A DNA stretch of 64,000 nucleotides from the NCBI GenBank assembly GCA_965203805.1, contig OZ241917.1, forward strand, positions 832,001 through 896,000. Direction: 5' to 3'. The translations under genes and the position numbers were made by a program. Below the pieces are notes generated by a model. The model searched no databases, was not told the DNA's origin, and was given only the letters and a program-made list of their open reading frames with translations. This DNA is from Candidatus Latescibacterota bacterium (GTDB taxonomy: Bacteria > Latescibacterota > UBA2968 > GCA-2709665). How positions within the stretch are numbered: position 1 is the first letter of the stretch; each line of letters starts with the position of its first letter. Shown here piece by piece: positions 1-64,000 of this stretch.

Positions 1-888
1 TACGATGGCGGCGATTTCCGCGGCGATTTCCTCGCGCGAATCCGGATACTCTGCTTCCAGGGCCTCCTGCGTATCCGCTTCGATCTCCGCGATGACGTTC
101 GACCTGTCTTCTTTCTCGGACAGCCGGTTCGCCTCTCTGATGCGCTCCGCCGCATGCGACCTCACCGCGTCTTCAAGCGCTTCATCAGGTTCGGGCGCCA
201 CGACCTCCCGCTTCGGTCTTCCGCATCTGGCGACCAGGTCTTCCTGCAGTTCGACCAGCCTCGCAATGGCTTCCTGTCCTGCCCGCAACGCGCCCAGCAC
301 GTCGGCGTCCGGCGCCTCGTGGCATTCGCCTTCAACGGAAATGATCGATTCCTTATTTCCCGATACGATGATGTTGATGTCGCTCTCGTCCAGTTGTTCG
401 TAGGTCGGATTGATCACGTACTCGCCGTTTATTCGTCCCACCTTCACGGCGCCGATCGGTCCTTCGAACGGAATGTCGGAGATACAGACCGCCGCGGACG
501 CGCCGGTCATCGCCAGCACGGCAGGGTCGTTTTCTTCATCGAACGACAGTACGGTGACCAGCACCTGCGTTTCCACGTCCCGCTTCAGAAACAGGGGCCG
601 AATCTGGTGGTCGATCAGCCTGGCGCTCAACTTTTCCGTTGTGGAAGGCGCGCCTTCCCGCTTGAAGAAATTTCCGGGTATCCTGCCGCTTGCGTAAAAT
701 TTCTCCCTATAGTCCACCGTTAACGGGAAGAAGTCCATATCGGACTCTCGGGTATCCGCCACTGTCGCCACGAGCACGACGGTTTCGCCATATTGCATCC
801 ACACGGCGCCATGGGCCTGTTTGGCCACGCGACCGGTTTCGATGGATAATGTCCTTCCTTCCAGTTCCAGTTCTATTTTTTCTGCCAT
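1..888 (-). CDS. pnp: Polyribonucleotide nucleotidyltransferase, 5' part; runs off the window start
   Basis: Not in the ORF track. Read manually from ATG at 888: MAEKIELELEGRTLSIETGRVAKQAHGAV...DFFPLTVDYREKFYASGRIPGNFFKREG; follows rpsO. Confidence 0.95.
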   Translation of the reverse strand, partial: MAEKIELELEGRTLSIETGRVAKQAHGAVWMQYGETVVLVATVADTRESDMDFFPLTVDYREKFYASGRIPGNFFKREGAPSTTEKLSARLIDHQIRPLFLKRDVETQVLVTVLSFDEENDPAVLAMTGASAAVCISDIPFEGPIGAVKVGRINGEYVINPTYEQLDESDINIIVSGNKESIISVEGECHEAPDADVLGALRAGQEAIARLVELQEDLVARCGRPKREVVAPEPDEALEDAVRSHAAERIREANRLSEKEDRSNVIAEIEADTQEALEAEYPDSREEIAAEIAAIV

Positions 889-965
889 CCACTCCTTCTC
901 CTCAACAAGATTGAAAGTTCCTCAGCCTGCTGCAGTGGCCGGTTCTCGTTTCTCGCCGCAGGCAT

Positions 966-1235
966 TCAGCCACGTATTTCGAGTTTGCCGATAAGAGCGC
1001 GATATCCGGCCAGATCCCGGCGCTGCATATACCTCAGAAAACGCCGGCGCTGGCCAACCAGTTTGAGCAGCCCGCGGCGGGAATGGTGATCTTTTCTGTG
1101 CCGGCGGGCGTGATCGGTCAACATTCTGATCCGTTCCGTCAAGAGCGCGATCTGCACTTCGACGGACCCGGTATCCCTGGCGGATTGACCGAAGGACTCC
1201 ACCAATTCGCCCTTCTTTTCCTTTTCTAAACCCAA
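966..1235 (-). CDS. rpsO: 30S ribosomal protein S15
   Basis: [16 protein letters not shown]...[18 protein letters not shown], 89 aa. Confidence 0.97.
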
Positions 1236-2182
1236 TGCTCTTCCTCCGTGTGATGATCCAGCTCCTTTACCAGTATGTCACGGGCGCGCTGCCCGTCCGC
1301 GTGAATTTGTGAAATCAGCGCTTCCGGATTCCCAAACCGGCGTTCGCCGCGCAGCCGACCCACCAGGTCAAGGGTTATCCGGCGTCCGTAAAGATCCCCG
1401 TCGAAATCCAGGAGGTGGGCCTCCAGCTGTCTGCTCTTCCCATTGAATGTAGGACGTACGCCGAGGTTTACAACGGACGCGTACCGATCGGGGACCCACG
1501 CCATTGCCGCGTAGACGCCATCCGGCGGCAGGAGCTTCCCGGGTTCGTCAAGCGCAATATTCGCGGTCGGATAACCCAGTTGACGCCCGCGGCCGTCACC
1601 GGGCACCACGTTGCCTGAAACGGGATATCCGCCTCCCAGCATCTCACGGGCCTTGTCGATTTCCCCTCTTCCGACCAGATCACGAATCCGGCTGCTGCTG
1701 ACCGGGCGGTCACCAACGATCACCGGCGGCACGACGGAAACCTCGAAACCGAACCGGCCGCCAAGCGCACGCATGGTCTCGGGATCGCCGCTACGGCCCT
1801 TGCCGAAACCATGATCGTAGCCCAGCACGACGACCCTCGCTGCCAGATAATTCGCCAGATAGGTCGATACGAATGCATCCGGACTCAGGTTCTGTACCTG
1901 CGGCGTAAAGGGAATGACCGCCAGCACGTCGATTCCGGCATCCCCCAACCGTCGGCGTTTTTCATCCAGGGACGTCAGAACGCCCGGCGGATCCGCGGGA
2001 TGGATGACGGCCCGCGGATGTGGATCGAAGGTGACGGCAACAGCGGCGCCCGACCTCTCCCGCGCCGTGGCGACAACGGCTTCGATCACGACCCGATGAC
2101 CGCGGTGAACACCGTCGAATGTGCCAACCGTAACCACCGCGTTGTCGATTGCCAACGTCTGATCTAACGTCCGCGTCTGCAT
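1226..2182 (-). CDS. ribF: Bifunctional riboflavin kinase/FAD synthetase
   Basis: [29 protein letters not shown] motifs; start trimmed to ATG 2182 just after truB. Confidence 0.95.
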
Positions 2183-2187
2183 CCGGT

Positions 2188-3135
2188 TCAACCTTTTGGC
2201 CGGCAAAGCACCCGCACGGGTTTCAGTATCCCGTCGTCGGCCTTCCAACGCCCGATGCCGAGCAACACCCCCTCGGGATGCAGCGCCCGTGCGAGCTGAC
2301 CGGACTCGAGGGCGGTTCCGTCCTTTACATTGGCGACTGCGTTGCCGTGAATGAAACAACCGGCCTGAGCCGCGTTCAGATCGAGACGCGGCAGGTCGCG
2401 CAATAACCGGTTTGGATCCAACAGATACGGCCGAAGTTCCTCCCTCGACGCGACCGAATCGAGGCGTGGAAGGGTGACGCACTCGTCGAGACGAACAGGA
2501 CCGGCGGACGTGCGTCTCAACCCGGCCAGATACGCCCCGCAGCCCAGTTCACTGCCGATGTCGTCGGCCAGTGTGCGGATGTAGGTGCCTTTTGAACAGG
2601 AGACCGTCAGGTGTAACTCGGGAGGACTGAAATCTTCAATATCGATTCTGAAAATGCGAACGCGGGACGGTCGTCGGGCGACGTCCGCACCCGCCCGCGC
2701 CAATTGGTACAACCGCCTTCCGTCCACCTTACGGGCCGAGAACATCGGCGGAATCTGCTCAATGTCTCCAACGAAAGAACCCACCGCGCTCCGAACGACC
2801 GATACGTCGGTGGGAACCCGGTCGCACCGCGCCACGACTTCGCCTTCCGCGTCTAGGGTACTTGTGCGGATTCCGAGCCGGATATGAGCGGAATAGGTCT
2901 TGTCGTGACTCGCGAGATAGGAACTGAGCCGGGTGGCGCGGCCGAGGCACAACACCAGAACTCCGGTTGCCAGCGGGTCCAGAGTGCCCGTGTGCCCCAC
3001 TTTCCGGATGTTCAGACGTCGTCGAACGCGAGCGACCACGTCGTGAGACGTCAGATCCGGAGGCTTGTCAATGGGCAACACGCCTGTGACGTCGATTCCG
3101 GCCTCCACTTCCGGTGCGACCATCGTGCACTGCAA
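2188..3135 (-). CDS. truB: tRNA pseudouridine(55) synthase
   Basis: DKPPDLTSHDVV, GHTGTLDPLATGVL, CSKGTYIRTL; exact start uncertain. Confidence 0.95.
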   Translation of the reverse strand: MQCTMVAPEVEAGIDVTGVLPIDKPPDLTSHDVVARVRRRLNIRKVGHTGTLDPLATGVLVLCLGRATRLSSYLASHDKTYSAHIRLGIRTSTLDAEGEVVARCDRVPTDVSVVRSAVGSFVGDIEQIPPMFSARKVDGRRLYQLARAGADVARRPSRVRIFRIDIEDFSPPELHLTVSCSKGTYIRTLADDIGSELGCGAYLAGLRRTSAGPVRLDECVTLPRLDSVASREELRPYLLDPNRLLRDLPRLDLNAAQAGCFIHGNAVANVKDGTALESGQLARALHPEGVLLGIGRWKADDGILKPVRVLCRPKG

Positions 3136-3163
3136 ACAGGTTACCTGAATCCGGGACAGAGCA

Positions 3164-3502
3164 TTACGTCTTCAAATCATCCAGCAGCCTGTCGATTCTG
3201 CTTGCGCGCTCCAGCGTGTGATCCAGCTCGAATTCCAGCTCCGGCACGTGTCTGAGCCGTATCCTCCCGCCCAGTTCTCTGCGCAGAAACGACATTGCGC
3301 GCTGGAGGATTTTCAGGGTCGTGTCGCGCGTCTCGCCCTCCCCCATCACACTGATATAAACCCGCGCGAACTTCAGGTCCCGTGTCACCCTGACGCCGGT
3401 GACGGTAACGTAGCCCAGGCGAGGATCCTTGATATGCCGGTGGATCAGGTCACTCAGTTCTTCCTGTATCTGCCGACCTACGCTCTCGGCGCGCCACATC
3501 AC
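3164..3502 (-). CDS. rbfA: Ribosome-binding factor A
   Basis: KDPRLGYVTVT...DLKFARVY...LRHVPELEF; operon position. Confidence 0.95.
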   Translation of the reverse strand: MMWRAESVGRQIQEELSDLIHRHIKDPRLGYVTVTGVRVTRDLKFARVYISVMGEGETRDTTLKILQRAMSFLRRELGGRIRLRHVPELEFELDHTLERASRIDRLLDDLKT

Positions 3503-3780
3503 ATCAATTCCAGTGAATAGTCGATGAGCTCCACCCGATGGTCACGCTGTACCTGGTCCACGACCTTCGAAAGCACGCGATTGACGTAACGGGACTCGTT
3601 CGCTACCATAACGACGCCAACCTCCGCCTTCTGCCAGAATTCGTTATGGCCGACCTCCGAAACGGATACGTTGTATTTCGCCCGAATCCGTTGCCGAAGG
3701 CTCTCCAGAACCCGGCGCTTTCCCTTCAACGAACCACTCTCAGGCAGATATAGATCCAGACGACAAAGCCCGACGGTCAT
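3499..3780 (-). CDS. DUF503 (YlxP-like) protein
   Basis: SLKGKRRVL...KYNVSVSEV; lies between infB and rbfA; start trimmed to ATG 3780. Confidence 0.88.
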   Translation of the reverse strand: MTVGLCRLDLYLPESGSLKGKRRVLESLRQRIRAKYNVSVSEVGHNEFWQKAEVGVVMVANESRYVNRVLSKVVDQVQRDHRVELIDYSLELM

Positions 3781-3788
3781 AGCTTCAG

Positions 3789-6257
3789 TTAAAGCGTGCG
3801 TGCGGTTTCTACGTGTTCGTAGGCCTCGATCACGTCGCCGAGTTTGGTGTCGTTGAAATTCTCCAGGCCGATACCGCATTCAAACCCGGACTGGACCTCC
3901 CTGACGTCATCCTTGAATCTGCGCAGGGACCCGATCCGGCCCTCGTAGACCACGACATTGTCCCGCAGCACCCGCACCATGGCGCTTCGGGTCATTGTGC
4001 CGTTGGAGATATAACACCCGGCGATGATTCCGACCCGGGGCACCTGGAATGTCTCACGTACCTCCGCCGACCCCACAATCTGTTCATCGATGTCCGGGGT
4101 GAGCAGCCCGGAAAGCGCCGCCTTGATGTCTTCAACGGCTTCGTAAATGACACGGTAGGAGCGAACATCGACCCGTTCCTGCGCAACCACCTCGCGTGCG
4201 CGGATATCCGGGCGCACATTAAAGCCAATGATGATCGCATCCGAAGCGGAGGCGAGCAGGACGTCGGATTCGGAAACCGCACCCACCCCGCGATGGATCA
4301 CGTTGATCCGCACCTCGTCGCTGGGTATCTGCATCAGGGAATCGTGAAGCGCTTCCACCGAACCGTCGACGTCGCCCTTGAGAATGAGGCGCAATTCCTG
4401 GACCTGTCCGGCCTTGATCTGATCGTGAATGTCGACCAGGCTTACCCTGCGTATCCGGTGGGCCTCCCGTTCGCGGCGCAACTGCTGTCTTTTCTGGCTG
4501 ATTTCCCTGGCGGTCCGTTCGTTTTCCACCGAGTAGAAGGAATCTCCAGCCTGGGGAAGTCCGGACAGGCCGAGCACCTGAACCGGCACCGACGGGCCCG
4601 CTTCGGAAACCCGGTGTCCGCGTTCGTCGAGAAGCGCCCTCGCCCTGCCGCTGTAGAGCCCGGTGACGAAGGTATCGCCCACGTTGAGCGTCCCCTCCTG
4701 CACCAGCACGGTTGCCACATTGCCGCGGCCACGGTCCAGGCGCGCCTCCACAATGGCGCCCTTGGCGCGTTTGTCGGGGTTGGCCTTGAGTTCCAGCAGA
4801 TCCGTTTCCAGAGCCAGCAACTCGAGCAGATCCTTTACGTTCTCGCCGGTCTTTGCGGATATTTCACAGGACTGAACCTTGCCCCCGTATGCTTCGAGGA
4901 TGACGTTCTGTTCCGTCAGTTGCCGCTTGATTCGATCCACGTCCGCGCCAGGAAGGTCTATTTTGTTGATGGCAAGCACAATGGGTACGTCCGCTGCGCG
5001 CGCGTGGTCGATGGCTTCCACGGTCTGCGGCATGACGTTGTCGTCGGCCGCCACGATCAGAACAACCACGTCCGTCACCTGGGCTCCCCTGGCGCGCATC
5101 GCGGTAAAGGCCTCGTGACCGGGTGTATCCAGAAACGTCACCATCCGGTCGTTGTCCAGCTTGACGTGATAGGCGCCGATGTGCTGGGTGATTCCTCCTG
5201 CCTCGCCCGCGACCACGTTGGTATCGCGGACATAGTCCAGCAGGGATGTCTTTCCGTGGTCTACATGACCCATTATGGTCACCACCGGCGGTCGCGGCTT
5301 GAGATCGTCCACCTCGTCGTCTTCGTCCTGCTCGAGCACGTCTTCCGCGAATTCCTGGAGCTCTTCGACCCCGATACCGAACTCGTCGGCAACCAGAATA
5401 ATGGTGTCCATATCCAGCCGCTGGTTGATGGTGACCATGAGCCCCAGCGTGAGACACTGTTTGATCACATCGGTCAGCGGAATGTCCATCAACGTGGACA
5501 GTTCGCCGACGGTGGTAAACTCGTTGACCTTGATGACGCGGTCGACCTCCACCTCTTCGTCGATCTCGCCGTCGTCTCTGCGGCGACGCCGACGCGACCG
5601 GGCCGTGCCGGTCTCCATCTGAGCCATCGTGCGACGCACGCTGGCCTCGATCTCCGTCTGGTCGGGAGCGGGTCTGCCGCGGCGGCGGCGGCGGCGCCTG
5701 CCGTCACTACGTTCGGGGGCGGGCTTCCCTCCCTTCTGCGATGTCTCGGGCTGCCTGTCCGGCCCTGCCGTGCTTGCAGTGTCCGCCGACGGCTCTCTTC
5801 GCGCCGTATCGCGTCTCCGCCTGCGGCTTGCCTCGTCATCGCGGATTTCACGAATCTCGACAGCCTCGCGGACGGGCGTGGCAGGTCTGGGCTTGTCCGC
5901 GGCTTTGGATGCAGGCTTTTTCGCGCTTCGCGCTCTGGCTGGCGCCGGTGTCTTCCGTTCGTCTTTTTCGGGTTCCCGACGCTGTCTCTTCTGCGCGGAT
6001 TTGCGTTTGATTTCCTGGCGGGAGGCGTTTCGCTCCTCTTCGAACTTGCCCCGGATACGATCGAACATTTCCTTCGTACACACAGCCATGTGGTTCTTGA
6101 CATCGAACCCCAGGCCTCTGACCACGTCCACCATCGCGACGCTGGAGAGGTTGAACTCCCGCGCGACCTCGTAGATTCGGCGTTTCTTGTCATCGGCGGC
6201 TTCGGGTGACCCCTTAACCGTCTTTGGAGGCACTTTTCTGATCATCGGACCGGTCAC
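3789..6257 (-). CDS. infB: Translation initiation factor IF-2
   Basis: GHVDHGKT, GGITQHIGAY, DTPGHEAF, NKID, GFECGI. Confidence 0.98.
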   Translation of the reverse strand: MTGPMIRKVPPKTVKGSPEAADDKKRRIYEVAREFNLSSVAMVDVVRGLGFDVKNHMAVCTKEMFDRIRGKFEEERNASRQEIKRKSAQKRQRREPEKDERKTPAPARARSAKKPASKAADKPRPATPVREAVEIREIRDDEASRRRRRDTARREPSADTASTAGPDRQPETSQKGGKPAPERSDGRRRRRRRGRPAPDQTEIEASVRRTMAQMETGTARSRRRRRRDDGEIDEEVEVDRVIKVNEFTTVGELSTLMDIPLTDVIKQCLTLGLMVTINQRLDMDTIILVADEFGIGVEELQEFAEDVLEQDEDDEVDDLKPRPPVVTIMGHVDHGKTSLLDYVRDTNVVAGEAGGITQHIGAYHVKLDNDRMVTFLDTPGHEAFTAMRARGAQVTDVVVLIVAADDNVMPQTVEAIDHARAADVPIVLAINKIDLPGADVDRIKRQLTEQNVILEAYGGKVQSCEISAKTGENVKDLLELLALETDLLELKANPDKRAKGAIVEARLDRGRGNVATVLVQEGTLNVGDTFVTGLYSGRARALLDERGHRVSEAGPSVPVQVLGLSGLPQAGDSFYSVENERTAREISQKRQQLRREREAHRIRRVSLVDIHDQIKAGQVQELRLILKGDVDGSVEALHDSLMQIPSDEVRINVIHRGVGAVSESDVLLASASDAIIIGFNVRPDIRAREVVAQERVDVRSYRVIYEAVEDIKAALSGLLTPDIDEQIVGSAEVRETFQVPRVGIIAGCYISNGTMTRSAMVRVLRDNVVVYEGRIGSLRRFKDDVREVQSGFECGIGLENFNDTKLGDVIEAYEHVETARTL

Positions 6258-7741
6258 CTCCCCTCAATCCCGGATGCGTCGCCGACCTGATCCTCTTCCG
6301 GTGCCGCCGCGTCCTCGTCCGAATGTTCGACGACCTCGTCCACGACCGGCTCGTCGCCTGCTTCTTCCTCTGCTGCAGCGGCCGCCGCGGCTTCTTCGGC
6401 TGCGAGTCGCGCCGCTTCGGCTTCTTCTTCGGCGAGCCGCGCCGCTTCCTCGGCCCGCTGCCGTTCCAGTTCCTCGCGGTAAGCCTGGACCTTGACCGAG
6501 ACGACTTCGTCTGCCGCGCTCTGGATTTTTGCGCCGGTGGACTCCCCGATACCGGGCACGTCGAGCAACCGGACGAGCGAGACTTCCACAAGGTCGTTGG
6601 CAGACTGTATTCCCGCAGCTTCGAGACGTTCGAGCATCACTTTGCCCACGCCGGCGACTTCCGTTAACGGAACAAATGTCGCCGCGCGTTCGTCCTGCAG
6701 TTCCTGGAACCGGGTCTCGGTGATAATGTCTACCTTCCATCCAGTCAGTTGCGCGGCCAGTCGGGCATTCTGCCCCGATTTGCCAATGGCAAGCGACAAC
6801 TGGTCGTCGTCGACGATTGCCGTCATCGTTGTCTTGTTTCGATCGACCACCACACGTTTGACCGTGGCGGGGCTGAGCCCACGGGAAAGAAAGATGGCTT
6901 CGTCTTCGCTCCAGGGCACGATGTCGATCCGCTCGTTGCTCAATTCCCGAACGACCGCCTGGACCCTGGAACCTTTCATCCCCACGCAGGCGCCGACCGG
7001 ATCGATGCGGGCGTCGTTAGAATACACTGCGATTTTTGCTCGCTCTCCAGGTTCGCGGGCGACGGCCCTGATTTCAATGATACCCTCGTAGATTTCAGGG
7101 ACCTCGAACTGAAACAGCTTCACCAGAAACTGCGGATGCGTTCGGGAGAGGACGACCTGCGGCCCCTTCGACGTGCGGAGAACGTTGACCAGATAGGCGC
7201 GGATAGGGTCTCCCTGGCGGTACCGCTCCTTGCGAATCTGCTCCTTGAGCGGAATGACCGCCTCCGTGCGCCCCAGGTTTATCAGAATATCGCCGTGGCT
7301 GATCTGCTGGACGGTGCCGCTGATGATTTCGCCGATACGATTCTGATAGTCCTCGTAGATCTTCTCGCGCTCGGCTTCCCGCACCCGCTGGATAAGGATC
7401 TGCTTGGTGGACTGAATGGCATTACGGCCGAAATCGGCAAACCTGAGCAACTCCCTGATTTCCCCGTTGACTTTGACGCCGGGTTCGATCTCGCGGGCTG
7501 CCGTAAGTCCGATCTGCAGGGCAGGATCCTCGATCTCCTCGTCCCTGACGACAGACTTTGTGGCAACGACCTCGATATTGCCGGAGTTGACATCGATATT
7601 CACCTCGACGTTGTCCGACGTGCCGAACCGCCTCTTGGTTGCGGAGAGCAGCCCGATTTCCAGGGTTTCGATCACGAGCGCCCTGTCAACGTTTTTTTCC
7701 TGGGCAATCTGGCCCAGCGCCTCAAGGACTTCGTAGTTCAA
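6254..7741 (-). CDS. nusA: Transcription termination/antitermination factor NusA, with C-terminal HhH-like repeats and acidic tail
   Basis: FEVPEIYEG, AREPGERAKIAV, DPVGACVGMKGSRV, SLAIGKSGQNARLA. Confidence 0.98.
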   Translation of the reverse strand: MNYEVLEALGQIAQEKNVDRALVIETLEIGLLSATKRRFGTSDNVEVNIDVNSGNIEVVATKSVVRDEEIEDPALQIGLTAAREIEPGVKVNGEIRELLRFADFGRNAIQSTKQILIQRVREAEREKIYEDYQNRIGEIISGTVQQISHGDILINLGRTEAVIPLKEQIRKERYRQGDPIRAYLVNVLRTSKGPQVVLSRTHPQFLVKLFQFEVPEIYEGIIEIRAVAREPGERAKIAVYSNDARIDPVGACVGMKGSRVQAVVRELSNERIDIVPWSEDEAIFLSRGLSPATVKRVVVDRNKTTMTAIVDDDQLSLAIGKSGQNARLAAQLTGWKVDIITETRFQELQDERAATFVPLTEVAGVGKVMLERLEAAGIQSANDLVEVSLVRLLDVPGIGESTGAKIQSAADEVVSVKVQAYREELERQRAEEAARLAEEEAEAARLAAEEAAAAAAAEEEAGDEPVVDEVVEHSDEDAAAPEEDQVGDASGIEGR

Positions 7742-7753
7742 AAGGACATCTCC

Positions 7754-8218
7754 TCAAAATTCGAAATGGAGGTTGGCTTTTCTTACGTCGGCGGCCGGGA
7801 CGACCTGAATCCGGCCGTCGATATTGAATACCAGTTCGGCCCCGTCGTATCGCGTGAGGTGACCAATCAGCACGCGTCCGCCATCCAGTATGACCTTAAC
7901 GGCCCGGCCGACGGCTCGCCTGTAGTCCCGATCGGACTTGAGCGGCCGGTCGAGTCCGGGCGAAGAAACCTCAAGGACATAGCGCCCGCTGATCGGATCG
8001 TGAGTATCCAGAACATCAGCGATCCCGCGGCTGAGGCGCGCGCATTCATCAACGGTAATGCCGTCTGCTCGATCCACGTCGATGCGCAGCGTCCTGTTCC
8101 GGGGACTGCCCGAGAGCTGCAGATCGACCAGGTCCGCACCCTGGTACTTCAGATAGGTCGCGATGAGCTCTTCGATTGCTTCCTGAATCGCCGGATCGTT
8201 CATAAACCGGAAATGCAA
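7754..8218 (-). CDS. rimP: Ribosome maturation factor RimP
   Basis: YVLEVSSPGLDRPL motif; first gene of the nusA operon. Confidence 0.95.
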   Translation of the reverse strand: MHFRFMNDPAIQEAIEELIATYLKYQGADLVDLQLSGSPRNRTLRIDVDRADGITVDECARLSRGIADVLDTHDPISGRYVLEVSSPGLDRPLKSDRDYRRAVGRAVKVILDGGRVLIGHLTRYDGAELVFNIDGRIQVVPAADVRKANLHFEF

Positions 8219-8236
8219 CTTTAGGTCCAGATATTC

Positions 8237-8262
8237 AAAAGAGCGGGCACCCGCCCACTCTC
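8237..8262 (-). promoter_or_regulatory. rimP leader hairpin (putative attenuator)
   Basis: Minus strand GAGAGTGGGCGGGTGCCCGCTCTTTT: GAGTGGG..CCCGCTC stem plus U tract directly upstream of rimP. Confidence 0.6.
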
Positions 8263-8333
8263 GCTGTTCAGAAAAATAAATATATGGTATTTCACACTAT
8301 AGCGCAAGCATTAAATTCCAGACAGGGCCCCGC

Positions 8334-8696
8334 TCATCGCCCTCCCTCGACCAGGCTCTTGAGTTGCCCGAGCATTTCACGCAACTCGTTCACGATCTCT
8401 TCCAGTTCCTTCGGCGGACCCGGCGCCGCCGCGGCCTCGTCGACCGCCGAATCTCTCCACAAAGAGGGGTCTTCCCTGAGCCGCTCACGGGCGCCCTTCA
8501 GCGTGTACTTTTCATCCTGTCTCAGACGTTTGATGGCCAGTACGATTCTGAGGTCCCGCTCCCGGTACAGCCGGTTTCCGGAACGTCCCCGCCGGGGCCG
8601 GAGCATGGGAAATTCCTTCTCCCAATAGCGCAGAACCTGCGGCTCGATACCGGTTTCGTCCGCCACTTCACGGATGGAATAGTAGATCTTCTTCAT
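8334..8696 (-). CDS. MerR-family HTH transcriptional regulator
   Basis: YYSIREVA...VLRYWEKEFP.LRP.R...GNRLY...YTLKGAR. Confidence 0.9.
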   Translation of the reverse strand: MKKIYYSIREVADETGIEPQVLRYWEKEFPMLRPRRGRSGNRLYRERDLRIVLAIKRLRQDEKYTLKGARERLREDPSLWRDSAVDEAAAAPGPPKELEEIVNELREMLGQLKSLVEGGR

Positions 8697-8702
8697 TGCA
8701 TA

Positions 8703-10022
8703 TCATCGCTTTTTCTTGAATAAGATACGTACCGGTGTTCCCTTCAGATCGAAACGTTCCCGCAAGCGGCGTTCGAGAAAACGCCGATAGTGTTCCGGCA
8801 CGTCCCCCGGTCTGGTGGTAAAGAAAATCACCGTGGGCGGTTCTATTGCGGGTTGAACGCAATAGTACATCTTCGACGCCCGACCCCTGCGGGTGGGTGG
8901 CGGATGCGTGGCGTTGACTTCCTCGAGAAACCGGTTCAAGGCGGAAGTGGCAATTCGAAGACGCCGTTTGTCGTAAATCTCGAGCGCCATTTCCAGAATC
9001 TTCCAGGCGCGCTGGCCGGATAGCGCGGAAACGAAAAAGATCGGAAAGTCTCTCAGTGAGGGAAACCGGCCGATTATGTCCCGCGCATACACGATTGCCG
9101 TCTTGTCGTCTTTGTCGATCAGATCCCACTTGTTCATCGCCAGCAGCGCGCCTTTGCCCATTTCGGCCGCGTCGCCGAGTATCTTCACATCCTGAAGTGT
9201 GATCCCCTCATCCGCATCGGCGATGACCACGGCGACGTCGCACCGCTCCAGGCTCGTTCTGGTGCGAACCGTACTGTAATACTCGACCTGCTCCCTCACC
9301 TTCGTGCGCCTCCGAAGTCCCGCGGTATCGATCAGCAGAAAATCGCGGCCGTTCCGCTTCATCGGCAGATCGATCGAATCACGTGTCGTGCCGGGAATCG
9401 GACTCACCACCATCCGGTCTTCACCTGCCAGACGATTGATGAAGGTGGACTTGCCCACATTGGGTCGGCCGACCACCGCAATGCGCGGCTCGCCGGCGTC
9501 TTCTTCGTGATCAGGATCGGTTTCCGGAATGAGCGCGACCACCTCATCCAGAAGGTCGCCCGATTTGCGCCCGCTCAGCGCCGATACGGGCACGGGCTCG
9601 CCAAGGGCCAGGCCGTAGAAGCCGGTAACGTCCGGTTCATCGCGTTCCGAATCCACTTTGTTCACAACCGGCAGGCAGGGTGTTCCGTTCACGCGTACCA
9701 GACGGGCGATGGCGGCGTCATCGTCGGTGGGGCCTGTCCTGGCGTCCATGACCAGAATGATCACATCCGCTTCGGCCACGGCCACCTCTACCTGATCCCC
9801 CACGGACTGCGCGATACCCGCATCAGGATTGAGCGTATAACCGCCGGTATCCACCAGCGTGAACACCCGGCGGTTCCAGGCGACCTCCGCGTAGTTTCGG
9901 TCCCGCGTCACGCCGGGAAAATCGTCGACCACGGCCCGCCGGTGGCCCAGAAACCGATTAAAGAGTGTGGACTTTCCCACGTTGGGTCGTCCAACGATCG
10001 CAACAACACGTCGCTTCGGCAA
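8703..10022 (-). CDS. der: Ribosome biogenesis GTPase Der (EngA)
   Basis: Two GRPNVGKS G1 motifs, DTGG/DTAG, NKVD/NKWD. Confidence 0.97.
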   Translation of the reverse strand: MPKRRVVAIVGRPNVGKSTLFNRFLGHRRAVVDDFPGVTRDRNYAEVAWNRRVFTLVDTGGYTLNPDAGIAQSVGDQVEVAVAEADVIILVMDARTGPTDDDAAIARLVRVNGTPCLPVVNKVDSERDEPDVTGFYGLALGEPVPVSALSGRKSGDLLDEVVALIPETDPDHEEDAGEPRIAVVGRPNVGKSTFINRLAGEDRMVVSPIPGTTRDSIDLPMKRNGRDFLLIDTAGLRRRTKVREQVEYYSTVRTRTSLERCDVAVVIADADEGITLQDVKILGDAAEMGKGALLAMNKWDLIDKDDKTAIVYARDIIGRFPSLRDFPIFFVSALSGQRAWKILEMALEIYDKRRLRIATSALNRFLEEVNATHPPPTRRGRASKMYYCVQPAIEPPTVIFFTTRPGDVPEHYRRFLERRLRERFDLKGTPVRILFKKKR

Positions 10023-10047
10023 ATCGTCACCTCCCGTGCGTGCCGCG

Positions 10048-11463
10048 TCAGGCCAACTGATGCGGCAGAATATACGGGTGCGGCGAACCCATCAGGTCGT
10101 CGACGGAACCTGCGGGTGCATCCCCCCGTGCGGCTCGCGCCGCCGTGTCCGCAAGATCGTAGGTGCCAATCAGAACCCGGCGCTTCAGGGCGCTCTCCAG
10201 GTCGGCTGGGGTCAGGTCGTCGAGAAACAGGCCGTGATGGCTCACACAGTTGGGAGGCAGGATCACCAGATCGGTTTCACGCCACTGCGACTTCAGCGCG
10301 TCCAGCATGTCTTGTCCGGTCAACAGTCCCGATACCGTGATGCCTTCGCCCAGAAAGCGGTTTTTCACCTCCACGACGCGCACCGACATCCAGGGGATAC
10401 GGTTCAGGCGCTTCGCCATCGGCCGGATAAAACCCGCGCCCAGAACACTTGTGACCAGCGTTATCGAGATCGGTCCGGACCTCAGCGATTCCAGCGCGGG
10501 CGCCCCCTCTACGAAGCGGTCCGTGAACCGCCTCACCATCCCCACGCCGTTCTCTACGAGCGGAAAGCCGTCGTAGTGTGCGGCCCCGGGGACTTCCCGG
10601 CGCGCCATCAGATAGAATTCGTCTCCGAAGTAGACAAAGTTGACGCCAAACTTTCTGCGAAGCTGCCGCTGCCATGCCGACGCCTGATTCAGGCACTCCA
10701 CGGCAACTTCCGGCGTTACCGGGTCCAGGCGGGGCAGGTTCTGACGGTATCGGGTCAGTCCGAGGGGAACGATGCCCACGGACGCCACGGCGGGGTACCA
10801 TCGGGCCAGGTCGTACACCGTCCGTTTGAGGTGCTGACCGTCGTTCAGCCCCGGGCACAGAACGACCTGCGCGTGCATCTGGATGCCGTGACTCGCCAGG
10901 AAATCGATGCGTTCCATCACGTCCACCGGCTCCGTGCGTCCCAGAAGCGTCGCCCTGAGATCCGGATCGGTCGCGTGGACGGAGATGTACATGGGGCTCA
11001 GTCGCTGTTCGACGATCCTGCCGAATTCCTCTTCCGAAAGGTTCGTGAGGGTGACGTAAGCGCCATGGAGAAAGGACAGCCTGTAATCGTCGTCCTGGTA
11101 GTAGAGGGTCTTGCGCATCCTTTTGGGCATCTGGTGGAGAAAACAGAATACGCATTTGTTGTTGCACTTGATGATGGGCATTTCCGACAATGTCACGCCC
11201 AGGTCGTCGTCCGGATCCTTTTCGACGTCCACCACAACGACGTCGTCCCCCCGCCGGAGAACCACCTCCACCGTCTCTTCCGCGACGTGGAAGCGGTAGT
11301 CGATCGGATCGCGCACGGGTTCGCCGTTGATGGATTCGATGACGTCTCCGGGCCGGATACCAACGGCCGCTCCAATCCCTCCGGAGGCGACCGCTTCCAC
11401 GCCGAGCCCTGCGACTGCTTCGTCGACCTGAGGCCGACCCTCCACATGACTTGATTTCTTCAT
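10048..11463 (-). CDS. PDZ plus DUF512 putative radical SAM/Fe-S protein
   Basis: CNNKCVFCF motif, DDDYRLSFLHG, ENGVGM. Confidence 0.9.
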   Translation of the reverse strand: MKKSSHVEGRPQVDEAVAGLGVEAVASGGIGAAVGIRPGDVIESINGEPVRDPIDYRFHVAEETVEVVLRRGDDVVVVDVEKDPDDDLGVTLSEMPIIKCNNKCVFCFLHQMPKRMRKTLYYQDDDYRLSFLHGAYVTLTNLSEEEFGRIVEQRLSPMYISVHATDPDLRATLLGRTEPVDVMERIDFLASHGIQMHAQVVLCPGLNDGQHLKRTVYDLARWYPAVASVGIVPLGLTRYRQNLPRLDPVTPEVAVECLNQASAWQRQLRRKFGVNFVYFGDEFYLMARREVPGAAHYDGFPLVENGVGMVRRFTDRFVEGAPALESLRSGPISITLVTSVLGAGFIRPMAKRLNRIPWMSVRVVEVKNRFLGEGITVSGLLTGQDMLDALKSQWRETDLVILPPNCVSHHGLFLDDLTPADLESALKRRVLIGTYDLADTAARAARGDAPAGSVDDLMGSPHPYILPHQLA

Positions 11464-11656
11464 TTGAATTTATATATACCTGTTAGAGAATAAGGTGCAC
11501 GAAATACTTAATCCATCACTTTGAAGTTAATACAATTGGTGAAAACGTCAAGAAAAATGTGTCGATCCGCCAGCGATGTCCGATCCCCCGGGGGTCGACA
11601 GACTCGGGTCGCCATCATGAAACCCTTCGTTCGCCCGTATGAACCCGGTCCCGCAT

Positions 11657-12199
11657 TTAACGATCCGGCAGGGACAACAGCCCGGGCATGGCTTCGCCGA
11701 CTTCGTTCAGGATCTGAGGGTCCAGGTCGATAACGCGATGGAGGGTCTTTGCGCGAAGAAGCTGTCGGGCCGTGAGACCCTCGGCTCCGGTAAACGTGGT
11801 ACTGCGCAGGTCCGTGTTGCAAAACACGGCGTTTTCGAGATCCGCTTCCTTAAGCGAACCCTCGCTGAGATCGCAATCCGTGAAATCGGCGCCGGCAAGT
11901 ACCGCCCCATAGAGATTCACGCAGTTCAGATTCGCCCGGCGGAAGGTGGCGCTCCTCAGATAGCCGTCGCTCAGGTCCGTATGGTCCAGTACGGTGCGGT
12001 CGAAGTTGGCGCCGACGAGCGTGGCCGAACTGAGATTCTCGTAACTCAGGTCCATGCCGCTGAAATCCACGCCGCTGAGGTCTTCGTAGCTGAAATCGGC
12101 GCCGGACAGATCGGGCGTGAGGCCCGGATTCCTGGCCCGCCAGCCGTTCCATGTCCGGACGCTTTTCCTGATGATGTTCAGTTGATTCGGTTCGGCCAT
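11657..12199 (-). CDS. Pentapeptide repeat protein
   Basis: WNGWR..NP...PDLSGADFS followed by A(D/N)Lxx-type repeats. Confidence 0.9.
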   Translation of the reverse strand: MAEPNQLNIIRKSVRTWNGWRARNPGLTPDLSGADFSYEDLSGVDFSGMDLSYENLSSATLVGANFDRTVLDHTDLSDGYLRSATFRRANLNCVNLYGAVLAGADFTDCDLSEGSLKEADLENAVFCNTDLRSTTFTGAEGLTARQLLRAKTLHRVIDLDPQILNEVGEAMPGLLSLPDR

Positions 12200-12232
12200 T
12201 CAAGCACCTGCGACAGCGCATCTTCCGGGCGT

Positions 12233-13132
12233 TTACGTTGTGAGCGTGTTGACGAAATGCCTCACAAAGCGCTCCGATTCCACGTCCACGCATACCTCGG
12301 CGTTGGACTCAATCGCATCCGAACGGATCGTAACCGTTGCGCCGTTGAGCCGATCGGAGCGCGTTTCCACGTGGATGGCGCGGGACCGCATTTCGCAGAT
12401 CGTGGGGTCGAACACCATTGCCACGGCCAGCGGATCGTGCAGAATGGGATGCTCCCTTCCGGAATCCTCCCGCCACAGTCGGATTAGATCGAAGCAGAGG
12501 CGGTTGATGGTCCGGTCCACCGATCCGATTGCGTCTACCTGCGCGGTGCTCAGGCGGCACGCTTCGGTGACGTCGAGGCCCACCATCGTAATCCGGGCGC
12601 CGGCGCCGAAGACGACATGCGCGGCTTGGGGGTCGCAGTGGATGTTCCACTCCGCCGTCAACCGTCCCACGCATCCTCCCATCAGGCAAATTGTCGTCTT
12701 CTCCGCCAGGCGAGGCTCCAGGGTGAAGGCGGCCGCGACATTCGTCAGCGGGCCTATGGGTACGAGCGTAATGTCGCCATCGCCGCTCATAATCGTATCG
12801 ACAATGAACTCCACGGCGCGGCCGGGGGCGGGCCGGGAGCGTCCGGTATACCGCTGGATGGCCTCCATCTGACGCGGCCGATGCGATTCGATTGCCGCCC
12901 GGCTCCTGGCGTGCGAATCGAACAGCGGCTTTCCGAGACCCGCGAACACGGGTACGTCTCCCCTGCCGAGCGCGTCAAGGACGCAACATGCCAGTTCGGC
13001 CCGCCGCGCGGTATCCCGGAAGACCGTGGTGACGCCAACAAGCTCGATCTCCCCGCAAAGCAGCGCGAACGTCAGCGCGAGCGCGTCGTCAACGTCGTCT
13101 CCGATATCCGTATCGAGGATGATCTTTTTCAT
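12233..13132 (-). CDS. Inosine/uridine-preferring nucleoside hydrolase family protein
   Basis: LDTDIGDDVDD, IGPLTNVA, AEWNI..DP, LHDPLAV. Confidence 0.92.
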   Translation of the reverse strand: MKKIILDTDIGDDVDDALALTFALLCGEIELVGVTTVFRDTARRAELACCVLDALGRGDVPVFAGLGKPLFDSHARSRAAIESHRPRQMEAIQRYTGRSRPAPGRAVEFIVDTIMSGDGDITLVPIGPLTNVAAAFTLEPRLAEKTTICLMGGCVGRLTAEWNIHCDPQAAHVVFGAGARITMVGLDVTEACRLSTAQVDAIGSVDRTINRLCFDLIRLWREDSGREHPILHDPLAVAMVFDPTICEMRSRAIHVETRSDRLNGATVTIRSDAIESNAEVCVDVESERFVRHFVNTLTT

Positions 13133-13190
13133 GCGTTTAACTCTCCTTCACGTCGTGCTGCTGGATCCAACAGCGCCCAACCTGCCAAAA

Positions 13191-13325
13191 CGTGGTCATT
13201 GGGCATGCCTGCATTGAGCTTGTCGAAACGGCTTGTCGAAGTGCCCACATCGTCCCTGTCTAAATGCGTTTGTCAATGCGTGGTCATTGAGCATGCCTGC
13301 ATTGAGCTTGTCGAAATGTCGAAAT
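13191..13325. repeat. REP-like direct repeat pair (TGAGCTTGTCGAA family)
   Basis: CGTGGTCATTG(G/A)GCATGCCTGCATTGAGCTTGTCGAAA at 13191-13228 and 13279-13316 (1 mismatch in 38); related copy at 49581-49612. Confidence 0.85.
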
Positions 13326-13337
13326 GCCCGCGTTTCG

Positions 13338-14024
13338 CTATCCCTTCGCCTTCCCATTGGCGCCCGCTACCATTCGCGACGGAACTCCTATCAGGTCAAC
13401 TGGATTATCCGCCTCCACCGGCCGCGCGCCGATTTCAAACAGGTGCGCATTATCCTTCGACGCCAGCGCGAACACCGGTTTCCCGTCTCTAATTGCCCGG
13501 CGGCACAGCGCCTCGATCTTTCCGCCTGCTTCCGCGTGGGCAATCAGAATGGTATCCGCAAGCGCGGCAATGCGTGCGTTTCGTTCAGTCGCGGCAGCTA
13601 CCGTGGGACGATGTACTTGATCATCGAAAAAAGACAGAATCGCGAGGCGGCCATCATTGAGTGCAGGATTCCATATCTTTAATACCCGCATCCTGCCAAG
13701 TCCTCGGGCCGGACAGACGACCAAACGCGCAGGTCCTGGCAACAGGAGGTATAGAAGCTCCTTTTCCATAGGAGACTGATACCCGCCCACGATCGTCACG
13801 TAGGTATCCCGTAGCGCCCGCGCGAGATCGTACGTCTTCAGGATCGGATCGCCCGGGCACCGAATCGAACAGAAGAAACCGATCAACCGTCCCCGTAGAA
13901 TCCGTGGATCCCCCAAGAACGCGACCGGCGTCTCTCCCCCGGCGCTGATGGCTCGCCTCAACGCCGCCGGCATATCCGGCGTGTCTTTCGTGTAGCGTCT
14001 GATCTTCGTCTCGGAAAATCCCAA
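13338..14024 (-). CDS. DprA/SMF-like (SLOG) domain protein, short form
   Basis: GFFCSIRCPG...GGYQSPMEKE...CPARG...ERNARIAALAD..LIAHA..GGK; start uncertain. Confidence 0.75.
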   Translation of the reverse strand: MGFSETKIRRYTKDTPDMPAALRRAISAGGETPVAFLGDPRILRGRLIGFFCSIRCPGDPILKTYDLARALRDTYVTIVGGYQSPMEKELLYLLLPGPARLVVCPARGLGRMRVLKIWNPALNDGRLAILSFFDDQVHRPTVAAATERNARIAALADTILIAHAEAGGKIEALCRRAIRDGKPVFALASKDNAHLFEIGARPVEADNPVDLIGVPSRMVAGANGKAKG

Positions 14025-14175
14025 TTGCCCCCCTGGGCCGATTATCTATTGGCAACGAAAGGCCACCAACTCGGTGAACTGACCCTGTCGAATATCCTAT
14101 ACGATAGCGCCAGGCCTTTCATCCCAACGACACGCAACGACACGCCATCACTCCCCCTTGAGGGGGGTCAACGGC

Positions 14176-14232
14176 ACCCTCACCCGGCGCTGCGCGCCAC
14201 CCTCTCCCACAGGGAGAGGGTCTGATTTCCAG
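14176..14232. repeat. REP-like palindrome (CCCTCACCC...CCCTCTCCC-GGGAGAGGG family), copy 1
   Basis: CACCCTCACCCGGCGCTGCGCGCCACCCTCTCCCACAGGGAGAGGGTCTGATT, near-identical to 15085-15141. Confidence 0.9.
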
Positions 14233-14292
14233 ACCTTCGATCAGCCTCTATATTATGTACGCTGAGCATAGTTCGAGTAATTTCGCAGTCGT

Positions 14293-14586
14293 TCATACGT
14301 AAAGTACCTCTTTTTCGACGCGCTGTATAAACCCGGTTCGGAGATTCTTACTCAACCGCCGGATATCCACCCTGCATCCAAGGGCTTGCTCCACAAAGAT
14401 GTGAAGCCCGGCCAGATCGTCGAACTTCGGCTCCCGGAGTTCAACAACGAGGTCGACGTCACTCTCATCCCGCTGCGTTCCCGAAGCGTATGACCCGTAC
14501 AGACCGATCCGTCGGACGCCAAATCGACGCTCCATTTCACCTTTATTCTCGGCAAGAAACCTGAGAATGTCTTGTGCTGATCTCAT
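14293..14586 (-). CDS. Minimal nucleotidyltransferase (MntA-like antitoxin), orphan
   Basis: FGVRRIGLYGSYA.G.Q...SDVDLVVE; 97 aa from ATG 14586; no DUF86/HEPN ORF follows. Confidence 0.85.
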   Translation of the reverse strand: MRSAQDILRFLAENKGEMERRFGVRRIGLYGSYASGTQRDESDVDLVVELREPKFDDLAGLHIFVEQALGCRVDIRRLSKNLRTGFIQRVEKEVLYV

Positions 14587-14632
14587 AATTGGTTCCTTAA
14601 TTCGCGCTGGGCAGGTTCTACTTAGAAACACA

Positions 14633-14914
14633 CCTGTCCAAAATCGGTTTCTGTCTTGGACAGCATCTGGTTCACTTCCGCGAAGCAGCGCTTCGACCAA
14701 GGTAGCGTGAGTTTCAAAAAGTGCCTATTTCACGGGCTTAATGGGACGGGAACAGCACAATTATGGCCACTGGATGAGTCACTTTGTTCTTGGACAGCAT
14801 TGCGAAGACGATCGCAACCTGGTTTTCATTATCCGGGTCAAACCCGTCCAAAATCGCCAATTGAAGCCATATTTCGAACCTTATCTCTGAGAATCCGACG
14901 GTTCTTGGACAGCA
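14633..14914. repeat. Cluster of TCTTGGACAGCA direct repeats and GTCCAAAATCG inverted partners
   Basis: TCTTGGACAGCA at 14654, 14788 and 14903; C(T/C)GTCCAAAATCG at 14634 and 14844. Confidence 0.6.
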
Positions 14915-15084
14915 GTGACTTAGAAAATAACATCAGAAACTACGAAACACGCGAAAAAAACGAAAAATCCGTGACTGAATTCAATTACGACCAGGGGCCT
15001 TCGTGGAGCGCATGGCACTGCGCAGGTAGGCGCGTGATTTCCTCTCCATCACTCCCTCTCAATGGGAAGTCGACAAGCCAAGGT

Positions 15085-15141
15085 CACCCTCACCCGGCGC
15101 TGCGCGCCACCCTCTCCCATAGGGAGAGGGTCTGATTGCCA
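15085..15141. repeat. REP-like palindrome (CCCTCACCC family), copy 2
   Basis: Near-identical direct repeat of 14176-14232. Confidence 0.9.
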
Positions 15142-15193
15142 GCCCGAAGGCGCGGCGTTGGAGGCTTTTATGGTCATCACCTACCGCAAGAAT

Positions 15194-15397
15194 TCAACGA
15201 TTCCGTATCCCGCCGGAATGTTCCTCCGGTACTGACAGACCATCTTCTTCGAGCGCGATGATGTATCCAGCGATCGCCTCCCTGATATTGGCAATCGCGT
15301 CCTGTCTCGTGGCCCCCTGACTGACACAGCCGATCAGACTGGGGCACTCAGCCACCCAGTAGCCGTCTTGACCGGGATACAAAACAACCAGTCTCAT
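15194..15397 (-). CDS. HicB-family antitoxin, orphan
   Basis: MRLVVLYPGQDGYWVAECPSLIGCVSQGATRQDAIANIREAI; start trimmed to ATG 15397; no HicA ORF adjacent. Confidence 0.85.
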   Translation of the reverse strand: MRLVVLYPGQDGYWVAECPSLIGCVSQGATRQDAIANIREAIAGYIIALEEDGLSVPEEHSGGIRNR

Positions 15398-15685
15398 CCT
15401 GTCCTTAATTCGCTTTATTGTTCTCGTTCTCTGCGAGTCACTTCGTGCCGACATTCCCGATTTTCTACAGCCGGCGTGAAAGCCAACACAGATGTTCGGA
15501 TGGGCATCCGAGTCTGGTTGAGCGTTTCGAGAACAAATGCAATAATCTTGCCAATACGCGTTCCGATTCGTTGCCGTGGACTGCCTGGCCATTGTGAGCA
15601 ATTTCCACCTGACGACGTCAGAATCGTCGACGCGCATTTGGAGCGCCCGGCCTTGCTGCTGTAACATCACGCAGCAACCCGCATC

Positions 15686-15910
15686 TCACGCGAATTCGTA
15701 GAGAGGCACTGTCGCTGAGGGACGGCGCTCTCCCTCGAGCAGGCTTTCAATCCTTCGGACCGTGTCGAGATTCAGCAGCACATCACCGCAAAAGGAACAG
15801 ATCTCAGCAGGAACATGGTCGATCACGATCACCTCGCCCTTGTGCCGTACGGTGTGGGTGATGTTTTTTGCTTCGTATTCGCCTGGACATCCGTCAATGC
15901 TGCATTTCAT
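15686..15910 (-). CDS. YgiT-type zinc finger (MqsA-like antitoxin)
   Basis: MKCSIDGC...VIDHVPAEICSFCGD, 74 aa. Confidence 0.85.
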   Translation of the reverse strand: MKCSIDGCPGEYEAKNITHTVRHKGEVIVIDHVPAEICSFCGDVLLNLDTVRRIESLLEGERRPSATVPLYEFA

Positions 15911-15978
15911 TGCGATCGTCTCCTTTGGGTCGGAGTAACCCATTTGAGCAGTTTGGGTTCATAGACCACATCTGTACC
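15907..15978 (-). pseudogene. C-terminal scar of a DUF4258-type toxin
   Basis: Reads VVYEPKLLKWVTPTQRRRSQ*, with the stop overlapping the YgiT start (ATGA), like DUF4258 C-termini. Confidence 0.6.
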
Positions 15979-15988
15979 GGCCAATACC

Positions 15989-18900
15989 TCAAGCCCATGG
16001 ACCGATGCCTTCGACGATTTTGCGATACAGGAAATTTCGATCTAACTCCTTCTCGCGTTCCTTGCAGGCTCGTTTCAGTTCATCCCTGTTTAGACGAACA
16101 TGTGCCATCTTCTGTTTATAAACATCGTCCTTCTCCGAGACGGCATCGATCTTTTTTTGAATCCAGGTCCAACTTCGGCGATCCGTTGCACGTAGAAACA
16201 AGACCCAGGCAGCGTACGCGGTTGACGGATCGGCAGCGTCGAGATAGGCGTTCCACCAATGGCGGGCACAAGCCTCAATCCACCTCGAGCGAGCCGACAT
16301 ACAGGTAACGCGGGCATTGGTTGTCTCGAGTTCGCCTTCGGGCCAAGCCTCAGCAATAGGTAGTGAGTTGTTCACGCGGAAACCCTCCAGGACCATGGCA
16401 CGCGCACGCCTCCACGCATAGGGTGACACCCGGTCTTTTTCGATAACCTGGTTGAGCCATTCCAACTTATCGTTGAAAACGGCAGCAATCGCGAGGTCGA
16501 AAAGCGCACGGTCGTCAGTTTGGTCAAACTTCAGTTCCGCGACCTCAACCCTTAGTTCCAGTACCTCTGGAGATTCAGGCACCCGAAAAGCCATATGCAG
16601 AAGGTCATCGACGCCGGCAGCGCCTACGTAACGCGTTCTCAGGGTTTCACTCAGGACACGCCACAACCGTACGCCCCGACCGGGATCGAGAATCAGAAGA
16701 GCCTCACAGAGAGCCAGGTATGCTCCCTCGGCCCGATGCACGCGGTTTTCAAACTCCGCTGTTGGTTCTGAGTAACCATCCAGCCAACGGTCGACATAAT
16801 CTGGTGCAAATTCAATAACGGGCTTGAAGTCCAAATAATCAAAGATTGCTTGAAAGAGTGTAACTCCGTTCCGTCGCGCTTCGTCTATTCGAGTGGCAGC
16901 AGTATCGATTGCACGTCGATGGGCCTGTAAATTCGCGTCCGGATCGAATGCGAGTTGCATTGCCTCCACTTCGTTCTCGCTCCGGCGGGGTGACACTGAA
17001 TATGAAAATGGAAGGAAATCGACCCGCGTCAGATCGACTGATATGTCGGATCCCAAGTCCAAATCGATTAGAGCATTGTCGGTCAAAGCGTTACCAAAAA
17101 TCGCCGCCGCCACTTTTATCTCTGCCGGATCTGCTCCCCGCCTGCGTACAGCCTCGAGCAAACGCCAAGGTGCGACTCTCGGCGCCAACTCTTTGAAGGA
17201 TACGGAAGACGACGCCTCGATCAGAGAATCTGTACCGTAATGGTTGACATAAATGTGTTTGTTGAAACACCACGACCAACCACCATCCAAGAGTTCGCGG
17301 CCAAAACGATTCGTGTCTGCCTGGTTCAAGATGATAAACGCAAGCTTCGTATAATTATCGTCCTCATGCACTGCAAACTTCCGAATCCACGACCACGAGT
17401 ATTCGTCGAGTAAGACAGGTTGGATCGCCAACAGTTTGAGTAAATCACGCCGCTGTTTCCCTAAGGCCGAGTCATACTTTCTGATGAGTGCGGTCGCTTC
17501 CTCGGATGTGAGCGGACGCAAGACATTAGAAAAATCCAGCATAATGTCCGGGAGATTGGCTTGGATCAAAGTTTCGACCTGTTCCCTGCCAGTTAGATTC
17601 CGTATCTCTATCGTCAGGAGCCGGTTGGCGGCAATCAGTTCATTTGCATCGTCAATATCCCGTCCTTTATGGCGAAGGGTATTTGCTGCTTGGGCTTCAG
17701 CTTCTCCTGAAAGGAGAAAATGAGACTTCGCCGAGACCGCACTCCAGTGACGGGAATCGAGCGGGCATGTTTTAAGGAATTTCAGTTTGCGCCGGTCAAG
17801 TTCCGCGAGCAGGTCTGGTGCACATCGAGCGAGAGCCGGCACAAGTTCATCAAAGTTTAGATCATCTTTGGTCCGACTTCGGGATCGGTTCAGTTTCTCT
17901 ACGTTAATTGTCCTCGCCAAGTCGCGAAGTTCGGTAACGAAGTTGCACGACGGACGAAAGTTCGGATCAAGCCACAAATCCCGGATTCTCTCTACACGTG
18001 ATTGTACTGCAAGATCACAGTCCTTAAGCACATCGTGAGCGTGTCGCCTCTCCAGCGGCAAAAAGCTTCGACCAGGATTTGCCGCATAGTCTCGCACATA
18101 GTCGTAGCTACGACCGGTGCTTGGATTCAAATGTGTGGCTGCTTTGTCGTCCGATTCTAAGCCCGTTAACCATAGCAGAAGCGCAGCGACACGCTTGGGT
18201 AGATCCAGTTGGATGCCGGGTTCCGGAATGCGACGACGCATATTGTCTGATAAGTCACGCAACCCTATAGCAGTTTCCTTGGGATCGACTTCATTTAACA
18301 GGCAGAGCCATCTTAGTGCTTCCCAGCATCCACTATTATCTCCGGCGGCAAGGGCAGTGACCGCGGCTTCAAGTGTACCCGTCGCCTTAGACAATGGAAA
18401 GCCCTCAAGAATCAAAGGAACCGTTGATTTAATCTGACCTGGGTGCCTATCGACAAGGTTGAGTTTGACGCCGACAACTGAAATGGTACCGGCAGAGTGA
18501 GTTCCGATCAGTTTCGAGAGATGATCTTCCCTCCACTTTCTTTGTTCATCACTCCGTTTGCGCCGGGTATCAATGTCAAGGTAAACGGTCCCCATCCATC
18601 GTCTTGTACGTTCGACAATTACTTTAAGGGCGGCATCGTCGGTCCGCGGAATTACACGCAGTGCTTTCACGGCCCAATGACGGGCCGACTCCTGAATCTC
18701 TGAGTCCGAATATTCAACAACGTCAAGAAGGGCTCCTGGAAGGCTAGACGCAAGTGCGACGATTTCCTGCCGATGCTTATCGGTTACGTTCTGAGCTTGT
18801 AGCCAAGCTGTAAGTAGTACTCCGGCTTTTGGCAACGCTCCATCGCCAATCTCAACCTGTATTGACACTGCCGCACGAAGAATTTCCGCCGTCTGATCGA

Positions 18901-20632
18901 AGCCCGTGATTGGATCGAGCCATTGCTTAAGTGCGACATCAAGGGATTCGTAGGATTTAGAAGTAGGTTGATCAAGATGATTTAGCAGCGCAAGACCGAG
19001 TGCGTGCGCAATGACCGCTGGAGTAAGTTCAAGGTCACCCATGGCGTTACGAATTGCGAATTTGCCGTCGATTATCTCGCTCAAACGTGCATCGACCGCG
19101 CCTGGAGTTAGGTCAGGGCGACTTACTGTTTCTACCAGCGTACGCAAAGAATAGGTCTGGCTGCCCTCTCGATGTTGATTTGCGATATGCTTCAGCCAAT
19201 CGATCCACTCGTACTCACTAAAAGACCTACCGGCCCGTACGCCAAGGGTGTCACGACCGTATTCCCATAGCAATCGATGCAGGGTTATTTGTCCGGCCTC
19301 GACCAACTGGTCACTAAATTCCACAACAAGATCAAAAAGGCGAGGTGTTCGTGTCAGTTCAAGCACATCCTGATGCATGTCGTCGCGAGTTAAACCCTCG
19401 TATGCGAGCATCTGGTCAAGTTCGCCGCCAGGAGTCATATCGTAGCTCCCCACGGCTATCGGTGAGGAAGAGTCGATCAAGCCCTTAAGCATGGACAGTT
19501 TGTTTCTGTAGTGGTGCTCTCGCGTAGTCACGATCACGCGCGCGCGTCGGGAGAATGACACGCCCTGGAGGACCTTCAGCAGGTTTAACCACGAAACGGA
19601 AGGCTCCTGATTAATTCCATCGAAAAAAACAGTAAGAACGGGACCTTCGTCCAGTGGGCGCTTGAGAAGGCGGGCGAGCCGCCGTTCCCAGTGTCTCGAA
19701 TCTCGAACACCTGTCAACTCATAAAGTCGTCTGGCAAGTAGGCGAATCACGTTGGTTTCGGATACATCAGATACCATTGACACCGCCACTGACGACGGCA
19801 CGACCAATACTATAGGCTGGTCGCCGATGCGGTCTATTAGCCAGTGAAGCGTCGCCCAAGTCTTGCCAACACCTTCGCGTCCAAGGACGACCGCGGGAGC
19901 GTCATCGCTTGCGGATGCACGCCACCAACTGTCTAGGCCATCATGCACTGCCTTGCGCTTTACCTTTTTACTTTTTGAACCTCCTGCGGCGTTCTGTCCA
20001 AGAGCTGCATTCGATTCCTTAGGACAATTCCAGATCTTGGAGAGTTTGTTGTGGGAATCTTTTCGCAATGAATCGAACCCCAGACACCAGGATTCCAGAT
20101 CGCGTCTCAAACTCTCGATCACATTGCCTGATTCCTGCCGCACGGCGCGAGCAGCATCTCTTGCGGCAGTGGTTACGTACTCGCCCACCAATTCAGGAGA
20201 CGACGCACACAATGCAGCAATTGTCGGAATTCCTACTTCAGTCCAATCGATGATCAAAACGGGAACGCCATTTTTTCCGCCATGTTGATCGAGTGATTGA
20301 CGGATCTGTTCGTTTACAGTCCGAGTAGTGCACAAGACCCAAGCTTCCAAGGCCTCATCGCGTTCCAGCGCCTCGTCGATCTCGCCACGCAATTCACGTG
20401 GGGTCAAGCGCGTCGTTTCGCTGTATCTCTTGCATTCAAGGCGAAACCGCCTGCCCCGCTGTCCAGCAGGCCCGGCATCAGCCCCGTGTTGAAAGCCCGA
20501 ACTGGCGACTGCAATAGGCACATCGAGAAGGCGACTGATCAAAGCCGCTACAAGCTTCTCAAACCTGGACGAATCCTGTTCGTTCTGAAGCTCGTGCTTA
20601 AGGTGTCTCAAGGCTGCTGAAACCGCATACAT
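15989..20632 (-). CDS. Mrr-like PD-(D/E)xK nuclease plus STAND NTPase plus long helical C-terminus (Avs4-like defence protein)
   Basis: N-terminal FEKLVAAL...QHGADAG...LECKRY; Walker A GREGVGKT; Walker B VFFDGINQ; VIVTTR; 1547 aa. Confidence 0.7.
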   Translation of the reverse strand: MYAVSAALRHLKHELQNEQDSSRFEKLVAALISRLLDVPIAVASSGFQHGADAGPAGQRGRRFRLECKRYSETTRLTPRELRGEIDEALERDEALEAWVLCTTRTVNEQIRQSLDQHGGKNGVPVLIIDWTEVGIPTIAALCASSPELVGEYVTTAARDAARAVRQESGNVIESLRRDLESWCLGFDSLRKDSHNKLSKIWNCPKESNAALGQNAAGGSKSKKVKRKAVHDGLDSWWRASASDDAPAVVLGREGVGKTWATLHWLIDRIGDQPIVLVVPSSVAVSMVSDVSETNVIRLLARRLYELTGVRDSRHWERRLARLLKRPLDEGPVLTVFFDGINQEPSVSWLNLLKVLQGVSFSRRARVIVTTREHHYRNKLSMLKGLIDSSSPIAVGSYDMTPGGELDQMLAYEGLTRDDMHQDVLELTRTPRLFDLVVEFSDQLVEAGQITLHRLLWEYGRDTLGVRAGRSFSEYEWIDWLKHIANQHREGSQTYSLRTLVETVSRPDLTPGAVDARLSEIIDGKFAIRNAMGDLELTPAVIAHALGLALLNHLDQPTSKSYESLDVALKQWLDPITGFDQTAEILRAAVSIQVEIGDGALPKAGVLLTAWLQAQNVTDKHRQEIVALASSLPGALLDVVEYSDSEIQESARHWAVKALRVIPRTDDAALKVIVERTRRWMGTVYLDIDTRRKRSDEQRKWREDHLSKLIGTHSAGTISVVGVKLNLVDRHPGQIKSTVPLILEGFPLSKATGTLEAAVTALAAGDNSGCWEALRWLCLLNEVDPKETAIGLRDLSDNMRRRIPEPGIQLDLPKRVAALLLWLTGLESDDKAATHLNPSTGRSYDYVRDYAANPGRSFLPLERRHAHDVLKDCDLAVQSRVERIRDLWLDPNFRPSCNFVTELRDLARTINVEKLNRSRSRTKDDLNFDELVPALARCAPDLLAELDRRKLKFLKTCPLDSRHWSAVSAKSHFLLSGEAEAQAANTLRHKGRDIDDANELIAANRLLTIEIRNLTGREQVETLIQANLPDIMLDFSNVLRPLTSEEATALIRKYDSALGKQRRDLLKLLAIQPVLLDEYSWSWIRKFAVHEDDNYTKLAFIILNQADTNRFGRELLDGGWSWCFNKHIYVNHYGTDSLIEASSSVSFKELAPRVAPWRLLEAVRRRGADPAEIKVAAAIFGNALTDNALIDLDLGSDISVDLTRVDFLPFSYSVSPRRSENEVEAMQLAFDPDANLQAHRRAIDTAATRIDEARRNGVTLFQAIFDYLDFKPVIEFAPDYVDRWLDGYSEPTAEFENRVHRAEGAYLALCEALLILDPGRGVRLWRVLSETLRTRYVGAAGVDDLLHMAFRVPESPEVLELRVEVAELKFDQTDDRALFDLAIAAVFNDKLEWLNQVIEKDRVSPYAWRRARAMVLEGFRVNNSLPIAEAWPEGELETTNARVTCMSARSRWIEACARHWWNAYLDAADPSTAYAAWVLFLRATDRRSWTWIQKKIDAVSEKDDVYKQKMAHVRLNRDELKRACKEREKELDRNFLYRKIVEGIGPWA

Positions 20633-20930
20633 AATGCTGGACTCTCAATCGGCGCTCGGTTCACGCTGCTGGTTCTGCAGTACTCAACATTTCCGAGTGA
20701 CTCCCAACTGCATTCATCCAATACGGCATCGACTATTGATTTATCGCGATTGTATAGGTACTTGTGCTGCCGGGCACTGTATTTGACGCCGATGTACAGC
20801 CTCAAATGGACTCGTTCCGTAGACGACTTGTACCTTTGGTACCGGAGTGCCCTTCAGATTCTTAGCGACGACGTACCGCATCGCGAATGCACCATTCGAG
20901 CTTGCCCGCTTGCATCTTCACTGACCTGGC

Positions 20931-23900
20931 TCAGTCAGTATGCCTAAGTATCCCGCGGCTAAAGAGGTTTTCCTTGGCGCGTTCGGCGTTTTTTTGGACG
21001 GTATCGTCGCAATGTTCGAGACCGGCTTTCAGGATGGCTTTTGCATCGTCGGTATGAATGTAGAATCTACCACTCTTAGGCGCGGCATTGGTAAGCTTGG
21101 CGAAGCATTTGACCACCAAAGGAGTATGCATCGGGAGCAGTGCAGGCATTGACCGCGTCACCTCAAGAGGGAGCCATGTCCTTGGGTGTTCCGCGCGACC
21201 CTCCTCAAGTGAACCTGTTGCATCAAGGATTCCGTCAACGTCCAAAACCTTCGACAAAGCATTTAAACGCCATTCTGGATCAAGACACTCGGCTTTCAGC
21301 CACGCGGGGATTTCTCGGAGTTCCAAGGGTTCACGGGCATCTAATCGCCACTCGAAAAAGCCAATGATTCTGTCCGTCAGGCCTTTTTCAAGGTGCTTGC
21401 CAGTATTCTGTAACGAATGCCCGACATAGTTAAACAATGTCGCCCAATGCTTTCGTTCACCGTCGGTCTTCAGGTAATAGCGTTCCAGCAGGCTTGGGTC
21501 TCCCGTAAGCGGATATACGTCCCACAAATAGTAGGTAAACAGATGTTGACCTAGCTTTCGGGTCAACTCCCGTACGATTTCCTTTTGCTCTCCCTGGGAT
21601 CCCAGATGATCCAGTGCGAATTCGAAATCGCCGCGGAGTTCATCGAATATTTGCCTGTTAGGGCGTCCACGGCGGAGATAATTGCCAAATGCCTCTCGCC
21701 ACGCCGGAAGGTCATTCCGGGGAAACAACTGGGACTTTTGGGATACCGCCAATTCTTCATACAGATGGAACAAAGGCCCAAATCGCATTCCCAAGACTGC
21801 GTACTCAGGAAGCGTAAGTGGATAACTGACTTCCGTGTTGAATCGCTTTTCTAGAATCTCCCTCAATTCAGGGATCGAGGCTTTGTCGTCCTGCCTCCGC
21901 ATCCAGTATCCAAATTTCACCAGATTATCTAATGCTCTCCCACGGGTCGTATTGATCGCTTCGGTTAGCTGGTCGTCCCGGTTCAAGAGTACCGGCCTGT
22001 CTTGATCCAGGCGCCAATCGTATTGCGTGCAGAGCATTCCCAGGAGGTCGACCAGGTTTTCGCGAGCGGATAGCGGCACCTCCACATCCTCTTCGATACA
22101 GGTTTCGACAAAGTCACAGACCGCTCTCCGCGACGTATGCCAACGAGGCTGTTCGCGTGACCCATCTCCGAGGCGTCCGATCCCATCAAGTTCTTCGTTT
22201 TGCGGATCTGGATGGGTAAGCGCCCACTTGCAAAACACGAACCACTGTTCGAGCTTATCAAAGTTCCCGGCCTTTACATGATCCTTCATTGCATCAACAA
22301 TCGTGCGTACGTAAATGGGCCGGAGTATGTTATCTCGATTCTTAATCCAAAAACTCAGTCTGGCAGCGTTCGGAATAACGGAATCCTCAAAAACCTTTCG
22401 AAATGCTGCGGCCAACGCTTCAATACTAATCTCTGTGACGCCATTACTAGTGTCCCAATGTTCGTCTTCCCACTCGTTTATATAGGCAAGCAGGTTTTTA
22501 TCAGAAAGACTCACGAGATCTTCAGTTGATCTTGGGCTGCGGCGCTTAGTCCGTCCTCCTTTGGATCCTTTATGGGGCGCGTAGCTCGCGTCCGTGATTT
22601 TTTCTGCAGTCTTATCGGCTTCAAGTTGCCGGAAATAGCGCGCGTACTTCCCGAAGAGTACTAGTGCAAACGGCCTGAGTTGGCGACGATGGAAATTCCT
22701 TCTTTCATTTTCGAATGCAGAACTTGAGAACTGCTCACCCATCCATTCCCTGAATTCTTCCTCTGGAGGTCCACTGAGGATAGTATCGAAGATGTGAATT
22801 CTTTCGTCTCTTGTCAGTAATTCCTCTCCGAGATGCTCGAAGGCAATTCTTAACATCCGTTGAAACTCAAAGTGGTATTCCCATCGCCCGTAGTCGCCAT
22901 GTCGGAGGATCAACTCGCGAGTCCGCTCCATAGTTTGCTCGCTTGGGTATTTGGCGCAAAGATGCTGTCGGAGGCGGGTGAAGAGATACCAGCGCTGGTT
23001 GCGTAACGCTTCGTCAAGAGTTCCAACCGACTCTCTCGCTTGTTCATATACCATTTCACAGGCGTGGGTAAGCGCATGGACGAGCGACTTTCCATGCTCC
23101 GGATCACTGTTATCGGATTTGTCGAGTTGCGGACACCAAGTTCTAGTATAGTCATATGTTTCACTGCTCTCACTGTCGAGCTGATGTAACTCGTGGTGAA
23201 GCATGTTTTTTGTCGCGTCAACAAGCATACGCGCCACCTTGTAAGGTTCCTTTTCCGCCAACGGACGAATGCCTTCGGCCAAAATCTGATCGTAAATCTC
23301 GCTAAACCGAGGCATCGGCCTGAGAGTGGTCATCATTAGAGAAAACTGGTTTCTGGTTGAGTCATCATGATCGTCGTTGAGTTTTCGTCTTCTTCTTCGC
23401 TTTTCTTCGGCGTTTGGATCAGGGACAAATTGAACGAGGATTCTTGCAAGTTCTAATGCGGCTATCGTTTGGCCCTCGGACGTCCAATGTGCTAACAGTT
23501 CGGGAAACTGAAACGGAAGGTATGGGGTATCTAGTTTGGCAAACTCAAGCATCTTTGACTTGAGTTTCCCGGATCGCTCGCCGTCTAGTTTTAATGCGAT
23601 GTCTAAGATATTCGCATAGACGTTTGGATTGTCAACGGTCGGAATCTGCAACACCAGTTCAAGAACATCCTCCTGAGCCTGCGTGCATACCCTTTCGAGA
23701 TATCGAAGTTCCGGCCAGAAAGGAAATCGGACGTATCCATCTAACAGATTCTCTGTTTTGGGAGGATTCTTGAAGAAACCCTTCTCCTTCAAGAAAGGAA
23801 TCCAAACCGGATCCGCTACGTTTGTAAAGAAGAAGACGTAATTGGCGCCTCTTCGGGAAATCAGCTGATAAAGAGTTTCTGCGTCCGTATCGGAGTGGTC

Positions 23901-25028
23901 GGATTTATCCATGATAGACTGGATCTCCTGCTGGTCGTGTGCCGTGATTGGCGCAAGAAGATCATAGACTAACTGTTCGAGCGTCGCAACATACCTCCTG
24001 TACTTACCCTCATCTGTCGCTCTCAATGACCGATGATGCGTGAAATCTTCCAGCTGACTCCACAACTTGTGAAACTCATCTCGTTTCCGATTCTGGATTT
24101 CAATTCCCATCTGATTTGCCATTGGATCGATGTTTCTTATCGCTATCTGTATCTGTTCTCGTCGCGTCGGCTGCTGGTTCAATTCCAAATATCGATCGAT
24201 TTCATTGAGTGTTTCATCAAGCTTAACGTCGATTCTCTTGTCTTTCCACCCGTCTTTGTATCTATTCTTATCTTTGATGAATCGCTCATGTATCTTCTGC
24301 CTCAAAGTCTTGGGATTCTTGTAGCTCTGTACATCCCGTTCCCGCACGACACGAGGGAGTTTTTCCATAAGTTCTCGCAACGAATTCGCCGCCTGGGAGA
24401 TGCGATCGGGATTATAGGTGTTCTCGATGGCATAGAGCGCCCCCAGGTACCAATCACCCAAAGGGTATTTCTCCGTTTCAACCCGTCTGAGCGCATCCAA
24501 CACGTGCTGCTGAATGCCAGTGAGTGCCACGGTGCCGTGCTGTCCGAGAGCTACATTTACATCGCTTGCATTGGCGCCCACATCAGACCGAAGAATCGCC
24601 TGATCATCCAACCGCTTCCCTGCGTCGAGTATTTCGACACCCGCAATTTGCCCCTTTTCATCGTAGTCCAACGCGATTCCTTCTGCAACTAGGTCCGTCG
24701 TCACCGATGTTTGCTTTAGGCGGATGTATAAAGCATCCACCTCGCGATCGTAAGTGATCTTGGCCATCTTTTCCTCAAAAAAAAATGTATATACTGTTAC
24801 GACAACGACTTCATTCGGCTTGTCCACCAAAATCGGTCGGACTTTCTTAATCCTGTAAAACTTGCCATTCCAGTCGTCTTGGTACGGGTATTCCTTGAAA
24901 CATTCAAATCTATTCTGACGCACAGGTTTCCAGGCAGATGAGCGTATCGCCTCAACGACTTCCTGCTCCGTGGCGCCACGGCGGCGGATTTGTTCGCGTG
25001 CATGATTGGAGATACGAATTGATTTCAA
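20931..25028 (-). CDS. Fusion ORF: DUF4258 toxin-like + DUF2283 antitoxin-like + putative HEPN-like domain + ~1000-aa helical domain; probable internal start at 24767
   Basis: ISNHAREQ..RRG..VVTVYTFF then MAKITYDREVDALYIRL..GVEILDA; remainder collinear with the ORFs at 28311-28946 and 25343-28342. Confidence 0.75.
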   Translation of the reverse strand: MKSIRISNHAREQIRRRGATEQEVVEAIRSSAWKPVRQNRFECFKEYPYQDDWNGKFYRIKKVRPILVDKPNEVVVVTVYTFFFEEKMAKITYDREVDALYIRLKQTSVTTDLVAEGIALDYDEKGQIAGVEILDAGKRLDDQAILRSDVGANASDVNVALGQHGTVALTGIQQHVLDALRRVETEKYPLGDWYLGALYAIENTYNPDRISQAANSLRELMEKLPRVVRERDVQSYKNPKTLRQKIHERFIKDKNRYKDGWKDKRIDVKLDETLNEIDRYLELNQQPTRREQIQIAIRNIDPMANQMGIEIQNRKRDEFHKLWSQLEDFTHHRSLRATDEGKYRRYVATLEQLVYDLLAPITAHDQQEIQSIMDKSDHSDTDAETLYQLISRRGANYVFFFTNVADPVWIPFLKEKGFFKNPPKTENLLDGYVRFPFWPELRYLERVCTQAQEDVLELVLQIPTVDNPNVYANILDIALKLDGERSGKLKSKMLEFAKLDTPYLPFQFPELLAHWTSEGQTIAALELARILVQFVPDPNAEEKRRRRRKLNDDHDDSTRNQFSLMMTTLRPMPRFSEIYDQILAEGIRPLAEKEPYKVARMLVDATKNMLHHELHQLDSESSETYDYTRTWCPQLDKSDNSDPEHGKSLVHALTHACEMVYEQARESVGTLDEALRNQRWYLFTRLRQHLCAKYPSEQTMERTRELILRHGDYGRWEYHFEFQRMLRIAFEHLGEELLTRDERIHIFDTILSGPPEEEFREWMGEQFSSSAFENERRNFHRRQLRPFALVLFGKYARYFRQLEADKTAEKITDASYAPHKGSKGGRTKRRSPRSTEDLVSLSDKNLLAYINEWEDEHWDTSNGVTEISIEALAAAFRKVFEDSVIPNAARLSFWIKNRDNILRPIYVRTIVDAMKDHVKAGNFDKLEQWFVFCKWALTHPDPQNEELDGIGRLGDGSREQPRWHTSRRAVCDFVETCIEEDVEVPLSARENLVDLLGMLCTQYDWRLDQDRPVLLNRDDQLTEAINTTRGRALDNLVKFGYWMRRQDDKASIPELREILEKRFNTEVSYPLTLPEYAVLGMRFGPLFHLYEELAVSQKSQLFPRNDLPAWREAFGNYLRRGRPNRQIFDELRGDFEFALDHLGSQGEQKEIVRELTRKLGQHLFTYYLWDVYPLTGDPSLLERYYLKTDGERKHWATLFNYVGHSLQNTGKHLEKGLTDRIIGFFEWRLDAREPLELREIPAWLKAECLDPEWRLNALSKVLDVDGILDATGSLEEGRAEHPRTWLPLEVTRSMPALLPMHTPLVVKCFAKLTNAAPKSGRFYIHTDDAKAILKAGLEHCDDTVQKNAERAKENLFSRGILRHTD

Positions 25029-25342
25029 GTTTTCTCTACGGCTTCATTGGCACGATCATCGATGCACAACCCACTGCGAGTGTTGATTACGGATCTGACG
25101 ACGATCAGTATGAGTCTTTTGGTTCCATAAACAACCGAGGTTACTGTGCGGTCCTCTGTATCAGATCTAGCCCAGCGCAATTCTAGTCCAAGCCGACCGT
25201 TTTCAACAACATTAGCACAAATCAAGACAAATTTCTTGCCACTGTTCCAAGTGCGTTAGCGCCGTTTACCGTAACTCACTTCAGGCTGTTTTCTGTGAAT
25301 GTTTCGTTCTGGAACGCTAACTCGCATGCTCACAGAGACCGC

Positions 25343-28342
25343 TCAGTCCAAGATGCTGAAATATCCCCTACGCAACAGGTTCTCACGGGCTTGTCGAGCG
25401 TTTTCACGTACGCTTTCGTCGTCATGATCAAGACCGGCAGTCAGGATGGACCTTGCATCGTTGGTTGGAATGTAGATCACACTGCTCCCAGGTGCAACTT
25501 CTGTAAGTTTGGCGAAACACCTGACCACGTGTGGTGTGTAATCTGGAAGCATAGTTCGCAACGCTTGGGTTGTGTCATGTGGAAGCCAAATGGCAGCAGA
25601 ATCTCCGCTATTGTACATCGGAGTATCAGTCTCGTGCAGAATATCATCTACATGCAGAACCCTTAGATACGCACTCAATCGCCGTTCTGGATGCAGGCAG
25701 TCGGCTTCAAGCCAATTCGAAAACTCCCTCAGTTCCAATGGTTCACCCGTCTGCAGACGCCACTCAAGATAGTCATGTATCCTACACGCAATCATCGTAT
25801 CAAGCGGTTTCTTGGTGTTTTTTAACCTTCGGCCTACATAGCCGAACAGTGCAGCCCAATGCTGTCGGTTACTAACGGTCGCCTTGAAGAATCCGTCCAG
25901 CAGACTGCCGGCGCCTTCCAGCGGTAAAACTCCCCATATGTAGTATTTGAAAAGGTGCTGCCCAAGAATTTCCTTCAACCCATCTTCGAGTGGCTCTCGG
26001 AGTTCCAGGCGTCGCATATTGTCCAGGGCAAATTGATACTCATCGCGAACCCGGTCAAATATCTGTTTTTCAGGATGGCTGTATCGAAGGAAACCTGCAA
26101 ACGCTTGAAGCCACGCCGGAAAGTCGTGTTGAGGAAATACCAAAGACTTGCTAGCAGCCGCCCATCGGCTATCGAGATCGAAAATTGACTGGTAGAGCCT
26201 CCCCAGGATTGCGTATTCCGTAGGCTTCAGTGGACAATCAGATTCAGAATCGAACCTTTTATTCAGAATCGCTTTCATTTCAGTGATTTCCGCATTGTCA
26301 TCGCGTCTGCGCAACCAGAATCCCATTCTGACGAGGTTTTCCAGCGCACGACCTCTAGTCGTATCAATTGTTTCAATCAGCCGGTCATCGCCGTTCGGCG
26401 GTGTCTGTACTTTCTGTTCAAGTAACCAGTCATATTGCGTACAGAGCATGCCCAGGAGGCGCCCCAATTGTCCTCGATTGGAAATCGACACTTCCGAATC
26501 CCGCTCAAAACACGTTTCAATGAAGTCACAGACTGCACGACGCGCCGTATGCCACCTCGGCGTCTCACTAGATCTATCCCAAAGTTGCGCGGTTCCGTAT
26601 GGATGCTCGTCTTGAGGATCTGGATGCGAAATCACCCATTCGCAAAATGGTAACCACTTATCCAGCTTATCGTGATTCTTTCCCTTCACGATGTCCTGCA
26701 TTGCATTAATCATCGCCCGTACGTATATAGGCCGGTGTATGTTATGTCGACTCCCGATCCAAAAATTCAGTCTGGTATCGCTTGGGATGATGCAGTCCTT
26801 GAAGACACTCTGAAATGCTCCAGCCAGGGCTTCCATGGTAATCTCGATGAGCCAGTCGTCCTTATCCCGGTGTTCGTTGTTCCATCTGTTGATGTAGTCG
26901 AGCAGTTTGTGGTCGGTTAAGTTTGCAAGTTCTTGGGGTGATTTCGGACTGCGAGACCTGACAGTTCCCCCTTCGGATTCACTGACACGCGAGTAATTCT
27001 CATCAGTGATCTCATCTGCCGATCTGCTTGATTCAAGTTCTTCGAAATAGTCAGAGTATCTGCCAAATAGTAAGGGTTCGAACGGCCGGAGTTGCCGGTG
27101 ATGGAAATCTCTCTTCTGTTGTGCAAATTCCGATTCGGTAAAGTGCTCGCCCATCCATTCAAGGTAGAATTCCCTTGGAGGACCCTTAAGAATCGCATCG
27201 AAAATCTCGGTGCACTCCTCTTCTGTGAGCAAATCGGATCCGAAATGCTTACACGCCAACCGGACCATTTGTTGAAATTCGTAGCCGTATTGCAATTGGC
27301 TATAGTCGTCGTGCGCTAATATGAGCTCTCTAATAAAAGGACGGGTGTGTTGGCTTAGGTGTAACCCATACAGATGTTGTCTTATACGCTTGAATACATC
27401 CCACCTTTGACCCCTTAAGGCGATGTCAAGGTCTCCGATAAGATCGCTCGATCGTTTCCATACACTTTCGCAGGCGTAGGTCAGCGTATGCACGAGGGAC
27501 TCTCGCAAATCTGGACATTCCCGTCTCGGCTTGGTTAGGCGTGGGCACCATAATTCCAAATAATCCGTGCTCTTTCCACTGGCAAGATCGTCATTGTGCT
27601 TGCCGAGTCGTATCATGTTGTCTGTCGCATTGACTAAGATTAGAGCAACCTTGTACGGTTCCTTTTTCACGAGCGGACGAACTCCCTCGTTAAGGACGTC
27701 CAGGTAAATGGAGTTGAATGGCGGAACAGGCTCAAGTTTGGTCGTCATCATCAAGGTCAAATATTCCTCGTCCCTTGCAGACAGATGCTTGCTGATCTCG
27801 ATATATTTCCTCTTCTTTTCTTGAGCATTCGGGTCCGGCGCAAACTGAACTAGGACGTCTGCAAGTTCCAAGGCAGCATTTGTCTGTTCTTTTGACGTCC
27901 ACTGTGCAAGTATCCTTGCTAACTTGGATGGAACCAACCGGCGCTCAAGCTTTGCATACTCGAGGACTTTCGGTTTGAGTCTTGTAGAATTCGCACCGCT
28001 CAGTTGTAAGACCAGGTCAATCATCTCTTCGTAGACCCTAGGGTTATCTGTCGGCGGGATTTCCAACACAATCTGGATTACGGCGTCAACTATATCGCTT
28101 GGTGCATCTTTACAGATCTCCTTGAGGAATTCAAGCTCAGGCCAGAAAGGACATTGAAGATATCCGCCAGGCAGATGGCTTATTTCCGGTGGGCACGCAA
28201 AACACCCACGATCAGCTAACGGCTGAATCCACAGTGGATTTTTCAAACGTGAAAAGAAGTACTGTCGGTCAGTTTCCTTCTCAAACGACGACAATACCCT
28301 CTCTACTATTTCAGGTGTTGGTTTCTTCCAAGATCGCATCAA
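25343..28342 (-). CDS. Large uncharacterised helical protein, paralogue of the C-terminal ~1000 aa of the 20931-25028 ORF
   Basis: 999-aa ORF; shared blocks FWPEL, KEPYKVA, RQLRPF, RPIYVR, RRAVCDF, LLGMLCTQYDW, TTRGRAL. Confidence 0.8.
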   Translation of the reverse strand: MMRSWKKPTPEIVERVLSSFEKETDRQYFFSRLKNPLWIQPLADRGCFACPPEISHLPGGYLQCPFWPELEFLKEICKDAPSDIVDAVIQIVLEIPPTDNPRVYEEMIDLVLQLSGANSTRLKPKVLEYAKLERRLVPSKLARILAQWTSKEQTNAALELADVLVQFAPDPNAQEKKRKYIEISKHLSARDEEYLTLMMTTKLEPVPPFNSIYLDVLNEGVRPLVKKEPYKVALILVNATDNMIRLGKHNDDLASGKSTDYLELWCPRLTKPRRECPDLRESLVHTLTYACESVWKRSSDLIGDLDIALRGQRWDVFKRIRQHLYGLHLSQHTRPFIRELILAHDDYSQLQYGYEFQQMVRLACKHFGSDLLTEEECTEIFDAILKGPPREFYLEWMGEHFTESEFAQQKRDFHHRQLRPFEPLLFGRYSDYFEELESSRSADEITDENYSRVSESEGGTVRSRSPKSPQELANLTDHKLLDYINRWNNEHRDKDDWLIEITMEALAGAFQSVFKDCIIPSDTRLNFWIGSRHNIHRPIYVRAMINAMQDIVKGKNHDKLDKWLPFCEWVISHPDPQDEHPYGTAQLWDRSSETPRWHTARRAVCDFIETCFERDSEVSISNRGQLGRLLGMLCTQYDWLLEQKVQTPPNGDDRLIETIDTTRGRALENLVRMGFWLRRRDDNAEITEMKAILNKRFDSESDCPLKPTEYAILGRLYQSIFDLDSRWAAASKSLVFPQHDFPAWLQAFAGFLRYSHPEKQIFDRVRDEYQFALDNMRRLELREPLEDGLKEILGQHLFKYYIWGVLPLEGAGSLLDGFFKATVSNRQHWAALFGYVGRRLKNTKKPLDTMIACRIHDYLEWRLQTGEPLELREFSNWLEADCLHPERRLSAYLRVLHVDDILHETDTPMYNSGDSAAIWLPHDTTQALRTMLPDYTPHVVRCFAKLTEVAPGSSVIYIPTNDARSILTAGLDHDDESVRENARQARENLLRRGYFSILD

Positions 28343-28946
28343 GAGTACCTATTCGGCTATATTCGCTTGTTGCGGCGACAAATAAGAAATCCTCGAGAAT
28401 TTTAAAATTCTCCGCCACATTGATATGCACGTTTTCGGAAAAGGCTGGTTCCCGCAGGTGAGTGTTTGCCCTGAAAAACACCTTTGTTTCTTTCCATTTC
28501 TTCATACTGGGAATCCTGTCCTTATCAGAATATCCAAGAAATGTATTGAAAAAGAAATCATCCGCCTGTTGATTTCTGAGACTACCTTCCTTGTGCTTAT
28601 TTATCAGATTCGCAATCATCTCGCATACATTATACGGAATCAGATGTCCCTCTCCCCTCTGTTCCGCCGTGAATAATCCTTGCCCTCCCCATTCATTTCT
28701 CCACTTCTGTTGTAGTTTTCCTACAAGATGACGGTAATCAACTTGAGATGACCGAATACCGGCGACGGTTCGAGCGAGAAAATTCATTAGGTCCCTTGCC
28801 ACATGCGATACGAACGTAATGTATCCCGGTGACCTATCTTTTAGCGAAAGCGCGGCTCCTCTGTATGCGTCGGCGTACACGGGCAGCTCGAGTCTATTAT
28901 CGAGCCAGTCGAATATCTGTTGCTGTGTTTCCGAAAGCACTGTCAT
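28311..28946 (-). CDS. Uncharacterised protein, putative HEPN-like nuclease/effector
   Basis: 211 aa; YRGA..L....P......H.ARDLMN and FF..NTH align with YLGA..I..NPD....NSLRELME and FTHH in the fusion ORF. Confidence 0.65.
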   Translation of the reverse strand: MTVLSETQQQIFDWLDNRLELPVYADAYRGAALSLKDRSPGYITFVSHVARDLMNFLARTVAGIRSSQVDYRHLVGKLQQKWRNEWGGQGLFTAEQRGEGHLIPYNVCEMIANLINKHKEGSLRNQQADDFFFNTFLGYSDKDRIPSMKKWKETKVFFRANTHLREPAFSENVHINVAENFKILEDFLFVAATSEYSRIGTLDAILEETNT

Positions 28947-28952
28947 GGTAAC

Positions 28953-31900
28953 TTACAATCCCATCCGGTATTTGATGTCATAGTTGATGATGAAATCCAG
29001 TTCATCCGCAGTAAAATCGTAGTGGTTCGCCAATGTTTGGTCGATATCGTCAATTGTCGGTTTGCAGGGAGCTACGTTGTATTGATCGACTTCCGCTTTC
29101 CCGTAGACGATGCGTTGTGAGTTCATCTTTAATCCTGCCATCAACTCTTCAACTATACACGATAGCTGTTTTGATAGCTGGCGAAGGCCATCTAATTTTA
29201 TCGGAAATAGTGCAATGTCGGAGGGATAAACATGCCGCGCGTCGGTTAGACTCTTCCAAAGGAAGTAAAAAAGGTTGCTATTTAATATCGAGCAATACAG
29301 CACTGCCAATTCGGAAGATGGCAACCTGAGCTCCGAAATTGTCGTATGGGTCTTGTTGGGTTCCTTTAGGGACCTATAATAAGGGGCAAATGTAAACGTC
29401 TTTATCCAATAACCACCGGCATTGTGGTAATGAACTACGTGAGCGCCACGAAATTGCCGATACGACGCCCAGGGACTTTGATGCGATAACGCCTTGAGTA
29501 ATGCAGAATGCCCAATCGGGTCGTTAACCTTTGGGATACTATAAGCTTGCCTCGATTCCCCCAATTCAAGATATCGCATGTTATAAAAAAGAACCGGGCG
29601 TTCTTCGGAGTACCATGTAATGTAATCGGTCGTATAACCTTTCGCGTTCGTTCCTTTTTTAGATATGCATATTGTATTCCTCTGCATTACGCCGGGAAAT
29701 AAAGCGGCGGGCCTGAGGGCGAAATTGCTTAACCAGATTACGGAGTTTTGGTCGAACAACAATCCTTGGAGCGCTGCCATACGCTGGGCTGCGGTGAGCG
29801 ATATTGGATTGATAAAGCCAAACCTGCCACTCTCGCAAAGGAGCAGATTCGATCGCTCGATCGTAAACGCGTATAGGTTTCCACAATGCTCCGTCGAAAA
29901 GTCGTTTATTGTATATATCGTGCGAACCTTTTTGTATTCGACATACGGTGGATTCCCGATCACCACGTCAAACCCACCCCTTTGCACGATACCATAGAAT
30001 TCCACGAACCAGTGGAATGGCTGGTGGCTTGCACACCATTGCTCGTAGGCAGTTGCGTCGTTTTCTTGGACACCGTATTCACCAGCCAGATATCGGTCCA
30101 ATTGGTCCCGAAGGTCATCGAGCCGTCCACGCAGATTAACCTTTGCTTGAGCGAATACTTGCGCATCCATCTCTTGTTCGGTCTGCATTTTCTGGAACAT
30201 ACGAAAAGCGCGATCAGCGACGTCGGCGCGTTCTTCGATGTCGGGAAGCGATTGTTCCTTGAATAAGTCGCCCCTTACAGCCCGTCTCACATCGTCAAGA
30301 GAGGTAAAGCCAACCAATGTGTTGCCAGCGCGTATGTTGAAGTCGATGTCGGGCAAAGGCTCGATCTGTTCGACGCTTTCCAGTTGCGCAACGAGCTTCA
30401 GGAAGAGGCGCAGTTTGCAGATTTCGACAGCCTCTTCCATTATGTCCACACCATAGAGATTGTTGATAATGATGGACTTGAGAATGAAATATCGCTCGCT
30501 GGGATGAGACTCGACCTGTTTGAGTATCTGCCGGAAGTCGTTCATCTTTTCGGGGCGATGTTTGCGCTTCGATCGCTCTAAATCATCCAGAAGACCGCGC
30601 ATCGCCTCCAGGCACGCGGTGTAGATGGGTTCCAGGATGTTGAGTGCCGCAAACAGGAAGGCGCCGGATCCGCAGGTGGGATCCAGAATCGACACCCCGG
30701 AAATTGCCTTCCAAAAGGCGCGGACCAGTTCAGGTCCCTCGCTCCCCGAAATGACGTCTTGCGCGAATTTCTCAATATCCAGGTTGTACGTAATCAGGTC
30801 GTTGATTTCTATGACCTTACCCGCGGTAAGTTTGGCGTATACTTCCTCGTAGTGGCGCCGACGTGCTACATGCTCGCGCCAGGTTTCGGTTGGCAGTGCA
30901 TAGTCGCCGGTCGCGGGTTCATTCCAGTTGTCGCGTTTTGCGACGTCTTCCAGTCCTGCTGCGATTTCCGAAGGCAGGTCGCGCTTCCGCACAAGGTCTT
31001 CCTTCTTGTGGATATCGTTCGTGATCCCGTGACGGACCGCTTCGTAGAAGTACCGATCCGGCTCCTCCTGCAACAGAGACCACACCCCTCCGCCGGGCCT
31101 GAACGCAATTGGACACGCCTTCTTTGCCTGGTCGAACAGAAACGGAATGATCGTATTGCGGCTGATGTATCCGGTGATGTCCTCTTTGGTGTAGTAGGCC
31201 CCCATCTGCTTCTGGTTGATGTACTTCTCGAAGATGTAGCCGAGCACGTCGGGGTTGATCTCATTGTCATTGCGTAACGGCCGGTCGTCCAGGTGCCACT
31301 GATAGGCGTCGAAAAAATCGAAGATTCGCTCGAACGCTTCATCGGGGATCCGAATTTCCGGATTGTCGTGCTCCAGATCGTGGACGTCGAAAAGGCCGCC
31401 GTTGAGGAATGGCACCTTGCCAAGCAGGCTCACAATCTCCGGGGTGCGGTCGGCCTCCGGTCGCCCCAGCCCGTCATGAAACAGCCTAAGAAGGAATACC
31501 CGATAGAACCTGTTGAAACGCCCGTTTCCATATTGCTGCCGAACCTTTTCGAGACGGTCGCGGAGGTATTCGGTGTTGTTGTCGAGGAATCCGCGTTTCT
31601 GGATGAAGTAGATGAACATCATGCGGTTCAGCATCAGCGAGGCGTACCATTCTTTCTCGGCCAGGTCTCCGATCCCCTCGATGAACCCCAGAAAGGCCTC
31701 GTGTTCCTTCTTGAAGCGGTCGTAGAACCGTTTTGTGACCTTTTCGACGTCAAAGGCTGCCCGAACCCGACCAGATACGTCAACGATAGTCAGGTCGTCT
31801 TCTTCGTCGAGTGTGAAGGCGATGTTTTCGAGCTTCTGAATGAGCCGTTCGCCGGTATCCCCTCGGCGGAACGATTCCGAACGTTGCCGGTCCGGACGGC

Positions 31901-32231
31901 TCGGCTCGCGTTTTACCCACTGCCAGGACTGCTCGCTCTTGTCACGGGTGGTGTAGACGATGATGTGTTCGCGGACCTGTTTGGCGACGGCTTTTTCGAT
32001 CTTCGTTCGGGTAGGATACTCGGGAATCGTCGTCCCGGCGTCAGCGACGTGCTGGTACGCGACCATGCCCCGTTTGTGTGCAACAGCTTCGAGGGTAAAC
32101 GACCGCTGATCGGCTTCGACCACCGTATCGACACCCCCGTGGTCCCAGCCCAGTTCCTCAATGAAGAGCGCACGGAGGTTGAATTCTTCCAGATACGTCC
32201 TGACTTTGTCTCTGTTCAATTTTGAGGGCAC
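28953..32231 (-). CDS. N6-adenine DNA methyltransferase, Eco57I-like, with C-terminal target recognition domain
   Basis: GAYYT, ILDPTCGSGAFL (motif I), LYGVDI, VIGNPPY (motif IV). Confidence 0.92.
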   Translation of the reverse strand: MPSKLNRDKVRTYLEEFNLRALFIEELGWDHGGVDTVVEADQRSFTLEAVAHKRGMVAYQHVADAGTTIPEYPTRTKIEKAVAKQVREHIIVYTTRDKSEQSWQWVKREPSRPDRQRSESFRRGDTGERLIQKLENIAFTLDEEDDLTIVDVSGRVRAAFDVEKVTKRFYDRFKKEHEAFLGFIEGIGDLAEKEWYASLMLNRMMFIYFIQKRGFLDNNTEYLRDRLEKVRQQYGNGRFNRFYRVFLLRLFHDGLGRPEADRTPEIVSLLGKVPFLNGGLFDVHDLEHDNPEIRIPDEAFERIFDFFDAYQWHLDDRPLRNDNEINPDVLGYIFEKYINQKQMGAYYTKEDITGYISRNTIIPFLFDQAKKACPIAFRPGGGVWSLLQEEPDRYFYEAVRHGITNDIHKKEDLVRKRDLPSEIAAGLEDVAKRDNWNEPATGDYALPTETWREHVARRRHYEEVYAKLTAGKVIEINDLITYNLDIEKFAQDVISGSEGPELVRAFWKAISGVSILDPTCGSGAFLFAALNILEPIYTACLEAMRGLLDDLERSKRKHRPEKMNDFRQILKQVESHPSERYFILKSIIINNLYGVDIMEEAVEICKLRLFLKLVAQLESVEQIEPLPDIDFNIRAGNTLVGFTSLDDVRRAVRGDLFKEQSLPDIEERADVADRAFRMFQKMQTEQEMDAQVFAQAKVNLRGRLDDLRDQLDRYLAGEYGVQENDATAYEQWCASHQPFHWFVEFYGIVQRGGFDVVIGNPPYVEYKKVRTIYTINDFSTEHCGNLYAFTIERSNLLLCESGRFGFINPISLTAAQRMAALQGLLFDQNSVIWLSNFALRPAALFPGVMQRNTICISKKGTNAKGYTTDYITWYSEERPVLFYNMRYLELGESRQAYSIPKVNDPIGHSALLKALSHQSPWASYRQFRGAHVVHYHNAGGYWIKTFTFAPYYRSLKEPNKTHTTISELRLPSSELAVLYCSILNSNLFYFLWKSLTDARHVYPSDIALFPIKLDGLRQLSKQLSCIVEELMAGLKMNSQRIVYGKAEVDQYNVAPCKPTIDDIDQTLANHYDFTADELDFIINYDIKYRMGL

Positions 32232-32270
32232 CTGGATGTCCCCTGGTATGTTATGTCCGAACGAGATTGA

Positions 32271-32396
32271 TTAGTGAAGCGGTTCGATTTCGTCGGATCG
32301 CGCGAAGTCGTGCTGGTTCTGCGTTACCAGCCTTCGGACGCCATGGGTTGCTATTTTAGCCAAGTTGAAAAGCGTGTCACTGGCCATCATCGCCAT
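32271..32396 (-). pseudogene. Internally deleted PIN/VapC toxin remnant
   Basis: 41-codon ORF MAMMASDTLF...ATHGVRRLVTQNQHDFARSDEIEPLH overlapping the AbrB stop; keeps the PIN C-terminal T.N..DF motif but not the core. Confidence 0.65.
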
Positions 32397-32649
32397 AGAT
32401 CTCATCCCTATTCCACGACGTCGTCTTTCCAGTCCTGACCGTCACCAGATCCAGCATCGGGACATCGGCGTCTGTCGTCCCCGTCCCGTCCAACTCGTCT
32501 AGATCGGATTCATTATCGGACCTGGGACGAAGAAGGAGGCCGTCAGGTCCTTTCTCAATCTCAAGATGGTCTCCCGGACCTACCCGCAGCATGTTTTGCA
32601 CCCGCTTTGGTAGGGTGACCTGACCCTGTGAACTTATCTTAACGATCAT
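32377..32649 (-). CDS. AbrB/MazE/SpoVT-family antitoxin
   Basis: MIVKISSQGQVTLPK.V...L.VGPGD.LE; antitoxin-like tail WNRDEIY. Confidence 0.88.
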   Translation of the reverse strand: MIVKISSQGQVTLPKRVQNMLRVGPGDHLEIEKGPDGLLLRPRSDNESDLDELDGTGTTDADVPMLDLVTVRTGKTTSWNRDEIYGDDGQ

Positions 32650-32677
32650 GGGGACTTCCTTAGAACCCGATTGAGGG

Positions 32678-32722
32678 TAACCGAACCAGTACTATTGCGT
32701 CAATCCCTTAGCGACGGGTCAT
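32678..32722 (-). pseudogene. 5' scar of PIN toxin with a stop at codon 5
   Basis: MTRR*GIDAIVLVRL versus MTRRFGIDTSVLVRL in the intact PIN gene at 39007-39405. Confidence 0.8.
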
Positions 32723-32942
32723 ACGATTGTCTCCTGAAGTCCTGGAGATCAAATGTCCCACGTCCGCGCCGGATTTTGTGGCGCAACGTCCCGAGACGGG
32801 TACAAACGATGCGCCCCGGCCTCAGGACGAACCCGTCGGGCCCTTCTACGATTTCGAGTTGGTCGCCCGGGCCAACGCCCAGTGCGTTAAGCAATCGTTC
32901 GGGCAACGTGACCTGTCGTTTCGACGTTATTTTGACGATCAT
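32700..32942 (-). CDS. AbrB/MazE/SpoVT-family antitoxin, close paralogue of 39383-39625
   Basis: MIVKITSKRQVTLP...GVGPGDQLEIVEGPDGF...SYDPSLRD, 80 aa. Confidence 0.9.
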   Translation of the reverse strand: MIVKITSKRQVTLPERLLNALGVGPGDQLEIVEGPDGFVLRPGRIVCTRLGTLRHKIRRGRGTFDLQDFRRQSYDPSLRD

Positions 32943-32964
32943 GGATATTCGGCTGAGATTCATC

Positions 32965-33152
32965 GGACTACGAAACAAAAGAAAGGACTACGAAAGATAC
33001 GAAAAGGCACGAAAAAGGATCAAAGACATTGGACTACGAAAGACACTAAGTGGTGCGAAATAGGATCAGAGGCATGAACTACGAAAAACGCGAAAAGGCA
33101 CGAAATAGGATCACAAGCACGGACTACGAAAGATACAAAATGACGCGAAAAT
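32965..33152 (+). repeat. Tandem ~45-bp repeat array 1 (CTACGAAA..CGAAA..CGAAA)
   Basis: Units start at 32985, 33031, 33076 and 33121, with a partial unit at 32965. Confidence 0.9.
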
Positions 33153-33160
33153 GAGGTCTG

Positions 33161-33544
33161 TCATTCGTTTACGAAACGTTCGTATTCCAGCCCTGGATGA
33201 TGGCCGAAGTTGACGAGCAGGCCGAGTTTAACGCTTGTTGATTTCAGGTAGTTGATGATTTGGGCACGATGTTCATCTTTCAATTGTTTCACTGCCTTGA
33301 TTTTCACGATAATTCTGCCGAAACAGAAAAAATCCGGCTGGTAGAATTGCTTCAATGCCTGTCCTTTGTACCGAAGTTTCAAGTCCATTTTCTCTTCGTA
33401 CGTGATCGCCGAGGAAGCGAATTCCATCGCAAGACACTCCTGGTAAACCGCTTCAAGAAAGCCGGCTCCTTTTTCCTTGTACACTTCGAAGCAGGCACCG
33501 ATTATCCGATAGCTTTCCTCTTTGTAGACGATTTTTCCTGTCAT
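33161..33544 (-). CDS. GxxExxY protein (PD-(D/E)xK superfamily)
   Basis: GAGFLEAVY, QPDF, HRAQIINYLK, GLLVNFG; expected ExK reads KIK. Confidence 0.92.
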   Translation of the reverse strand: MTGKIVYKEESYRIIGACFEVYKEKGAGFLEAVYQECLAMEFASSAITYEEKMDLKLRYKGQALKQFYQPDFFCFGRIIVKIKAVKQLKDEHRAQIINYLKSTSVKLGLLVNFGHHPGLEYERFVNE

Positions 33545-33637
33545 ACCTTTCGCGTCTTTTCGCGGGTTTCGTAGTTAATCAAGCCCATGGAGCAGATGAT
33601 TCGATGGCTTTCTCTTTGTGGATGTCCACTCGAAAAT

Positions 33638-33823
33638 GCGAAATTAAGATCAAAGGCATGAACTACGAAAGACACGAAAAGGCACGAAACAGGATCAGAG
33701 GCAGGAACTACGAAAAATACGAAAAGGCACGAAATAGGATCAGAAGCAGGAACTACGAAAAATACGAAATGACGCGAAATAGATTCAAAAGAACAGGCGA
33801 CCAAAGATACGAAGGGCACGAAA
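33638..33823 (+). repeat. Tandem 45-bp repeat array 2
   Basis: GAACTACGAAA units at 33660, 33705 and 33750 plus degenerate flanking units. Confidence 0.9.
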
Positions 33824-33835
33824 GAGTATCCCTGA

Positions 33836-33940
33836 TTCGTTTACGTAACGTTCGTATTCCAGTCTTGGATGATGACCGAAGTTGACGAGCAGGCCGAGTT
33901 TCACGCCTGTTGCATTCACGTAGACGATTTTTCCTGTCAT
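33836..33940 (-). pseudogene. Internally deleted second GxxExxY copy
   Basis: MTGKIVY joined in frame to ATGVKLGLLVNFGHHPRLEYERYVNE, i.e. both termini of 33161-33544. Confidence 0.88.
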
Positions 33941-34097
33941 TTCTTTCGCGTCTTTTCGCGACTTTAGTAGTTTATCAGACCCATAGAACAGATGAATTAC
34001 GGCTTCTGCGGTTCATGTTCCACTCCGACAACGTGAGCTACTCTATGCCGACGATTTCTCTACTCATACCTTTCGTGTCTTTTCGCGTCTTTCGTAG

Positions 34098-37000
34098 TTA
34101 TTCTTTCCTCGTCTTTTCGCGATTTTCGTAGTCAACCAAGCCCATAGAACAGATGATTCGAGGCTCCTGCGGTTCGTCGTCCTCGTGCACGACACACAGC
34201 CGCCCATCTTCCCAAATCTCGATCACGACAGAAGCCAGATCCTCGTCAGAAATACCGCTGCGCAGTTGCCGGTTCAGTTTATCCACGGTCGATTGCCGCA
34301 GCGGATATCGGTAGATCTCACCCACCGCCCGCCGAAGCTGTTGTGTATCGAAGAGCGTTCCCTCGACACTCTCGGCATAATTCTTCAGCCGTTCATAGGT
34401 GCGGAATCTCGCACCGGAAGGTCGTCCCAGTTGACCGCCGACCTGATTCTCCTCGCGCGCGATCCGTTCCGCGGCTTTTCCGACAAGATTGTGATGTTTC
34501 TCGTGCCTGGGCAACGCGGGAGTATCCGGTTTGCATTCTGCTGCACGCAGGATTTCAAACTGGCTTTCTGTGACGCTGTCCCCTTTCCGATCCATCCACG
34601 AGAGGGCATCGTTGTCCTGTGTCGTCCGCATGTAAACGAGTACACCAGCCTGCTGATTCTCTTTAGACGAGGCGGCTTTGGAGGTATGTACGACGTCCGG
34701 CATCTCCTCCACTTTTTTCTCCAGCGCCTGATCGGCAGTTGTGGCGTTTTTCCAGATCTGATAGGCATAAGAAGCCAGGTCTACCTCGGAATCGTCGTCG
34801 CCGTCAAGGATTCCGGTCTGTTCGTTATACAGATCCACGACGGAACGAGTGTCATCGTCCTCGAAAAAGGCTTCGTCGGTTCCCACGACTTCGGCATTCT
34901 CGCCGAGGCGCTGCCTTACGCGGGCGCGTAACCGAATCACGCGTTCAATGCCCTCGGCAGGAAGAAAGGAGTAACAGAGGATGTCCTGCGCCGACTGCCC
35001 TATACGGTCCACACGTCCGGCTCTCTGAATCAGCCGGATTATCGCCCACGGAAGGTCGTAATTGACCACGATGGCGCAATCCTGCAGGTTCTGTCCCTCG
35101 CTCAACACGTCCGTCGCGACCAGCACTCTGAGTTCCTCATCAGCCGCGGTCTGCCCGCCCTTTTCATTGCTCCTGGGACTGAAACGCCAGGCAAGCTGAG
35201 TCGGATCCGCCGAACCGCCCGTAACGCCGGACAACCGTTCCACGCCCCCATCCCTGAGTTGACGTTCCAGGTAATGTACCGTGTCGGCGAACTGCGTGAA
35301 GACCAGAACCTTGTCACGTGGATGCTTGTCCGCAAGGATTTCCTGCAGCGCGACGAGCTTGGCGTCGAGTGACGGATTCCATTGGCCGAAGTCCTCCAAC
35401 ATTTCACGCAACGTTTTAGTGTCCGACAAAAGAGATTGCAGCAGTGACTCACCGAAATGACGCGGACTGAGCCACCGAAATCGACTTCTGTATCGTTCGG
35501 CGTAATCAGTGTAAACTCTCGTGGCGTGCCGACGGAACTCTTCCTCGGTTCTTAGAGAGTGTTCGGTCTGATTCTGGCCGCCTTCGTCCTCTCCTTCGTC
35601 AAAAATGTCACCGGCGGCGCCGTCCGCATCCTCGTCGTAAGATTGGGGATCCAGAATGCCGGCATCTGTCGTGCCGATCGGCAGATCGAGTCCGTTTTCG
35701 ATGGCGTGGATAAAGATGAAGTTCCTCAGGACATGCCGCTCGATCGACAGCAGGAACGAATGACCGCTGCTTTCTAGGCGTTTGAACAGATTCGTGCGGC
35801 AGAAGCCCATGAGGCGCCGTCCCGCGCGCGACAGGTCCTGCAGGATCCGGTCCTCGGCAGACGATGGCGGCGGGGCGACGGACGCCGCCAGGTAGTTTGC
35901 CAGACCGTAGCGCGGGAGTTCCAAACCATTGATAGAGGATACCACGTTGTCGTCGAATAGGCGCGCGTATTGGTTGTCGATTTCGAAACCCACGGTTCGG
36001 GGAACGCGAACGGGGAAATAGGAACGCGAGCCGTCTTCGAATGTCAGATACCTTCGTCCATTGGCCGGATCCAGCGTTGCGTAGTTCTCTTGAATAAAGC
36101 TGCGCGTGCGCCGTACGAGGTAGAGTCGCATCAACTCGCGCCAGTCGTCCGCGTATTCCGACTGTTCGAATGCCGCGAGAGACCGTACGTCTGCCTGATG
36201 GCGGCGAATGAACTCGGTTTCTCCCATCTCCCGTAGCAGGCGCTCGGGTCTGATTCCCAGGTCTTCATCCTCACGCACAAACAGTCGGATCTGGTTTGAG
36301 AGATCCTGGTACGTCTTATTGTACGGCGTGGCCGAAAGCAGGATGCACTTGCTTTCGTTCTCACGGATGTATTCCTGGATCGCACGGTAACGCTTGCCCT
36401 CACGGTTCCTGAGATTATGGCTCTCGTCGATCACAACCAGCCTGTAGCGTCGCATGTCGGGTAGTCTATTGATAGCCTGGCTGATCGAAAGTACCCGCGC
36501 ACGCAGCCGATACTCGTCGCGATAGTCCTCCCACATCGCCACCAGGTTTTTCGGGCAGATAATCAGCGTTGCTACCCCATGATCGTCTTCAAACACCCGC
36601 GCTAACGCCGTGGCCATCAGCGTTTTACCAAGCCCAACCACATCGCCGATGATAACACCGCCACGCTTGTTCAGGTGGTGTGCGGCGATCTTCACGGCGG
36701 CCACCTGGAAATCGAGAAGCTTGCTGCCGAAGTCGTTCGGAATTCGGAACTCAGTCAGACCCGCCCGGGCTTCCTGCGACAGGTGATAAGCCATCTTCAC
36801 GTAAATGTGGTACGGCGGAATCAGTCGAGGCCCCGCCCAACTTTCGTCGATAATCTGCGCCAACTCCTCAGAAATATCGATGCACCAGCGGTCGTTCCAG
36901 CGATCTTCGAACCATTGCGCAAGCTTAGCACACGCATCGTGATCCATCACGTCAACGTTCAACTCACCCTGCCGGGAAAGACCGGACTGCGTGAGATTGC

Positions 37001-37484
37001 TACTGCCGAGGTATCCGACTTTTGGATTGATGGGATCCGGCCGGAACAGCATGTACAGCTTGGCATGGAGCGGATCTCTGAGGAAGAGTTTGACAACGAC
37101 CTTGTTGGCCTTGATCTGTTTTGACAATCTGCGAAGCCCAGCCTCGTCTTTATTGTTTGGTGCTCCGATGACCAACTGATCCCTGAATTCTTCCGCGAGC
37201 CGTTTCTTCAGCCGAAGCGCGGTCTGATTGTCGAGTTTTGCATCCCGAGAGATCAGACTCCTGGCGAGTCGAAATTCCTCGTGCGGCAAGCGGTGCATGC
37301 CCACCAGCAAGCGGCAACAATGCCCCTCCCCACCCTTCCATTTTTCGACGTATTCGTCGATATTCCGCCACCCGCGCAGGTTGAAGTAGCCCACACAGAA
37401 ATCCGCACGTTCGGAAACCTCCATCGTCTCCTGAAGTGCAGGAAGAAGCGGCTGTTCAATATTGTCGAAAATACGCGGCATCAA
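34098..37484 (-). CDS. Phospholipase D-type nuclease plus SNF2-like SF2 helicase (putative restriction subunit)
   Basis: LHAKLY...GSSNLT (HKD-type); GDVVGLGKT; IDESHN; LSATP; SEGQNLQ; QRAGRVDRIG. Confidence 0.92.
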   Translation of the reverse strand: MMPRIFDNIEQPLLPALQETMEVSERADFCVGYFNLRGWRNIDEYVEKWKGGEGHCCRLLVGMHRLPHEEFRLARSLISRDAKLDNQTALRLKKRLAEEFRDQLVIGAPNNKDEAGLRRLSKQIKANKVVVKLFLRDPLHAKLYMLFRPDPINPKVGYLGSSNLTQSGLSRQGELNVDVMDHDACAKLAQWFEDRWNDRWCIDISEELAQIIDESWAGPRLIPPYHIYVKMAYHLSQEARAGLTEFRIPNDFGSKLLDFQVAAVKIAAHHLNKRGGVIIGDVVGLGKTLMATALARVFEDDHGVATLIICPKNLVAMWEDYRDEYRLRARVLSISQAINRLPDMRRYRLVVIDESHNLRNREGKRYRAIQEYIRENESKCILLSATPYNKTYQDLSNQIRLFVREDEDLGIRPERLLREMGETEFIRRHQADVRSLAAFEQSEYADDWRELMRLYLVRRTRSFIQENYATLDPANGRRYLTFEDGSRSYFPVRVPRTVGFEIDNQYARLFDDNVVSSINGLELPRYGLANYLAASVAPPPSSAEDRILQDLSRAGRRLMGFCRTNLFKRLESSGHSFLLSIERHVLRNFIFIHAIENGLDLPIGTTDAGILDPQSYDEDADGAAGDIFDEGEDEGGQNQTEHSLRTEEEFRRHATRVYTDYAERYRSRFRWLSPRHFGESLLQSLLSDTKTLREMLEDFGQWNPSLDAKLVALQEILADKHPRDKVLVFTQFADTVHYLERQLRDGGVERLSGVTGGSADPTQLAWRFSPRSNEKGGQTAADEELRVLVATDVLSEGQNLQDCAIVVNYDLPWAIIRLIQRAGRVDRIGQSAQDILCYSFLPAEGIERVIRLRARVRQRLGENAEVVGTDEAFFEDDDTRSVVDLYNEQTGILDGDDDSEVDLASYAYQIWKNATTADQALEKKVEEMPDVVHTSKAASSKENQQAGVLVYMRTTQDNDALSWMDRKGDSVTESQFEILRAAECKPDTPALPRHEKHHNLVGKAAERIAREENQVGGQLGRPSGARFRTYERLKNYAESVEGTLFDTQQLRRAVGEIYRYPLRQSTVDKLNRQLRSGISDEDLASVVIEIWEDGRLCVVHEDDEPQEPRIICSMGLVDYENREKTRKE

Positions 37485-37544
37485 GAACCCTCGCTACGTA
37501 TGGGGATCGCAATCGCTTTTCACCTCGGGAATCGGGCAATACCA

Positions 37545-37573
37545 GATATAGGTAAGAATGCGCCGCGTGTCAA
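37545..37573 (-). promoter_or_regulatory. Putative sigma70 promoter of the helicase operon
   Basis: TTGACA-N17-TATATC about 60 bp upstream of the helicase start. Confidence 0.5.
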
Positions 37574-37780
37574 CCGGGCAGTGATACGCCCCGCATTCCC
37601 AAATGATATTAAACTGTTGATAACAAGCTGTTTAATCTGTTTATTCGAGGCTTCTTTCTGTGTCACGCAGTGTCCTTCATGCTGCGGTATCCTATGCGAC
37701 AAAAAGGAAAAACCCCTTTTCGGGCGAATCATCTACACGTTACCTTGAAACGGCTTTCACGGTAGGGTTCGATCGGAAAC

Positions 37781-37820
37781 ACAAAAATGGCCATTCAAAC
37801 AGAAAGTCAGAATGGCCATT
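37781..37820 (-). terminator. Rho-independent terminator, diverged copy of the tRNA-Gly trailer
   Basis: TGGCCATTC...GAATGGCCA stem plus TTTTT; homologous to 42124-42163. Confidence 0.75.
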
Positions 37821-37895
37821 GTCGGCCGCGAAGAAAAAAGTTAAATCCGTGGAATTGCAGGATTAGCGCAACCCACTTTATCGCTCATTTCAACA

Positions 37896-38123
37896 TTAAT
37901 TCAATCCACTCATTACATCTTGCCTAGCCATATCGATAAGGTGTTTCTCTGGATTTTCTCGAAGGACCATTAACATGCCAACATAGGCTACATCTGTCGC
38001 AGCGTATCTGAATCGATTTGCAGGTCTGTTATCCCGAAACACCCTATAAAACGCAGATTCACCGTATGAAATCAGCCGAATTTCGTATTCTTGATTGTCG
38101 TGTTCGAATTTCTCGACGGTCAT
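37896..38123 (-). CDS. Small hypothetical protein
   Basis: 75 aa from ATG 38123 with GGAGG upstream. Confidence 0.55.
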   Translation of the reverse strand: MTVEKFEHDNQEYEIRLISYGESAFYRVFRDNRPANRFRYAATDVAYVGMLMVLRENPEKHLIDMARQDVMSGLN

Positions 38124-38314
38124 TTTGGCCTCCGTATTTTGACGGCGTGAAATCTGTTGTCTTCGCGACCCACATTGTACTATAACGATTCCGGCGGAAT
38201 TTGCAAGTCGATTCAACGAAATAATCGGCATGAGAACCGGTACGTCTGTGTTTTCATCCCCATCCAGTTTTCTTTAGACAGTCGCTACGCCGTCAAGCCT
38301 GGCTGTGCGTATTG

Positions 38315-38767
38315 TCAGCCGCTGCTTCTGTCGAACTCAAGCCTGCCGGCCTGTTGATAGAGTTCGGCCAATGCCCCTTCGGCCTCTTCGTAGATCTCTC
38401 GCAGCTTTCGGTTTTTCCGGATCAGTGGATGGCTTCCGATGAATTGATAGATGTAGTCCACCGCGACGGACGCTCGATCCATGAGCTCGAAATAATGGCC
38501 GTCGTTTATTGGCATTTCCGAATCGTCGGGCAACAGAGTTGATCCACCGTCTCTCTGCTCTTCTTCAAGTATGGGTAAACGGAACGCCCGAAGGAAATAC
38601 CTTATGTCTTCTCGTAACTCCTCGGGGGATTCACCCAGCGGTTCGACCGGTTCTTCCGTCCATTTCTCTATGCTTCCGTCCTCGCCGTAATAAACCTCGT
38701 GGACGTGATACGTCACCGAGTCGGTTTCGGTATGGCGGTTCCGGATGACCCTGTAGTTCCACGTCAT
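38315..38767 (-). CDS. Hypothetical protein (MTWNYRV...HEVYY type)
   Basis: 150-aa ORF with purine-rich RBS; no assignable function. Confidence 0.75.
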   Translation of the reverse strand: MTWNYRVIRNRHTETDSVTYHVHEVYYGEDGSIEKWTEEPVEPLGESPEELREDIRYFLRAFRLPILEEEQRDGGSTLLPDDSEMPINDGHYFELMDRASVAVDYIYQFIGSHPLIRKNRKLREIYEEAEGALAELYQQAGRLEFDRSSG

Positions 38768-38835
38768 CTCTTTTCTCCCGTGACGGCTCGGGTGACGAAC
38801 GGCCGGTTAATCGCTCTTATATACGATCATCTTCA

Positions 38836-38983
38836 TCAGCCGCCACGTGGTTACGTGTCCCGCGGCATCCTGCCCGAGGGACGATCCGGGCCCGATCGAG
38901 AGTCAGGGACTTTCAGGAGCTTGCTGCCCTCGACAATCGAGTCGTACGCCGGGATGGTCGGGCAGCGCTTCAACCGGCGACTG
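38836..38983 (-). pseudogene. Diverged remnant of the Gfo/Idh/MocA oxidoreductase (internal piece plus 3' end)
   Basis: PVEALPDHP and YDSIVEGSKLLKVPDSRSG..GRMP versus PIESLPDHP and HDSIEAGSTPLKVPDFRPG..GGMP in 39675-40868. Confidence 0.75.
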
Positions 38984-39006
38984 GAATTGGTCCGCAATGC
39001 TTCTTT

Positions 39007-39405
39007 CTACAGGTGGCGAACATCGGGCAGGGCGGCCATCTTTTGGTCGAGCGTGAGGACTTGCATTCCAGCGCGTGAATAGTCGTCGGCGATGAGCCGG
39101 TCAAACAGGCCGGCGCCGCCGGAAGCATGAAGGGCTTCGATAACCGAGCGCCCGTTCAGGGGGGAGACCAGGCCGCTGCCCAGCGCGTCGAGCAAAGAGG
39201 TTCGGGCATCGGCTTTCGATACGCCATAGTGGTGCTGTACCGCCACGTAGGACTCTCCGACGACCTGGTTTGAAACGAAGATTTCATGGCCGTGCTCACG
39301 GACCAGCGCGCCAAGTTTGCTTACGCAATACACGAAGTGTTCTTCCGGATCTCTGGTGAGCAACCGCACGAGGACTGACGTGTCAATCCCGAAGCGACGG
39401 GTCAT
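39007..39405 (-). CDS. PIN-domain (VapC-like) toxin
   Basis: GIDTSVLVRLL, VVGESY, FDRLIA, LTLD; overlaps the antitoxin stop. Confidence 0.9.
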   Translation of the reverse strand: MTRRFGIDTSVLVRLLTRDPEEHFVYCVSKLGALVREHGHEIFVSNQVVGESYVAVQHHYGVSKADARTSLLDALGSGLVSPLNGRSVIEALHASGGAGLFDRLIADDYSRAGMQVLTLDQKMAALPDVRHL

Positions 39406-39625
39406 ACGATTTCTCCCGGAATTTCTGGAGATCAAACGTCCCACGTCCGCGCCGGATCTTGTCGCGCAGCGTACCGAGACGGGAAAGATCAATTCGTCTG
39501 GGCTTCAGCGCGAACCCGTCGGGACCTTCTACGATCTCGAGCTGGTCGCCCGGGCCTACCCCCAGAGCGTCCAGCACACGCGCAGGAAAGGTGACCTGGC
39601 GTTTTGACGTGATTTTGACAATCAT
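39383..39625 (-). CDS. AbrB/MazE/SpoVT antitoxin (VapB-like)
   Basis: MIVKITSKRQVTFP; GGAGGT RBS; upstream of PIN gene. Confidence 0.9.
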   Translation of the reverse strand: MIVKITSKRQVTFPARVLDALGVGPGDQLEIVEGPDGFALKPRRIDLSRLGTLRDKIRRGRGTFDLQKFREKSYDPSLRD

Positions 39626-39634
39626 GACGCACCT

Positions 39635-39673
39635 CCTTACTATTAATATAATAAAGTAAGGCAAACAGGTCAA
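39635..39673 (-). promoter_or_regulatory. TA promoter with overlapping autoregulatory operator
   Basis: TTGACC-N17-TATATT; inverted repeat CCTTACT-N13-AGTAAGG (39635-39661) spans the -10. Confidence 0.75.
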
Positions 39674-39674
39674 G

Positions 39675-40868
39675 TCAGTCGCCACCCAACTCCATGCCCC
39701 CCGGCATCCCCCCCGCCCGGCGTTGCGAGCCCGGGCGAAAGTCGGGGACCTTCAGGGGCGTGCTCCCCGCCTCGATCGAATCGTGCGCTCTGATTGCGGG
39801 CGCGATGGTGTCCATGGCCGTGTACACGTCCAGGGGAAGCGGCTTTCCCTCCCGCACGGCGTCTCTGAAGTGAAGGTGAACGTAATAGTCGGCGTCGCCG
39901 TGGCCGCTGCCCCGGGACCCTGAAGGGGCATCCCTGCGCTGGTACTGCCAGTCCACCTCCGCCCAATCGTTCATCTGAGTATCGGCAAGCCACATCTTCG
40001 GCTTCTCGTCGAGCGACCGGCGCCACTCGATACCGCCCTCGGTGCCGATGAACTGCCACCAGTGGTGGTCGCCTTGCGGCCTGGGCTGGGTAAACCCGCA
40101 CAGCATCCGGATCACTGTGTCCTTCTCCGTCTTCATCAACGCGACCTGTATGTCCGGACGAGAGATCTCAGGGAAGGCGTAGCTGGGCTCGTTCGTGCTC
40201 ATTCCCACCACCTCGACGACCCGATCGTCGAGCACATTCAGAACCACACTCATATCGTGAGAACCGATGCCGCCGATGATTGTGGGTAGCGTGTGCAGCA
40301 CCGTCGGTTCGGCCTCGGGATGATCGGGCAGCGATTCGATGGGATACTGCTTACCCGTCTTGAAATCCTGGAAATACTGATGCGTGCCGTACCACCCCAC
40401 GTACTGGCCCTCGGCGTAGGTAATCCTGCCCAGCCGTCCCTGTCCTACGAGTTGCCGCCAGCCCTCCACAACCCCCCAGTACCGCGTCTGCTCGGCCAGG
40501 CTGTATACCAGCCCCGTCCGCTCCACGTTGGTGACGATTCGCCAACAGTCCGACATCGCGTACGCCGCGGGCACCTCGGAGTTCACGTGTTTTCCCGCCT
40601 CCAGCGCCCGCGCGGCCATCTCCCCGACTTCCTTCTGCCTCACACACAGACCCACCGCATCCGTCCCGTCGAACGCGAGGAAATCCTCATAATCGGAGAA
40701 CACGTTCACATCATCGCCGTCGCGGATGTGTCCCAGCGCACGCTCCTGCAGGGGTTCGATCCAGTCATAGATCGCCGTAATCCGGTACCCCGGGATCTCC
40801 TGCAACAGTCGAATCCAGTTCAGGGCGCGGTGGCCCAGCCCGGCGATCCCGATTCGCACGTTGTCCAT
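39675..40868 (-). CDS. Gfo/Idh/MocA-family oxidoreductase
   Basis: RIGIAGLGHR, AGKHVNSEVPA, GHGDADY; start trimmed to ATG 40868. Confidence 0.9.
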   Translation of the reverse strand: MDNVRIGIAGLGHRALNWIRLLQEIPGYRITAIYDWIEPLQERALGHIRDGDDVNVFSDYEDFLAFDGTDAVGLCVRQKEVGEMAARALEAGKHVNSEVPAAYAMSDCWRIVTNVERTGLVYSLAEQTRYWGVVEGWRQLVGQGRLGRITYAEGQYVGWYGTHQYFQDFKTGKQYPIESLPDHPEAEPTVLHTLPTIIGGIGSHDMSVVLNVLDDRVVEVVGMSTNEPSYAFPEISRPDIQVALMKTEKDTVIRMLCGFTQPRPQGDHHWWQFIGTEGGIEWRRSLDEKPKMWLADTQMNDWAEVDWQYQRRDAPSGSRGSGHGDADYYVHLHFRDAVREGKPLPLDVYTAMDTIAPAIRAHDSIEAGSTPLKVPDFRPGSQRRAGGMPGGMELGGD

Positions 40869-40879
40869 TTCGAGAATCC

Positions 40880-41956
40880 TTACACTGAACCGGAAACCCG
40901 AACCGGGCCGACGAACAGATCGTCCGGCAGCAGGCTCGAGGTCACGACTGAATGGGGGTGGTTGAAGCCATCGGTGGTGACCTGGGCCATTGCCGTGTAA
41001 TGCGTGCTTTCTCCGCTCACGCCGCAGCGATTTCCGCCGCTGTGCCCTCTGAGCCATTTGGGATCGACCAATAGCTCGCCCTTCCACTTCCCCCGCGTCG
41101 CCAGCAGATGCCCGAAACGAGCGATATCCGAGGGGCTCATCACGACCCACCCCGGACCGCTTCGCACCACGTGACCGTTGATTTCATAGGGCGGATCGAG
41201 ATAGGTATAGGAATCCGGTATGTCGGGATAAAAGTACTTGTTTTCACTCACCGTACGGCCGGTGTACCAGTCCCACCGCCCGGCAGGAATCCCGATCTTG
41301 CCGAACAGCCGCTCGTCCAGCAGGTCTTTCAGGTCGCGGTCCCAGACGAACGTCAGCGCCTGGCCCAGCCGCCAGAATCCGGCGCTGCTGTAGCGTTCTT
41401 TCGTGCCCGGCTTCACGTGCGAATAGAGGTCATAAAACGGATCGCCGGTCCAAGTTGCCCACTCGGGGCGCCCTTCGCGTCCCTGCGCCCATGCGCTTCC
41501 CAATTCCATGGGAAACCCTCCCAGATGCGCGCTGCGGTCCTTCGCTCCGATGAGGTGGCGCCAGGTGAGCGTCCGGTGGTGTCCGCGGTTCAGATATTTG
41601 TGTGGATGCGATAGCTCCCCCTCTCCCGTCCAGGTCCTGTGGATCGGCTCATCAGGATCCAGTATCCCGTCTTCCACGGCATACCCGATCAGCACCCACA
41701 TGAACGCCTTGCCCATCGACGCCGTCTGAAACCGGTAGTGCCGGTCGCCCCAGACATGCACGAGGTAGCCTCCGCGCGTGAGGACCGTGCCCCACTTGTC
41801 ACCGGTATGATCCTCGCCGCCGAACGACGCGCCCTTGATGTTCAGTCCCGACAGAAAGCGTTCGAACGCTTCGGCGTCCAATCCGGCGTCGGCCGGCGTG
41901 ATCGTGATCCAGTCATCGGCGGGATAGGTTACCCAATCCGGGATCTCGTGTTTCAC
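40880..41956 (-). CDS. Beta-lactamase-like serine hydrolase
   Basis: ASMGK (SxxK), YSS, DIARFGHLL..RGKWKG. Confidence 0.8.
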   Translation of the reverse strand: MKHEIPDWVTYPADDWITITPADAGLDAEAFERFLSGLNIKGASFGGEDHTGDKWGTVLTRGGYLVHVWGDRHYRFQTASMGKAFMWVLIGYAVEDGILDPDEPIHRTWTGEGELSHPHKYLNRGHHRTLTWRHLIGAKDRSAHLGGFPMELGSAWAQGREGRPEWATWTGDPFYDLYSHVKPGTKERYSSAGFWRLGQALTFVWDRDLKDLLDERLFGKIGIPAGRWDWYTGRTVSENKYFYPDIPDSYTYLDPPYEINGHVVRSGPGWVVMSPSDIARFGHLLATRGKWKGELLVDPKWLRGHSGGNRCGVSGESTHYTAMAQVTTDGFNHPHSVVTSSLLPDDLFVGPVRVSGSV

Positions 41957-41989
41957 GATGCGGTTCCTTCCGACAGAAAGATCGCGAGG

Positions 41990-42082
41990 CGGGCAGACAG
42001 GAATGTCCGCCTGCCTGCGCAGCGAACTGCCTGCCTGTGCGTGTACGCCTGCCTGCGCAGTGCCCTGCGCTGCAGGCAGGCC
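41990..42082. repeat. Nested REP-like cluster (GGCAGACAGGAATGTCCGCC plus CCTGCCTGCGCAG units)
   Basis: Three GCCTGCCTG units closed by CAGGCAGGC; 42046-42071 matches 15007-15032 in reverse complement at 24 of 26 positions. Confidence 0.7.
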
Positions 42083-42123
42083 CCACCCTCAAACTTGCTA
42101 CCGTGTACACGTCATTTCCACCA

Positions 42124-42163
42124 ACAAAAACGGCCATTCAAACGTGAAAGTTAAATGGCCATT
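42124..42163 (-). terminator. Rho-independent terminator after tRNA-Gly
   Basis: GGCCATTT...GAATGGCC stem plus TTTTT, about 25 bp beyond the CCA end. Confidence 0.75.
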
Positions 42164-42189
42164 GTCCGGGCAGCAAAAGTGGAATTTTA

Positions 42190-42265
42190 TGGAGCGGGAA
42201 ACGGGACTCGAACCCGCGACTTCAAGCTTGGGAAGCTTGCGCTCTACCAGCTGAGCTATTCCCGC
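42190..42265 (-). tRNA. tRNA-Gly(CCC)
   Basis: GCGGGAATAGCTCAGCTGGTAGAGCGCAAGCTTCCCAAGCTTGAAGTCGCGGGTTCGAGTCCCGTTTCCCGCTCCA, 76 nt cloverleaf with encoded CCA. Confidence 0.97.
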
Positions 42266-42295
42266 CCCCGTTAATCGTGAAATCTACCAACTCCC

Positions 42296-43237
42296 TCAGA
42301 GGGTGTCAAGAATTTTGAGAATGGCGTCGGGCGCGCCGTCTTCGTTTGCATCGATCCACGTCAGCCGGCGGTCCTTGCGAAACCACGTGAGCTGTCGTTT
42401 GGCGTACCGCCTGGTACCCATCTTGATTTGCGCCGCGGTTTCTGCCAGGTCCAGTTTCCCGTCCAGATAGTCGAACACCTCGCGGTATCCGAACGTATTG
42501 AGCGCGTTGAGTTCCGGACCGTAACCGCGGCCCTGCAGTTCACGGACTTCGTCGACGAGCCCGGAATTGAACATCGCGTCGACCCGTTCTTCGATCCTCC
42601 GGTACAGTAAGGACCTGTCCATCTTCAGTCCGAACCGCGCCACGCACCAGTTTCTCCCGGTTGGCGGGGGCTGCTCGTGAAGCACCGAGAGCGGCGTTCC
42701 CGTCAGCTCGAGAACTTCAAGCGCGCGCACGATACGTTTGGTATCGTTGGCGTGCAGGCGTTCGGCCGTTCGCGGGTCGACGCCGCGCAACCGGGCGTAG
42801 ATTCCGGCCGGATCTTCGTCCGCTTCGGCCATCAGACGCCTCCGGACCGCGCGCGGCGTGCGCGGCAGCGGCGAAAAACCGTCGAGGACCGCCTTCAGAT
42901 AAAGGCCCGACCCCCCCACGAGGACGGGGATCCGGTTTCGATCCAGAATCGACTCGATTGCCTCGCAAGCGTCGCTGGCAAAATGCCCGGCGCTAAAGTC
43001 TTCGTCGGGGTTCACCACGTCGATCATGTGGTGTTTCGCAAGGGCACGCTCTTCCACCGTGGGTTTGGCCGTACCGATGTCCATATGCCGGTAGACCTGG
43101 CGTGCGTCCGCGGAGACCACTTCACCGCCGATCGCCCTCGCCAGGGCGATGCCAACCCGGGTCTTGCCGGATGCGGTGGGGCCCACGAGCGCCAGTATTC
43201 GGCGGCGCCTATCTGCTGAATTGCCGGTCGATTTCAT
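42296..43237 (-). CDS. miaA: tRNA dimethylallyltransferase
   Basis: GPTASGKT, MDIGTAKP, GGSGLY, TRRYAKRQLTWF. Confidence 0.96.
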   Translation of the reverse strand: MKSTGNSADRRRRILALVGPTASGKTRVGIALARAIGGEVVSADARQVYRHMDIGTAKPTVEERALAKHHMIDVVNPDEDFSAGHFASDACEAIESILDRNRIPVLVGGSGLYLKAVLDGFSPLPRTPRAVRRRLMAEADEDPAGIYARLRGVDPRTAERLHANDTKRIVRALEVLELTGTPLSVLHEQPPPTGRNWCVARFGLKMDRSLLYRRIEERVDAMFNSGLVDEVRELQGRGYGPELNALNTFGYREVFDYLDGKLDLAETAAQIKMGTRRYAKRQLTWFRKDRRLTWIDANEDGAPDAILKILDTL

Positions 43238-45041
43238 CGAGGGACATCTTCACCACGGTGGGTTTTCCGTTCGGGCAGACAAACGGTTCCCTGGTGGCGA
43301 ACAGCCGATCGATCAGCGCACGCATCTCCCTGGAAGAGAGTCGCTCTCCCGTTCGGATGGCCGTGTGCCGGGCGTAGGCGGCCGCCAATCGATGCTCGAG
43401 CGGAGACACAACGTCCCGGCGCCCCGCGGGGACCGAAGACCGGAACTCCGCGTCGGTCAGATCGTCCACAATCTCCTGAAGAAGCCGACCGTCTTCCCAT
43501 GCCTTGAGCTCCACCGGAATGGCATCCACAACCACGGTATTCCCGCCGAAATCCCGTACGCCGAAACCCATGGCTTCAAGCAGCGGCATCGCCTCCCGCA
43601 CGGCATGAATCTGAGCCAGACCGAAGTCAAGCGTGACCGGAAACAGGAGTCGCTGGCCCAGTCCGGCGTTTGCTTCGAAGGAATTCAGCGTCTGTTCGTA
43701 GATCATCCGCTGGTGAGCCAGGTGCTGATCGACGATAATCAGGCCGTTCTTGATATGTGCAAGGATATATTTGTCGTGTACCTGCCAGACCGAGACCTGA
43801 TCGACGGTTCCATCGTCCGTCAGGTCGGCGCCGTCTTCTCCGGCCGCGCGTTCATCGCTTCCCTCCTCCGTTTTCCTTACGGTCAGGGAAAGCGCCATCT
43901 GCACGTCTTCAAGACCCAGAGGATCCGGAAGATAGGCCTCCCGCTCCGCGGGCGCATCAGCGACGCGTCCTGCCGGTTCCGGTGCCGCGGACGATGAGCC
44001 GTTTGTCAGAATCGCGGACGAAGCGAATCCGCTGTCCACCTCCGGCACCAGGTCTTCCTCCCTCAATCCCGCACGCACGACTTCCGAAACCGCTTCGTAG
44101 ACCATTGACTCGTCCGCAAAACGCACCTCGCGTTTGGTCGGATGCACATTGACATCGAGTCGGGAAGGATCCAGCTCAAGGAGCAGCGCAAAGGCGGGAT
44201 GGAAGCCCTTCACGAGCAATCCACCAAAGCCGTCGTGCACGGCGTGCGCCACCGACCGATCGCGCACCCACCGCCCGTTGACCACCGTTGCCTGCTGGGC
44301 GCCCGACTTCCGCGCCAGTTCCGGTCTCCCGGCGAACCCCCAAACCCGAATCCCATGCCGCTCACCGTCCAGGAAAACGGCGTCGCGGCCCATTTGAACC
44401 CCGAATACAGCCTCAAGACGATCCTGGCGTTCCGCCCGTACCAGGTTCAGGATTTCACGCCCGTTGTGAGAAAGTACGAATGCAACGGATGGATACGCCA
44501 GTGCCAGGCCCGTCAGAGCGTTCGCCACGTGTTTGAATTCGGTGTCAGCGCCTTTCAGGAACTTCCGTCTTGCCGGTACATTGAAAAACAGGCCGTGAAC
44601 GGCGACGGTTGTTCCCCGGTCGCGGCCTGTGGACGCGACGTCGCGCACCCGTCCGCTTTCCACGCGGACAAGCGTCCCCTGAAGTTCCTCTCCATGGCGC
44701 GTCTCGATTGCCATTCGGGACACGGCCGCGATACTTGGGAGGGCCTCACCGCGAAACCCCAGCGTACGCAGCGCGCGCAAATCGGAGAGATCCGAGATCT
44801 TGCTCGTCGCGTGCCGTTCCAGGGCAAGCAACGCGTCGTCGGGCGACATCCCGCACCCGTTGTCGCTGACCCGTATGGACTCCTTCCCGCCGCCGGCCAC
44901 TTCAACCACAACTCGGTCCGCGCCCGCGTCGATGGCGTTTTCCACCAGTTCCTTCACCACGGAGCCCGGTCGCTCCACGGCTTCACCCGCGGCGATCCGA
45001 TTGGCGATTTCGTCGGATAGAACTCGAATCCGGTTGGGCAT
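43209..45041 (-). CDS. mutL: DNA mismatch repair protein MutL
   Basis: IAAGE.VERP.SVVKELVEN, TLGFRGEAL, DVNVHPTK; start trimmed to ATG 45041. Confidence 0.96.
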   Translation of the reverse strand: MPNRIRVLSDEIANRIAAGEAVERPGSVVKELVENAIDAGADRVVVEVAGGGKESIRVSDNGCGMSPDDALLALERHATSKISDLSDLRALRTLGFRGEALPSIAAVSRMAIETRHGEELQGTLVRVESGRVRDVASTGRDRGTTVAVHGLFFNVPARRKFLKGADTEFKHVANALTGLALAYPSVAFVLSHNGREILNLVRAERQDRLEAVFGVQMGRDAVFLDGERHGIRVWGFAGRPELARKSGAQQATVVNGRWVRDRSVAHAVHDGFGGLLVKGFHPAFALLLELDPSRLDVNVHPTKREVRFADESMVYEAVSEVVRAGLREEDLVPEVDSGFASSAILTNGSSSAAPEPAGRVADAPAEREAYLPDPLGLEDVQMALSLTVRKTEEGSDERAAGEDGADLTDDGTVDQVSVWQVHDKYILAHIKNGLIIVDQHLAHQRMIYEQTLNSFEANAGLGQRLLFPVTLDFGLAQIHAVREAMPLLEAMGFGVRDFGGNTVVVDAIPVELKAWEDGRLLQEIVDDLTDAEFRSSVPAGRRDVVSPLEHRLAAAYARHTAIRTGERLSSREMRALIDRLFATREPFVCPNGKPTVVKMSLDEIDRQFSR

Positions 45042-45156
45042 GCCGAGATGTCTGCCTTTGCGCATTGCCTGCGAAGATATGAGCTGACTCGGTTCAGAAC
45101 CGCGTTCGCCGCGCCCCGGAATCCCGGTAGACAGGAGCGCGAAACCCCCGGCCTGC

Positions 45157-46557
45157 TCAGGATTCCGCATGCGGGACCCTGTCCCGGCTTCCGATGAGAC
45201 CCTGGCGCTTCAGACGGTCCAGGGTGCGATCGAACGCGTGGACAACGTGATCCAGATCTGCTTCGGTATGCACGGATGCCGTTAGTCCGACCAATCCGTT
45301 CAGATCGACGCCTTCCAGTTGCATCGCGGCGCGGAAAGCATCCCGCAATGCCGGATCGGGCCTCTTCAGCCTGCGGTAGTCGTAAGTCCCCCCCATGATC
45401 GCTTCCAGGCTCTGCGCTGCCGGTCCACTTTCGGGCAGGAACTTTACGCCCGAGAAATCACCGTAGACAACCCAGTCCACACCGTGGTCCGCAATGACGC
45501 CGTTGAGGCGTTTGCGCAGGAATTCGCCGTTCCGATTTGCCCGTGCGACATGGGTCCCGTCTTCAATGGCCTTCAGCGTGGCAATTCCGGCTGCGGCGGA
45601 AACGGGATTCGCGTTGAAGGTGCCCTGGTGGGGCATTTTCCGACATGTGTCCCACTCGCGGTCTCCCCGGAACGCCAGCAGGTCCATGATATCCCGCCTG
45701 CCTGCCAGGCAGCCTCCCGGGAGGCCGCCCGCCAGGATTTTCGCCAGCGAGGTGAGATCGGGCTTGACGTTGTAGTGGGCCTGAGCGCCGCCAGGCGCGC
45801 ATCGAAAGCCGGTAATGACTTCGTCGAATATCAGGAGCACGTCGTGCCGCAGGGTAACCCGCCGCAATTCATCCAGAAAACCCGGCCGGTTGGGCACGAC
45901 GCCGAACTGGGCGCCGGTAGGCTCCAGAATGACACAGGCAATGTCGTCATCCCGGTCCAGAATCTCCTCCACCCGATCGATCCGGTTCGGTGGACACAGG
46001 CAAACCGTATCCGCGACTTCGCGAAGAACGCCGGCGGGCACAGGTTCGTCGAAATGCGGCAGCACACCCACGATTAGGTTGTCGTGCCAGCCGTGGAAGT
46101 GGCCGAAGAACTTGAGCACCTTTCGCTTTCCGGTAAACGTCCGGGCAAGTCGGAGCGCCATCAGCGTCGCCTCCGTGCCTGAACTTGTAAATCGGACGCG
46201 TTCGGCGGAAGGAATCAGTTTGAGGACCCATTCGCCCCATTCCACCTCCAGTTCGTGACCCGCGCCATAGTGCGTGCCGCGCGCCACCTGTTCCGAAACG
46301 GCCGCCACCATCTCCGGATAACAGTGACCCAGCATCAGCGCCCCGTGTCCCATCCAGAGGTCCACGTATTCCCGGCCGTCCACGTCCCACTTGCGGCCGG
46401 CCTTGGCGCGACTGGCGTAAACCGGAAATGGCGCATAGTAGCGCAGGTCGTGGGTGACGCCCCCCGGGAAAATCCGTGACGCTCTTTCGTACAGCGCATG
46501 GGAGCGGTCGAGCGTTTCCCGGAACTCCCCGTTTATTCCTTTAATTATTTCATCCAC
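45157..46557 (-). CDS. Class III PLP aminotransferase (glutamate-1-semialdehyde aminomutase-like)
   Basis: SSGTEA, FHGWHD, LIFDEVITGFR, LAKILAGGLP, GTFNANP. Confidence 0.88.
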   Translation of the reverse strand: MDEIIKGINGEFRETLDRSHALYERASRIFPGGVTHDLRYYAPFPVYASRAKAGRKWDVDGREYVDLWMGHGALMLGHCYPEMVAAVSEQVARGTHYGAGHELEVEWGEWVLKLIPSAERVRFTSSGTEATLMALRLARTFTGKRKVLKFFGHFHGWHDNLIVGVLPHFDEPVPAGVLREVADTVCLCPPNRIDRVEEILDRDDDIACVILEPTGAQFGVVPNRPGFLDELRRVTLRHDVLLIFDEVITGFRCAPGGAQAHYNVKPDLTSLAKILAGGLPGGCLAGRRDIMDLLAFRGDREWDTCRKMPHQGTFNANPVSAAAGIATLKAIEDGTHVARANRNGEFLRKRLNGVIADHGVDWVVYGDFSGVKFLPESGPAAQSLEAIMGGTYDYRRLKRPDPALRDAFRAAMQLEGVDLNGLVGLTASVHTEADLDHVVHAFDRTLDRLKRQGLIGSRDRVPHAES

Positions 46558-46679
46558 AGTTATTTATCTCTTTAATTTAATGTGAATATTCAATGGCGTT
46601 CCGACACGATTCACGGACGCTGGCCGCGGATTGGAAAAATAATGAACGGAGAGAAAAAAGCAACCGGCAAAAAACGTTG

Positions 46680-48740
46680 TCAAGCCCGCGCCGGCAACGG
46701 GTAAATAAACGTCCGGTCGGCGTCGACGCCGGAGAGATCCCGGGAAACGTCCGACAGGATCCAGAGATGTCGTTCGGACCCGGCGTGCACAAGATATCCT
46801 CGGGCACGGTCCGGTCCTTCCCACGCCAGCGGATCGACGCGACTCACCGAAGGGTCCGCGTCCCAGTGATGTATAAGCGTGACAAAGGTTGCTTCGCGGG
46901 AAATCCGGCGGCGGATGAGCAGATCGCCGGTCTCCGTCGCGGGTTGGAGGGGCGCTTTTCCAAGGATGATTCGTGTGCCCTTTTCTTCGGGCAGGAATGC
47001 CCCCACCCCGCCCCCTGGCAGGCCCCAGGCCAGGGAAACCACGTCCTCGGGTACGAGTTCAATCGGGTGTCGGGCGTGGGCATATCCGTCGCCGGAAAGC
47101 GCGACGGTTCCGCGACGCGAAAGTCCGGCGTGCCTCCGCCGTTCGTCCGGGTATCTGCACACCCAGTCCAGCTGGCACTCCTGCGGCGCCGTCACGAGGA
47201 ACACATCCCAGAAGTATGAATCCGTCCACAGAATCACCCGGCGCATGGCAACCCCCGAATAGGGGCCTTTCTCCCATGAAACTCCGGCATCGGCCACTTG
47301 GAAGCCGCCCTTGCGTTCTGAATCGAAGTTCACCAGACGCCCTTCCGCCGGAGGCTGAGAGCGTCCGTTGACCGTTACGGTGTTGTGGCTGAGTGTCTGC
47401 CGGTACCAGCTTTCATTCATGCCAACGCCATAACCGGGCGTGCCCAGATCCGTCGCAACCGTATATCCCCGTGCGTAGAACGAAATCGACAGTTTGTCGG
47501 GATGTCCGTGTCCGCCGCCGTGGGGGCCGTACTTCATCAGCAAGCAGCTCTGCCGATGATGGGCGTCCCTGGACCTCAGGATGGCCATTCCGGTCGGCTT
47601 CAGAACGGTGCTGTCAAGGCCGAGCCCGCCATCCGGATCGGGCAGATCCAACCCATAAAGAAGCGCTTCCACGGCCGTTCGGGGATGGCCCGAATAATTG
47701 CGTTGGAGAATCCGGGCGAAATCCGGGTCCCCGTACCACCCGTACGCCACTTCGTAAAAGGACTCCGCCGGCGGCACGCCGTGGCAGACGTCCGACAGCA
47801 AGGATGAAAAATACCAGCAGTCGTTCGTGGCGGGCAGCCTGAAATCGGGAAACGTCAGCGACACCGGCGCACGGAACATCGCCCTCAGCCGGTCGTCGTC
47901 TTGAAGGTCCGTGCCGATGTTCTCTGAAACCTGAACGTGAGCAATCAACGCGGCAAGGGTATAGAAGTGGTAACTGGAGGATCCCTCCCACCACATACCG
48001 TCGTCCAGAACACCTTCCCGCAGCTGGTGTCGGAAGCCGAACCTCTCGTCCAGGGCCGCCTTCTGCAACCCCGCGTCGTCCAGGCAGATCCCAACCGCCG
48101 CGAGTGCGGCATTGTGCCAGCATTCGATATTGTGTATGCGGTGGAATTTCTGGCCCTGTATATGCTCCGCCGCAAGTGTGAGCAGGTTCGTTTCGATCAG
48201 CGTCCGCTCGCGGGCGTTCAGGGTCTCCCGGACCAGGTCGTAGGCTCTTGTAACGGGAATCAACCACACCGCCTCGTCGAGTGAGTGATTCGCCACCTTG
48301 CCCCAGCCGTACGGCAGTTCCCGCTCGATCGGATACCCCGGATAACGCTCAGCGTAGGCCAGCAGGATCTCTCTGCATCTTTTCAGATATACACGGTTCG
48401 CATCCAATCGCCACAGGAGCGCGAGACGGTATGCCATTTCGGACAGTCTGTTATTGACGAACCATCGCCACGCGGAATCGTACGGCTCGCCCGAAAAAAC
48501 ACGCCCGTCCCTCGGACATCGATGGGCGTTCGGCGAATTTGCGTCGAACGCAAGCTCTACGGCGTGGTCCGGACAGAAGTAGTTGTGATAATAACCAGCC
48601 GGGCGGTCCTGAGGCTGCATCTCTTCGGAAAGGAAGGCATTCGCCTCGTTCTCAAGGCGACGGTAGGCATTCAGGAATGCGGGATGGGTCCGCCGTTCCC
48701 TCGCCGTTGCAAGGCGACTGCCGGGTATCAGTCTTGTCAT
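46680..48740 (-). CDS. Heparinase II/III-like / oligoalginate lyase family protein
   Basis: HNIECW, DGMWWEGSSSYHFY, GGGHGHPDKL, TLSHNTV. Confidence 0.85.
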   Translation of the reverse strand: MTRLIPGSRLATARERRTHPAFLNAYRRLENEANAFLSEEMQPQDRPAGYYHNYFCPDHAVELAFDANSPNAHRCPRDGRVFSGEPYDSAWRWFVNNRLSEMAYRLALLWRLDANRVYLKRCREILLAYAERYPGYPIERELPYGWGKVANHSLDEAVWLIPVTRAYDLVRETLNARERTLIETNLLTLAAEHIQGQKFHRIHNIECWHNAALAAVGICLDDAGLQKAALDERFGFRHQLREGVLDDGMWWEGSSSYHFYTLAALIAHVQVSENIGTDLQDDDRLRAMFRAPVSLTFPDFRLPATNDCWYFSSLLSDVCHGVPPAESFYEVAYGWYGDPDFARILQRNYSGHPRTAVEALLYGLDLPDPDGGLGLDSTVLKPTGMAILRSRDAHHRQSCLLMKYGPHGGGHGHPDKLSISFYARGYTVATDLGTPGYGVGMNESWYRQTLSHNTVTVNGRSQPPAEGRLVNFDSERKGGFQVADAGVSWEKGPYSGVAMRRVILWTDSYFWDVFLVTAPQECQLDWVCRYPDERRRHAGLSRRGTVALSGDGYAHARHPIELVPEDVVSLAWGLPGGGVGAFLPEEKGTRIILGKAPLQPATETGDLLIRRRISREATFVTLIHHWDADPSVSRVDPLAWEGPDRARGYLVHAGSERHLWILSDVSRDLSGVDADRTFIYPLPARA

Positions 48741-48908
48741 GTGTGATCCACCCTGACGATGGCCGGTTGTCCGATTGGCTTCCGCACCCTATCTTGGGAA
48801 ACCAGGGCCGGTCGTGCAGCCGAAGACGCTCAGTAAGGCCTACGGCTTCCGGTTTCCGAATTCGACGTGCAATCCATCCGTGCAGTTGCTTTCAACCGCG
48901 GTCATTCC

Positions 48909-49508
48909 ATGGTAGACCCACAACCTGAAATTCTAATACCGGCCACGGAAATACAGAAGAGGGTCCGCCACCTCGGCGCCCGGATATCGTCGGACTTCCG
49001 CTCTGACCACGCCGCCTGTCCGGAGAGCCCGGGAGCGCGGAACCCACGTCACGCAGAAGAGCCACTGCGACCGCTCATCCTGACGGGCGTTTTCAAAGGC
49101 GCCCTTTTCTTTCTTGCCGATCTGGCAAGGGAATTAACCGTTCCAGTCGAGATCGAATGTATGTCGGTGACCAGTTATGGGAAAGCGACGCGGAGTTCCG
49201 GCGTCGTCCGGATCCTGAAGGATCTCGATCAGGACATCTCCGGCGCGGACGTACTCCTCGTGGAAGACATTGTGGATACCGGCCTCACGCTGGAGTACCT
49301 GTTGCGCATTCTGGATACGAGGCGCCCCCGAAGCCTGAAGGTCTGCTGTCTGCTGAATAAATCCGCCCGTCGAATCGCGAATGTGCCCATCGACTATACG
49401 GGATTCTCCATCCCGGACGAGTTTGTCGTGGGCTATGGCCTGGACTACGACCAGCGATACCGAAATCTCCCCCACATCGCGGTGTTGAAGAATCTTGAAA
49501 CGCCGTAG
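48909..49508 (+). CDS. hpt: Hypoxanthine phosphoribosyltransferase
   Basis: VLLVEDIVDTGLTL, FVVGYGLDY..RYRNLP. Confidence 0.93.
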   Translation: MVDPQPEILIPATEIQKRVRHLGARISSDFRSDHAACPESPGARNPRHAEEPLRPLILTGVFKGALFFLADLARELTVPVEIECMSVTSYGKATRSSGVVRILKDLDQDISGADVLLVEDIVDTGLTLEYLLRILDTRRPRSLKVCCLLNKSARRIANVPIDYTGFSIPDEFVVGYGLDYDQRYRNLPHIAVLKNLETP

Positions 49509-49580
49509 CGACGGCTCTCCCCGATGCCCCGGACGGAAACCGTACACGGGTGTCCCTTCCGAGTTGCTTCGCTGCCTGAA

Positions 49581-49612
49581 CGTGGTCATTGCGTGCGTTG
49601 AGCTTGTCGAAG
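49581..49612. repeat. REP-like element (TGAGCTTGTCGAA family) between convergent genes
   Basis: CGTGGTCATTGCGTGCGTTGAGCTTGTCGAAG, related to 13191-13228. Confidence 0.65.
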
Positions 49613-49642
49613 AACCCGAGACGGGCGACTCGTCGGCCGAAT

Positions 49643-50413
49643 TCAGGCAGTCCATTCCGGGGCAGAACACGAGGTCCCGCGATTCTGACCCGGTTCCGCC
49701 AACAGACGATTCACGGACTTGAACAACCCTTCAACCATCCGTTCCGTGAGCCTTCCCGTATTTATATTGTAACGGCTGAAGTGGTAACTGGCAATCAGAA
49801 TCCGGGAATCGCGCTCGAAACGGTAGGTCCTTCCGTGCACAAAACGGTATCCTGCCATCTTCTGGATGATGCCGTCCGCCCGCAGCAGACGCAGCCAGGC
49901 TTCAAACGCGTCTCTACCCATCGCCAGCACAACCCGAATCCGTCTTAAGTGTTCCGTTTCCATTTGCAGCCAGCCCAGGCAAGCGCGTTTCTCGCTGCCG
50001 TGCGGCCTGTTCGCGGGCGGGACGCACTTAACAGCGTTGGTAATGTAGACGTTATTGAGTTTCAAGCCGTCGTTCGGGTGGGTGGATTCGGGCCGATTGC
50101 AGAAACCGTGCCGGTAAAGCGCCCCGTACAGCACCCGCCCGGCCCAGTCGCCTGTAAACGGCCTGCCGGTACGGTTCGCACCGTGGGCCCCCGGCGCAAG
50201 TCCGATGACGAGCAGTTGGCCGGACGCATCGCCGAAACCCGGCACCGGTTTTGCCCAGTAGCCGTCGGCATTCCCCGTCCGGCTTTCCGTGGAAACGAAC
50301 GTGGCGCGGAAGTCAGCCAGCCGTTCGCATCTGCCGCAGTCCGCAATGGGCGTGAAAAGCAACCGTTCCGCGCCCGCCTCGTCCCGCGCGTTGCGCCGCA
50401 ATCCGACGTCCAT
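49643..50413 (-). CDS. Uracil-DNA glycosylase, family 5 (UdgB-like)
   Basis: CGRC, GLAPGAHGANRTGRPFTGD, VKCVPP.N.P, SYHFSRYN; start uncertain. Confidence 0.88.
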   Translation of the reverse strand: MDVGLRRNARDEAGAERLLFTPIADCGRCERLADFRATFVSTESRTGNADGYWAKPVPGFGDASGQLLVIGLAPGAHGANRTGRPFTGDWAGRVLYGALYRHGFCNRPESTHPNDGLKLNNVYITNAVKCVPPANRPHGSEKRACLGWLQMETEHLRRIRVVLAMGRDAFEAWLRLLRADGIIQKMAGYRFVHGRTYRFERDSRILIASYHFSRYNINTGRLTERMVEGLFKSVNRLLAEPGQNRGTSCSAPEWTA

Positions 50414-50461
50414 TGTGCCGCGGTGAACCCCGCGGGCCGGCAGATCTTCCGAGACATCCAT

Positions 50462-50492
50462 AAAAAAGAGGCGGTCCCGTTGGGCCGCCTCT
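50462..50492 (-). terminator. Rho-independent terminator after the glutaredoxin gene
   Basis: AGAGGCGG...CCGCCTCT stem plus T tract. Confidence 0.75.
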
Positions 50493-50532
50493 CCTAATAG
50501 TTCAACTTGAACCCGATTGTTCAGAAGCTGTT

Positions 50533-50895
50533 TCAGCTTCCCGGCCTGTTGCTGAAAAAAACCGCCTGTTGCGACCGGGCCATGGCCTCGTGTTCCTCGT
50601 CGGTACAAGAACTGTCGGTGGGAACATCGGGGTTCGGGCCCGCGGGCCGGTATCCGCTTCGAACCAGATAGGCTTCCAGTTCGTCGCCGCTGATGTCGGC
50701 CAGAATCTGTCCGTTGAAATCCAGGGTCGGCTGCAGCGGTTGCCCGCTCTTCCGCACCATTTCCTCGTAGTTCTCCGGAACGTTGATAATATCCTTGTCT
50801 TCGTATTCGAGTCCGTATTTGGCCAGTACCGCCCGGATGCCCCGGCTCCATCCGCATTGGGGTTTGAGATACGCGGTAATCGTGGGATTACCCAT
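50533..50895 (-). CDS. Monothiol glutaredoxin-like protein
   Basis: YLKPQCGWS, KSGQ..QP. Confidence 0.8.
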   Translation of the reverse strand: MGNPTITAYLKPQCGWSRGIRAVLAKYGLEYEDKDIINVPENYEEMVRKSGQPLQPTLDFNGQILADISGDELEAYLVRSGYRPAGPNPDVPTDSSCTDEEHEAMARSQQAVFFSNRPGS

Positions 50896-51068
50896 TCGAG
50901 ATTCTCCTTTTCATTGAATTAGCCACCGGAACACGATGAATTCCTCTGTCACCTAACATAACGAACTTCACCGTAATTTGCAAGTCCAATCGCCTTTTGT
51001 ACGGACCGTCCGGGTTCTTCCGGGCGCACAGTGCCGAATATTCGTGCCAGCGGTTGACGCCACGCGGG

Positions 51069-51371
51069 TTACTCCGCGGCGTTCACCGCATTGGCGAAAT
51101 CGAGGTCCGCCCGGGTGACGGCGTTTTCGCTATGAGTCGTCACCGTAACCGTCAGGGTCTTCTTCCTGCTGTCAAGATGGATGTCCGAGTGATGGTTGTT
51201 GGCGTCCATGACCTGTGTAAGCGTGCGCACAAAGGCCATCGTCGGGACGAACTTCTGAAATCTCCATATTCGGTGGAGCGCCTTGTTTTCCCGATCGTAT
51301 TCCCACCCCTCCAGAGCCTTCAGGGCTTCCCGGATCTGCTCCTCGGTCACCAGGGTCTTGTCCTCGTTCAT
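51069..51371 (-). CDS. Pterin-4a-carbinolamine dehydratase
   Basis: NHHSDI, TTHS..VT.AD; start trimmed to ATG 51371. Confidence 0.85.
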   Translation of the reverse strand: MNEDKTLVTEEQIREALKALEGWEYDRENKALHRIWRFQKFVPTMAFVRTLTQVMDANNHHSDIHLDSRKKTLTVTVTTHSENAVTRADLDFANAVNAAE

Positions 51372-51518
51372 AACCGCCTCCCTTGAAAATGACAACCCTT
51401 GATATATGTCAGACTGCACCTGCGGCGCGAGTCGACCTGAATGCGTGTGGTCCGTAACCCGTCCCAACGGGACCGGCGTCCGGTTCGGGAGACAATATAC
51501 CAGGAATTCACAGGACGA

Positions 51519-52130
51519 TCAATCCCCGCGGAGGTTCCCGGCAGCTCCCAGCGCCCGCTCATATTCTTCCGGCGTATTGACGTTTAGCAGCGAATCCAGT
51601 TCAGGATCCACATCCCTCAACTCAGGCGCGGACAAGCGGCGGCAGTCACAACGTTCCGCAAGTAACGTGAGCCTGGAAGCGCCGGCATCCAGCATATCCT
51701 GAATCACCGGGAGTACGGACACTCGATAAACGGCGGCAAGCGGGTGCAGACGACCGTCAACGAACGGCATGGTAATCTCGGCTTCGCTTGCCAGATGCGC
51801 AAGGCGCCGAACAAAATCAGGGCGCAGAAACGGCGCGTCGCAACCACAGACGAACGCCGCATCGGCGTGTCGGGAAATGGCTTCAAGACCCGTCGCCAAC
51901 CCCTCCAGAGGCCCCCTGCCCGGCAGCCGATCCCGGATGACGCACACGTCTTCGGAAAGGCTCGGCAGTCGTTGCCCCGGCCCCGAAACCACAATCAGCG
52001 GCTCCAGCGTGCCGGCGAGCACACAGACCACGCGCTGCAGCAGGGTTTCTTCGCCGAAGCGCAGCCAGGCCTTGGGAGATCCCATTCGTCGGCTTTGTCC
52101 GCCGCACAGCACGATGCCGCCGAGTCTCAT
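51519..52130 (-). CDS. mobA: Molybdenum cofactor guanylyltransferase
   Basis: LCGGQSRRMG.PKA, GPLEG, CDAP, NVNTPEE. Confidence 0.9.
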   Translation of the reverse strand: MRLGGIVLCGGQSRRMGSPKAWLRFGEETLLQRVVCVLAGTLEPLIVVSGPGQRLPSLSEDVCVIRDRLPGRGPLEGLATGLEAISRHADAAFVCGCDAPFLRPDFVRRLAHLASEAEITMPFVDGRLHPLAAVYRVSVLPVIQDMLDAGASRLTLLAERCDCRRLSAPELRDVDPELDSLLNVNTPEEYERALGAAGNLRGD

Positions 52131-52231
52131 CTCAGATATCCAGGACGACGAACGCCCGCAGCAGAAGCCACCAGAAGGCGCAGCAACGTGGTCCTGTCGC
52201 TGCCCGGCGTGACGGGCATGACATGCTCCTC

Positions 52232-53176
52232 TCAGTCGTGTTCGCTGTTTGCATAGTGGTTCTGCAGCGGATCCAGGCCGAAGTCGTTCTCCAGGTCGCG
52301 CAGTACGGAGTGAATGTGGTTCGCGTCGTTCTGGGTGTTGTCGTATTCCACCAGATGGGTTGGACCATGGATCCGGTAATAATGCTTCTCCCCGGGTTGT
52401 ATCCCGCCGGCCCAGGCGAAGTGAAGACGGTCCACCCCCGCTTTTCGAATGCGAGCCAGATGAGCTTGCGCAAGGTCCGGCCGGAGGTTCGTTGCGTACA
52501 CCTCCAGAATCCGCATCACCGCTTCTTTCTGCGGCGGCGGCATTTCAGAAACGGGCAGACCCTCCGGATCGCCGATCCGCGCCACCTTGCTGTTTCGAGT
52601 GAGGATATCGCTAGGCGCATCCGCCGCGATCCGGACCGCGTTCTGCAGATCCCCGGGCAGCGCATTCAGAACGCCTCGCGCGAGGTCCTCTTCGTCACGC
52701 AGCACGCGCCAGCCCCGCCGCTCTCCAGAGGGCACACGCGCCGGGTTCGCGCCCCAGAAGGCCGGTGTGGACGCCACCTTTTTATTCTCGCCGACCGAAA
52801 CCGTCAGAGACAGGTGGTGGCCGTCGATTCGCCAGCCCCAGGTTCCGTTTCCCGAAACAAGATCGCCAAACAGCGTCAGAAAGTACCCGTCCGGATCCCT
52901 CCGAAATCGCGACGTCTGCGCCTCGATCTGTCCGAGGATGCCCTCGAGAACCATGATGTCCAGTGCTTTCTGATATCCGGCGTCGCTGAACGCGCATTTC
53001 AACAGACGATGAGCCGCGTCCCGCTGGGCCTGCGTCATTTCCCTGAAAGGCACGCCGTTCCGCTTGACGGGTACGTAGTTCCAGTTGAAACGCTCCTCGT
53101 TTTCGAACGCATACAGAACCCGCTTCCGTTGTTCCGCGGTGAGTTCGTTCATGAAATCCTGAGCTTCGCGCAGCAT
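52232..53176 (-). CDS. DUF3500 domain protein
   Basis: WGWRIDGHHLS, FAWAG, YYRIHGP, EYDNTQNDANHIHSV.RD..NDFG. Confidence 0.88.
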   Translation of the reverse strand: MLREAQDFMNELTAEQRKRVLYAFENEERFNWNYVPVKRNGVPFREMTQAQRDAAHRLLKCAFSDAGYQKALDIMVLEGILGQIEAQTSRFRRDPDGYFLTLFGDLVSGNGTWGWRIDGHHLSLTVSVGENKKVASTPAFWGANPARVPSGERRGWRVLRDEEDLARGVLNALPGDLQNAVRIAADAPSDILTRNSKVARIGDPEGLPVSEMPPPQKEAVMRILEVYATNLRPDLAQAHLARIRKAGVDRLHFAWAGGIQPGEKHYYRIHGPTHLVEYDNTQNDANHIHSVLRDLENDFGLDPLQNHYANSEHD

Positions 53177-53234
53177 GGAACTCCTCCCCGTGAGGGTGCC
53201 TGTGGTAAAGAGTCGGTTTTCGCGATTGAAGCCG

Positions 53235-55301
53235 TCAGTTGGACGAATCGCGCACCGATGCCCGGAATTCCGCGACGGCCAACTGTTTATTCGTCGTTTC
53301 GCCCGCCTTGAGCGCCACGAGGATAGGGGCGGGGGACGAACTCTCTGCAAGCGACGAATCCGTTTGTACGCCCGTCGCCGTGTCCACCAGTACCTCGTAG
53401 ACGCCGTCGGGCTTCCAGAAATCCCGAGAGGGACGCCCCGCCGTCGCGCCTGCCATAAACGCCGTCCAGATCGGCACGGCGTCGCGCCCGCCGGTGATCC
53501 GGGGATGTCTGCCGGTTTTCCGGTCGAAACCGACCCAGACACTGGCCACCAGTCCGGGCGTAAAGCCGGTAAACCAGGCGTCCGCATGGTCATTTGTCGT
53601 GCCTGTCTTCCCCGCCGCCGGCCGGAGAAATCCCCGTGACCTTACGCCGCGGCCGGTACCTCGATGGATGACGTTTTGAAGCATTCGAATCATGACATAG
53701 GCATCGGCGGCATCGATGACGGGAACGGGTTGCACGCGGTGCGAGTACACGACTCGACCCTCTGAATCTTCAATCCGCCGCACAAAAGCGGGCGCCACCC
53801 GGACCCCGTAGTTGGCGATGGTGGCATAGGTCGCAGCCAACTCCAGCGGCGAAACCTCGCTTGCGCCAAGCGCGACGCTCGGATAGGGCTCCATCGAACG
53901 CCGAATGCCGAGGCGCGTCCCCATTTCCACCACCCGCTCGGGACCGATCCGATCCATAATCTGCACGCTGACGGAGTTTGCGGAATTCGTCAGCGCCCAC
54001 GCCGCAGTCGTCAGGCCCAGATACCGATCCCTGTAATTTCCGGGGGACCACGGCTTCCCGTTCACTGTATAGGTCCGGCGTTCATCCACAAACAACGACA
54101 CGGGCGATATCGCGCCCGCCGCCAGCGCTGCCAGAAACACGACCGGCTTGAATCCCGATCCCGGCTGCCGCCGGGCGGTCGTTGCCCGATTGTAGTGGCT
54201 GATGAAGATGTCACGGCCGCCAACCAATGCCCGCACGTATCCCGTTGCCGGTTCCATGCTGACAAGCGCAGACTGGATATATCCCGCCCTGCCCGCTTTG
54301 CCGGCGCGCTCGTACGGACCAAATCCAAGCCGCGCGTCCACCTCCGCAAGCCCCTTCCCCACAGCCTTTTCCGCGGCTTTCTGCATGTGAAAATCCAACG
54401 TCGTATGGATGTTCAATGCACCAAAGCTGAGCGCGGACCGGCCCCATTGACGTACCACCTGCTCTTTGATGATCTCGACGAAATACGGCGTTCGGTTCCG
54501 GTCGCGGACTCGCGTCGCCAGTACCGGTGACTGGGCGAGAGCACCTTGCAGCGTGTCCGCATCCAGGTAGCCCGCCGCATGCATGCGCCTCAGAACGTGT
54601 GCGGTACGCGCGGCGGCCTGCCGCCCGCCGTCCCGGAATGGATTCAACGCGCCGGGCGAGTTCGGCAACCCGGCCAGCATGGCCGCCTCCACCAGACTCA
54701 GGTCGGCGGCGGCCTTTCCGAAAAACGTCCGCGCCGCATCCTCCACGCCATAGGCGTTGGTACCGAAGAAGCTTCCGTTGATGTAGATTTCCAGCAGTCG
54801 GTCTTTGGCCGCCTTTCCGTACAACCTGGAAAACATCGCTTCCAGTTGCATGGCCAGCAGCAACTCCCTCGCCTTCCGAAGATAAGTCTTCTCGCGCGTC
54901 AGGAACACGTTCTTGACGATCTGCTGGGTAATCGTGCTTCCGCCCCTGACTTTTCGGAAGTGCGTCAGGTTTGCCAAAAATGCGCCCACGATACCCTTCA
55001 GGCTGATTCCACGGTGTTCGTAAAACGATTCGTCTTCGGTCGCGACCACCGCCTTGATAAACCAGGGACTCACCTGGTCCAGCCGTACGTGCCTAACCCG
55101 ACGGTTGAACGTAAACAACAGCTCCCCGGAGTCCGCGTAGATATTCACGCCAGCCTGGCTTCGCAACGCGTCGGGGTCGGGTGGAATCCGTGGAAGCGTC
55201 GTCACCAGCCACACGAAGCCGAGGCCCGCGAGGAGAACGGCGTCGACTCCCATAATGAAACCCGTCCGTGTCCAGTCGTTCCGAAGTGAAGCACGGAACA
55301 T
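53235..55301 (-). CDS. Class A penicillin-binding protein (PBP1A family)
   Basis: EDESFYEH.G, GGSTITQQ, RQPGSGFKP, SAN, GKTGT. Confidence 0.93.
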   Translation of the reverse strand: MFRASLRNDWTRTGFIMGVDAVLLAGLGFVWLVTTLPRIPPDPDALRSQAGVNIYADSGELLFTFNRRVRHVRLDQVSPWFIKAVVATEDESFYEHRGISLKGIVGAFLANLTHFRKVRGGSTITQQIVKNVFLTREKTYLRKARELLLAMQLEAMFSRLYGKAAKDRLLEIYINGSFFGTNAYGVEDAARTFFGKAAADLSLVEAAMLAGLPNSPGALNPFRDGGRQAAARTAHVLRRMHAAGYLDADTLQGALAQSPVLATRVRDRNRTPYFVEIIKEQVVRQWGRSALSFGALNIHTTLDFHMQKAAEKAVGKGLAEVDARLGFGPYERAGKAGRAGYIQSALVSMEPATGYVRALVGGRDIFISHYNRATTARRQPGSGFKPVVFLAALAAGAISPVSLFVDERRTYTVNGKPWSPGNYRDRYLGLTTAAWALTNSANSVSVQIMDRIGPERVVEMGTRLGIRRSMEPYPSVALGASEVSPLELAATYATIANYGVRVAPAFVRRIEDSEGRVVYSHRVQPVPVIDAADAYVMIRMLQNVIHRGTGRGVRSRGFLRPAAGKTGTTNDHADAWFTGFTPGLVASVWVGFDRKTGRHPRITGGRDAVPIWTAFMAGATAGRPSRDFWKPDGVYEVLVDTATGVQTDSSLAESSSPAPILVALKAGETTNKQLAVAEFRASVRDSSN

Positions 55302-56242
55302 CAGGGAGGCCCTCCCCCGTCGCCCAACAGTTCTTCGATTGCTCCGGGGTGCAATTCAAAAATGACCGAGGTCCGTTCCGCGTCGACATATGCCAGTTCG
55401 CCGTGGTAGCTGCCGAGCCCGCTCTGAACAATAATCTGGCTCACCCGTCCGGACCGGTACTCTTCAATTAAACGATTCCGTTCGTCGGACCTCAAGTGTT
55501 CGACGATATCCCCTGCCAGCCGTTCACGTACATCCGCCCGAATCGAGTCCGCGATCTCCAGCGAGTCTGCTCGGGCGCGCCATTCGGTCCCGCCCGCGTG
55601 GCGATACAACGCGTCGACCCGTTGCTGTACCAGGGTCTGATACCGCGCCCCCGGGAGACTCGCCAATTTCAGCAGGGAAAGCCCCTGATTGTAGGCGCTA
55701 ACGCTCCTGATCAGTTCCCGCGTATCGCGGCTCGCGCCCGTGGAGAGTTCAGTGCGCCAGACCGCGATCAGGGAAGGCCTTCCCGTCTCCGGCACGCGTT
55801 CCAGGTCGAAGCGGGCGCCTGCGACCGCATCGGGCAGGCCTTCCCTGACCGCAGGCGCCTCCATCGTCCGCAGCGTATCCTTAACCACCGCCCGCGCGTC
55901 CAGCCGCTTCCAAATGGCGCCTGTCCTGGCACGCCTCGCGTTGGTCCGGTCCAACGCAATCCCCACCCATCCCGCAATCCAGTCATTGCGATATTCCAGG
56001 CAGGCTGCGAAAACAGCAATCAGGGATATCAGAAGCAGCCCGGCGACAGGATATGCCACCTTCCTGTATCTCAACGGCAACCAGCGTCCCTCGATCATCG
56101 ACCGGACACGACGGCCGGGGGAACCGATTCGATGCAGGAAAGCCATGGTGTGTTCAAGTCGTGAAAAAAATCCCGAAACAACGCGCCTTCGGCTGTTACG
56201 GGATGGGTGGTCGGAATCGGGGGGACTGTCAGGCGGCGACAC
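55301..56242 (-). CDS. Hypothetical membrane-anchored protein
   Basis: Fills the gap between aldolase and PBP; one hydrophobic segment; start uncertain. Confidence 0.6.
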   Translation of the reverse strand: MSPPDSPPDSDHPSRNSRRRVVSGFFSRLEHTMAFLHRIGSPGRRVRSMIEGRWLPLRYRKVAYPVAGLLLISLIAVFAACLEYRNDWIAGWVGIALDRTNARRARTGAIWKRLDARAVVKDTLRTMEAPAVREGLPDAVAGARFDLERVPETGRPSLIAVWRTELSTGASRDTRELIRSVSAYNQGLSLLKLASLPGARYQTLVQQRVDALYRHAGGTEWRARADSLEIADSIRADVRERLAGDIVEHLRSDERNRLIEEYRSGRVSQIIVQSGLGSYHGELAYVDAERTSVIFELHPGAIEELLGDGGGPP

Positions 56243-57251
56243 CCTCCATCTCCGTAACGTACTTGCCGTAACGCGCGGCCCCGTTACAACTCGCCCTGTG
56301 ATAAAACACCCTTTGAGCCGCCGCCACGTTGGCAGCCTGACCCTTCCAGACGGCGCGGGCCGGATCCTGTAACGCCCTTCCGTAAGAATAACTGAGTTCC
56401 CACGGGAAGCCGCCGATCTGATTCATTGCGTTCAGGTGCAACGTGGAACGTTCCGGGCTCTGGCCCCCGGACAGAAACACCACACCCGGAACGGCCGCAG
56501 GAACCGTGCGCCGGAGGCACCGGACAGTCGCTTCAGCCACCTCCTGAACGCCTGCCTGCACCGGACAGTTGGCGCCGGACAGTACCATGCTGGCTTTAAG
56601 CAAAGTACCTTCTAGAACGACCCCGTGCTCTCCCAACTCTGAAAACACGCTGCGTAACACCGATTCGGTCGCCTGTTCGCACTGCTCGATAGTATGGTCG
56701 CCATCCATCAACACTTCGGGCTCCACGATGGGCACAAGCCCCACCTCCTGGCATCCGGCGGCGTAACGGGCGAGGGCGTGGGCATTGGCCTGGATGCACG
56801 CTCGCGTGGGAATCCCGCCGCCAATGGCGATGGCCGCCCGCCATTTGGCGAATCGGGCGCCACTATTGTGATACGCCTCCAACCGGCTCCGGAGTCCGTC
56901 CAGACCCTCGGTTATCTGTTCATCCGGAAATCCCGCCAGCGGCACGAGCCCGGTGTCCGCCTTGATACCGGTTAACATCCCCCGGTCGGCCAGCAACCGG
57001 GGAAACGGCACGCCGCCGATCGAGGCCGTGTTCAGCGTCTCCTCGAACAGAATGACGCCGCTGACAAAATCCGCCAGGTCCGGTGTCGTGAACAACATAT
57101 CGCGATACGCGCGCCGTGCTTCCGCCGTGGGTTCCACGCCGATATCGGCAAAACGCTTCGTGATGGTACCCATACTCTCGTCTGCCGCCAGAATTCCTCT
57201 GCCCGCGGGTACCAGTGCGCAAGCCGTGGCTTCGAGTTCCGCTCTTGACAT
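56229..57251 (-). CDS. Fructose-bisphosphate aldolase class I
   Basis: GILAADES, FAKWR, VPIVEPEV, FLSGGQS, SYGRALQ. Confidence 0.95.
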   Translation of the reverse strand: MSRAELEATACALVPAGRGILAADESMGTITKRFADIGVEPTAEARRAYRDMLFTTPDLADFVSGVILFEETLNTASIGGVPFPRLLADRGMLTGIKADTGLVPLAGFPDEQITEGLDGLRSRLEAYHNSGARFAKWRAAIAIGGGIPTRACIQANAHALARYAAGCQEVGLVPIVEPEVLMDGDHTIEQCEQATESVLRSVFSELGEHGVVLEGTLLKASMVLSGANCPVQAGVQEVAEATVRCLRRTVPAAVPGVVFLSGGQSPERSTLHLNAMNQIGGFPWELSYSYGRALQDPARAVWKGQAANVAAAQRVFYHRASCNGAARYGKYVTEMEGVAA

Positions 57252-57345
57252 CGACAACGACCTCACTTCCCGGTGTTATACGGCATGGTTGAATATGCAC
57301 CGTAGAATATACGTTATAATTGGACGCTGTCCAGCAGATTCAGGT

Positions 57346-58308
57346 CTATATTCCGGAATCCGTGAGACCATCGACGGCCTTCCGGTCGGCACGCGTTGTA
57401 TCAAATGTCCACACATCGTTGTAGACAGTGCTTCCCGCGATAGACCCGCTGTACCCGCCTAGCAGCCAGATCTTCTCCCGGAAGTCCAGGCATGGAAACG
57501 CGTGGCGAATCCCCCACGGCGCAACGCGGTGACTGCGCTGCCATGTCCGGCCGTCGTCGGAATACCAGACGTCGTTCATATTGATGGCCGGCTCGATGGC
57601 CCCGCCGGCAATCCAAATCTTGCCGGCGTATCTGAAGCTGCTGTGGAACCGCCGGGGGTTCCAGCCCGCAAGGGTTGCCTCCGGTTTCCACGATACGCCG
57701 TCCGACGAACTCCAGACATCGTTATAGTTGACACGGCGATCGTGATAATTCCCTCCTCCGAGAATCCACATCCTGTTGCTGTGTTCGATGGCCGGAAACA
57801 TGGCCCGAGGGGCCCAGTTCGCGGACTTGGCGACAAGATCCCATTGACGCCCGTCCTCCGAGCACCAGACGTCGCCGTAATGCGCCTTTTCTTCCCAGTT
57901 GAGCCCGCCCAGAACCCAGATCCGGTTATCGTAAACCAGGCAGCCGAAGGCGCCGCGACAGCCCCACGGGGCACGATGTGTCACACGATCCCAGTTGCGG
58001 CCGTCGCCCGAACACCAGATATCCCCGAGCGTCTGTACACCGTCAAATCCGCCCATCAACCATATTCGGCCTCGCAAGACCACGCAACCCGCCAGATTCC
58101 GGGCTGGCCAGGGCGCCGCCGGCAGCAGGCATTCCCACGAGAGACCGTCTTTGGAACGCCACACGTCATTCAGACGCGGAAAGTTTGCGGGACCCAGCAT
58201 CTGCCAGCCGCCGAGAAGCCAGATCTGATCCCCGAAGACCGCGGCTCCCGGCGAATCTCTGGGCGGCCATGGCGCGGATTCGGTGATACGATTCCAGGTC
58301 CCGGTCAT
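57346..58308 (-). CDS. Kelch-like beta-propeller repeat protein
   Basis: Six repeats of APW..R......IW.LGG.....NDVW.S.DG..W; start trimmed to ATG 58308. Confidence 0.85.
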   Translation of the reverse strand: MTGTWNRITESAPWPPRDSPGAAVFGDQIWLLGGWQMLGPANFPRLNDVWRSKDGLSWECLLPAAPWPARNLAGCVVLRGRIWLMGGFDGVQTLGDIWCSGDGRNWDRVTHRAPWGCRGAFGCLVYDNRIWVLGGLNWEEKAHYGDVWCSEDGRQWDLVAKSANWAPRAMFPAIEHSNRMWILGGGNYHDRRVNYNDVWSSSDGVSWKPEATLAGWNPRRFHSSFRYAGKIWIAGGAIEPAINMNDVWYSDDGRTWQRSHRVAPWGIRHAFPCLDFREKIWLLGGYSGSIAGSTVYNDVWTFDTTRADRKAVDGLTDSGI

Positions 58309-58450
58309 CCTGCAGGTGCACCGCCCGGAACGCCCGTCATGCTGCGGACTTCCCTTTTTTGTTTTCCAACGCCTTGCTTTTCCGATATATTTGACATCTG
58401 TCACCTCCCAGGTCGCGAATCGATGAAACCCGTGGCGCTTCCGCAATCCT

Positions 58451-59269
58451 ATGTACAGTACGCTCGTTTACGCCGTCTTCAGCCAACTCGCCGTCGGTGG
58501 GCTGTTATCGATGCTGGTTGTTCCGCTTGAAGCCGGCAAACGCTTTTTCCGGTTCTGCACAATCGCTTGTCTCGTGTTTCTCGTCCTCGCCCTGAGGGCA
58601 GGGCCATTCCCTGTCCTGACACCATCGGTGAATGGCGCGACGGGCGACTTGCTGCCCCGTCGGCTGCTGTTGGCCTGCGCCCTGCTTGCCCTCGTCTATC
58701 TGATTGCGGTTCTGGCCGAACGCATCAGGCCGCAAAGACCACTGCTTGCCGCCACGGCTCTGACCGGTGCGGTCGGATTGCTGTCGGACGGCTGGATTGC
58801 CTGCGCCGCGTGCCCTCCGTCACTTGCGAGCCCGTTGTCCGCGGCGTGTTATCTGGTTTCCGCTCTGTTCCTCGGAAGCGTCGTTTTCGCGATGATCCTG
58901 GGCCACTGGTACCTCGTGGTACCGGCGCTCCATATCAGGCCCCTTCGTGCCCTCACGCGTTTGATGCTGGGCGCTACGCTTGCCAAAGTGACGCTGACCG
59001 CGCTCACGATGTACGTCTTCTGGACGGACGGGGACACGCTTACCCGCGAAACGCTGCGGTCTTTCTGGGGAATCGGCGGGCTCTTTCTCTGGGTAAGGGT
59101 ACTCTTCGGGTTGCTGGGTCCGCTTATCGTGGGCTTCATGGTCTGGCAGACCGTGAAGATACACTCGACCCAATCGGCCACAGGCCTGCTATATGTGGCG
59201 ACGATCTTCGTGCTGATCGGGGAATGTGTTTCCGCTTATATTTTCTATACAACCACCATACCGGTTTAG
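58451..59269 (+). CDS. Multi-pass membrane protein with MILGHWYL motif
   Basis: About 8 hydrophobic segments; QSATGLLYV motif. Confidence 0.75.
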   Translation: MYSTLVYAVFSQLAVGGLLSMLVVPLEAGKRFFRFCTIACLVFLVLALRAGPFPVLTPSVNGATGDLLPRRLLLACALLALVYLIAVLAERIRPQRPLLAATALTGAVGLLSDGWIACAACPPSLASPLSAACYLVSALFLGSVVFAMILGHWYLVVPALHIRPLRALTRLMLGATLAKVTLTALTMYVFWTDGDTLTRETLRSFWGIGGLFLWVRVLFGLLGPLIVGFMVWQTVKIHSTQSATGLLYVATIFVLIGECVSAYIFYTTTIPV

Positions 59270-59273
59270 ACCC

Positions 59274-59720
59274 ATGGAAATCAGCTTCCGCTGTTACGAC
59301 TGCCAGACCGTCAACCAGGTTCGGCCTTCGACGGCCGAAACCACCTGTACGGCCTGCGGCCGAATGTTCCCGATGGCTTTCTCGAATAATATCCTGCACG
59401 GCAATCAGGTTGACGTCTGCCCTCGATGCGAAAAGACCGATTTTTACGTCCAAAGAGACTTCAACGGAAAAATCGGCCTGGCGATCGCGGTGCTTTTTGC
59501 CGTCATCGGGCTTGTTTTCGTGGCGCTGGACCGCCCTGTATACTTCTACCTCTGTCTGGGCGCGGCCGCGGTTATCGACCTTGCGCTCTACCTGTGCCTG
59601 CCGGAAATCACGATCTGCTACAGTTGCAAGACTGCTTTTCGCGGCGCCCGCAAGAACCCCAAGCATCAGCCGTTCGACCTGCATACCGCAGACATGTACG
59701 ATAACCGCGCCAGGGGATGA
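59274..59720 (+). CDS. Zn-ribbon-like membrane protein
   Basis: Four CxxC pairs flanking two hydrophobic segments. Confidence 0.7.
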   Translation: MEISFRCYDCQTVNQVRPSTAETTCTACGRMFPMAFSNNILHGNQVDVCPRCEKTDFYVQRDFNGKIGLAIAVLFAVIGLVFVALDRPVYFYLCLGAAAVIDLALYLCLPEITICYSCKTAFRGARKNPKHQPFDLHTADMYDNRARG

Positions 59721-59800
59721 CCCGCCGTGAAGCGGGGTCGGCACAACCGGTAGACCGGGTTATCTTTCGTCAACCGGTTTTGGTACCGGACCGTCGGCCG

Positions 59801-60370
59801 TCAGTCTGTGGCGCCAAAGGCCAGCCCCAGGCTGATCCGAAACGACGAGTCCGCCTCGTCGTCGGCGATCATCATCTTGATTTCACCGAACCAGAGCATC
59901 CCGGGGCCGAACCGTCTGCGGAACCCGAGGGGAACATTCAGGGTAACCTTCGTATCCTCGGGTACAGACACGTTTATGGCGCCCCCCTGCCCACCGGGCT
60001 CGATAATGTCCCATCGCGACAGATGTACGCCGATTCCGCCGCCTATGTAGCCGACGGTGTTGCCCTGGCCGAAGATGAACTGGGCTTCGCCGTTGATGGA
60101 ATACATCTTCAAATTGTCCTGTATAACCAGATCCACACCCGGTACGAGATGGAGACGGGGAATGAAGATGGAACCGAAGTCCACGTGCCCGCCGACCGCC
60201 AGCCGGGCTGAGTCAAATTCATACCCCACGTATTCCTGGGACTCCTGACGCGTCAGGTCCACGCCAGCCTTCAGCCCCAGCCCGCGCAGCCCGAGCGCGT
60301 CTGCCCGGCAGTGAACCGAAACCAGACATGCGGTAACCAGTCCAAACGTCCACCATGTATATTTACGCAT
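59801..60370 (-). CDS. Putative outer-membrane beta-barrel protein
   Basis: Signal-peptide-like N-terminus, YIGGGIG, alternating C-terminal strand. Confidence 0.65.
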   Translation of the reverse strand: MRKYTWWTFGLVTACLVSVHCRADALGLRGLGLKAGVDLTRQESQEYVGYEFDSARLAVGGHVDFGSIFIPRLHLVPGVDLVIQDNLKMYSINGEAQFIFGQGNTVGYIGGGIGVHLSRWDIIEPGGQGGAINVSVPEDTKVTLNVPLGFRRRFGPGMLWFGEIKMMIADDEADSSFRISLGLAFGATD

Positions 60371-60448
60371 AGGGATGCCCCCGTTTCCGTTGTCGCCCGG
60401 CGGCGGGCGCCGTTCAGGCAATGCGCCACGCCGACCGCCATCGTGCCA

Positions 60449-61540
60449 TCATGCATTGAAGAGGAAGCGGATAACGTCGCCGTCCTGGACGGCATACTCC
60501 CTTCCTTCGGTGCGCATCCTGCCCGTTTCACGCAACCCGGCGATGCCGCCGGCGGCCAGGACGTCCTCGTAAGCGGCCACGTCCGCCCTGATGAATCCGC
60601 GCTCCATGTCCGAATGAACCCGTCCCGCGGCGGCTGGAGCCCGCGTACCTTCGGGAACTTCCCAGGCCTGCAGCTTCTCATTTGCCGTGGTATAGAACGC
60701 GATCAGCCCCAGCAAGGCGTAGCCCGCGCGAATCAGCCGGTTTACGCCAGGCTGTGTCAACCCCATGTCCGCCACAAAGACCTCACGGTCGGCGGGCGGT
60801 AATTCGGCGATCTCCGCTTCGATCTGTGCCGCCAGCACCAGGACGCGGTCGGCGCCGACCATCTCCCCCAGCCTGGCCGTCGGACGGCCCCCGTCGGGCA
60901 GGTCCGATTCCGAGACGTTCGACGCGTACAACACGGGTTTGGCGGTAAGAAAATCGAAGGGCTTCAGGGCCTCCAACTGCGTTTCCGTCAGGTCCTGTTC
61001 CCTCAAGGGTAGAGACCGCCCCAGTCCTTCGATGGCCACTCTGAGGGTTTCGTACGAGAAGCGTTCAGGGGCGCGGGGATTGGAACGCAGGACGCCTTCG
61101 AGCCGGCGCGCGATGCCTTCGGCCGATTCAAGATCGGCCAGTTCAAGCTCGGTTTCGACGGTTTCCACGTCCCTAACCGGATCGGCCCTGCCGTCCACGT
61201 GAGGTACATTTTCATTTTCGTAGGCGCGGACGACGTGAACCAGCGCGTCAACCTCCCGAATCCGAGCCAGAAACCGGTTGCCCAGACCCTCGCCGCGACT
61301 GGCCCCGCGCACCAGGCCGGCGATATCCACAAACTGAACGAACGCTGGAATGCAGGCCTCGGGCGCGAGCAGTTCATTCAGCCGTTGAAGGCGCTCGTCC
61401 GGCACTTCCACGACGCCCACGTTCGGTTCAACGGTACAAAAGGGATAGTTCGATGCTTCAACGCCGGCCCTGGTTAGCGCATTGAACAGGGTCGACTTGC
61501 CCGCGTTTGGCAGGCCGATGATGCCGATATTGAGGCCCAT
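60449..61540 (-). CDS. ychF: Redox-regulated ATPase YchF
   Basis: GLPNAGKST, NYPFCTVEPN, DIAGLV.GAS.GEGLGN.FL. Confidence 0.95.
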   Translation of the reverse strand: MGLNIGIIGLPNAGKSTLFNALTRAGVEASNYPFCTVEPNVGVVEVPDERLQRLNELLAPEACIPAFVQFVDIAGLVRGASRGEGLGNRFLARIREVDALVHVVRAYENENVPHVDGRADPVRDVETVETELELADLESAEGIARRLEGVLRSNPRAPERFSYETLRVAIEGLGRSLPLREQDLTETQLEALKPFDFLTAKPVLYASNVSESDLPDGGRPTARLGEMVGADRVLVLAAQIEAEIAELPPADREVFVADMGLTQPGVNRLIRAGYALLGLIAFYTTANEKLQAWEVPEGTRAPAAAGRVHSDMERGFIRADVAAYEDVLAAGGIAGLRETGRMRTEGREYAVQDGDVIRFLFNA

Positions 61541-61753
61541 ACTCGCTGGCAGGATACGGCGGACGCGTTCGCGCCCGACAAAAAAAAACAGCCAGAGGCT
61601 AGTGTTCTGTACCGGAAATAGCTTGCCTGAATTCGCTCGGCGAGCGATGGCGACACAGCGAGAGGGCATGAATCGTCGGCCGAATGGTGAGATATTTCAG
61701 GGACGGGACCCTATACGTAATCCGCTGGCCGACAGAAAGTTGACCAACTAACG

Positions 61754-62020
61754 TTAAAGCCCGCCGCTGATGGCGGTAACAAAGTGAATCTCACTTTCCG
61801 CCTCTACCCTCTGACGCATTCCGTCGTTGCTTACAATGCCGTCGATTGCAACCGCCAAACCGGACCTGATACGGCCGTCGTCGCAGATCCGCGCCCTGAT
61901 TCCCGGAAACTCAGCTTCGAGGTTCTCGATGACCTCCCTTATTGTCTCTCCCGGTACCTGGACCTGCTCCAGACCGTCGGTGAGACGACGCATGAGAGAC
62001 GGAATCCAGACCTCCGGCAT
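61754..62020 (-). CDS. MoaD/ThiS-family protein
   Basis: 88 aa ending AISGGL. Confidence 0.85.
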   Translation of the reverse strand: MPEVWIPSLMRRLTDGLEQVQVPGETIREVIENLEAEFPGIRARICDDGRIRSGLAVAIDGIVSNDGMRQRVEAESEIHFVTAISGGL

Positions 62021-62023
62021 GGC

Positions 62024-64000
62024 TCACCCCTTCCCGCTGTTCCCGCCATTGTTGTTGCAGATTGTCTCCAGGACGCGCCCCGGGGACATGGGCAGGTCGC
62101 GCAAACGCACGCCGACGGCATCGTAGATCGCATTCGCCACGGCCGCTGGCGGAGGAACGATGGGCACTTCACCGACACCCCGCACCCCGTACGGGTGTCC
62201 AGGATTCGGCACCTCGACGATCACCGTCTCGATCATCGGCAGATCCAGGCAGGTTGGCATCCGGTAGTCCAGCAGGCTGGCGTTGACCAGATCGCCCTTT
62301 TCGTTGTAGAAATATTCCTCGTTCAACGCCCACCCGATACCCTGGGCGACGCCGCCCTGCATCTGTCCCTCCACGTAGGCGGGATGGATGGCCTTACCGG
62401 CATCCTGTACTATGGTTACCCGGAGAACGTCGACCTTTCCGGTGTCAGGATCGACTTCAACGTCCACGACCATAACGGCGTAAGCCGGCCCCGCCGCCTT
62501 TCCGGCCACCGCCGCCCGACCGACCACAGGACCGCCCGTGGCGCCAAGCTTACCCGCCAGTTCGGTAAATGTGATGGACTTCTCCGGGGCCGATCGTGAC
62601 CTGAACACACCGCCGTCGAAGACCACGTCATCATCCGGTATCTCCCACAATCTGGCGGCCCTCGTGACCATCTGGCGCTTCACGTCTTCCGCCGCCTCGT
62701 AACCGGCCCACCCCGTGGCAAAGGTCACGCGGCTGCCTCCCGTGCCGTCCGTCTGCCCGATGGCGTCGGTGTCTACCACCATCGGCTTCACCTGCTCGGC
62801 CGGAACCCCCAGTACCTCGGCAACCTGCATCGCGATAGAAGTCCTGGTGCCTCCGATATCGGGCGAACCCTCGACGAGATTAACCGTTCCATCGCCATTT
62901 ACACTGACCACGACCGTTGACGTGCCGCCTCCATTGAACCAGAACCCGGATGCCACGCCGCGACCCCGATTGGGCCCGTTGAGCCTGGACTGATAGTGAT
63001 CCGACGCCATCGCCGCCCTTACGCATTCGTCGTGCCCGATCCGGGGAAAAACCGGTCCGTCGGCACGCCGGCTGCCCTCTTTGGCGGAGTTGTTCAGGCG
63101 AAACTCAAGCGGGTCGGTACCGAGAATCTCGCAGATCTCGTCGATGACGGTTTCGGCGGCGAATGCGCCATTTGTGGCGCCCGGCGCGCGGTATGCCGAG
63201 GTCTGTGGTTTGTTCACGACAACGTCGTACCCGTCGATGACAACGTTGGGGATGTCGTACGGAGAAAAGATACATCCGGCCCCGGCACCCACGGGCGAAC
63301 CGGGATAGGCCCCGGCTTCATACGCCAGATACGCCTGCGCGGCGACCAGTCTGCCGTCTCTTGTGGCGCCCATCTTCACCGTCATATAAGAACCCGGCGT
63401 TGGGCCCGTCGCTTTCAGAACTTCCGTACGGCTCATTACCATCTTTACAGGTTTGCCCGTCATCCGGGACATGAACGCTGCCGTCGGTTCCTGGTAGACG
63501 CGGAACTTGCCACCGAATCCGCCGCCGATCTCCGCCGGAACCACCCGGACGCTGGACGTGGGCACGCCCAGGATGTCGGCGACCTGGTCGCGAACTTCGA
63601 AGGGCCCCTGGGTACTGGTCCAGACGGTAATCTGATCGTCGAGATTCCAATGGGCCGTCACGTTGTGGGGCTCGATGTAGCCCTGATGCACAGTCTGCGT
63701 ACTGAATTCCCGCTCAACCACGATATCGGCCTCCGCAAAACCCCGGTCGATATCTCCCAGCGTATGCTGGAAGTGATTGGCGATATTTCCAGGTTTATCC
63801 GTCGACTGCCCCAGCGATTTCACCTTCATGGTCTCGTGCAGGAGCGGCGCGCCGTCTTCCATCGCGGGACGGACGTCGAGCACGGGCGCCAGGACTTCGT
63901 ATTCGACCTGTATCAGATCCAGCGCTTCTTCGGCGACATGGGCCGATGTTGCCGCGACCGCCGCAACCGCATGACCCTCGTAAAGCACTTTGTCGGACGC
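62024..64000 (-). CDS. Xanthine dehydrogenase-family molybdopterin-binding subunit; 5' end outside the window
   Basis: QGYIEPH, GGGFGGK, AYRAPG, VEGQMQGG..QGIG, GVGE. Confidence 0.93.
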   Translation of the reverse strand, partial: ASDKVLYEGHAVAAVAATSAHVAEEALDLIQVEYEVLAPVLDVRPAMEDGAPLLHETMKVKSLGQSTDKPGNIANHFQHTLGDIDRGFAEADIVVEREFSTQTVHQGYIEPHNVTAHWNLDDQITVWTSTQGPFEVRDQVADILGVPTSSVRVVPAEIGGGFGGKFRVYQEPTAAFMSRMTGKPVKMVMSRTEVLKATGPTPGSYMTVKMGATRDGRLVAAQAYLAYEAGAYPGSPVGAGAGCIFSPYDIPNVVIDGYDVVVNKPQTSAYRAPGATNGAFAAETVIDEICEILGTDPLEFRLNNSAKEGSRRADGPVFPRIGHDECVRAAMASDHYQSRLNGPNRGRGVASGFWFNGGGTSTVVVSVNGDGTVNLVEGSPDIGGTRTSIAMQVAEVLGVPAEQVKPMVVDTDAIGQTDGTGGSRVTFATGWAGYEAAEDVKRQMVTRAARLWEIPDDDVVFDGGVFRSRSAPEKSITFTELAGKLGATGGPVVGRAAVAGKAAGPAYAVMVVDVEVDPDTGKVDVLRVTIVQDAGKAIHPAYVEGQMQGGVAQGIGWALNEEYFYNEKGDLVNASLLDYRMPTCLDLPMIETVIVEVPNPGHPYGVRGVGEVPIVPPPAAVANAIYDAVGVRLRDLPMSPGRVLETICNNNGGNSGKG

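Follow-up and report, generated by a model that had tools for sequence, protein, structure and literature searches.

The window, a stretch of 64,000 nucleotides, holds a conserved defence locus beside which toxin–antitoxin (TA) pairs appear to have eroded toxin first, the orphaned antitoxins being kept by selection for a putative role independent of their partners; we assign this account a probability of about 0.8. Purifying selection acts on the orphan reading frames as strongly as on the defence genes around them, also where several lineages descend from a single toxin deletion. TA pairs have landed at two permissive junctions of the defence core, and many separate deletions have removed the toxin genes. 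The toxin-first order would be forced because prior loss of the antitoxin is presumably lethal, and the orphans would persist because they act without a partner.

Architecture of the defence locus

The island has a GC content of ~50% against ~60% in its flanks and was matched in 27 of the 31 genomes searched; the defence locus itself is conserved genus-wide. We annotated the loci of 11 same-genus relatives of the window genome, G000, leaving out four genus members with weak matches at the island (G003, G009, G010 and G014). The core consists of an HKD–SNF2 helicase, a type IIG restriction-modification (R-M) enzyme, giants (one or two) whose C-terminal part is Dsr1-like, and a PsyrA-like gene, the latter being present in 11 of 11 relatives' loci and three of four sister-family loci.

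39007–39625, minus strand: intact AbrB–PIN pair (PIN at 39007–39405, Pfam PIN 27 bits; AbrB at 39383–39625, MazE_antitoxin 38 bits)
34098–37484, minus strand: HKD(PLD)+SNF2 helicase, core (Pfam PLDc_2, SNF2-rel_dom, Helicase_C; PADLOC 'HKD+Snf2', E=3e-49)
32976–34161, no strand: 45-nt repeat arrays (families D1, D2, D4, D5) around a PD-(D/E)XK_3 gene and its duplicated 3' fragment
33161–33544: PD-(D/E)XK_3 gene (Pfam PDDEXK_3, 135 bits)
33835–33928: duplicated 3' fragment of the PD-(D/E)XK_3 gene
25343–32231, minus strand: core defence genes, conserved in the genus and a sister family
28953–32231, minus strand: type IIG R-M enzyme (PADLOC REase_MTase_IIG PDLC03628, E=0, full length; Pfam Eco57I)
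28311–28946, minus strand: 211-aa protein, core
25343–28342, minus strand: 999-aa paralogue, core (PADLOC Dsr1, E=1e-16 in the core block)
13338–14024, minus strand: 228-aa PsyrA/DprA-like gene, end of the conserved locus (PADLOC PsyrA, E=5e-11)

TA modules occupy two fixed slots beside this operon, one between the helicase and the R-M gene and the other between the giants and the PsyrA-like gene. The near-identical metatranscriptome contigs of a single RNA run map to the giants and to the R-M gene; none lies on the antitoxins.

The preliminary description had considered a conveyor in which TA pairs enter intact and lose the toxin first. In such an arrangement the pairs would arrive beside tRNA-Gly, or in the form of integron-like cassettes delimited by repeats, and grow older with distance. 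As described, the sole intact pair lies closer to the tRNA than any other module (its PIN toxin is 90–98% identical to the relatives' intact orthologues), and a 67-nt repeat follows both the MNT and the HicB genes. However, two host-like genes (39675–41956, 62% GC) separate the island from the tRNA, the scanned island ORFs gave no match to an integrase family (all those of at least 60 aa are accounted for), the locus is vertically conserved with genus-wide synteny, and the modules show fixed slots and no age gradient. The intact pair is itself an old paralogue of the copy at 32700 (dS 0.69), found at the same position in G012. The 67-nt repeat was rejected as an attC-like site: it is a REP-like palindrome with ten genomic copies, eight of them within one 20-kb stretch elsewhere, and lies in either orientation relative to genes. 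We regard such a conveyor as highly improbable.

Toxin remnants and the order of loss

The orphan antitoxins and the sequences flanking them are as follows.

32700–32942, minus strand: AbrB/SpoVT-type antitoxin 2 (AbrB2), orphan (Pfam, 42.6 bits); paralogue of the antitoxin at 39383
32672–32722, minus strand: PIN scar (PIN2), TAA at codon 5, ~16 codons remaining, then joined to the AbrB1 ribosome-binding site
32377–32649, minus strand: AbrB/SpoVT-type antitoxin 1 (AbrB1), orphan in G000 (Pfam MazE_antitoxin, 42.5 bits)
32271–32405, minus strand: PIN scar, a 44-codon ORF holding the first 8 residues and residues 121–149 of a 157-aa PIN
15989–20632, minus strand: 1547-aa protein, family not recognised; its 3' end takes the place of the DUF4258 gene body
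15916–15966, minus strand: 3' scar of a DUF4258 (BECR-fold) toxin, 17 codons, with an ATGA overlap onto the YgiT start
15686–15910, minus strand: YgiT-type zinc-finger antitoxin (MqsA N-domain type, without HTH), orphan (TIGR03831, 33 bits)
15194–15397, minus strand: HicB-like antitoxin, N-terminal domain only, orphan (Pfam HicB_lk, 25.9 bits, cut-off 27)
14629–14917, no strand: 289-nt MITE inserted 42 nt 5' of the MNT start (terminal inverted repeats, 9-bp target duplication)
14293–14586, minus strand: MNT (MntA-like nucleotidyltransferase) antitoxin, orphan (Pfam PF01909 NTP_transf_2, 46 bits; NCBIfam MntA, E=6e-10)
14180–14296, minus strand: ATGA-coupled 38-codon ORF in the expected place of HepT, running into the REP-like repeat

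Tallying five modules over 12 genomes gave 13 intact pairs, 29 antitoxin-only instances, none toxin-only and three with both genes degraded. Kin are not independent, and these counts overstate the number of events. Some 13 distinct deletion junctions lie behind the losses and involve microhomology, the 45-nt repeat (which forms several junctions in relatives) or a neighbouring gene. No intact toxin without its antitoxin was seen in the loci examined, and the tally bears out the earlier proposal that the toxin goes first. A toxin-seeded scan of metagenome contigs for DUF4258–YgiT pairs found full-length toxins followed by a full YgiT in 45 of 45 evaluable cases, a full YgiT beside 11 damaged toxins uncut by a contig end, and no intact toxin lacking a full YgiT. 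An antitoxin-seeded scan of genomes found the DUF4258 match full-length at 15 of 39 loci, partial at nine and absent at 15.

The ORF at 32271–32405 is 62% identical to the relatives' 157-aa PIN (tblastn E=1e-5) and, aligned with G001 and G008, shows a ~320-nt internal deletion and a further 1-nt deletion; the two surviving ends were described correctly, their length of 41 codons was not, the ORF having 44. AbrB1 is intact in seven of seven genomes and is followed by an intact PIN1 in four relatives (G001, G005, G008 and G011). Downstream of AbrB2, the scar frame reads MTRR-stop, in agreement with the reported stop at codon 5, then GIDAIVLVRL where the intact copy has MTRRFGIDTSVLVRL, and breaks off after about codon 16; PIN2 is retained after AbrB2/3 in G002, G011, G012 and G015. 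The deletion junction CTCACCA|TCTGGTT is common to G000, G001, G005, G006 and G008, and AbrB2 was subsequently lost in G001. The 45-nt repeat has replaced the native promoter, operator and Shine-Dalgarno sequence of AbrB2, which has 80–81% nucleotide identity to 39362–39626; a promoter/operator-like palindrome (39626–39690, operator motif 39648–39661) stands before the intact pair.

In the second slot, the 17-codon scar coupled by ATGA to YgiT is, as had been noticed, a DUF4258 C-terminus: it is 82% identical to residues 92–108 of the intact G004 protein (E=5.5e-4 against the whole genome), and an intact DUF4258 (69 bits) precedes YgiT in two relatives, G004 and G006. The junction between the scar and the 1547-aa gene is identical in G000 and G001; this gene, without a Pfam or PADLOC match, is present in G001 and split over several reading frames in G011. 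YgiT is an intact 74-aa ORF in nine of nine genomes, its first Cys replaced by Arg in G008.

The 97-aa MNT ORF is likewise intact in nine of nine genomes (its GS motif reads GP in G011), and the reported absence of a HEPN ORF after it held: homology to G001, the one relative with an intact HepT (58 bits) after MNT, stops 3 nt beyond the MNT stop codon, and the G001 HepT used as a tblastn query found no match at E≤1 anywhere in G000. The 38-codon ORF after MNT is without toxin similarity. In G004 and G006 a 60-aa ORF follows MNT. The MITE upstream has five more genomic copies at 97.6–98.3%, and its insertion site is empty in G001. In two Caldilineaceae MAGs, MNT and YgiT are adjacent in reversed order, without toxins.

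HicB also stands without HicA, as first read: neither the gene nor its surroundings give a PF07927 match at E≤10, and HicA is absent from the locus in G000 and five relatives. The HicB family match is weak, and the best PDB matches are HicB chains at E=0.005. The cognate toxins had been described as reduced to scars; the demonstrable ones are a single scar of DUF4258 and two of PIN, HicA and HepT scars being unrecognisable.

The antitoxins may not be orphans at all, serving instead a resident toxin in trans, such as a distant paralogue or, for AbrB2, the intact PIN at 39007, or an unrecognised cis partner, as in an MNT–YgiT two-gene operon or with the 60-aa ORF after MNT. In G000, AbrB2 and the intact pair's antitoxin share 85% identity, and the sole operator-like site stands before that pair; distant PIN, HepT and DUF4258 paralogues (29–35% identity) occur in several genomes, and the toxinless Caldilineaceae arrangement fits an MNT–YgiT operon. 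On the other hand, no close copies of the lost toxins were found in the orphan-bearing genomes searched: the best PIN2 match is at ~30% identity in four of five orphan genomes, and HepT has matches at 29–31% in two of five and none in the other three. The complete genome G008, with orphan AbrB2 and MNT, has no PIN2 or HepT match at E≤1e-3, G000 is without HepT as above, and the 60-aa ORF belongs to no Pfam family. Identities of ~30% are far from those of cognate pairs, and cross-neutralisation between type II TA systems is unusual at that level. We consider these trans and cis partnerships, taken jointly, unlikely.

Selection on the orphans and their possible roles

Maximum-likelihood ω was 0.24 for orphan AbrB2, 0.23 for MNT and 0.30 for YgiT, rejecting ω=1 with 2ΔlnL of 58, 94 and 31, respectively, although some tree branches in the MNT and YgiT sets may precede toxin loss. 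Pairwise NG86 values were 0.08–0.34 for MNT, 0.10–0.69 for YgiT and 0.02–0.39 for AbrB2/3, the HicB median was 0.22, and the neighbouring defence genes had medians of 0.12–0.24. Copies descending from the common ancestral PIN2 deletion gave ω of 0.14–0.29 (binomial p 2e-3 to 8e-8), the values for MNT and YgiT where a single common deletion has fused them were 0.17–0.34, and copies sharing one ancestral toxin deletion retain intact ORFs at dS 0.4–1.0. The 36 antitoxin ORFs listed contain no stops or indels.

Could these genes nonetheless be functionless leftovers of neutral decay caught midway, with disabling mutations yet to come? Such two-step decay is the general pattern reported for Photorhabdus (PMC13617665); AbrB2 has lost its promoter and operator and, later in G001, was itself lost; HicB is frameshifted in G012; and AbrB1 is weakly constrained in the paired state (ML ω 0.49, pairwise 0.43–1.08). 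These points are outweighed by the ω estimates, by the open frames kept since the common deletions, and by the adjoining 16-codon PIN2 scar, which gained stops over the same span (in G000 and G006), making neutral decay quite improbable. Since the scars are toxin remnants and ω rejects neutrality, neither of two outcomes named beforehand as contrary to the preliminary description, scars dissimilar to toxins and neutrally evolving antitoxins, was encountered. Of the selected antitoxin bank proposed there, the selection stands; its purpose is read from domain content.

MNT is an enzyme and has no DNA-binding domain; YgiT is a zinc finger that binds toxin and has no HTH. Judging by these domains, the most likely role of both would be neutralising related plasmid- or phage-borne toxins, as anti-addiction or immunity. 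On anti-addiction and the decay of ccdO157, Saavedra De Bast in 2008 and Mine in 2009 reportedly found that plasmid toxins can be neutralised by chromosomal antitoxins from the same family, and that chromosomal toxins degenerate with their antitoxins remaining active. Unlike CcdAB, the families here are MNT/HepT, DUF4258/YgiT and AbrB/PIN, and neutralisation is putative.

A role in DNA binding or regulation appears at least as likely for AbrB2, because constraint falls mainly on the DNA-binding half: in the orphans the AbrB fold (aa 1–45) has ω of 0.10–0.19 and the toxin-binding tail 0.16–0.57, the tail being indistinguishable from neutral in four of six pairs, which does not favour a neutralising role. 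AbrB1 and AbrB2 might be viewed as domesticated regulators that control transcription of the type IIG gene downstream, akin to R-M controller proteins. Within the genus the AbrB genes are always co-directional with the R-M gene and just upstream of it, and the constraint on the fold fits. Yet the sister family has adjacent helicase and R-M genes without AbrB, and the system therefore works without it; orphan AbrB2 lost its own operator; the remaining operator-motif matches are chance ones in coding sequence or sites before distant VapBC pairs; and the idea fails for MNT and YgiT, neither of which has a DNA-binding domain. We think domestication for R-M control unlikely as an explanation of the locus, and prefer toxin-first erosion with selected orphans.

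Relation to published systems

The abundance of orphan antitoxins is already in print (PMC7192599), as is toxin-first decay (PMC13617665); the locus is therefore a new example with added detail, clear and datable, of a described process, not a new kind. Belot et al. (2026, Mol Biol Evol, PMC13617665), who cite Mine 2009, report that chromosomal type II TA systems, sitting in small high-turnover spots, erode in two steps, the toxin being the first to be truncated or pseudogenised and rarely surviving alone. The Photorhabdus counts in that report, 185 pseudogenised in the toxin only, 186 in both and eight in the antitoxin only, resemble our 29 toxin-lost, three both and no antitoxin-lost instances. 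That report reads the pattern as relaxed selection, and the word 'purifying' is absent from its main text; here, in contrast, purifying selection has continued to act on the orphans since a toxin deletion that is shared and can be dated, and the spots lie on either side of a single conserved defence operon, in a phylum without cultured members.

Horesh et al. (2020, NAR, PMC7192599) describe Klebsiella antitoxins often without a functional toxin, frequently in their original context, for which they propose anti-addiction, cross-talk or new functions. Theirs is a population survey of one species complex, whose passages on orphans contain no selection test; the present analysis includes one, and compares interspecies orthologues with mapped junctions.

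A further parallel concerns a giant ORF of the locus.

20931–25028, minus strand: single 1365-aa ORF of DUF4258, DUF2283 and giant (C-terminal part resembling Dsr1, PADLOC E=1e-15)
24771–25028, minus strand: DUF4258 domain (18–23 bits, under the Pfam cut-off)
about 24621–24767, minus strand: DUF2283 domain (Pfam, 59–63 bits)

DUF4258 is here read through into its partner, as had been observed, the partner DUF2283 forming the N-terminus of the 1365-aa ORF: the stop is gone at a T9 run (24777–24785), where G001 has TTCTATTGA with a stop. Gerdes (2025, mBio, PMC11980606) places DUF4258 as a toxin family in the RelE/ParE superfamily and gives 17 DUF4258–MqsA fusions; the window likewise has DUF4258 with a YgiT/MqsA-type finger as well as a DUF4258 read into its partner. 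Compared with the fusions given there, the partner in the window is DUF2283, itself fused to a ~1200-aa giant with a Dsr1-like C-terminal part, and the fusion arose from a change in homopolymer length.

Gene content of the island and its toxin scars

The genome of the window (5.87 Mb, 59% GC, single contig) carries an island across ~14000–39700 in which GC falls to 46–57%, against ~60% in both flanks. The island genes lie on the minus strand throughout, and two host-like ORFs of 62% GC (39675–41150 and 40880–41956) intervene between them and a tRNA-Gly.

Features of the island and its tRNA-side flank, from high to low coordinates
42190–42265, tRNA-Gly
39625–39007, minus strand, intact AbrB-PIN pair
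between this pair and the helicase, minus strand, two small ORFs of no assigned family
37484–34098, minus strand, HKD+SNF2 helicase (PADLOC 'HKD+Snf2', E=3e-49)
between the helicase and AbrB2, minus strand, PD-(D/E)XK_3 gene flanked by 45-nt repeat arrays
32942–32700, minus strand, AbrB2
32649–32377, minus strand, AbrB1
32231–28953, minus strand, type IIG restriction-modification (R-M) enzyme (PADLOC PDLC03628, E=0, full length)
low-coordinate side of the R-M gene, minus strand, 211-aa protein, then 999-aa protein
minus strand, 1365-aa paralogue of the 999-aa protein, beginning with DUF4258 and DUF2283
15989–20632, minus strand, 1547-aa protein of no family (no Pfam or PADLOC match)
YgiT, HicB, MITE and MNT, in that order
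14024–13338, minus strand, PsyrA-like gene (E=5e-11)

The 999-aa and 1365-aa paralogues, hereafter the giants, each give a match to Dsr1 in its C-terminal part (E about 1e-16). The 1547-aa protein possesses a P-loop-like GREGVGKT motif; a copy with 62% identity is present in the same-genus relative G001, and in another relative, G011, it is split over several frames. Within 13300–33200, near-identical metatranscriptome contigs (one RNA run, word share 0.10) covered only portions of the R-M gene, the giants and the gene for the 211-aa protein; three further, DNA-like runs of the same organism were found besides the RNA run.

Every element of the antitoxin library listed in the preliminary description is present in the sequence. 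Its proposal that intact antitoxins stand beside toxins reduced to scars holds for one DUF4258 and two PIN scars, which are demonstrable, but not for HepT after MNT or HicA near HicB, neither of which is recognisable. The MNT (PF01909, 46 bits; NCBIfam MntA, 39 bits against a cut-off of 60, E=6e-10) carries GSYASG...DVDLVVEL, the GS...DxD motif of nucleotidyltransferase antitoxins. No HepT (RX4-6H HEPN) gene adjoins MNT in the window, and no HepT remnant was found after it. The HicB match is weak (25.9 bits vs a cut-off of 27; PDB HicB chains at E=0.005–0.009), and its ORF comprises the N-terminal domain only, without the DNA-binding domain. HicB stands alone in 5 genomes and is frameshifted in G012, HicA being seen in none of these loci; as no PF07927 match at E<=10 was obtained at the locus in G000 (the genome of the window), G001, G004, G006, G012 or G013, a former HicA partner is only assumed.

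The YgiT zinc finger (TIGR03831, 33 bits; four Cys) is preceded by what is left of a DUF4258 toxin, its final 17 codons, with 82% identity to the intact orthologue (E=5.5e-4 genome-wide), and the ATGA on the YgiT start is kept, as first described. The VapBC-like modules at 32377 and 32700 retain the antitoxin half only. After AbrB1, a 44-codon ORF retains the two termini of a 157-aa PIN (PIN1; E=1e-5), following a ~320-nt internal deletion plus an additional 1-nt deletion; beside AbrB2, ~16 first codons of its PIN (PIN2) are left, with TAA at codon 5. Both remnants agree with the initial description, save that the ORF after AbrB1 has 44 codons and not 41; the PIN Pfam model, run over the whole genome, missed these two short scars, which were detected only with relatives' proteins. 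The pair at 39007–39625, in which an AbrB/SpoVT antitoxin adjoins its PIN, is VapBC-like and, as claimed, intact.

Module insertion and toxin deletion in relatives

The DNA query 13300–33200 found matches in 27 of 31 genomes (G000 included), among them all 14 other genus members. We annotated the loci of the 11 strongest-matching relatives (G001, G002, G004, G005, G006, G007, G008, G011, G012, G013 and G015) and left out the genus members G003, G009, G010 and G014, which gave weak matches only. The helicase, R-M, giants and PsyrA-like gene form a syntenic core in the annotated loci, and the small genes sit in two slots, the helicase–R-M gap and the gap that separates the giants from the PsyrA-like gene. 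In the sister family (n=4), helicase and R-M abut in three genomes, a broken PD-(D/E)XK_3 gene alone intervenes in the fourth (G023), and no AbrB or PIN lies between helicase and R-M in any of the four; it follows that the toxin-antitoxin (TA) modules were inserted later, within this genus. In G011 and G002, a copy of the ~14 first R-M codons is still encoded in the PIN2–AbrB1 spacer, which shows that the AbrB1-PIN1 module inserted into the 5' end of the R-M gene. Defence-operon junctions serve here as landing pads for TA modules.

The toxins missing from the window are found in its relatives at the corresponding positions. HepT in G001 (PF01934, 58 bits) has an ATGA overlap with the MNT stop; a 108-aa DUF4258 (69 bits) precedes YgiT in the intact pairs of G004 and G006; PIN1 (157 aa; 37 bits in G001) follows AbrB1 in G001, G005, G008 and G011; and PIN2 follows an AbrB2/3-type antitoxin in G002, G011, G012 and G015. 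A second MNT, partnered by a PF05168 HEPN, makes up a fifth module; only G008 has it intact, and in five genomes the HEPN survives as an N-terminal or C-terminal scar. Counting each module per genome over 12 genomes, with two AbrB2/3 copies for G000 and with relatives that are not independent, we obtained 13 intact pairs, 29 antitoxin-only modules (one of them the second MNT of G002, whose N-terminus may be shortened), no toxin-only module and 3 with both partners degraded.

The toxin losses represent many separate events, with ~13 distinct junctions, some possibly nested. In the PIN2 deletion, CTCACCA abuts TCTGGTT at an ACCA microhomology; this junction is identical in G000, G001, G005, G006 and G008, which points to one ancestral event; the PIN2 junctions of G013 and G004 differ from it. 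PIN1 was lost by the internal deletion in G000, at a 45-nt-repeat junction common to G002 and G006, and in G012 by yet another event. HepT and DUF4258 were deleted together in G008 and G011, from the MNT-stop ATGA to the YgiT-start ATGAAA, such that YgiT exactly occupies the former HepT position. A second junction type, retaining 15 nt, is common to G002, G005 and G013, and in a junction that G000 and G001 have in common the DUF4258 body is replaced by the 1547-aa gene.

The preliminary description had also entertained a conveyor in which TA pairs enter intact and lose the toxin first. We rejected a conveyor fed from the tRNA: host genes intervene between tRNA-Gly and the island, no integrase-family match was obtained among the scanned ORFs, the TA slots are fixed, and the intact pair, an old paralogue by its dS of 0.69 to the 32700 copy, occupies the same place in G012, where the defence operon is deleted. 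A repeat (D6) after MNT and HicB was likewise rejected as an attC or integron-like cassette boundary; it is a short REP-like hairpin in either orientation relative to genes. This element, CCCTCTCCC..GGGAGAGGG + GCGCGCAGCGCCGGGTGAGGGT (window 14169–14235 and 15079–15145), has 10 genomic copies, 8 of which lie within 20 kb at genome 5.381–5.400 Mb, alongside two HicB-like genes and a PIN.

Several further features of the loci were observed. In G012, the closest relative (locus L018), the entire defence operon is gone, from HicB through a 150-aa ORF; the intact AbrB-PIN pair is kept beside the same oxidoreductase gene, its antitoxin 100% identical, as expected if an addictive pair alone withstands deletion. 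A conserved 60-aa ORF without Pfam family stands at the expected HepT place after MNT in G004 (locus L014, 11999–12181) and G006 (locus L017, 3140–3322). The 45-nt repeat TTCGTAGT...TTTCGCG occurs at 32976–33164, 33614–33824, 33905–34161 and 14918–15034 and at ~25 other genomic sites; the last SNF2 helicase codons (…RIICSMGLVDYENREKTRKE) come from it, and it is present at several deletion junctions in relatives, where it may drive rearrangements. The PD-(D/E)XK_3 nuclease gene has a duplicated 3' fragment at 33835–33928. The MITE (14629–14917; 289 nt, terminal inverted repeats CACACCTGTCCAA..., 9-bp target duplication) lies upstream of MNT, 42 nt from its start; five more copies are present in G000 at 97.6–98.3% and many in relatives at ~90%, and the G001 site is empty. 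A 43-nt hairpin-forming repeat, ATGGCCATT...AATGGCCAT, is found downstream of the helicase region (37781–37823) and just past the tRNA-Gly 3' end (42124–42166), the copies being 79% alike with no tRNA sequence within.

At a T9 homopolymer (24777–24785) the DUF4258 stop is lost, and toxin, antitoxin domain and giant share one frame; an independent 13.9-kb contig from a DNA-like run agrees with zero differences, and the homopolymer may be subject to slippage or phase variation. In G000, G001 and G004 (window 20931–25028; L014 6135–9989; loci L009+L010) the giant is fused at its N-terminus to DUF2283, a nominal antitoxin; DUF2283 also occurs unfused, without DUF4258 and 56 nt upstream of a 999-aa-type giant, in G004, G005, G008 and G013. 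This arrangement suggests a working link between DUF2283 and the giant defence proteins.

Selection on orphan antitoxins

The antitoxin ORFs are full length in 36 of 36 cases, with no stops or indels (9 MNT, 9 YgiT, 7 AbrB1, 11 AbrB2/3).

Omega estimates for the antitoxins (genes of 74–97 codons; ML under a GY codon model; 2dlnL vs omega=1 is approximate, with fixed topology and three kappa values)
MNT: pairwise NG86 omega 0.08–0.34; ML omega 0.23 (orphans); 2dlnL 94
YgiT: pairwise NG86 omega 0.10–0.69; ML omega 0.30 (orphans); 2dlnL 31
AbrB2/3: pairwise NG86 omega 0.02–0.39; ML omega 0.24 (orphans), 0.07 (paired); 2dlnL 58 (orphans)
AbrB1: pairwise NG86 omega 0.20–1.08; ML omega 0.49 (all); 2dlnL 13.5

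The sharpest test comes from copies with one inherited toxin deletion, since their entire divergence accrued in the orphan state; the locus is in this respect a clean natural experiment, several species inheriting the same deletion, so that the antitoxin's time alone can be read from dS. AbrB2 copies sharing the deletion (G000, G005, G006 and G008) gave omega 0.14–0.29 at dS 0.41–0.98 (binomial p 2e-3 to 8e-8), and in that time stops arose in the 16-codon PIN2 scar of G000 and G006. Omega was 0.17–0.34 for MNT and YgiT of the fused operons and 0.25 for YgiT between G000 and G001. Neighbour medians were 0.12 (helicase), 0.17 (R-M), 0.18 (giant) and 0.24 (PsyrA-like), with 0.22 for HicB. Constraint on the orphan antitoxins is thus somewhat weaker than on paired copies, yet matches that on the surrounding working genes, bearing out for AbrB2, MNT and YgiT the earlier expectation that their evolution is not neutral.

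While alone, the antitoxin has remained under purifying selection, and queries for the missing toxins recovered no close cognate from the genomes searched. PIN2 found only ~30% identity matches in G004, G005, G006 and G013 and no match in the complete genome G008; the G001 HepT found 29–31% identity matches in G005 and G013 and none in G002, G008, G011 or G000. Judged by these homology searches, the orphans do not owe their persistence to a resident cognate toxin; only in G000 could AbrB2 act on an intact paralogous pair, the one at 39007–39625. That pair has the sole operator-like site in the G000 genome; exact matches to the AbrB operator motif CCTTACTWTATTAT in G008 and G013 fall within a conserved large gene, and one-mismatch sites lie upstream of distant VapBC-like pairs in G004, G005 and G006. 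AbrB2 orphans show omega 0.10–0.19 in the DNA-binding half vs 0.16–0.57 in the tail, and their promoter, operator and Shine-Dalgarno are displaced by the 45-nt repeat in five genomes. MNT has no DNA-binding domain and keeps GS...DxD in 8 of 9 copies; YgiT consists of the zinc-finger domain only and keeps four Cys in 8 of 9 copies. Given the roles of these residues in MntA (enzyme) and MqsA (toxin-binding finger), the simplest retained function for MNT and YgiT would be to neutralise incoming toxins in trans.

We assign a probability of about one in four to a further, tentative model: the orphans may constitute a selected, heritable immunity set attached to the defence operon, in which the coupled MNT-YgiT operon would guard against plasmid- or phage-borne toxins of HepT and DUF4258 type. 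The precise ATGA-to-ATGA deletion would have created a two-antitoxin operon, retained by several species, in which translation of YgiT is coupled to that of MNT; in another phylum, too, these two orphan families adjoin without toxins. Purifying selection continuing without a resident cognate toxin would be indirect evidence for such an anti-addiction role. If this model is true, antitoxin-only modules are a distinct class of defence gene and not TA debris. Concrete pairs can be named for neutralisation: the window's MNT, YgiT and AbrB against the relatives' HepT, DUF4258 and PIN.

Orphan antitoxins and toxin loss elsewhere

The literature already describes both toxin-first erosion and orphan antitoxins. 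From Klebsiella, 2253 orphan antitoxins are reported, with anti-addiction or new functions suggested (Horesh et al. 2020, PMC7192599), and DUF4258 is described as a BECR-fold toxin family of which fusions to MqsA exist (Gerdes 2025, PMC11980606). Within a limited literature search, supplements excluded, we did not meet purifying selection on orphans after a shared toxin deletion, an antitoxin-antitoxin operon, or a tie of orphan antitoxins to one defence operon. The constraint described here bears on the debate over whether orphan antitoxins are debris or working genes.

A YgiT-seeded scan (one genome per species; 39 loci, many phyla) found the upstream DUF4258 match full-length in 15, as scored by length with internal stops disregarded, partial in 9 (mostly the 3' end) and absent in 15. 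A toxin-seeded scan of metagenome contigs yielded 69 loci: a full YgiT followed 45 of 45 full-length DUF4258 toxins with sufficient downstream sequence, four further toxins being cut by contig ends, and no intact DUF4258 without YgiT was seen among evaluable loci. Eleven damaged DUF4258 genes away from contig ends (six 5'-truncated, three interrupted by an internal stop, two broken) were accompanied by a full YgiT. From both scans, the window's scar type is common in the DUF4258-YgiT family, the toxin 3' end being kept because the antitoxin's translation signals lie there.

In two Caldilineaceae MAGs (L044 1501–2028; L053), relatives of YgiT and MNT with 64–74% identity adjoin in the opposite order, wedged among housekeeping genes without DUF4258 or HepT; the L044 YgiT is 12 codons short.

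Follow-up and report, generated by a model that had tools for sequence, protein, structure and literature searches.

Displaced copies of gene 3' ends are known from homology-facilitated illegitimate recombination, described by Kirchberger et al. (2017; PMC5361080) and proposed for T6SS effector-immunity arrays and for orphan Rhs/CDI 3' ends. Integrase-free transfer hotspots, as described by Oliveira et al. (2017; PMC5635113), turn over via recombination in flanking core genes. Other known systems relevant to the locus described here are integrons, tRNA-linked islands with att duplication, and variable-number tandem repeats (VNTRs), which change by slipped-strand or unequal recombination. The original prediction read the gene-end copies beside a helicase gene, an oxidoreductase gene (ox) and a tRNA gene as possible marks of one undescribed, integron-like route of insertion. 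We consider it probable that these copies are instead scars of three unrelated, ordinary processes, with no new integron-like system.

The window analysed is a 64,000-nucleotide stretch of DNA from a Candidatus Latescibacterota bacterium (GCA_965203805.1 OZ241917.1:832001-896000). Its genome is designated G000, and the compared genomes are G001, G002 and so on; all features given below lie on the minus strand. The part studied is the tRNA-Gly-proximal portion of a phage-defence island of about 25 kb containing an HKD-SNF2 helicase-nuclease, a type IIG-like methylase, two Dsr1-like proteins and small toxin-antitoxin genes. Throughout the genus the island core is found at one and the same locus, and GC falls within the island. 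The core edge of the variable region is marked by a tRNA-Gly(CCC) gene (42190..42265; ARAGORN; Rfam tRNA, 71.8 bits), and Rfam returned no match other than the tRNA. Small, selfish passengers are located at the helicase-methylase junction and beside ox. They comprise an AbrB-PIN module that has a promoter of its own, several orphan AbrB genes, and the cassette of a GxxExxY nuclease (gxx) with inverted arms. A 9.1-kb contig from a separate study spans 35068-41956 with 155 differences; therefore, the layout is not an assembly artefact.

Integrase-free hotspots (PMC5635113) share with this locus a variable block between conserved flanks, adjacency to a tRNA, the lack of a mobility gene, and contents that differ among close relatives. 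Unlike their scarless double homologous crossovers, one apparently illegitimate end here left a duplicate. The likeness to integrons is only outward: small units of genes follow one another behind a fixed point. Unlike integrons, the locus has no intI and no attC-like site common to the units, the AbrB-PIN cargo has its own promoter, and the units do not form interchangeable cassettes. In ORFs of at least 90 aa scanned between 13 and 42.3 kb, Pfam detected no domain of a recombinase, integrase or transposase, and no integrase fragment was found. No sequence was common to the three junction types (helicase tail with arm, module flank/ox microhomology, and terminator hairpin). A genome-wide scan for downstream orphan tails returned 31 of 3361 ORFs, compared to 28, 30 and 36 in mirror controls. 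With no recombinase domain, no junction-shared site and no genome-wide excess, the integron-like route was not upheld.

The helicase gene (34098..37484) encodes an HKD(PLD)-SNF2 helicase-nuclease of a restriction-like pair (Pfam; PADLOC HKD+Snf2, 3.4e-49), and its partner is a type IIG-like methyltransferase (28953..32231; PADLOC REase_MTase_IIG, E 0). In a sister family (11 loci, 10 genomes) the methylase directly abuts the helicase gene, starting no more than about 20 nt after it with no passenger between them. In the window, two orphan AbrB-type antitoxin genes (32377..32978) and the GxxExxY cassettes are found at this junction. AbrB2 (32700-32978; Pfam), which has lost its promoter and PIN gene, shows 81% DNA identity to AbrB1 of the AbrB-PIN module; its orthologues in G008, G013 and G006 adjoin PIN remnants. 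AbrB3 lies at 32377-32649 (Pfam).

The cassette consists of one small PF13366 gene set in the operon junction, with inverted triple repeats of about 10-nt, helical-turn phasing right at its start and stop codons; the repeat units are found at the points that vary among relatives. The intact PD-(D/E)XK gene (33161..33544; Pfam PF13366, E 1.9e-39) has only two paralogues elsewhere in the genome, both distant. Its right-arm array (32965..33164; 45 nt x 3.5, TRF; inverted repeats I2-I16) runs in the opposite orientation to the left arm and directly adjoins the start codon of AbrB2. The last 11 codons and the stop codon of the helicase gene lie inside the cassette arm. Among 23 helicase loci, the match reaches at least residue 1125 in eight, and the same eight have a gxx gene or remnant directly behind; orthologues without a cassette, at the other 15 loci, end at residues 1117-1119.

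The original prediction was right that the helicase tail is repeated beside GxxExxY units. The last 60-80 nt or so of the helicase gene are present twice more: in self-blastn, the copy at 33941-34014 is 81% identical over 75 nt and that at 33540-33609 is 83% identical over 70 nt (E 4e-13 for both), and repeat family D4 includes them. The first unit (34038..34161; D4) contains the native helicase tail, a doubled left arm (34071-34133) and a truncated gxx start (34038-34067). It is followed by a second tail copy with an arm and an internally deleted gxx (33836..34014; gxx part 33836-33940), in which the deletion is located at a CTAC microhomology, and by the right-arm array of this deleted cassette (33639..33782; 45 nt x 3.2, TRF; repeats D1 and D2). 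The third tail copy, identified by repeats and self-blastn, lies with the left arm of the intact cassette at 33545..33609. G000 holds two full cassette units, of which the upstream one is internally deleted.

The D4 spacing in G000 is 127 nt, and this unit extends from the helicase gene end across the cassette left arm and over the first ten codons of gxx. In G008 the 127-nt unit is repeated 4.9 times (87% matches, TRF). Helicase-tail copies number three in G000, two in G013 and five in G008. The copy number of the 127-nt unit ranges from 2 to 5, the values for the three genomes being 2, 2 and 5. On alignment, the truncated units of these three genomes have an identical gxx-to-helicase-tail junction and carry the diagnostic GTCGGC, whereas intact gxx genes carry GTCTAC. 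Both the shared junction and the copy-number variation are observed directly. Contigs from other metagenome runs contain joints at which 46 nt, or 490-674 nt, of these arrays are skipped. At the same left arm, G006 has a separate repeat with a 102-nt unit x 2.6.

As in VNTRs, the units are arranged head to tail with a fixed 127-nt period and the same junction, and their copy number varies. Unlike in usual VNTRs, the unit runs from the end of one gene through a cassette arm into the start of another, so that it looks like a copied anchor end and puts the helicase stop codon inside the repeat. The tail copies had been taken for repeated acquisitions, and they are better described as a VNTR with an inherited junction. 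A single tandem duplication of the segment from the helicase stop codon through the left arm to the tenth gxx codon would have founded the array. The duplicated unit would then have varied in copy number as VNTRs do, probably by slippage near the hairpin-forming arms.

The deleted gxx is 85-90% identical to the intact G000 copy and 86-92% identical to the G013 copies, so the intact G000 copy is no closer; the second unit may have arisen by duplication in place or by import. G007 has the same gxx deletion junction as G000, so the G000 array could itself have arisen by recombination between two alleles. An intact gxx unit that carries a helicase-tail-like leader is located behind AbrB3, not behind the helicase gene, in G002 and G006. 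Solo arms are found at rearrangement points in G010 and G002. Alleles differ mostly by deletions after which a stump of the upstream gene remains, such as a 165-nt snf2 tail in G009, shorter stumps in G002 and in G010, and, in G012, the tail of AbrB3.

At the second site, the intact anchor is ox (39675..41150), a Gfo/Idh/MocA oxidoreductase (Pfam PF01408, PF02894) whose orthologues within the genus are 80-89% identical. Directly after its stop codon begins the promoter of the AbrB-PIN module (TTGACC-17-TATATT, 39645..39673; promoter scan, 10/12), which overlaps a palindromic operator-like sequence (inverted 'ccttact..agtaagg'). The identical promoter sequence precedes the module in eight genomes and is present in every context. 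The module (39007..39685) encodes an AbrB/MazE-type antitoxin (Pfam PF04014, 1.9e-9; ORF 39383-39685, likely start 39625) and a PIN toxin (PF01850, 6.4e-6; 39007-39492); the ORFs overlap and both are intact. Judged from the adjacent AbrB/MazE-fold and PIN genes and the palindromic operator, it is a predicted VapBC-like type II toxin-antitoxin module. Its DNA identity to modules in G009, G010, G011, G015 and G002 is 86-90%. Because AbrB2 in G000 has neither promoter nor PIN gene and the module keeps its native promoter, AbrB1-PIN is not a copy of AbrB2.

An oxidoreductase tail past the intact AbrB-PIN pair had also been predicted, and it is real (38863..38983; tblastn, and blastn to the ox genes of relatives). 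In this remnant, ox residues 268-278 (38951-38983, 8/11 identical) are joined to residues 450-483 (38863-38964, 19/34 identical, E 6e-6 in a 2.2-kb search). The remnant DNA is 80% identical to the G013 ox tail over 99 nt (E 3e-19) and colinear with the ox-tail-to-h150 segment of G008 over 410 nt (E 5e-67). Positions 38963-38600 of G000 are colinear with this segment in both G008 and G010, where h150 (38315..38767 in the window; no assigned function) stands directly behind ox. The layout is that of an intact ox, a foreign segment (39007-39685) and a second, 5'-truncated ox copy. The remnant joins the right flank of the module at about 38964-38983, where the flank 'cagtcg(c/t)cg..gaagcgct' stands opposite 'cagtatccggtcgaggcgct' in ox. 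The microhomology is imperfect ('cagt..ccg' and 'ga.gcgct'), about 7/9 to 15/24 as judged by eye. The remnant lost its middle at microhomology, and the earlier statement that remnants keep their ends and lose the middle holds for two of them, ox and gxx.

The alleles expected from the strain comparison exist. G008 and G010 carry ox-h150 without the toxin-antitoxin pair, and G001 carries ox-AbrB-PIN without the remnant; these parental-type alleles, like the coordinates of the G000 features, are direct observations. The ox-to-module junction of G001 matches that of G000 at 27 of 30 nt, and the two genomes are 94.8% identical up to 38964, beyond which G001 has another gene and no remnant. Both junctions seen in G000 are present in G012. 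No whole-gene tandem ox paralogue, the finding that would have spoken against insertion, occurs in the 14 related loci examined. Compared over about 95 nt, foreign tails share 77-82% identity with the remnant and the resident tail 73-77%, and the two ox copies are about 73% alike. In the proposed check of whether remnants match foreign alleles better than the resident gene, the remnant was at least as close to foreign ox tails as to the resident one; the intact ox carries no mosaic signal. Sliding-window identity along blac-ox revealed no switch of nearest relative, G012 being closest throughout, and no donor genome for the join was identified.

The ox/AbrB-PIN/remnant arrangement is best explained by an illegitimate recombination event between diverged alleles that was one-sided and anchored by homology. 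In this event, an ox-AbrB-PIN allele would have been joined by its right flank, at the imperfect microhomology, to the central part of the ox gene of an ox-h150 allele, and the opposite end was presumably resolved by homologous recombination. The outcome would be a second, 5'-truncated ox copy whose middle was lost later. DNA from a relative was probably taken up in this event, be it through homology-facilitated illegitimate recombination or through a Campbell-type equivalent. Should the allele histories not be tree-like, an identical arrangement could also result from a large tandem duplication and a subsequent deletion.

The mechanism that fits the ox case is already published. The T6SS/Rhs cases (PMC5361080) likewise have a conserved upstream anchor, a non-homologous or microhomologous join, a displaced 3' end downstream, no dedicated recombinase, and scar-free alleles. 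Unlike in those cases, the anchor here is a metabolic-type gene at a defence-island edge, the cargo consists of a toxin-antitoxin module and not of a toxin tip plus immunity gene, and only one or two events are seen instead of a long array. G013 has a separate ox-tail copy at the same gene with other cargo, a 323-aa gene unique among 11 compared loci. As the ox tail was duplicated independently in G000/G012 and in G013, one-sided events do not seem to be rare at this gene.

The third gene-end copy was attributed to the tRNA trailer. The terminator hairpin downstream of tRNA-Gly (termB, 42124..42166; -21.6 kcal/mol, z -3.6) and a second hairpin downstream of h111 (termA, 37781..37823; -24.3 kcal/mol, z -4.8) form repeat D11, each followed by a U run. 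They are alike over 43-44 nt (79% ungapped, 88.6% with one gap), and this part of the claim stood. The tRNA does not take part: the repeat begins 24 nt past the tRNA end and contains no tRNA 3' part, and the extension to 37856 is an 8-nt match by eye. Unlike tRNA-linked islands with att duplication, the repeat covers only the hairpin and comes with no integrase. In the 5.87-Mb genome, blastn matches longer than 17 nt to either hairpin were confined to the two copies, and the two-arm hairpin pattern matched only at 37789. Of 10 loci from relatives, six have termB beside the tRNA, as do three further loci (G012, G002 and G006). The termA orthologue and about 250 nt of flank are common to G000 and G011, whose termA copies are closer to each other than either is to termB, and a related hairpin is located upstream of snf2 in G007. 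Judged from these comparisons, the second copy is old, and the two copies bracket genes found beside tRNA-Gly across the genus. An insertion is not supported in this case; the hairpin is present in two old copies.

Homology-anchored insertion therefore found support for ox only, the helicase tail being a VNTR and the terminator an old copy. It is unlikely that recurrent Campbell-type or one-sided cassette insertion behind resident genes, with displaced 3' ends left at each event, old material later trimmed and no dedicated recombinase, much as in orphan C-terminal arrays of polymorphic toxin loci, is the main growth mode of the island. This model accommodates the ox case, the independent G013 duplication, the relocated gxx units of G002 and G006, and the loss of the ox and gxx middles at microhomologies. 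Remnants are also slightly nearer foreign alleles, as in G012, where the remnant is 82% identical to the G013 ox and 77% to its own. However, the head-to-tail helicase-tail copies, the deletions with upstream-gene stumps that account for most allele differences, and orphan tails no more frequent than in mirror controls all argue against it. Furthermore, the mechanism would not be new (PMC5361080).

It is more doubtful still that the GxxExxY nuclease recognises and breaks its own phased inverted arms, and that repair of these breaks duplicates the tails, builds the arm arrays and relocates passengers. On this view, remodelling of the helicase-methylase junction would be actively driven by the cassette. 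The position of the inverted triple repeats at the gxx start and stop codons agrees with this reading, as do arm motifs that vary among lineages while both arms of one cassette stay matched. At 18 of 25 loci from several phyla (two of the 25 with identical flanks), the arm pair exceeded all 60 shuffles. The independent 127-nt and 102-nt repeats at the same left arm and the solo arms in G010 and G002 are also in its favour. However, the family has no known activity, papers containing its names do not mention the arms, the ox/AbrB-PIN junctions have no arm, and hairpin-forming repeats promote slippage without any nuclease.

Site-specific integration of a mobile element at the 3' end of ox, the helicase gene or the tRNA trailer, with later loss of the integrase, is highly improbable and already largely refuted: prophages e14 and 21 integrate at icd in E. 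coli and supply a replacement gene tail, such elements leave an intact gene, cargo and a diverged displaced tail, and a tRNA gene adjoins the region, but neither an integrase nor a fragment was found in the scanned ORFs of at least 90 aa, the junctions have no identical core repeat (the ox copies being so diverged), the cargo is only a 0.7-kb toxin-antitoxin module, the tRNA has no duplicate, and at 22 relatives' loci the helicase gene has no tRNA within 1.5 kb.

The reading of three ordinary processes is preferred over these alternatives. A broader view, to which we give a similarly small chance as to nuclease-driven breakage, is that the helicase-methylase junction of this restriction-like operon serves as a recombinase-free landing pad on which selfish passengers are shuffled, and that GxxExxY breaks at the arms also yield the one-sided joins between diverged alleles. 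If this were true, defence islands would be remodelled by a nuclease, and toxin-antitoxin addiction would select the rearrangements that survive.

Every gene of the stretch is carried on the minus strand. On the core side, the order begins with tRNA-Gly(CCC) (42190-42265), followed by a terminator hairpin (42124-42166), a beta-lactamase-family gene (blac) located between this hairpin and the next gene, and the Gfo/Idh/MocA oxidoreductase gene ox (39675-41150). An AbrB-type antitoxin and PIN toxin pair (39007-39685) and an ox remnant (38863-38983) come next. Two genes of unknown function (h150 and h111) lie between this remnant and a second terminator hairpin (37781-37823), which is placed between h111 and an HKD-SNF2 helicase-nuclease gene (34098-37484). 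The helicase gene is followed by one broken and one intact GxxExxY gene (gxx, PF13366), with repeat arrays at each, by two orphan AbrB genes, and by a type IIG-like methylase gene (28953-32231), beyond which large Dsr1-like and unknown proteins are encoded. The assignments come from Pfam and PADLOC.

In the core, the GC content is about 0.62; it falls to 0.45-0.57 over the interval from about 14 to 39.5 kb. The far edge of the island, where GC is low, holds further small passengers of the toxin-antitoxin type: a gene with a nucleotidyltransferase domain and another for a HicB-like antitoxin (14293-15670). Two proteins of 999 and 1365 aa (20931-28342) have a common C-terminal region (tail score 162) and match the same part of the Dsr1 model, and they look like tandem paralogues; the N-terminus of the 1365-aa protein carries DUF4258 and DUF2283. 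No recombinase, integrase or transposase domain was detected by Pfam in the scanned ORFs of at least 90 aa from 13 to 42.3 kb. The description of the island as integrase-free thus holds at the Pfam level, and integrase-based integration was rejected.

To compare gene content, the locus was taken from 14 relatives and the genes of the window were mapped onto each. The block mutL-miaA-tRNA-Gly-terminator-blac-ox was common to these loci, and the ox orthologue had 80-89% identity across the genus. Three relatives (G012, G002, and G006) contained a homologous 3-4-kb insert between the terminator and blac, with no visible flanking duplication. This insert (L051-L053; corresponding to 41957-41981) contains two genes, of 320 and 206 aa, and a second antitoxin-PIN pair. 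Between the same two features in the window, a GC-rich direct repeat (27 nt, 85%) is present at 42004-42068, where one metagenome contig skips 51 nt.

In 11 loci from 10 genomes of the sister family, the helicase gene is followed within about 20 nt by the start of the methylase gene, and the junction is empty. All 10 helicase loci of the window's family had passengers at this junction (AbrB-PIN, AbrB3, or GxxExxY). The helicase-methylase junction is thus an insertion hotspot with a known empty site. Relative G001 (L058) has two near-identical two-ORF units between AbrB-PIN and the helicase gene (oriented 5891-7026 and 8546-9681), and this unit looks like an insertion sequence; ox of the same genome lacks residues 87-344. 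In G011 (L022), broken transposase-like ORFs, which may be IS256-type, lie just upstream of the helicase gene and adjoin the second terminator copy (oriented 6864-8198). In G012 (L013), the helicase gene is absent, and an AbrB3 stump (residues 54-90) follows h150 at 13269-13379. This is a deletion that ends inside a gene, a further source of kept gene ends.

The original prediction had read three layouts of anchor, cargo and copied anchor end as integron-like cassette accretion. The ox case agreed best with it. The remnant is real and well above chance. In the window's genome (G000) and G012, the right flank of the AbrB-PIN module is joined to the middle of ox at residue 268, and from the remnant tail onward both are colinear with the ox-tail-to-h150 segment of G008 and G010. 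The ox-module junction of G001 is the same as that of G000 (27/30 nt), and the two genomes are 94.8% identical up to 38964, after which G001 has a different gene and no remnant. Relatives thus preserve the recombinant as well as both parental allele types: G008 and G010 lack the module, and G001 lacks the remnant. The flank 'cagtcg(c/t)cg..gaagcgct' stands opposite ox 'cagtatccggtcgaggcgct' where the two are joined, an imperfect microhomology judged by eye. The layout is no assembly error, because a 9.1-kb contig from another study covers 35068-41956 (155 differences).

The simplest origin would be that the recombinant formed between the two allele types after uptake of a relative's DNA. Over about 95 nt, the remnant tail had 77-82% identity to foreign ox tails versus 73-77% to the resident tail, figures only suggestive of a foreign origin. 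No mosaic signal was found in the intact ox, and a sliding-window comparison of G000 with 10 relatives along blac-ox revealed no change in the nearest relative that would indicate a donor. An independent ox-tail copy (53-60 nt) was found in G013 behind a 323-aa gene seen at no other compared locus, so ox has undergone one-sided events more than once. A derivation of the final 8 codons of ox from the helicase tail was considered but not accepted, as only about 14/23 nt matched G015 by eye.

The limits of the module are sharp. On the left, it begins with its own promoter (TTGACC-17-TATATT in the promoter scan) inside a palindromic operator-like sequence, and its right end lies about 35 nt beyond the PIN stop codon. 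It stands behind ox in G000, G012, and G001. In G011 and G015, it immediately follows the helicase gene; in G009, a 165-nt stump of the helicase tail precedes it, and the stumps in G002 and G010 are shorter. We infer that these stumps are the residue of deletions that spared the promoter of an addictive toxin-antitoxin pair. The module behind ox in G000 (AbrB1-PIN) keeps its native promoter and PIN; it was ruled out as a copy of the helicase-adjacent AbrB2, which lacks PIN and also the promoter because the cassette replaced it.

The helicase-tail copies are also real and well above chance. Helicase orthologues without a GxxExxY cassette ended at residues 1117-1119 ('...SMGL(I/V)') in 15/23 loci, about ten codons earlier than in G000 (L060-L082). 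The match extended to residue 1125 or beyond in the other 8/23, which are exactly the loci with a gxx gene or remnant behind. The final 11 codons of the G000 helicase gene, along with its stop codon, are therefore supplied by the left arm of the cassette, one of the inverted repeats at the two cassette ends (34098-34133; L060-L082). The duplicated part is a 127-nt head-to-tail unit that combines a helicase-tail segment (about 60-80 nt) with the arm and the opening ten codons of gxx. Tandem Repeats Finder (TRF) found 4.9 copies of it in G008 (87% matches); helicase-tail copies numbered two in G013 and three in G000. In an alignment of the cassette units (A1), the truncated units of G000, G008, and G013 have an identical junction and the diagnostic GTCGGC, versus GTCTAC in intact gxx genes. 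The duplication therefore had a single origin, with only the copy number changing since. A different unit (102 nt, 2.6 copies) at the same left arm in G006 shows that the arm is a recurrent duplication point. Contigs from other metagenome runs contained joints skipping one 46-nt arm unit or 490-674 nt within the cassette stretch, a hint of natural copy-number variants from contigs that are short and break inside repeats, with joint sides of mostly 20-40 nt. Repeated insertion, as originally proposed, is not needed: a tandem unit with an inherited junction and variable copy number explains the tail copies without repeated import.

G000 has the full cassette unit twice, at a spacing of about 672 nt (repeat family D6), and the upstream unit has lost the middle of gxx at a CTAC microhomology. 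The broken copy is old, because the deletion junction in G007 is the same. Over about 89-100 nt, which is short and conserved, it had 85% identity to the intact copy of G000 versus 77-87% to those of other genomes, and the second unit may come from another allele. The arms are inverted triple repeats with about 10-nt phasing that bracket GxxExxY genes of several phyla (L029-L047). Their motif varies by lineage (ACTACGAAA, CCACGAAC, CACGGAA, CGCAGAA, and CACAGAT), and both arms remain matched. In 18 of 25 related GxxExxY loci from several phyla, the arm pair scored above all 60 shuffles. GxxExxY cassettes of this kind, with phased and inverted arms, are thus widespread; the literature searched under the family names gave no account of the arms.

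The third case, a tRNA trailer beyond a 4.3-kb block, stood only as a repeated hairpin of 43-44 nt, with 79% identity in the ungapped comparison and 88.6% when a gap is allowed; there is no second copy of the tRNA. Rfam detected only the tRNA over 32300-42300. Folding was used because the hairpin loops exceed 8 nt, beyond the reach of the terminator scan. Both hairpins gave a stable fold followed by a U run and thus look like intrinsic terminators. The second hairpin and about 250 nt of flank are common to G000 and G011, and these downstream copies are closer to each other than either is to the tRNA-side copy; G007 has a related hairpin upstream of its helicase gene. The duplicate is old. Both blac and ox, which lie in the 4.3 kb separating the copies, have core-like GC and are found beside tRNA-Gly across the genus. 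The duplicate is not evidence for cassette capture. Its derivation from an allele in which tRNA-Gly immediately precedes the helicase gene was rejected, since no tRNA was present within 1.5-kb flanks of the helicase loci (22 loci).

Downstream tail remnants showed no general excess across the genome. A crude scan with 60-aa tails and heads from 3361 of 4281 crude ORFs (at least 120 aa), extending 8 kb up- and downstream, gave 31 tail-downstream matches outside ORFs of that size, versus 28, 30, and 36 in three mirror controls; 2 of the 31 were the cases of this locus.

The layout at ox agrees with homology-facilitated illegitimate recombination, a process that has been proposed to explain T6SS effector-immunity arrays and orphan Rhs 3' ends. 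In that proposal, incoming DNA is anchored by conserved sequence on the upstream side, and the former 3' end is displaced downstream (PMC5361080). Hotspots without mobility genes, turned over by recombination in flanking genes, have also been described (PMC5635113). Overall, the original observation is partly confirmed. Its reading as cassette accretion gains partial support from ox and none from the helicase tail or the terminator, and the proposal of a new integron-like route is unsupported. The locus illustrates, at good resolution, known processes in a setting that is new for them.

These results provide a clean natural example of content change in a defence island without mobility genes. 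The join is legible to within a few bases because related genomes retain the recombinant and the two parental allele types. Copies of gene ends beside cargo need not imply a cassette system; the same appearance arises from a tandem repeat spanning a gene end, from deletions stopping short of a toxin-antitoxin promoter, and from one-sided recombination. Furthermore, the GxxExxY cassette here ends a defence helicase gene, supplying its last codons and stop, at a site where relatives differ, which makes it a useful case for testing the role of this widespread, unstudied cassette.
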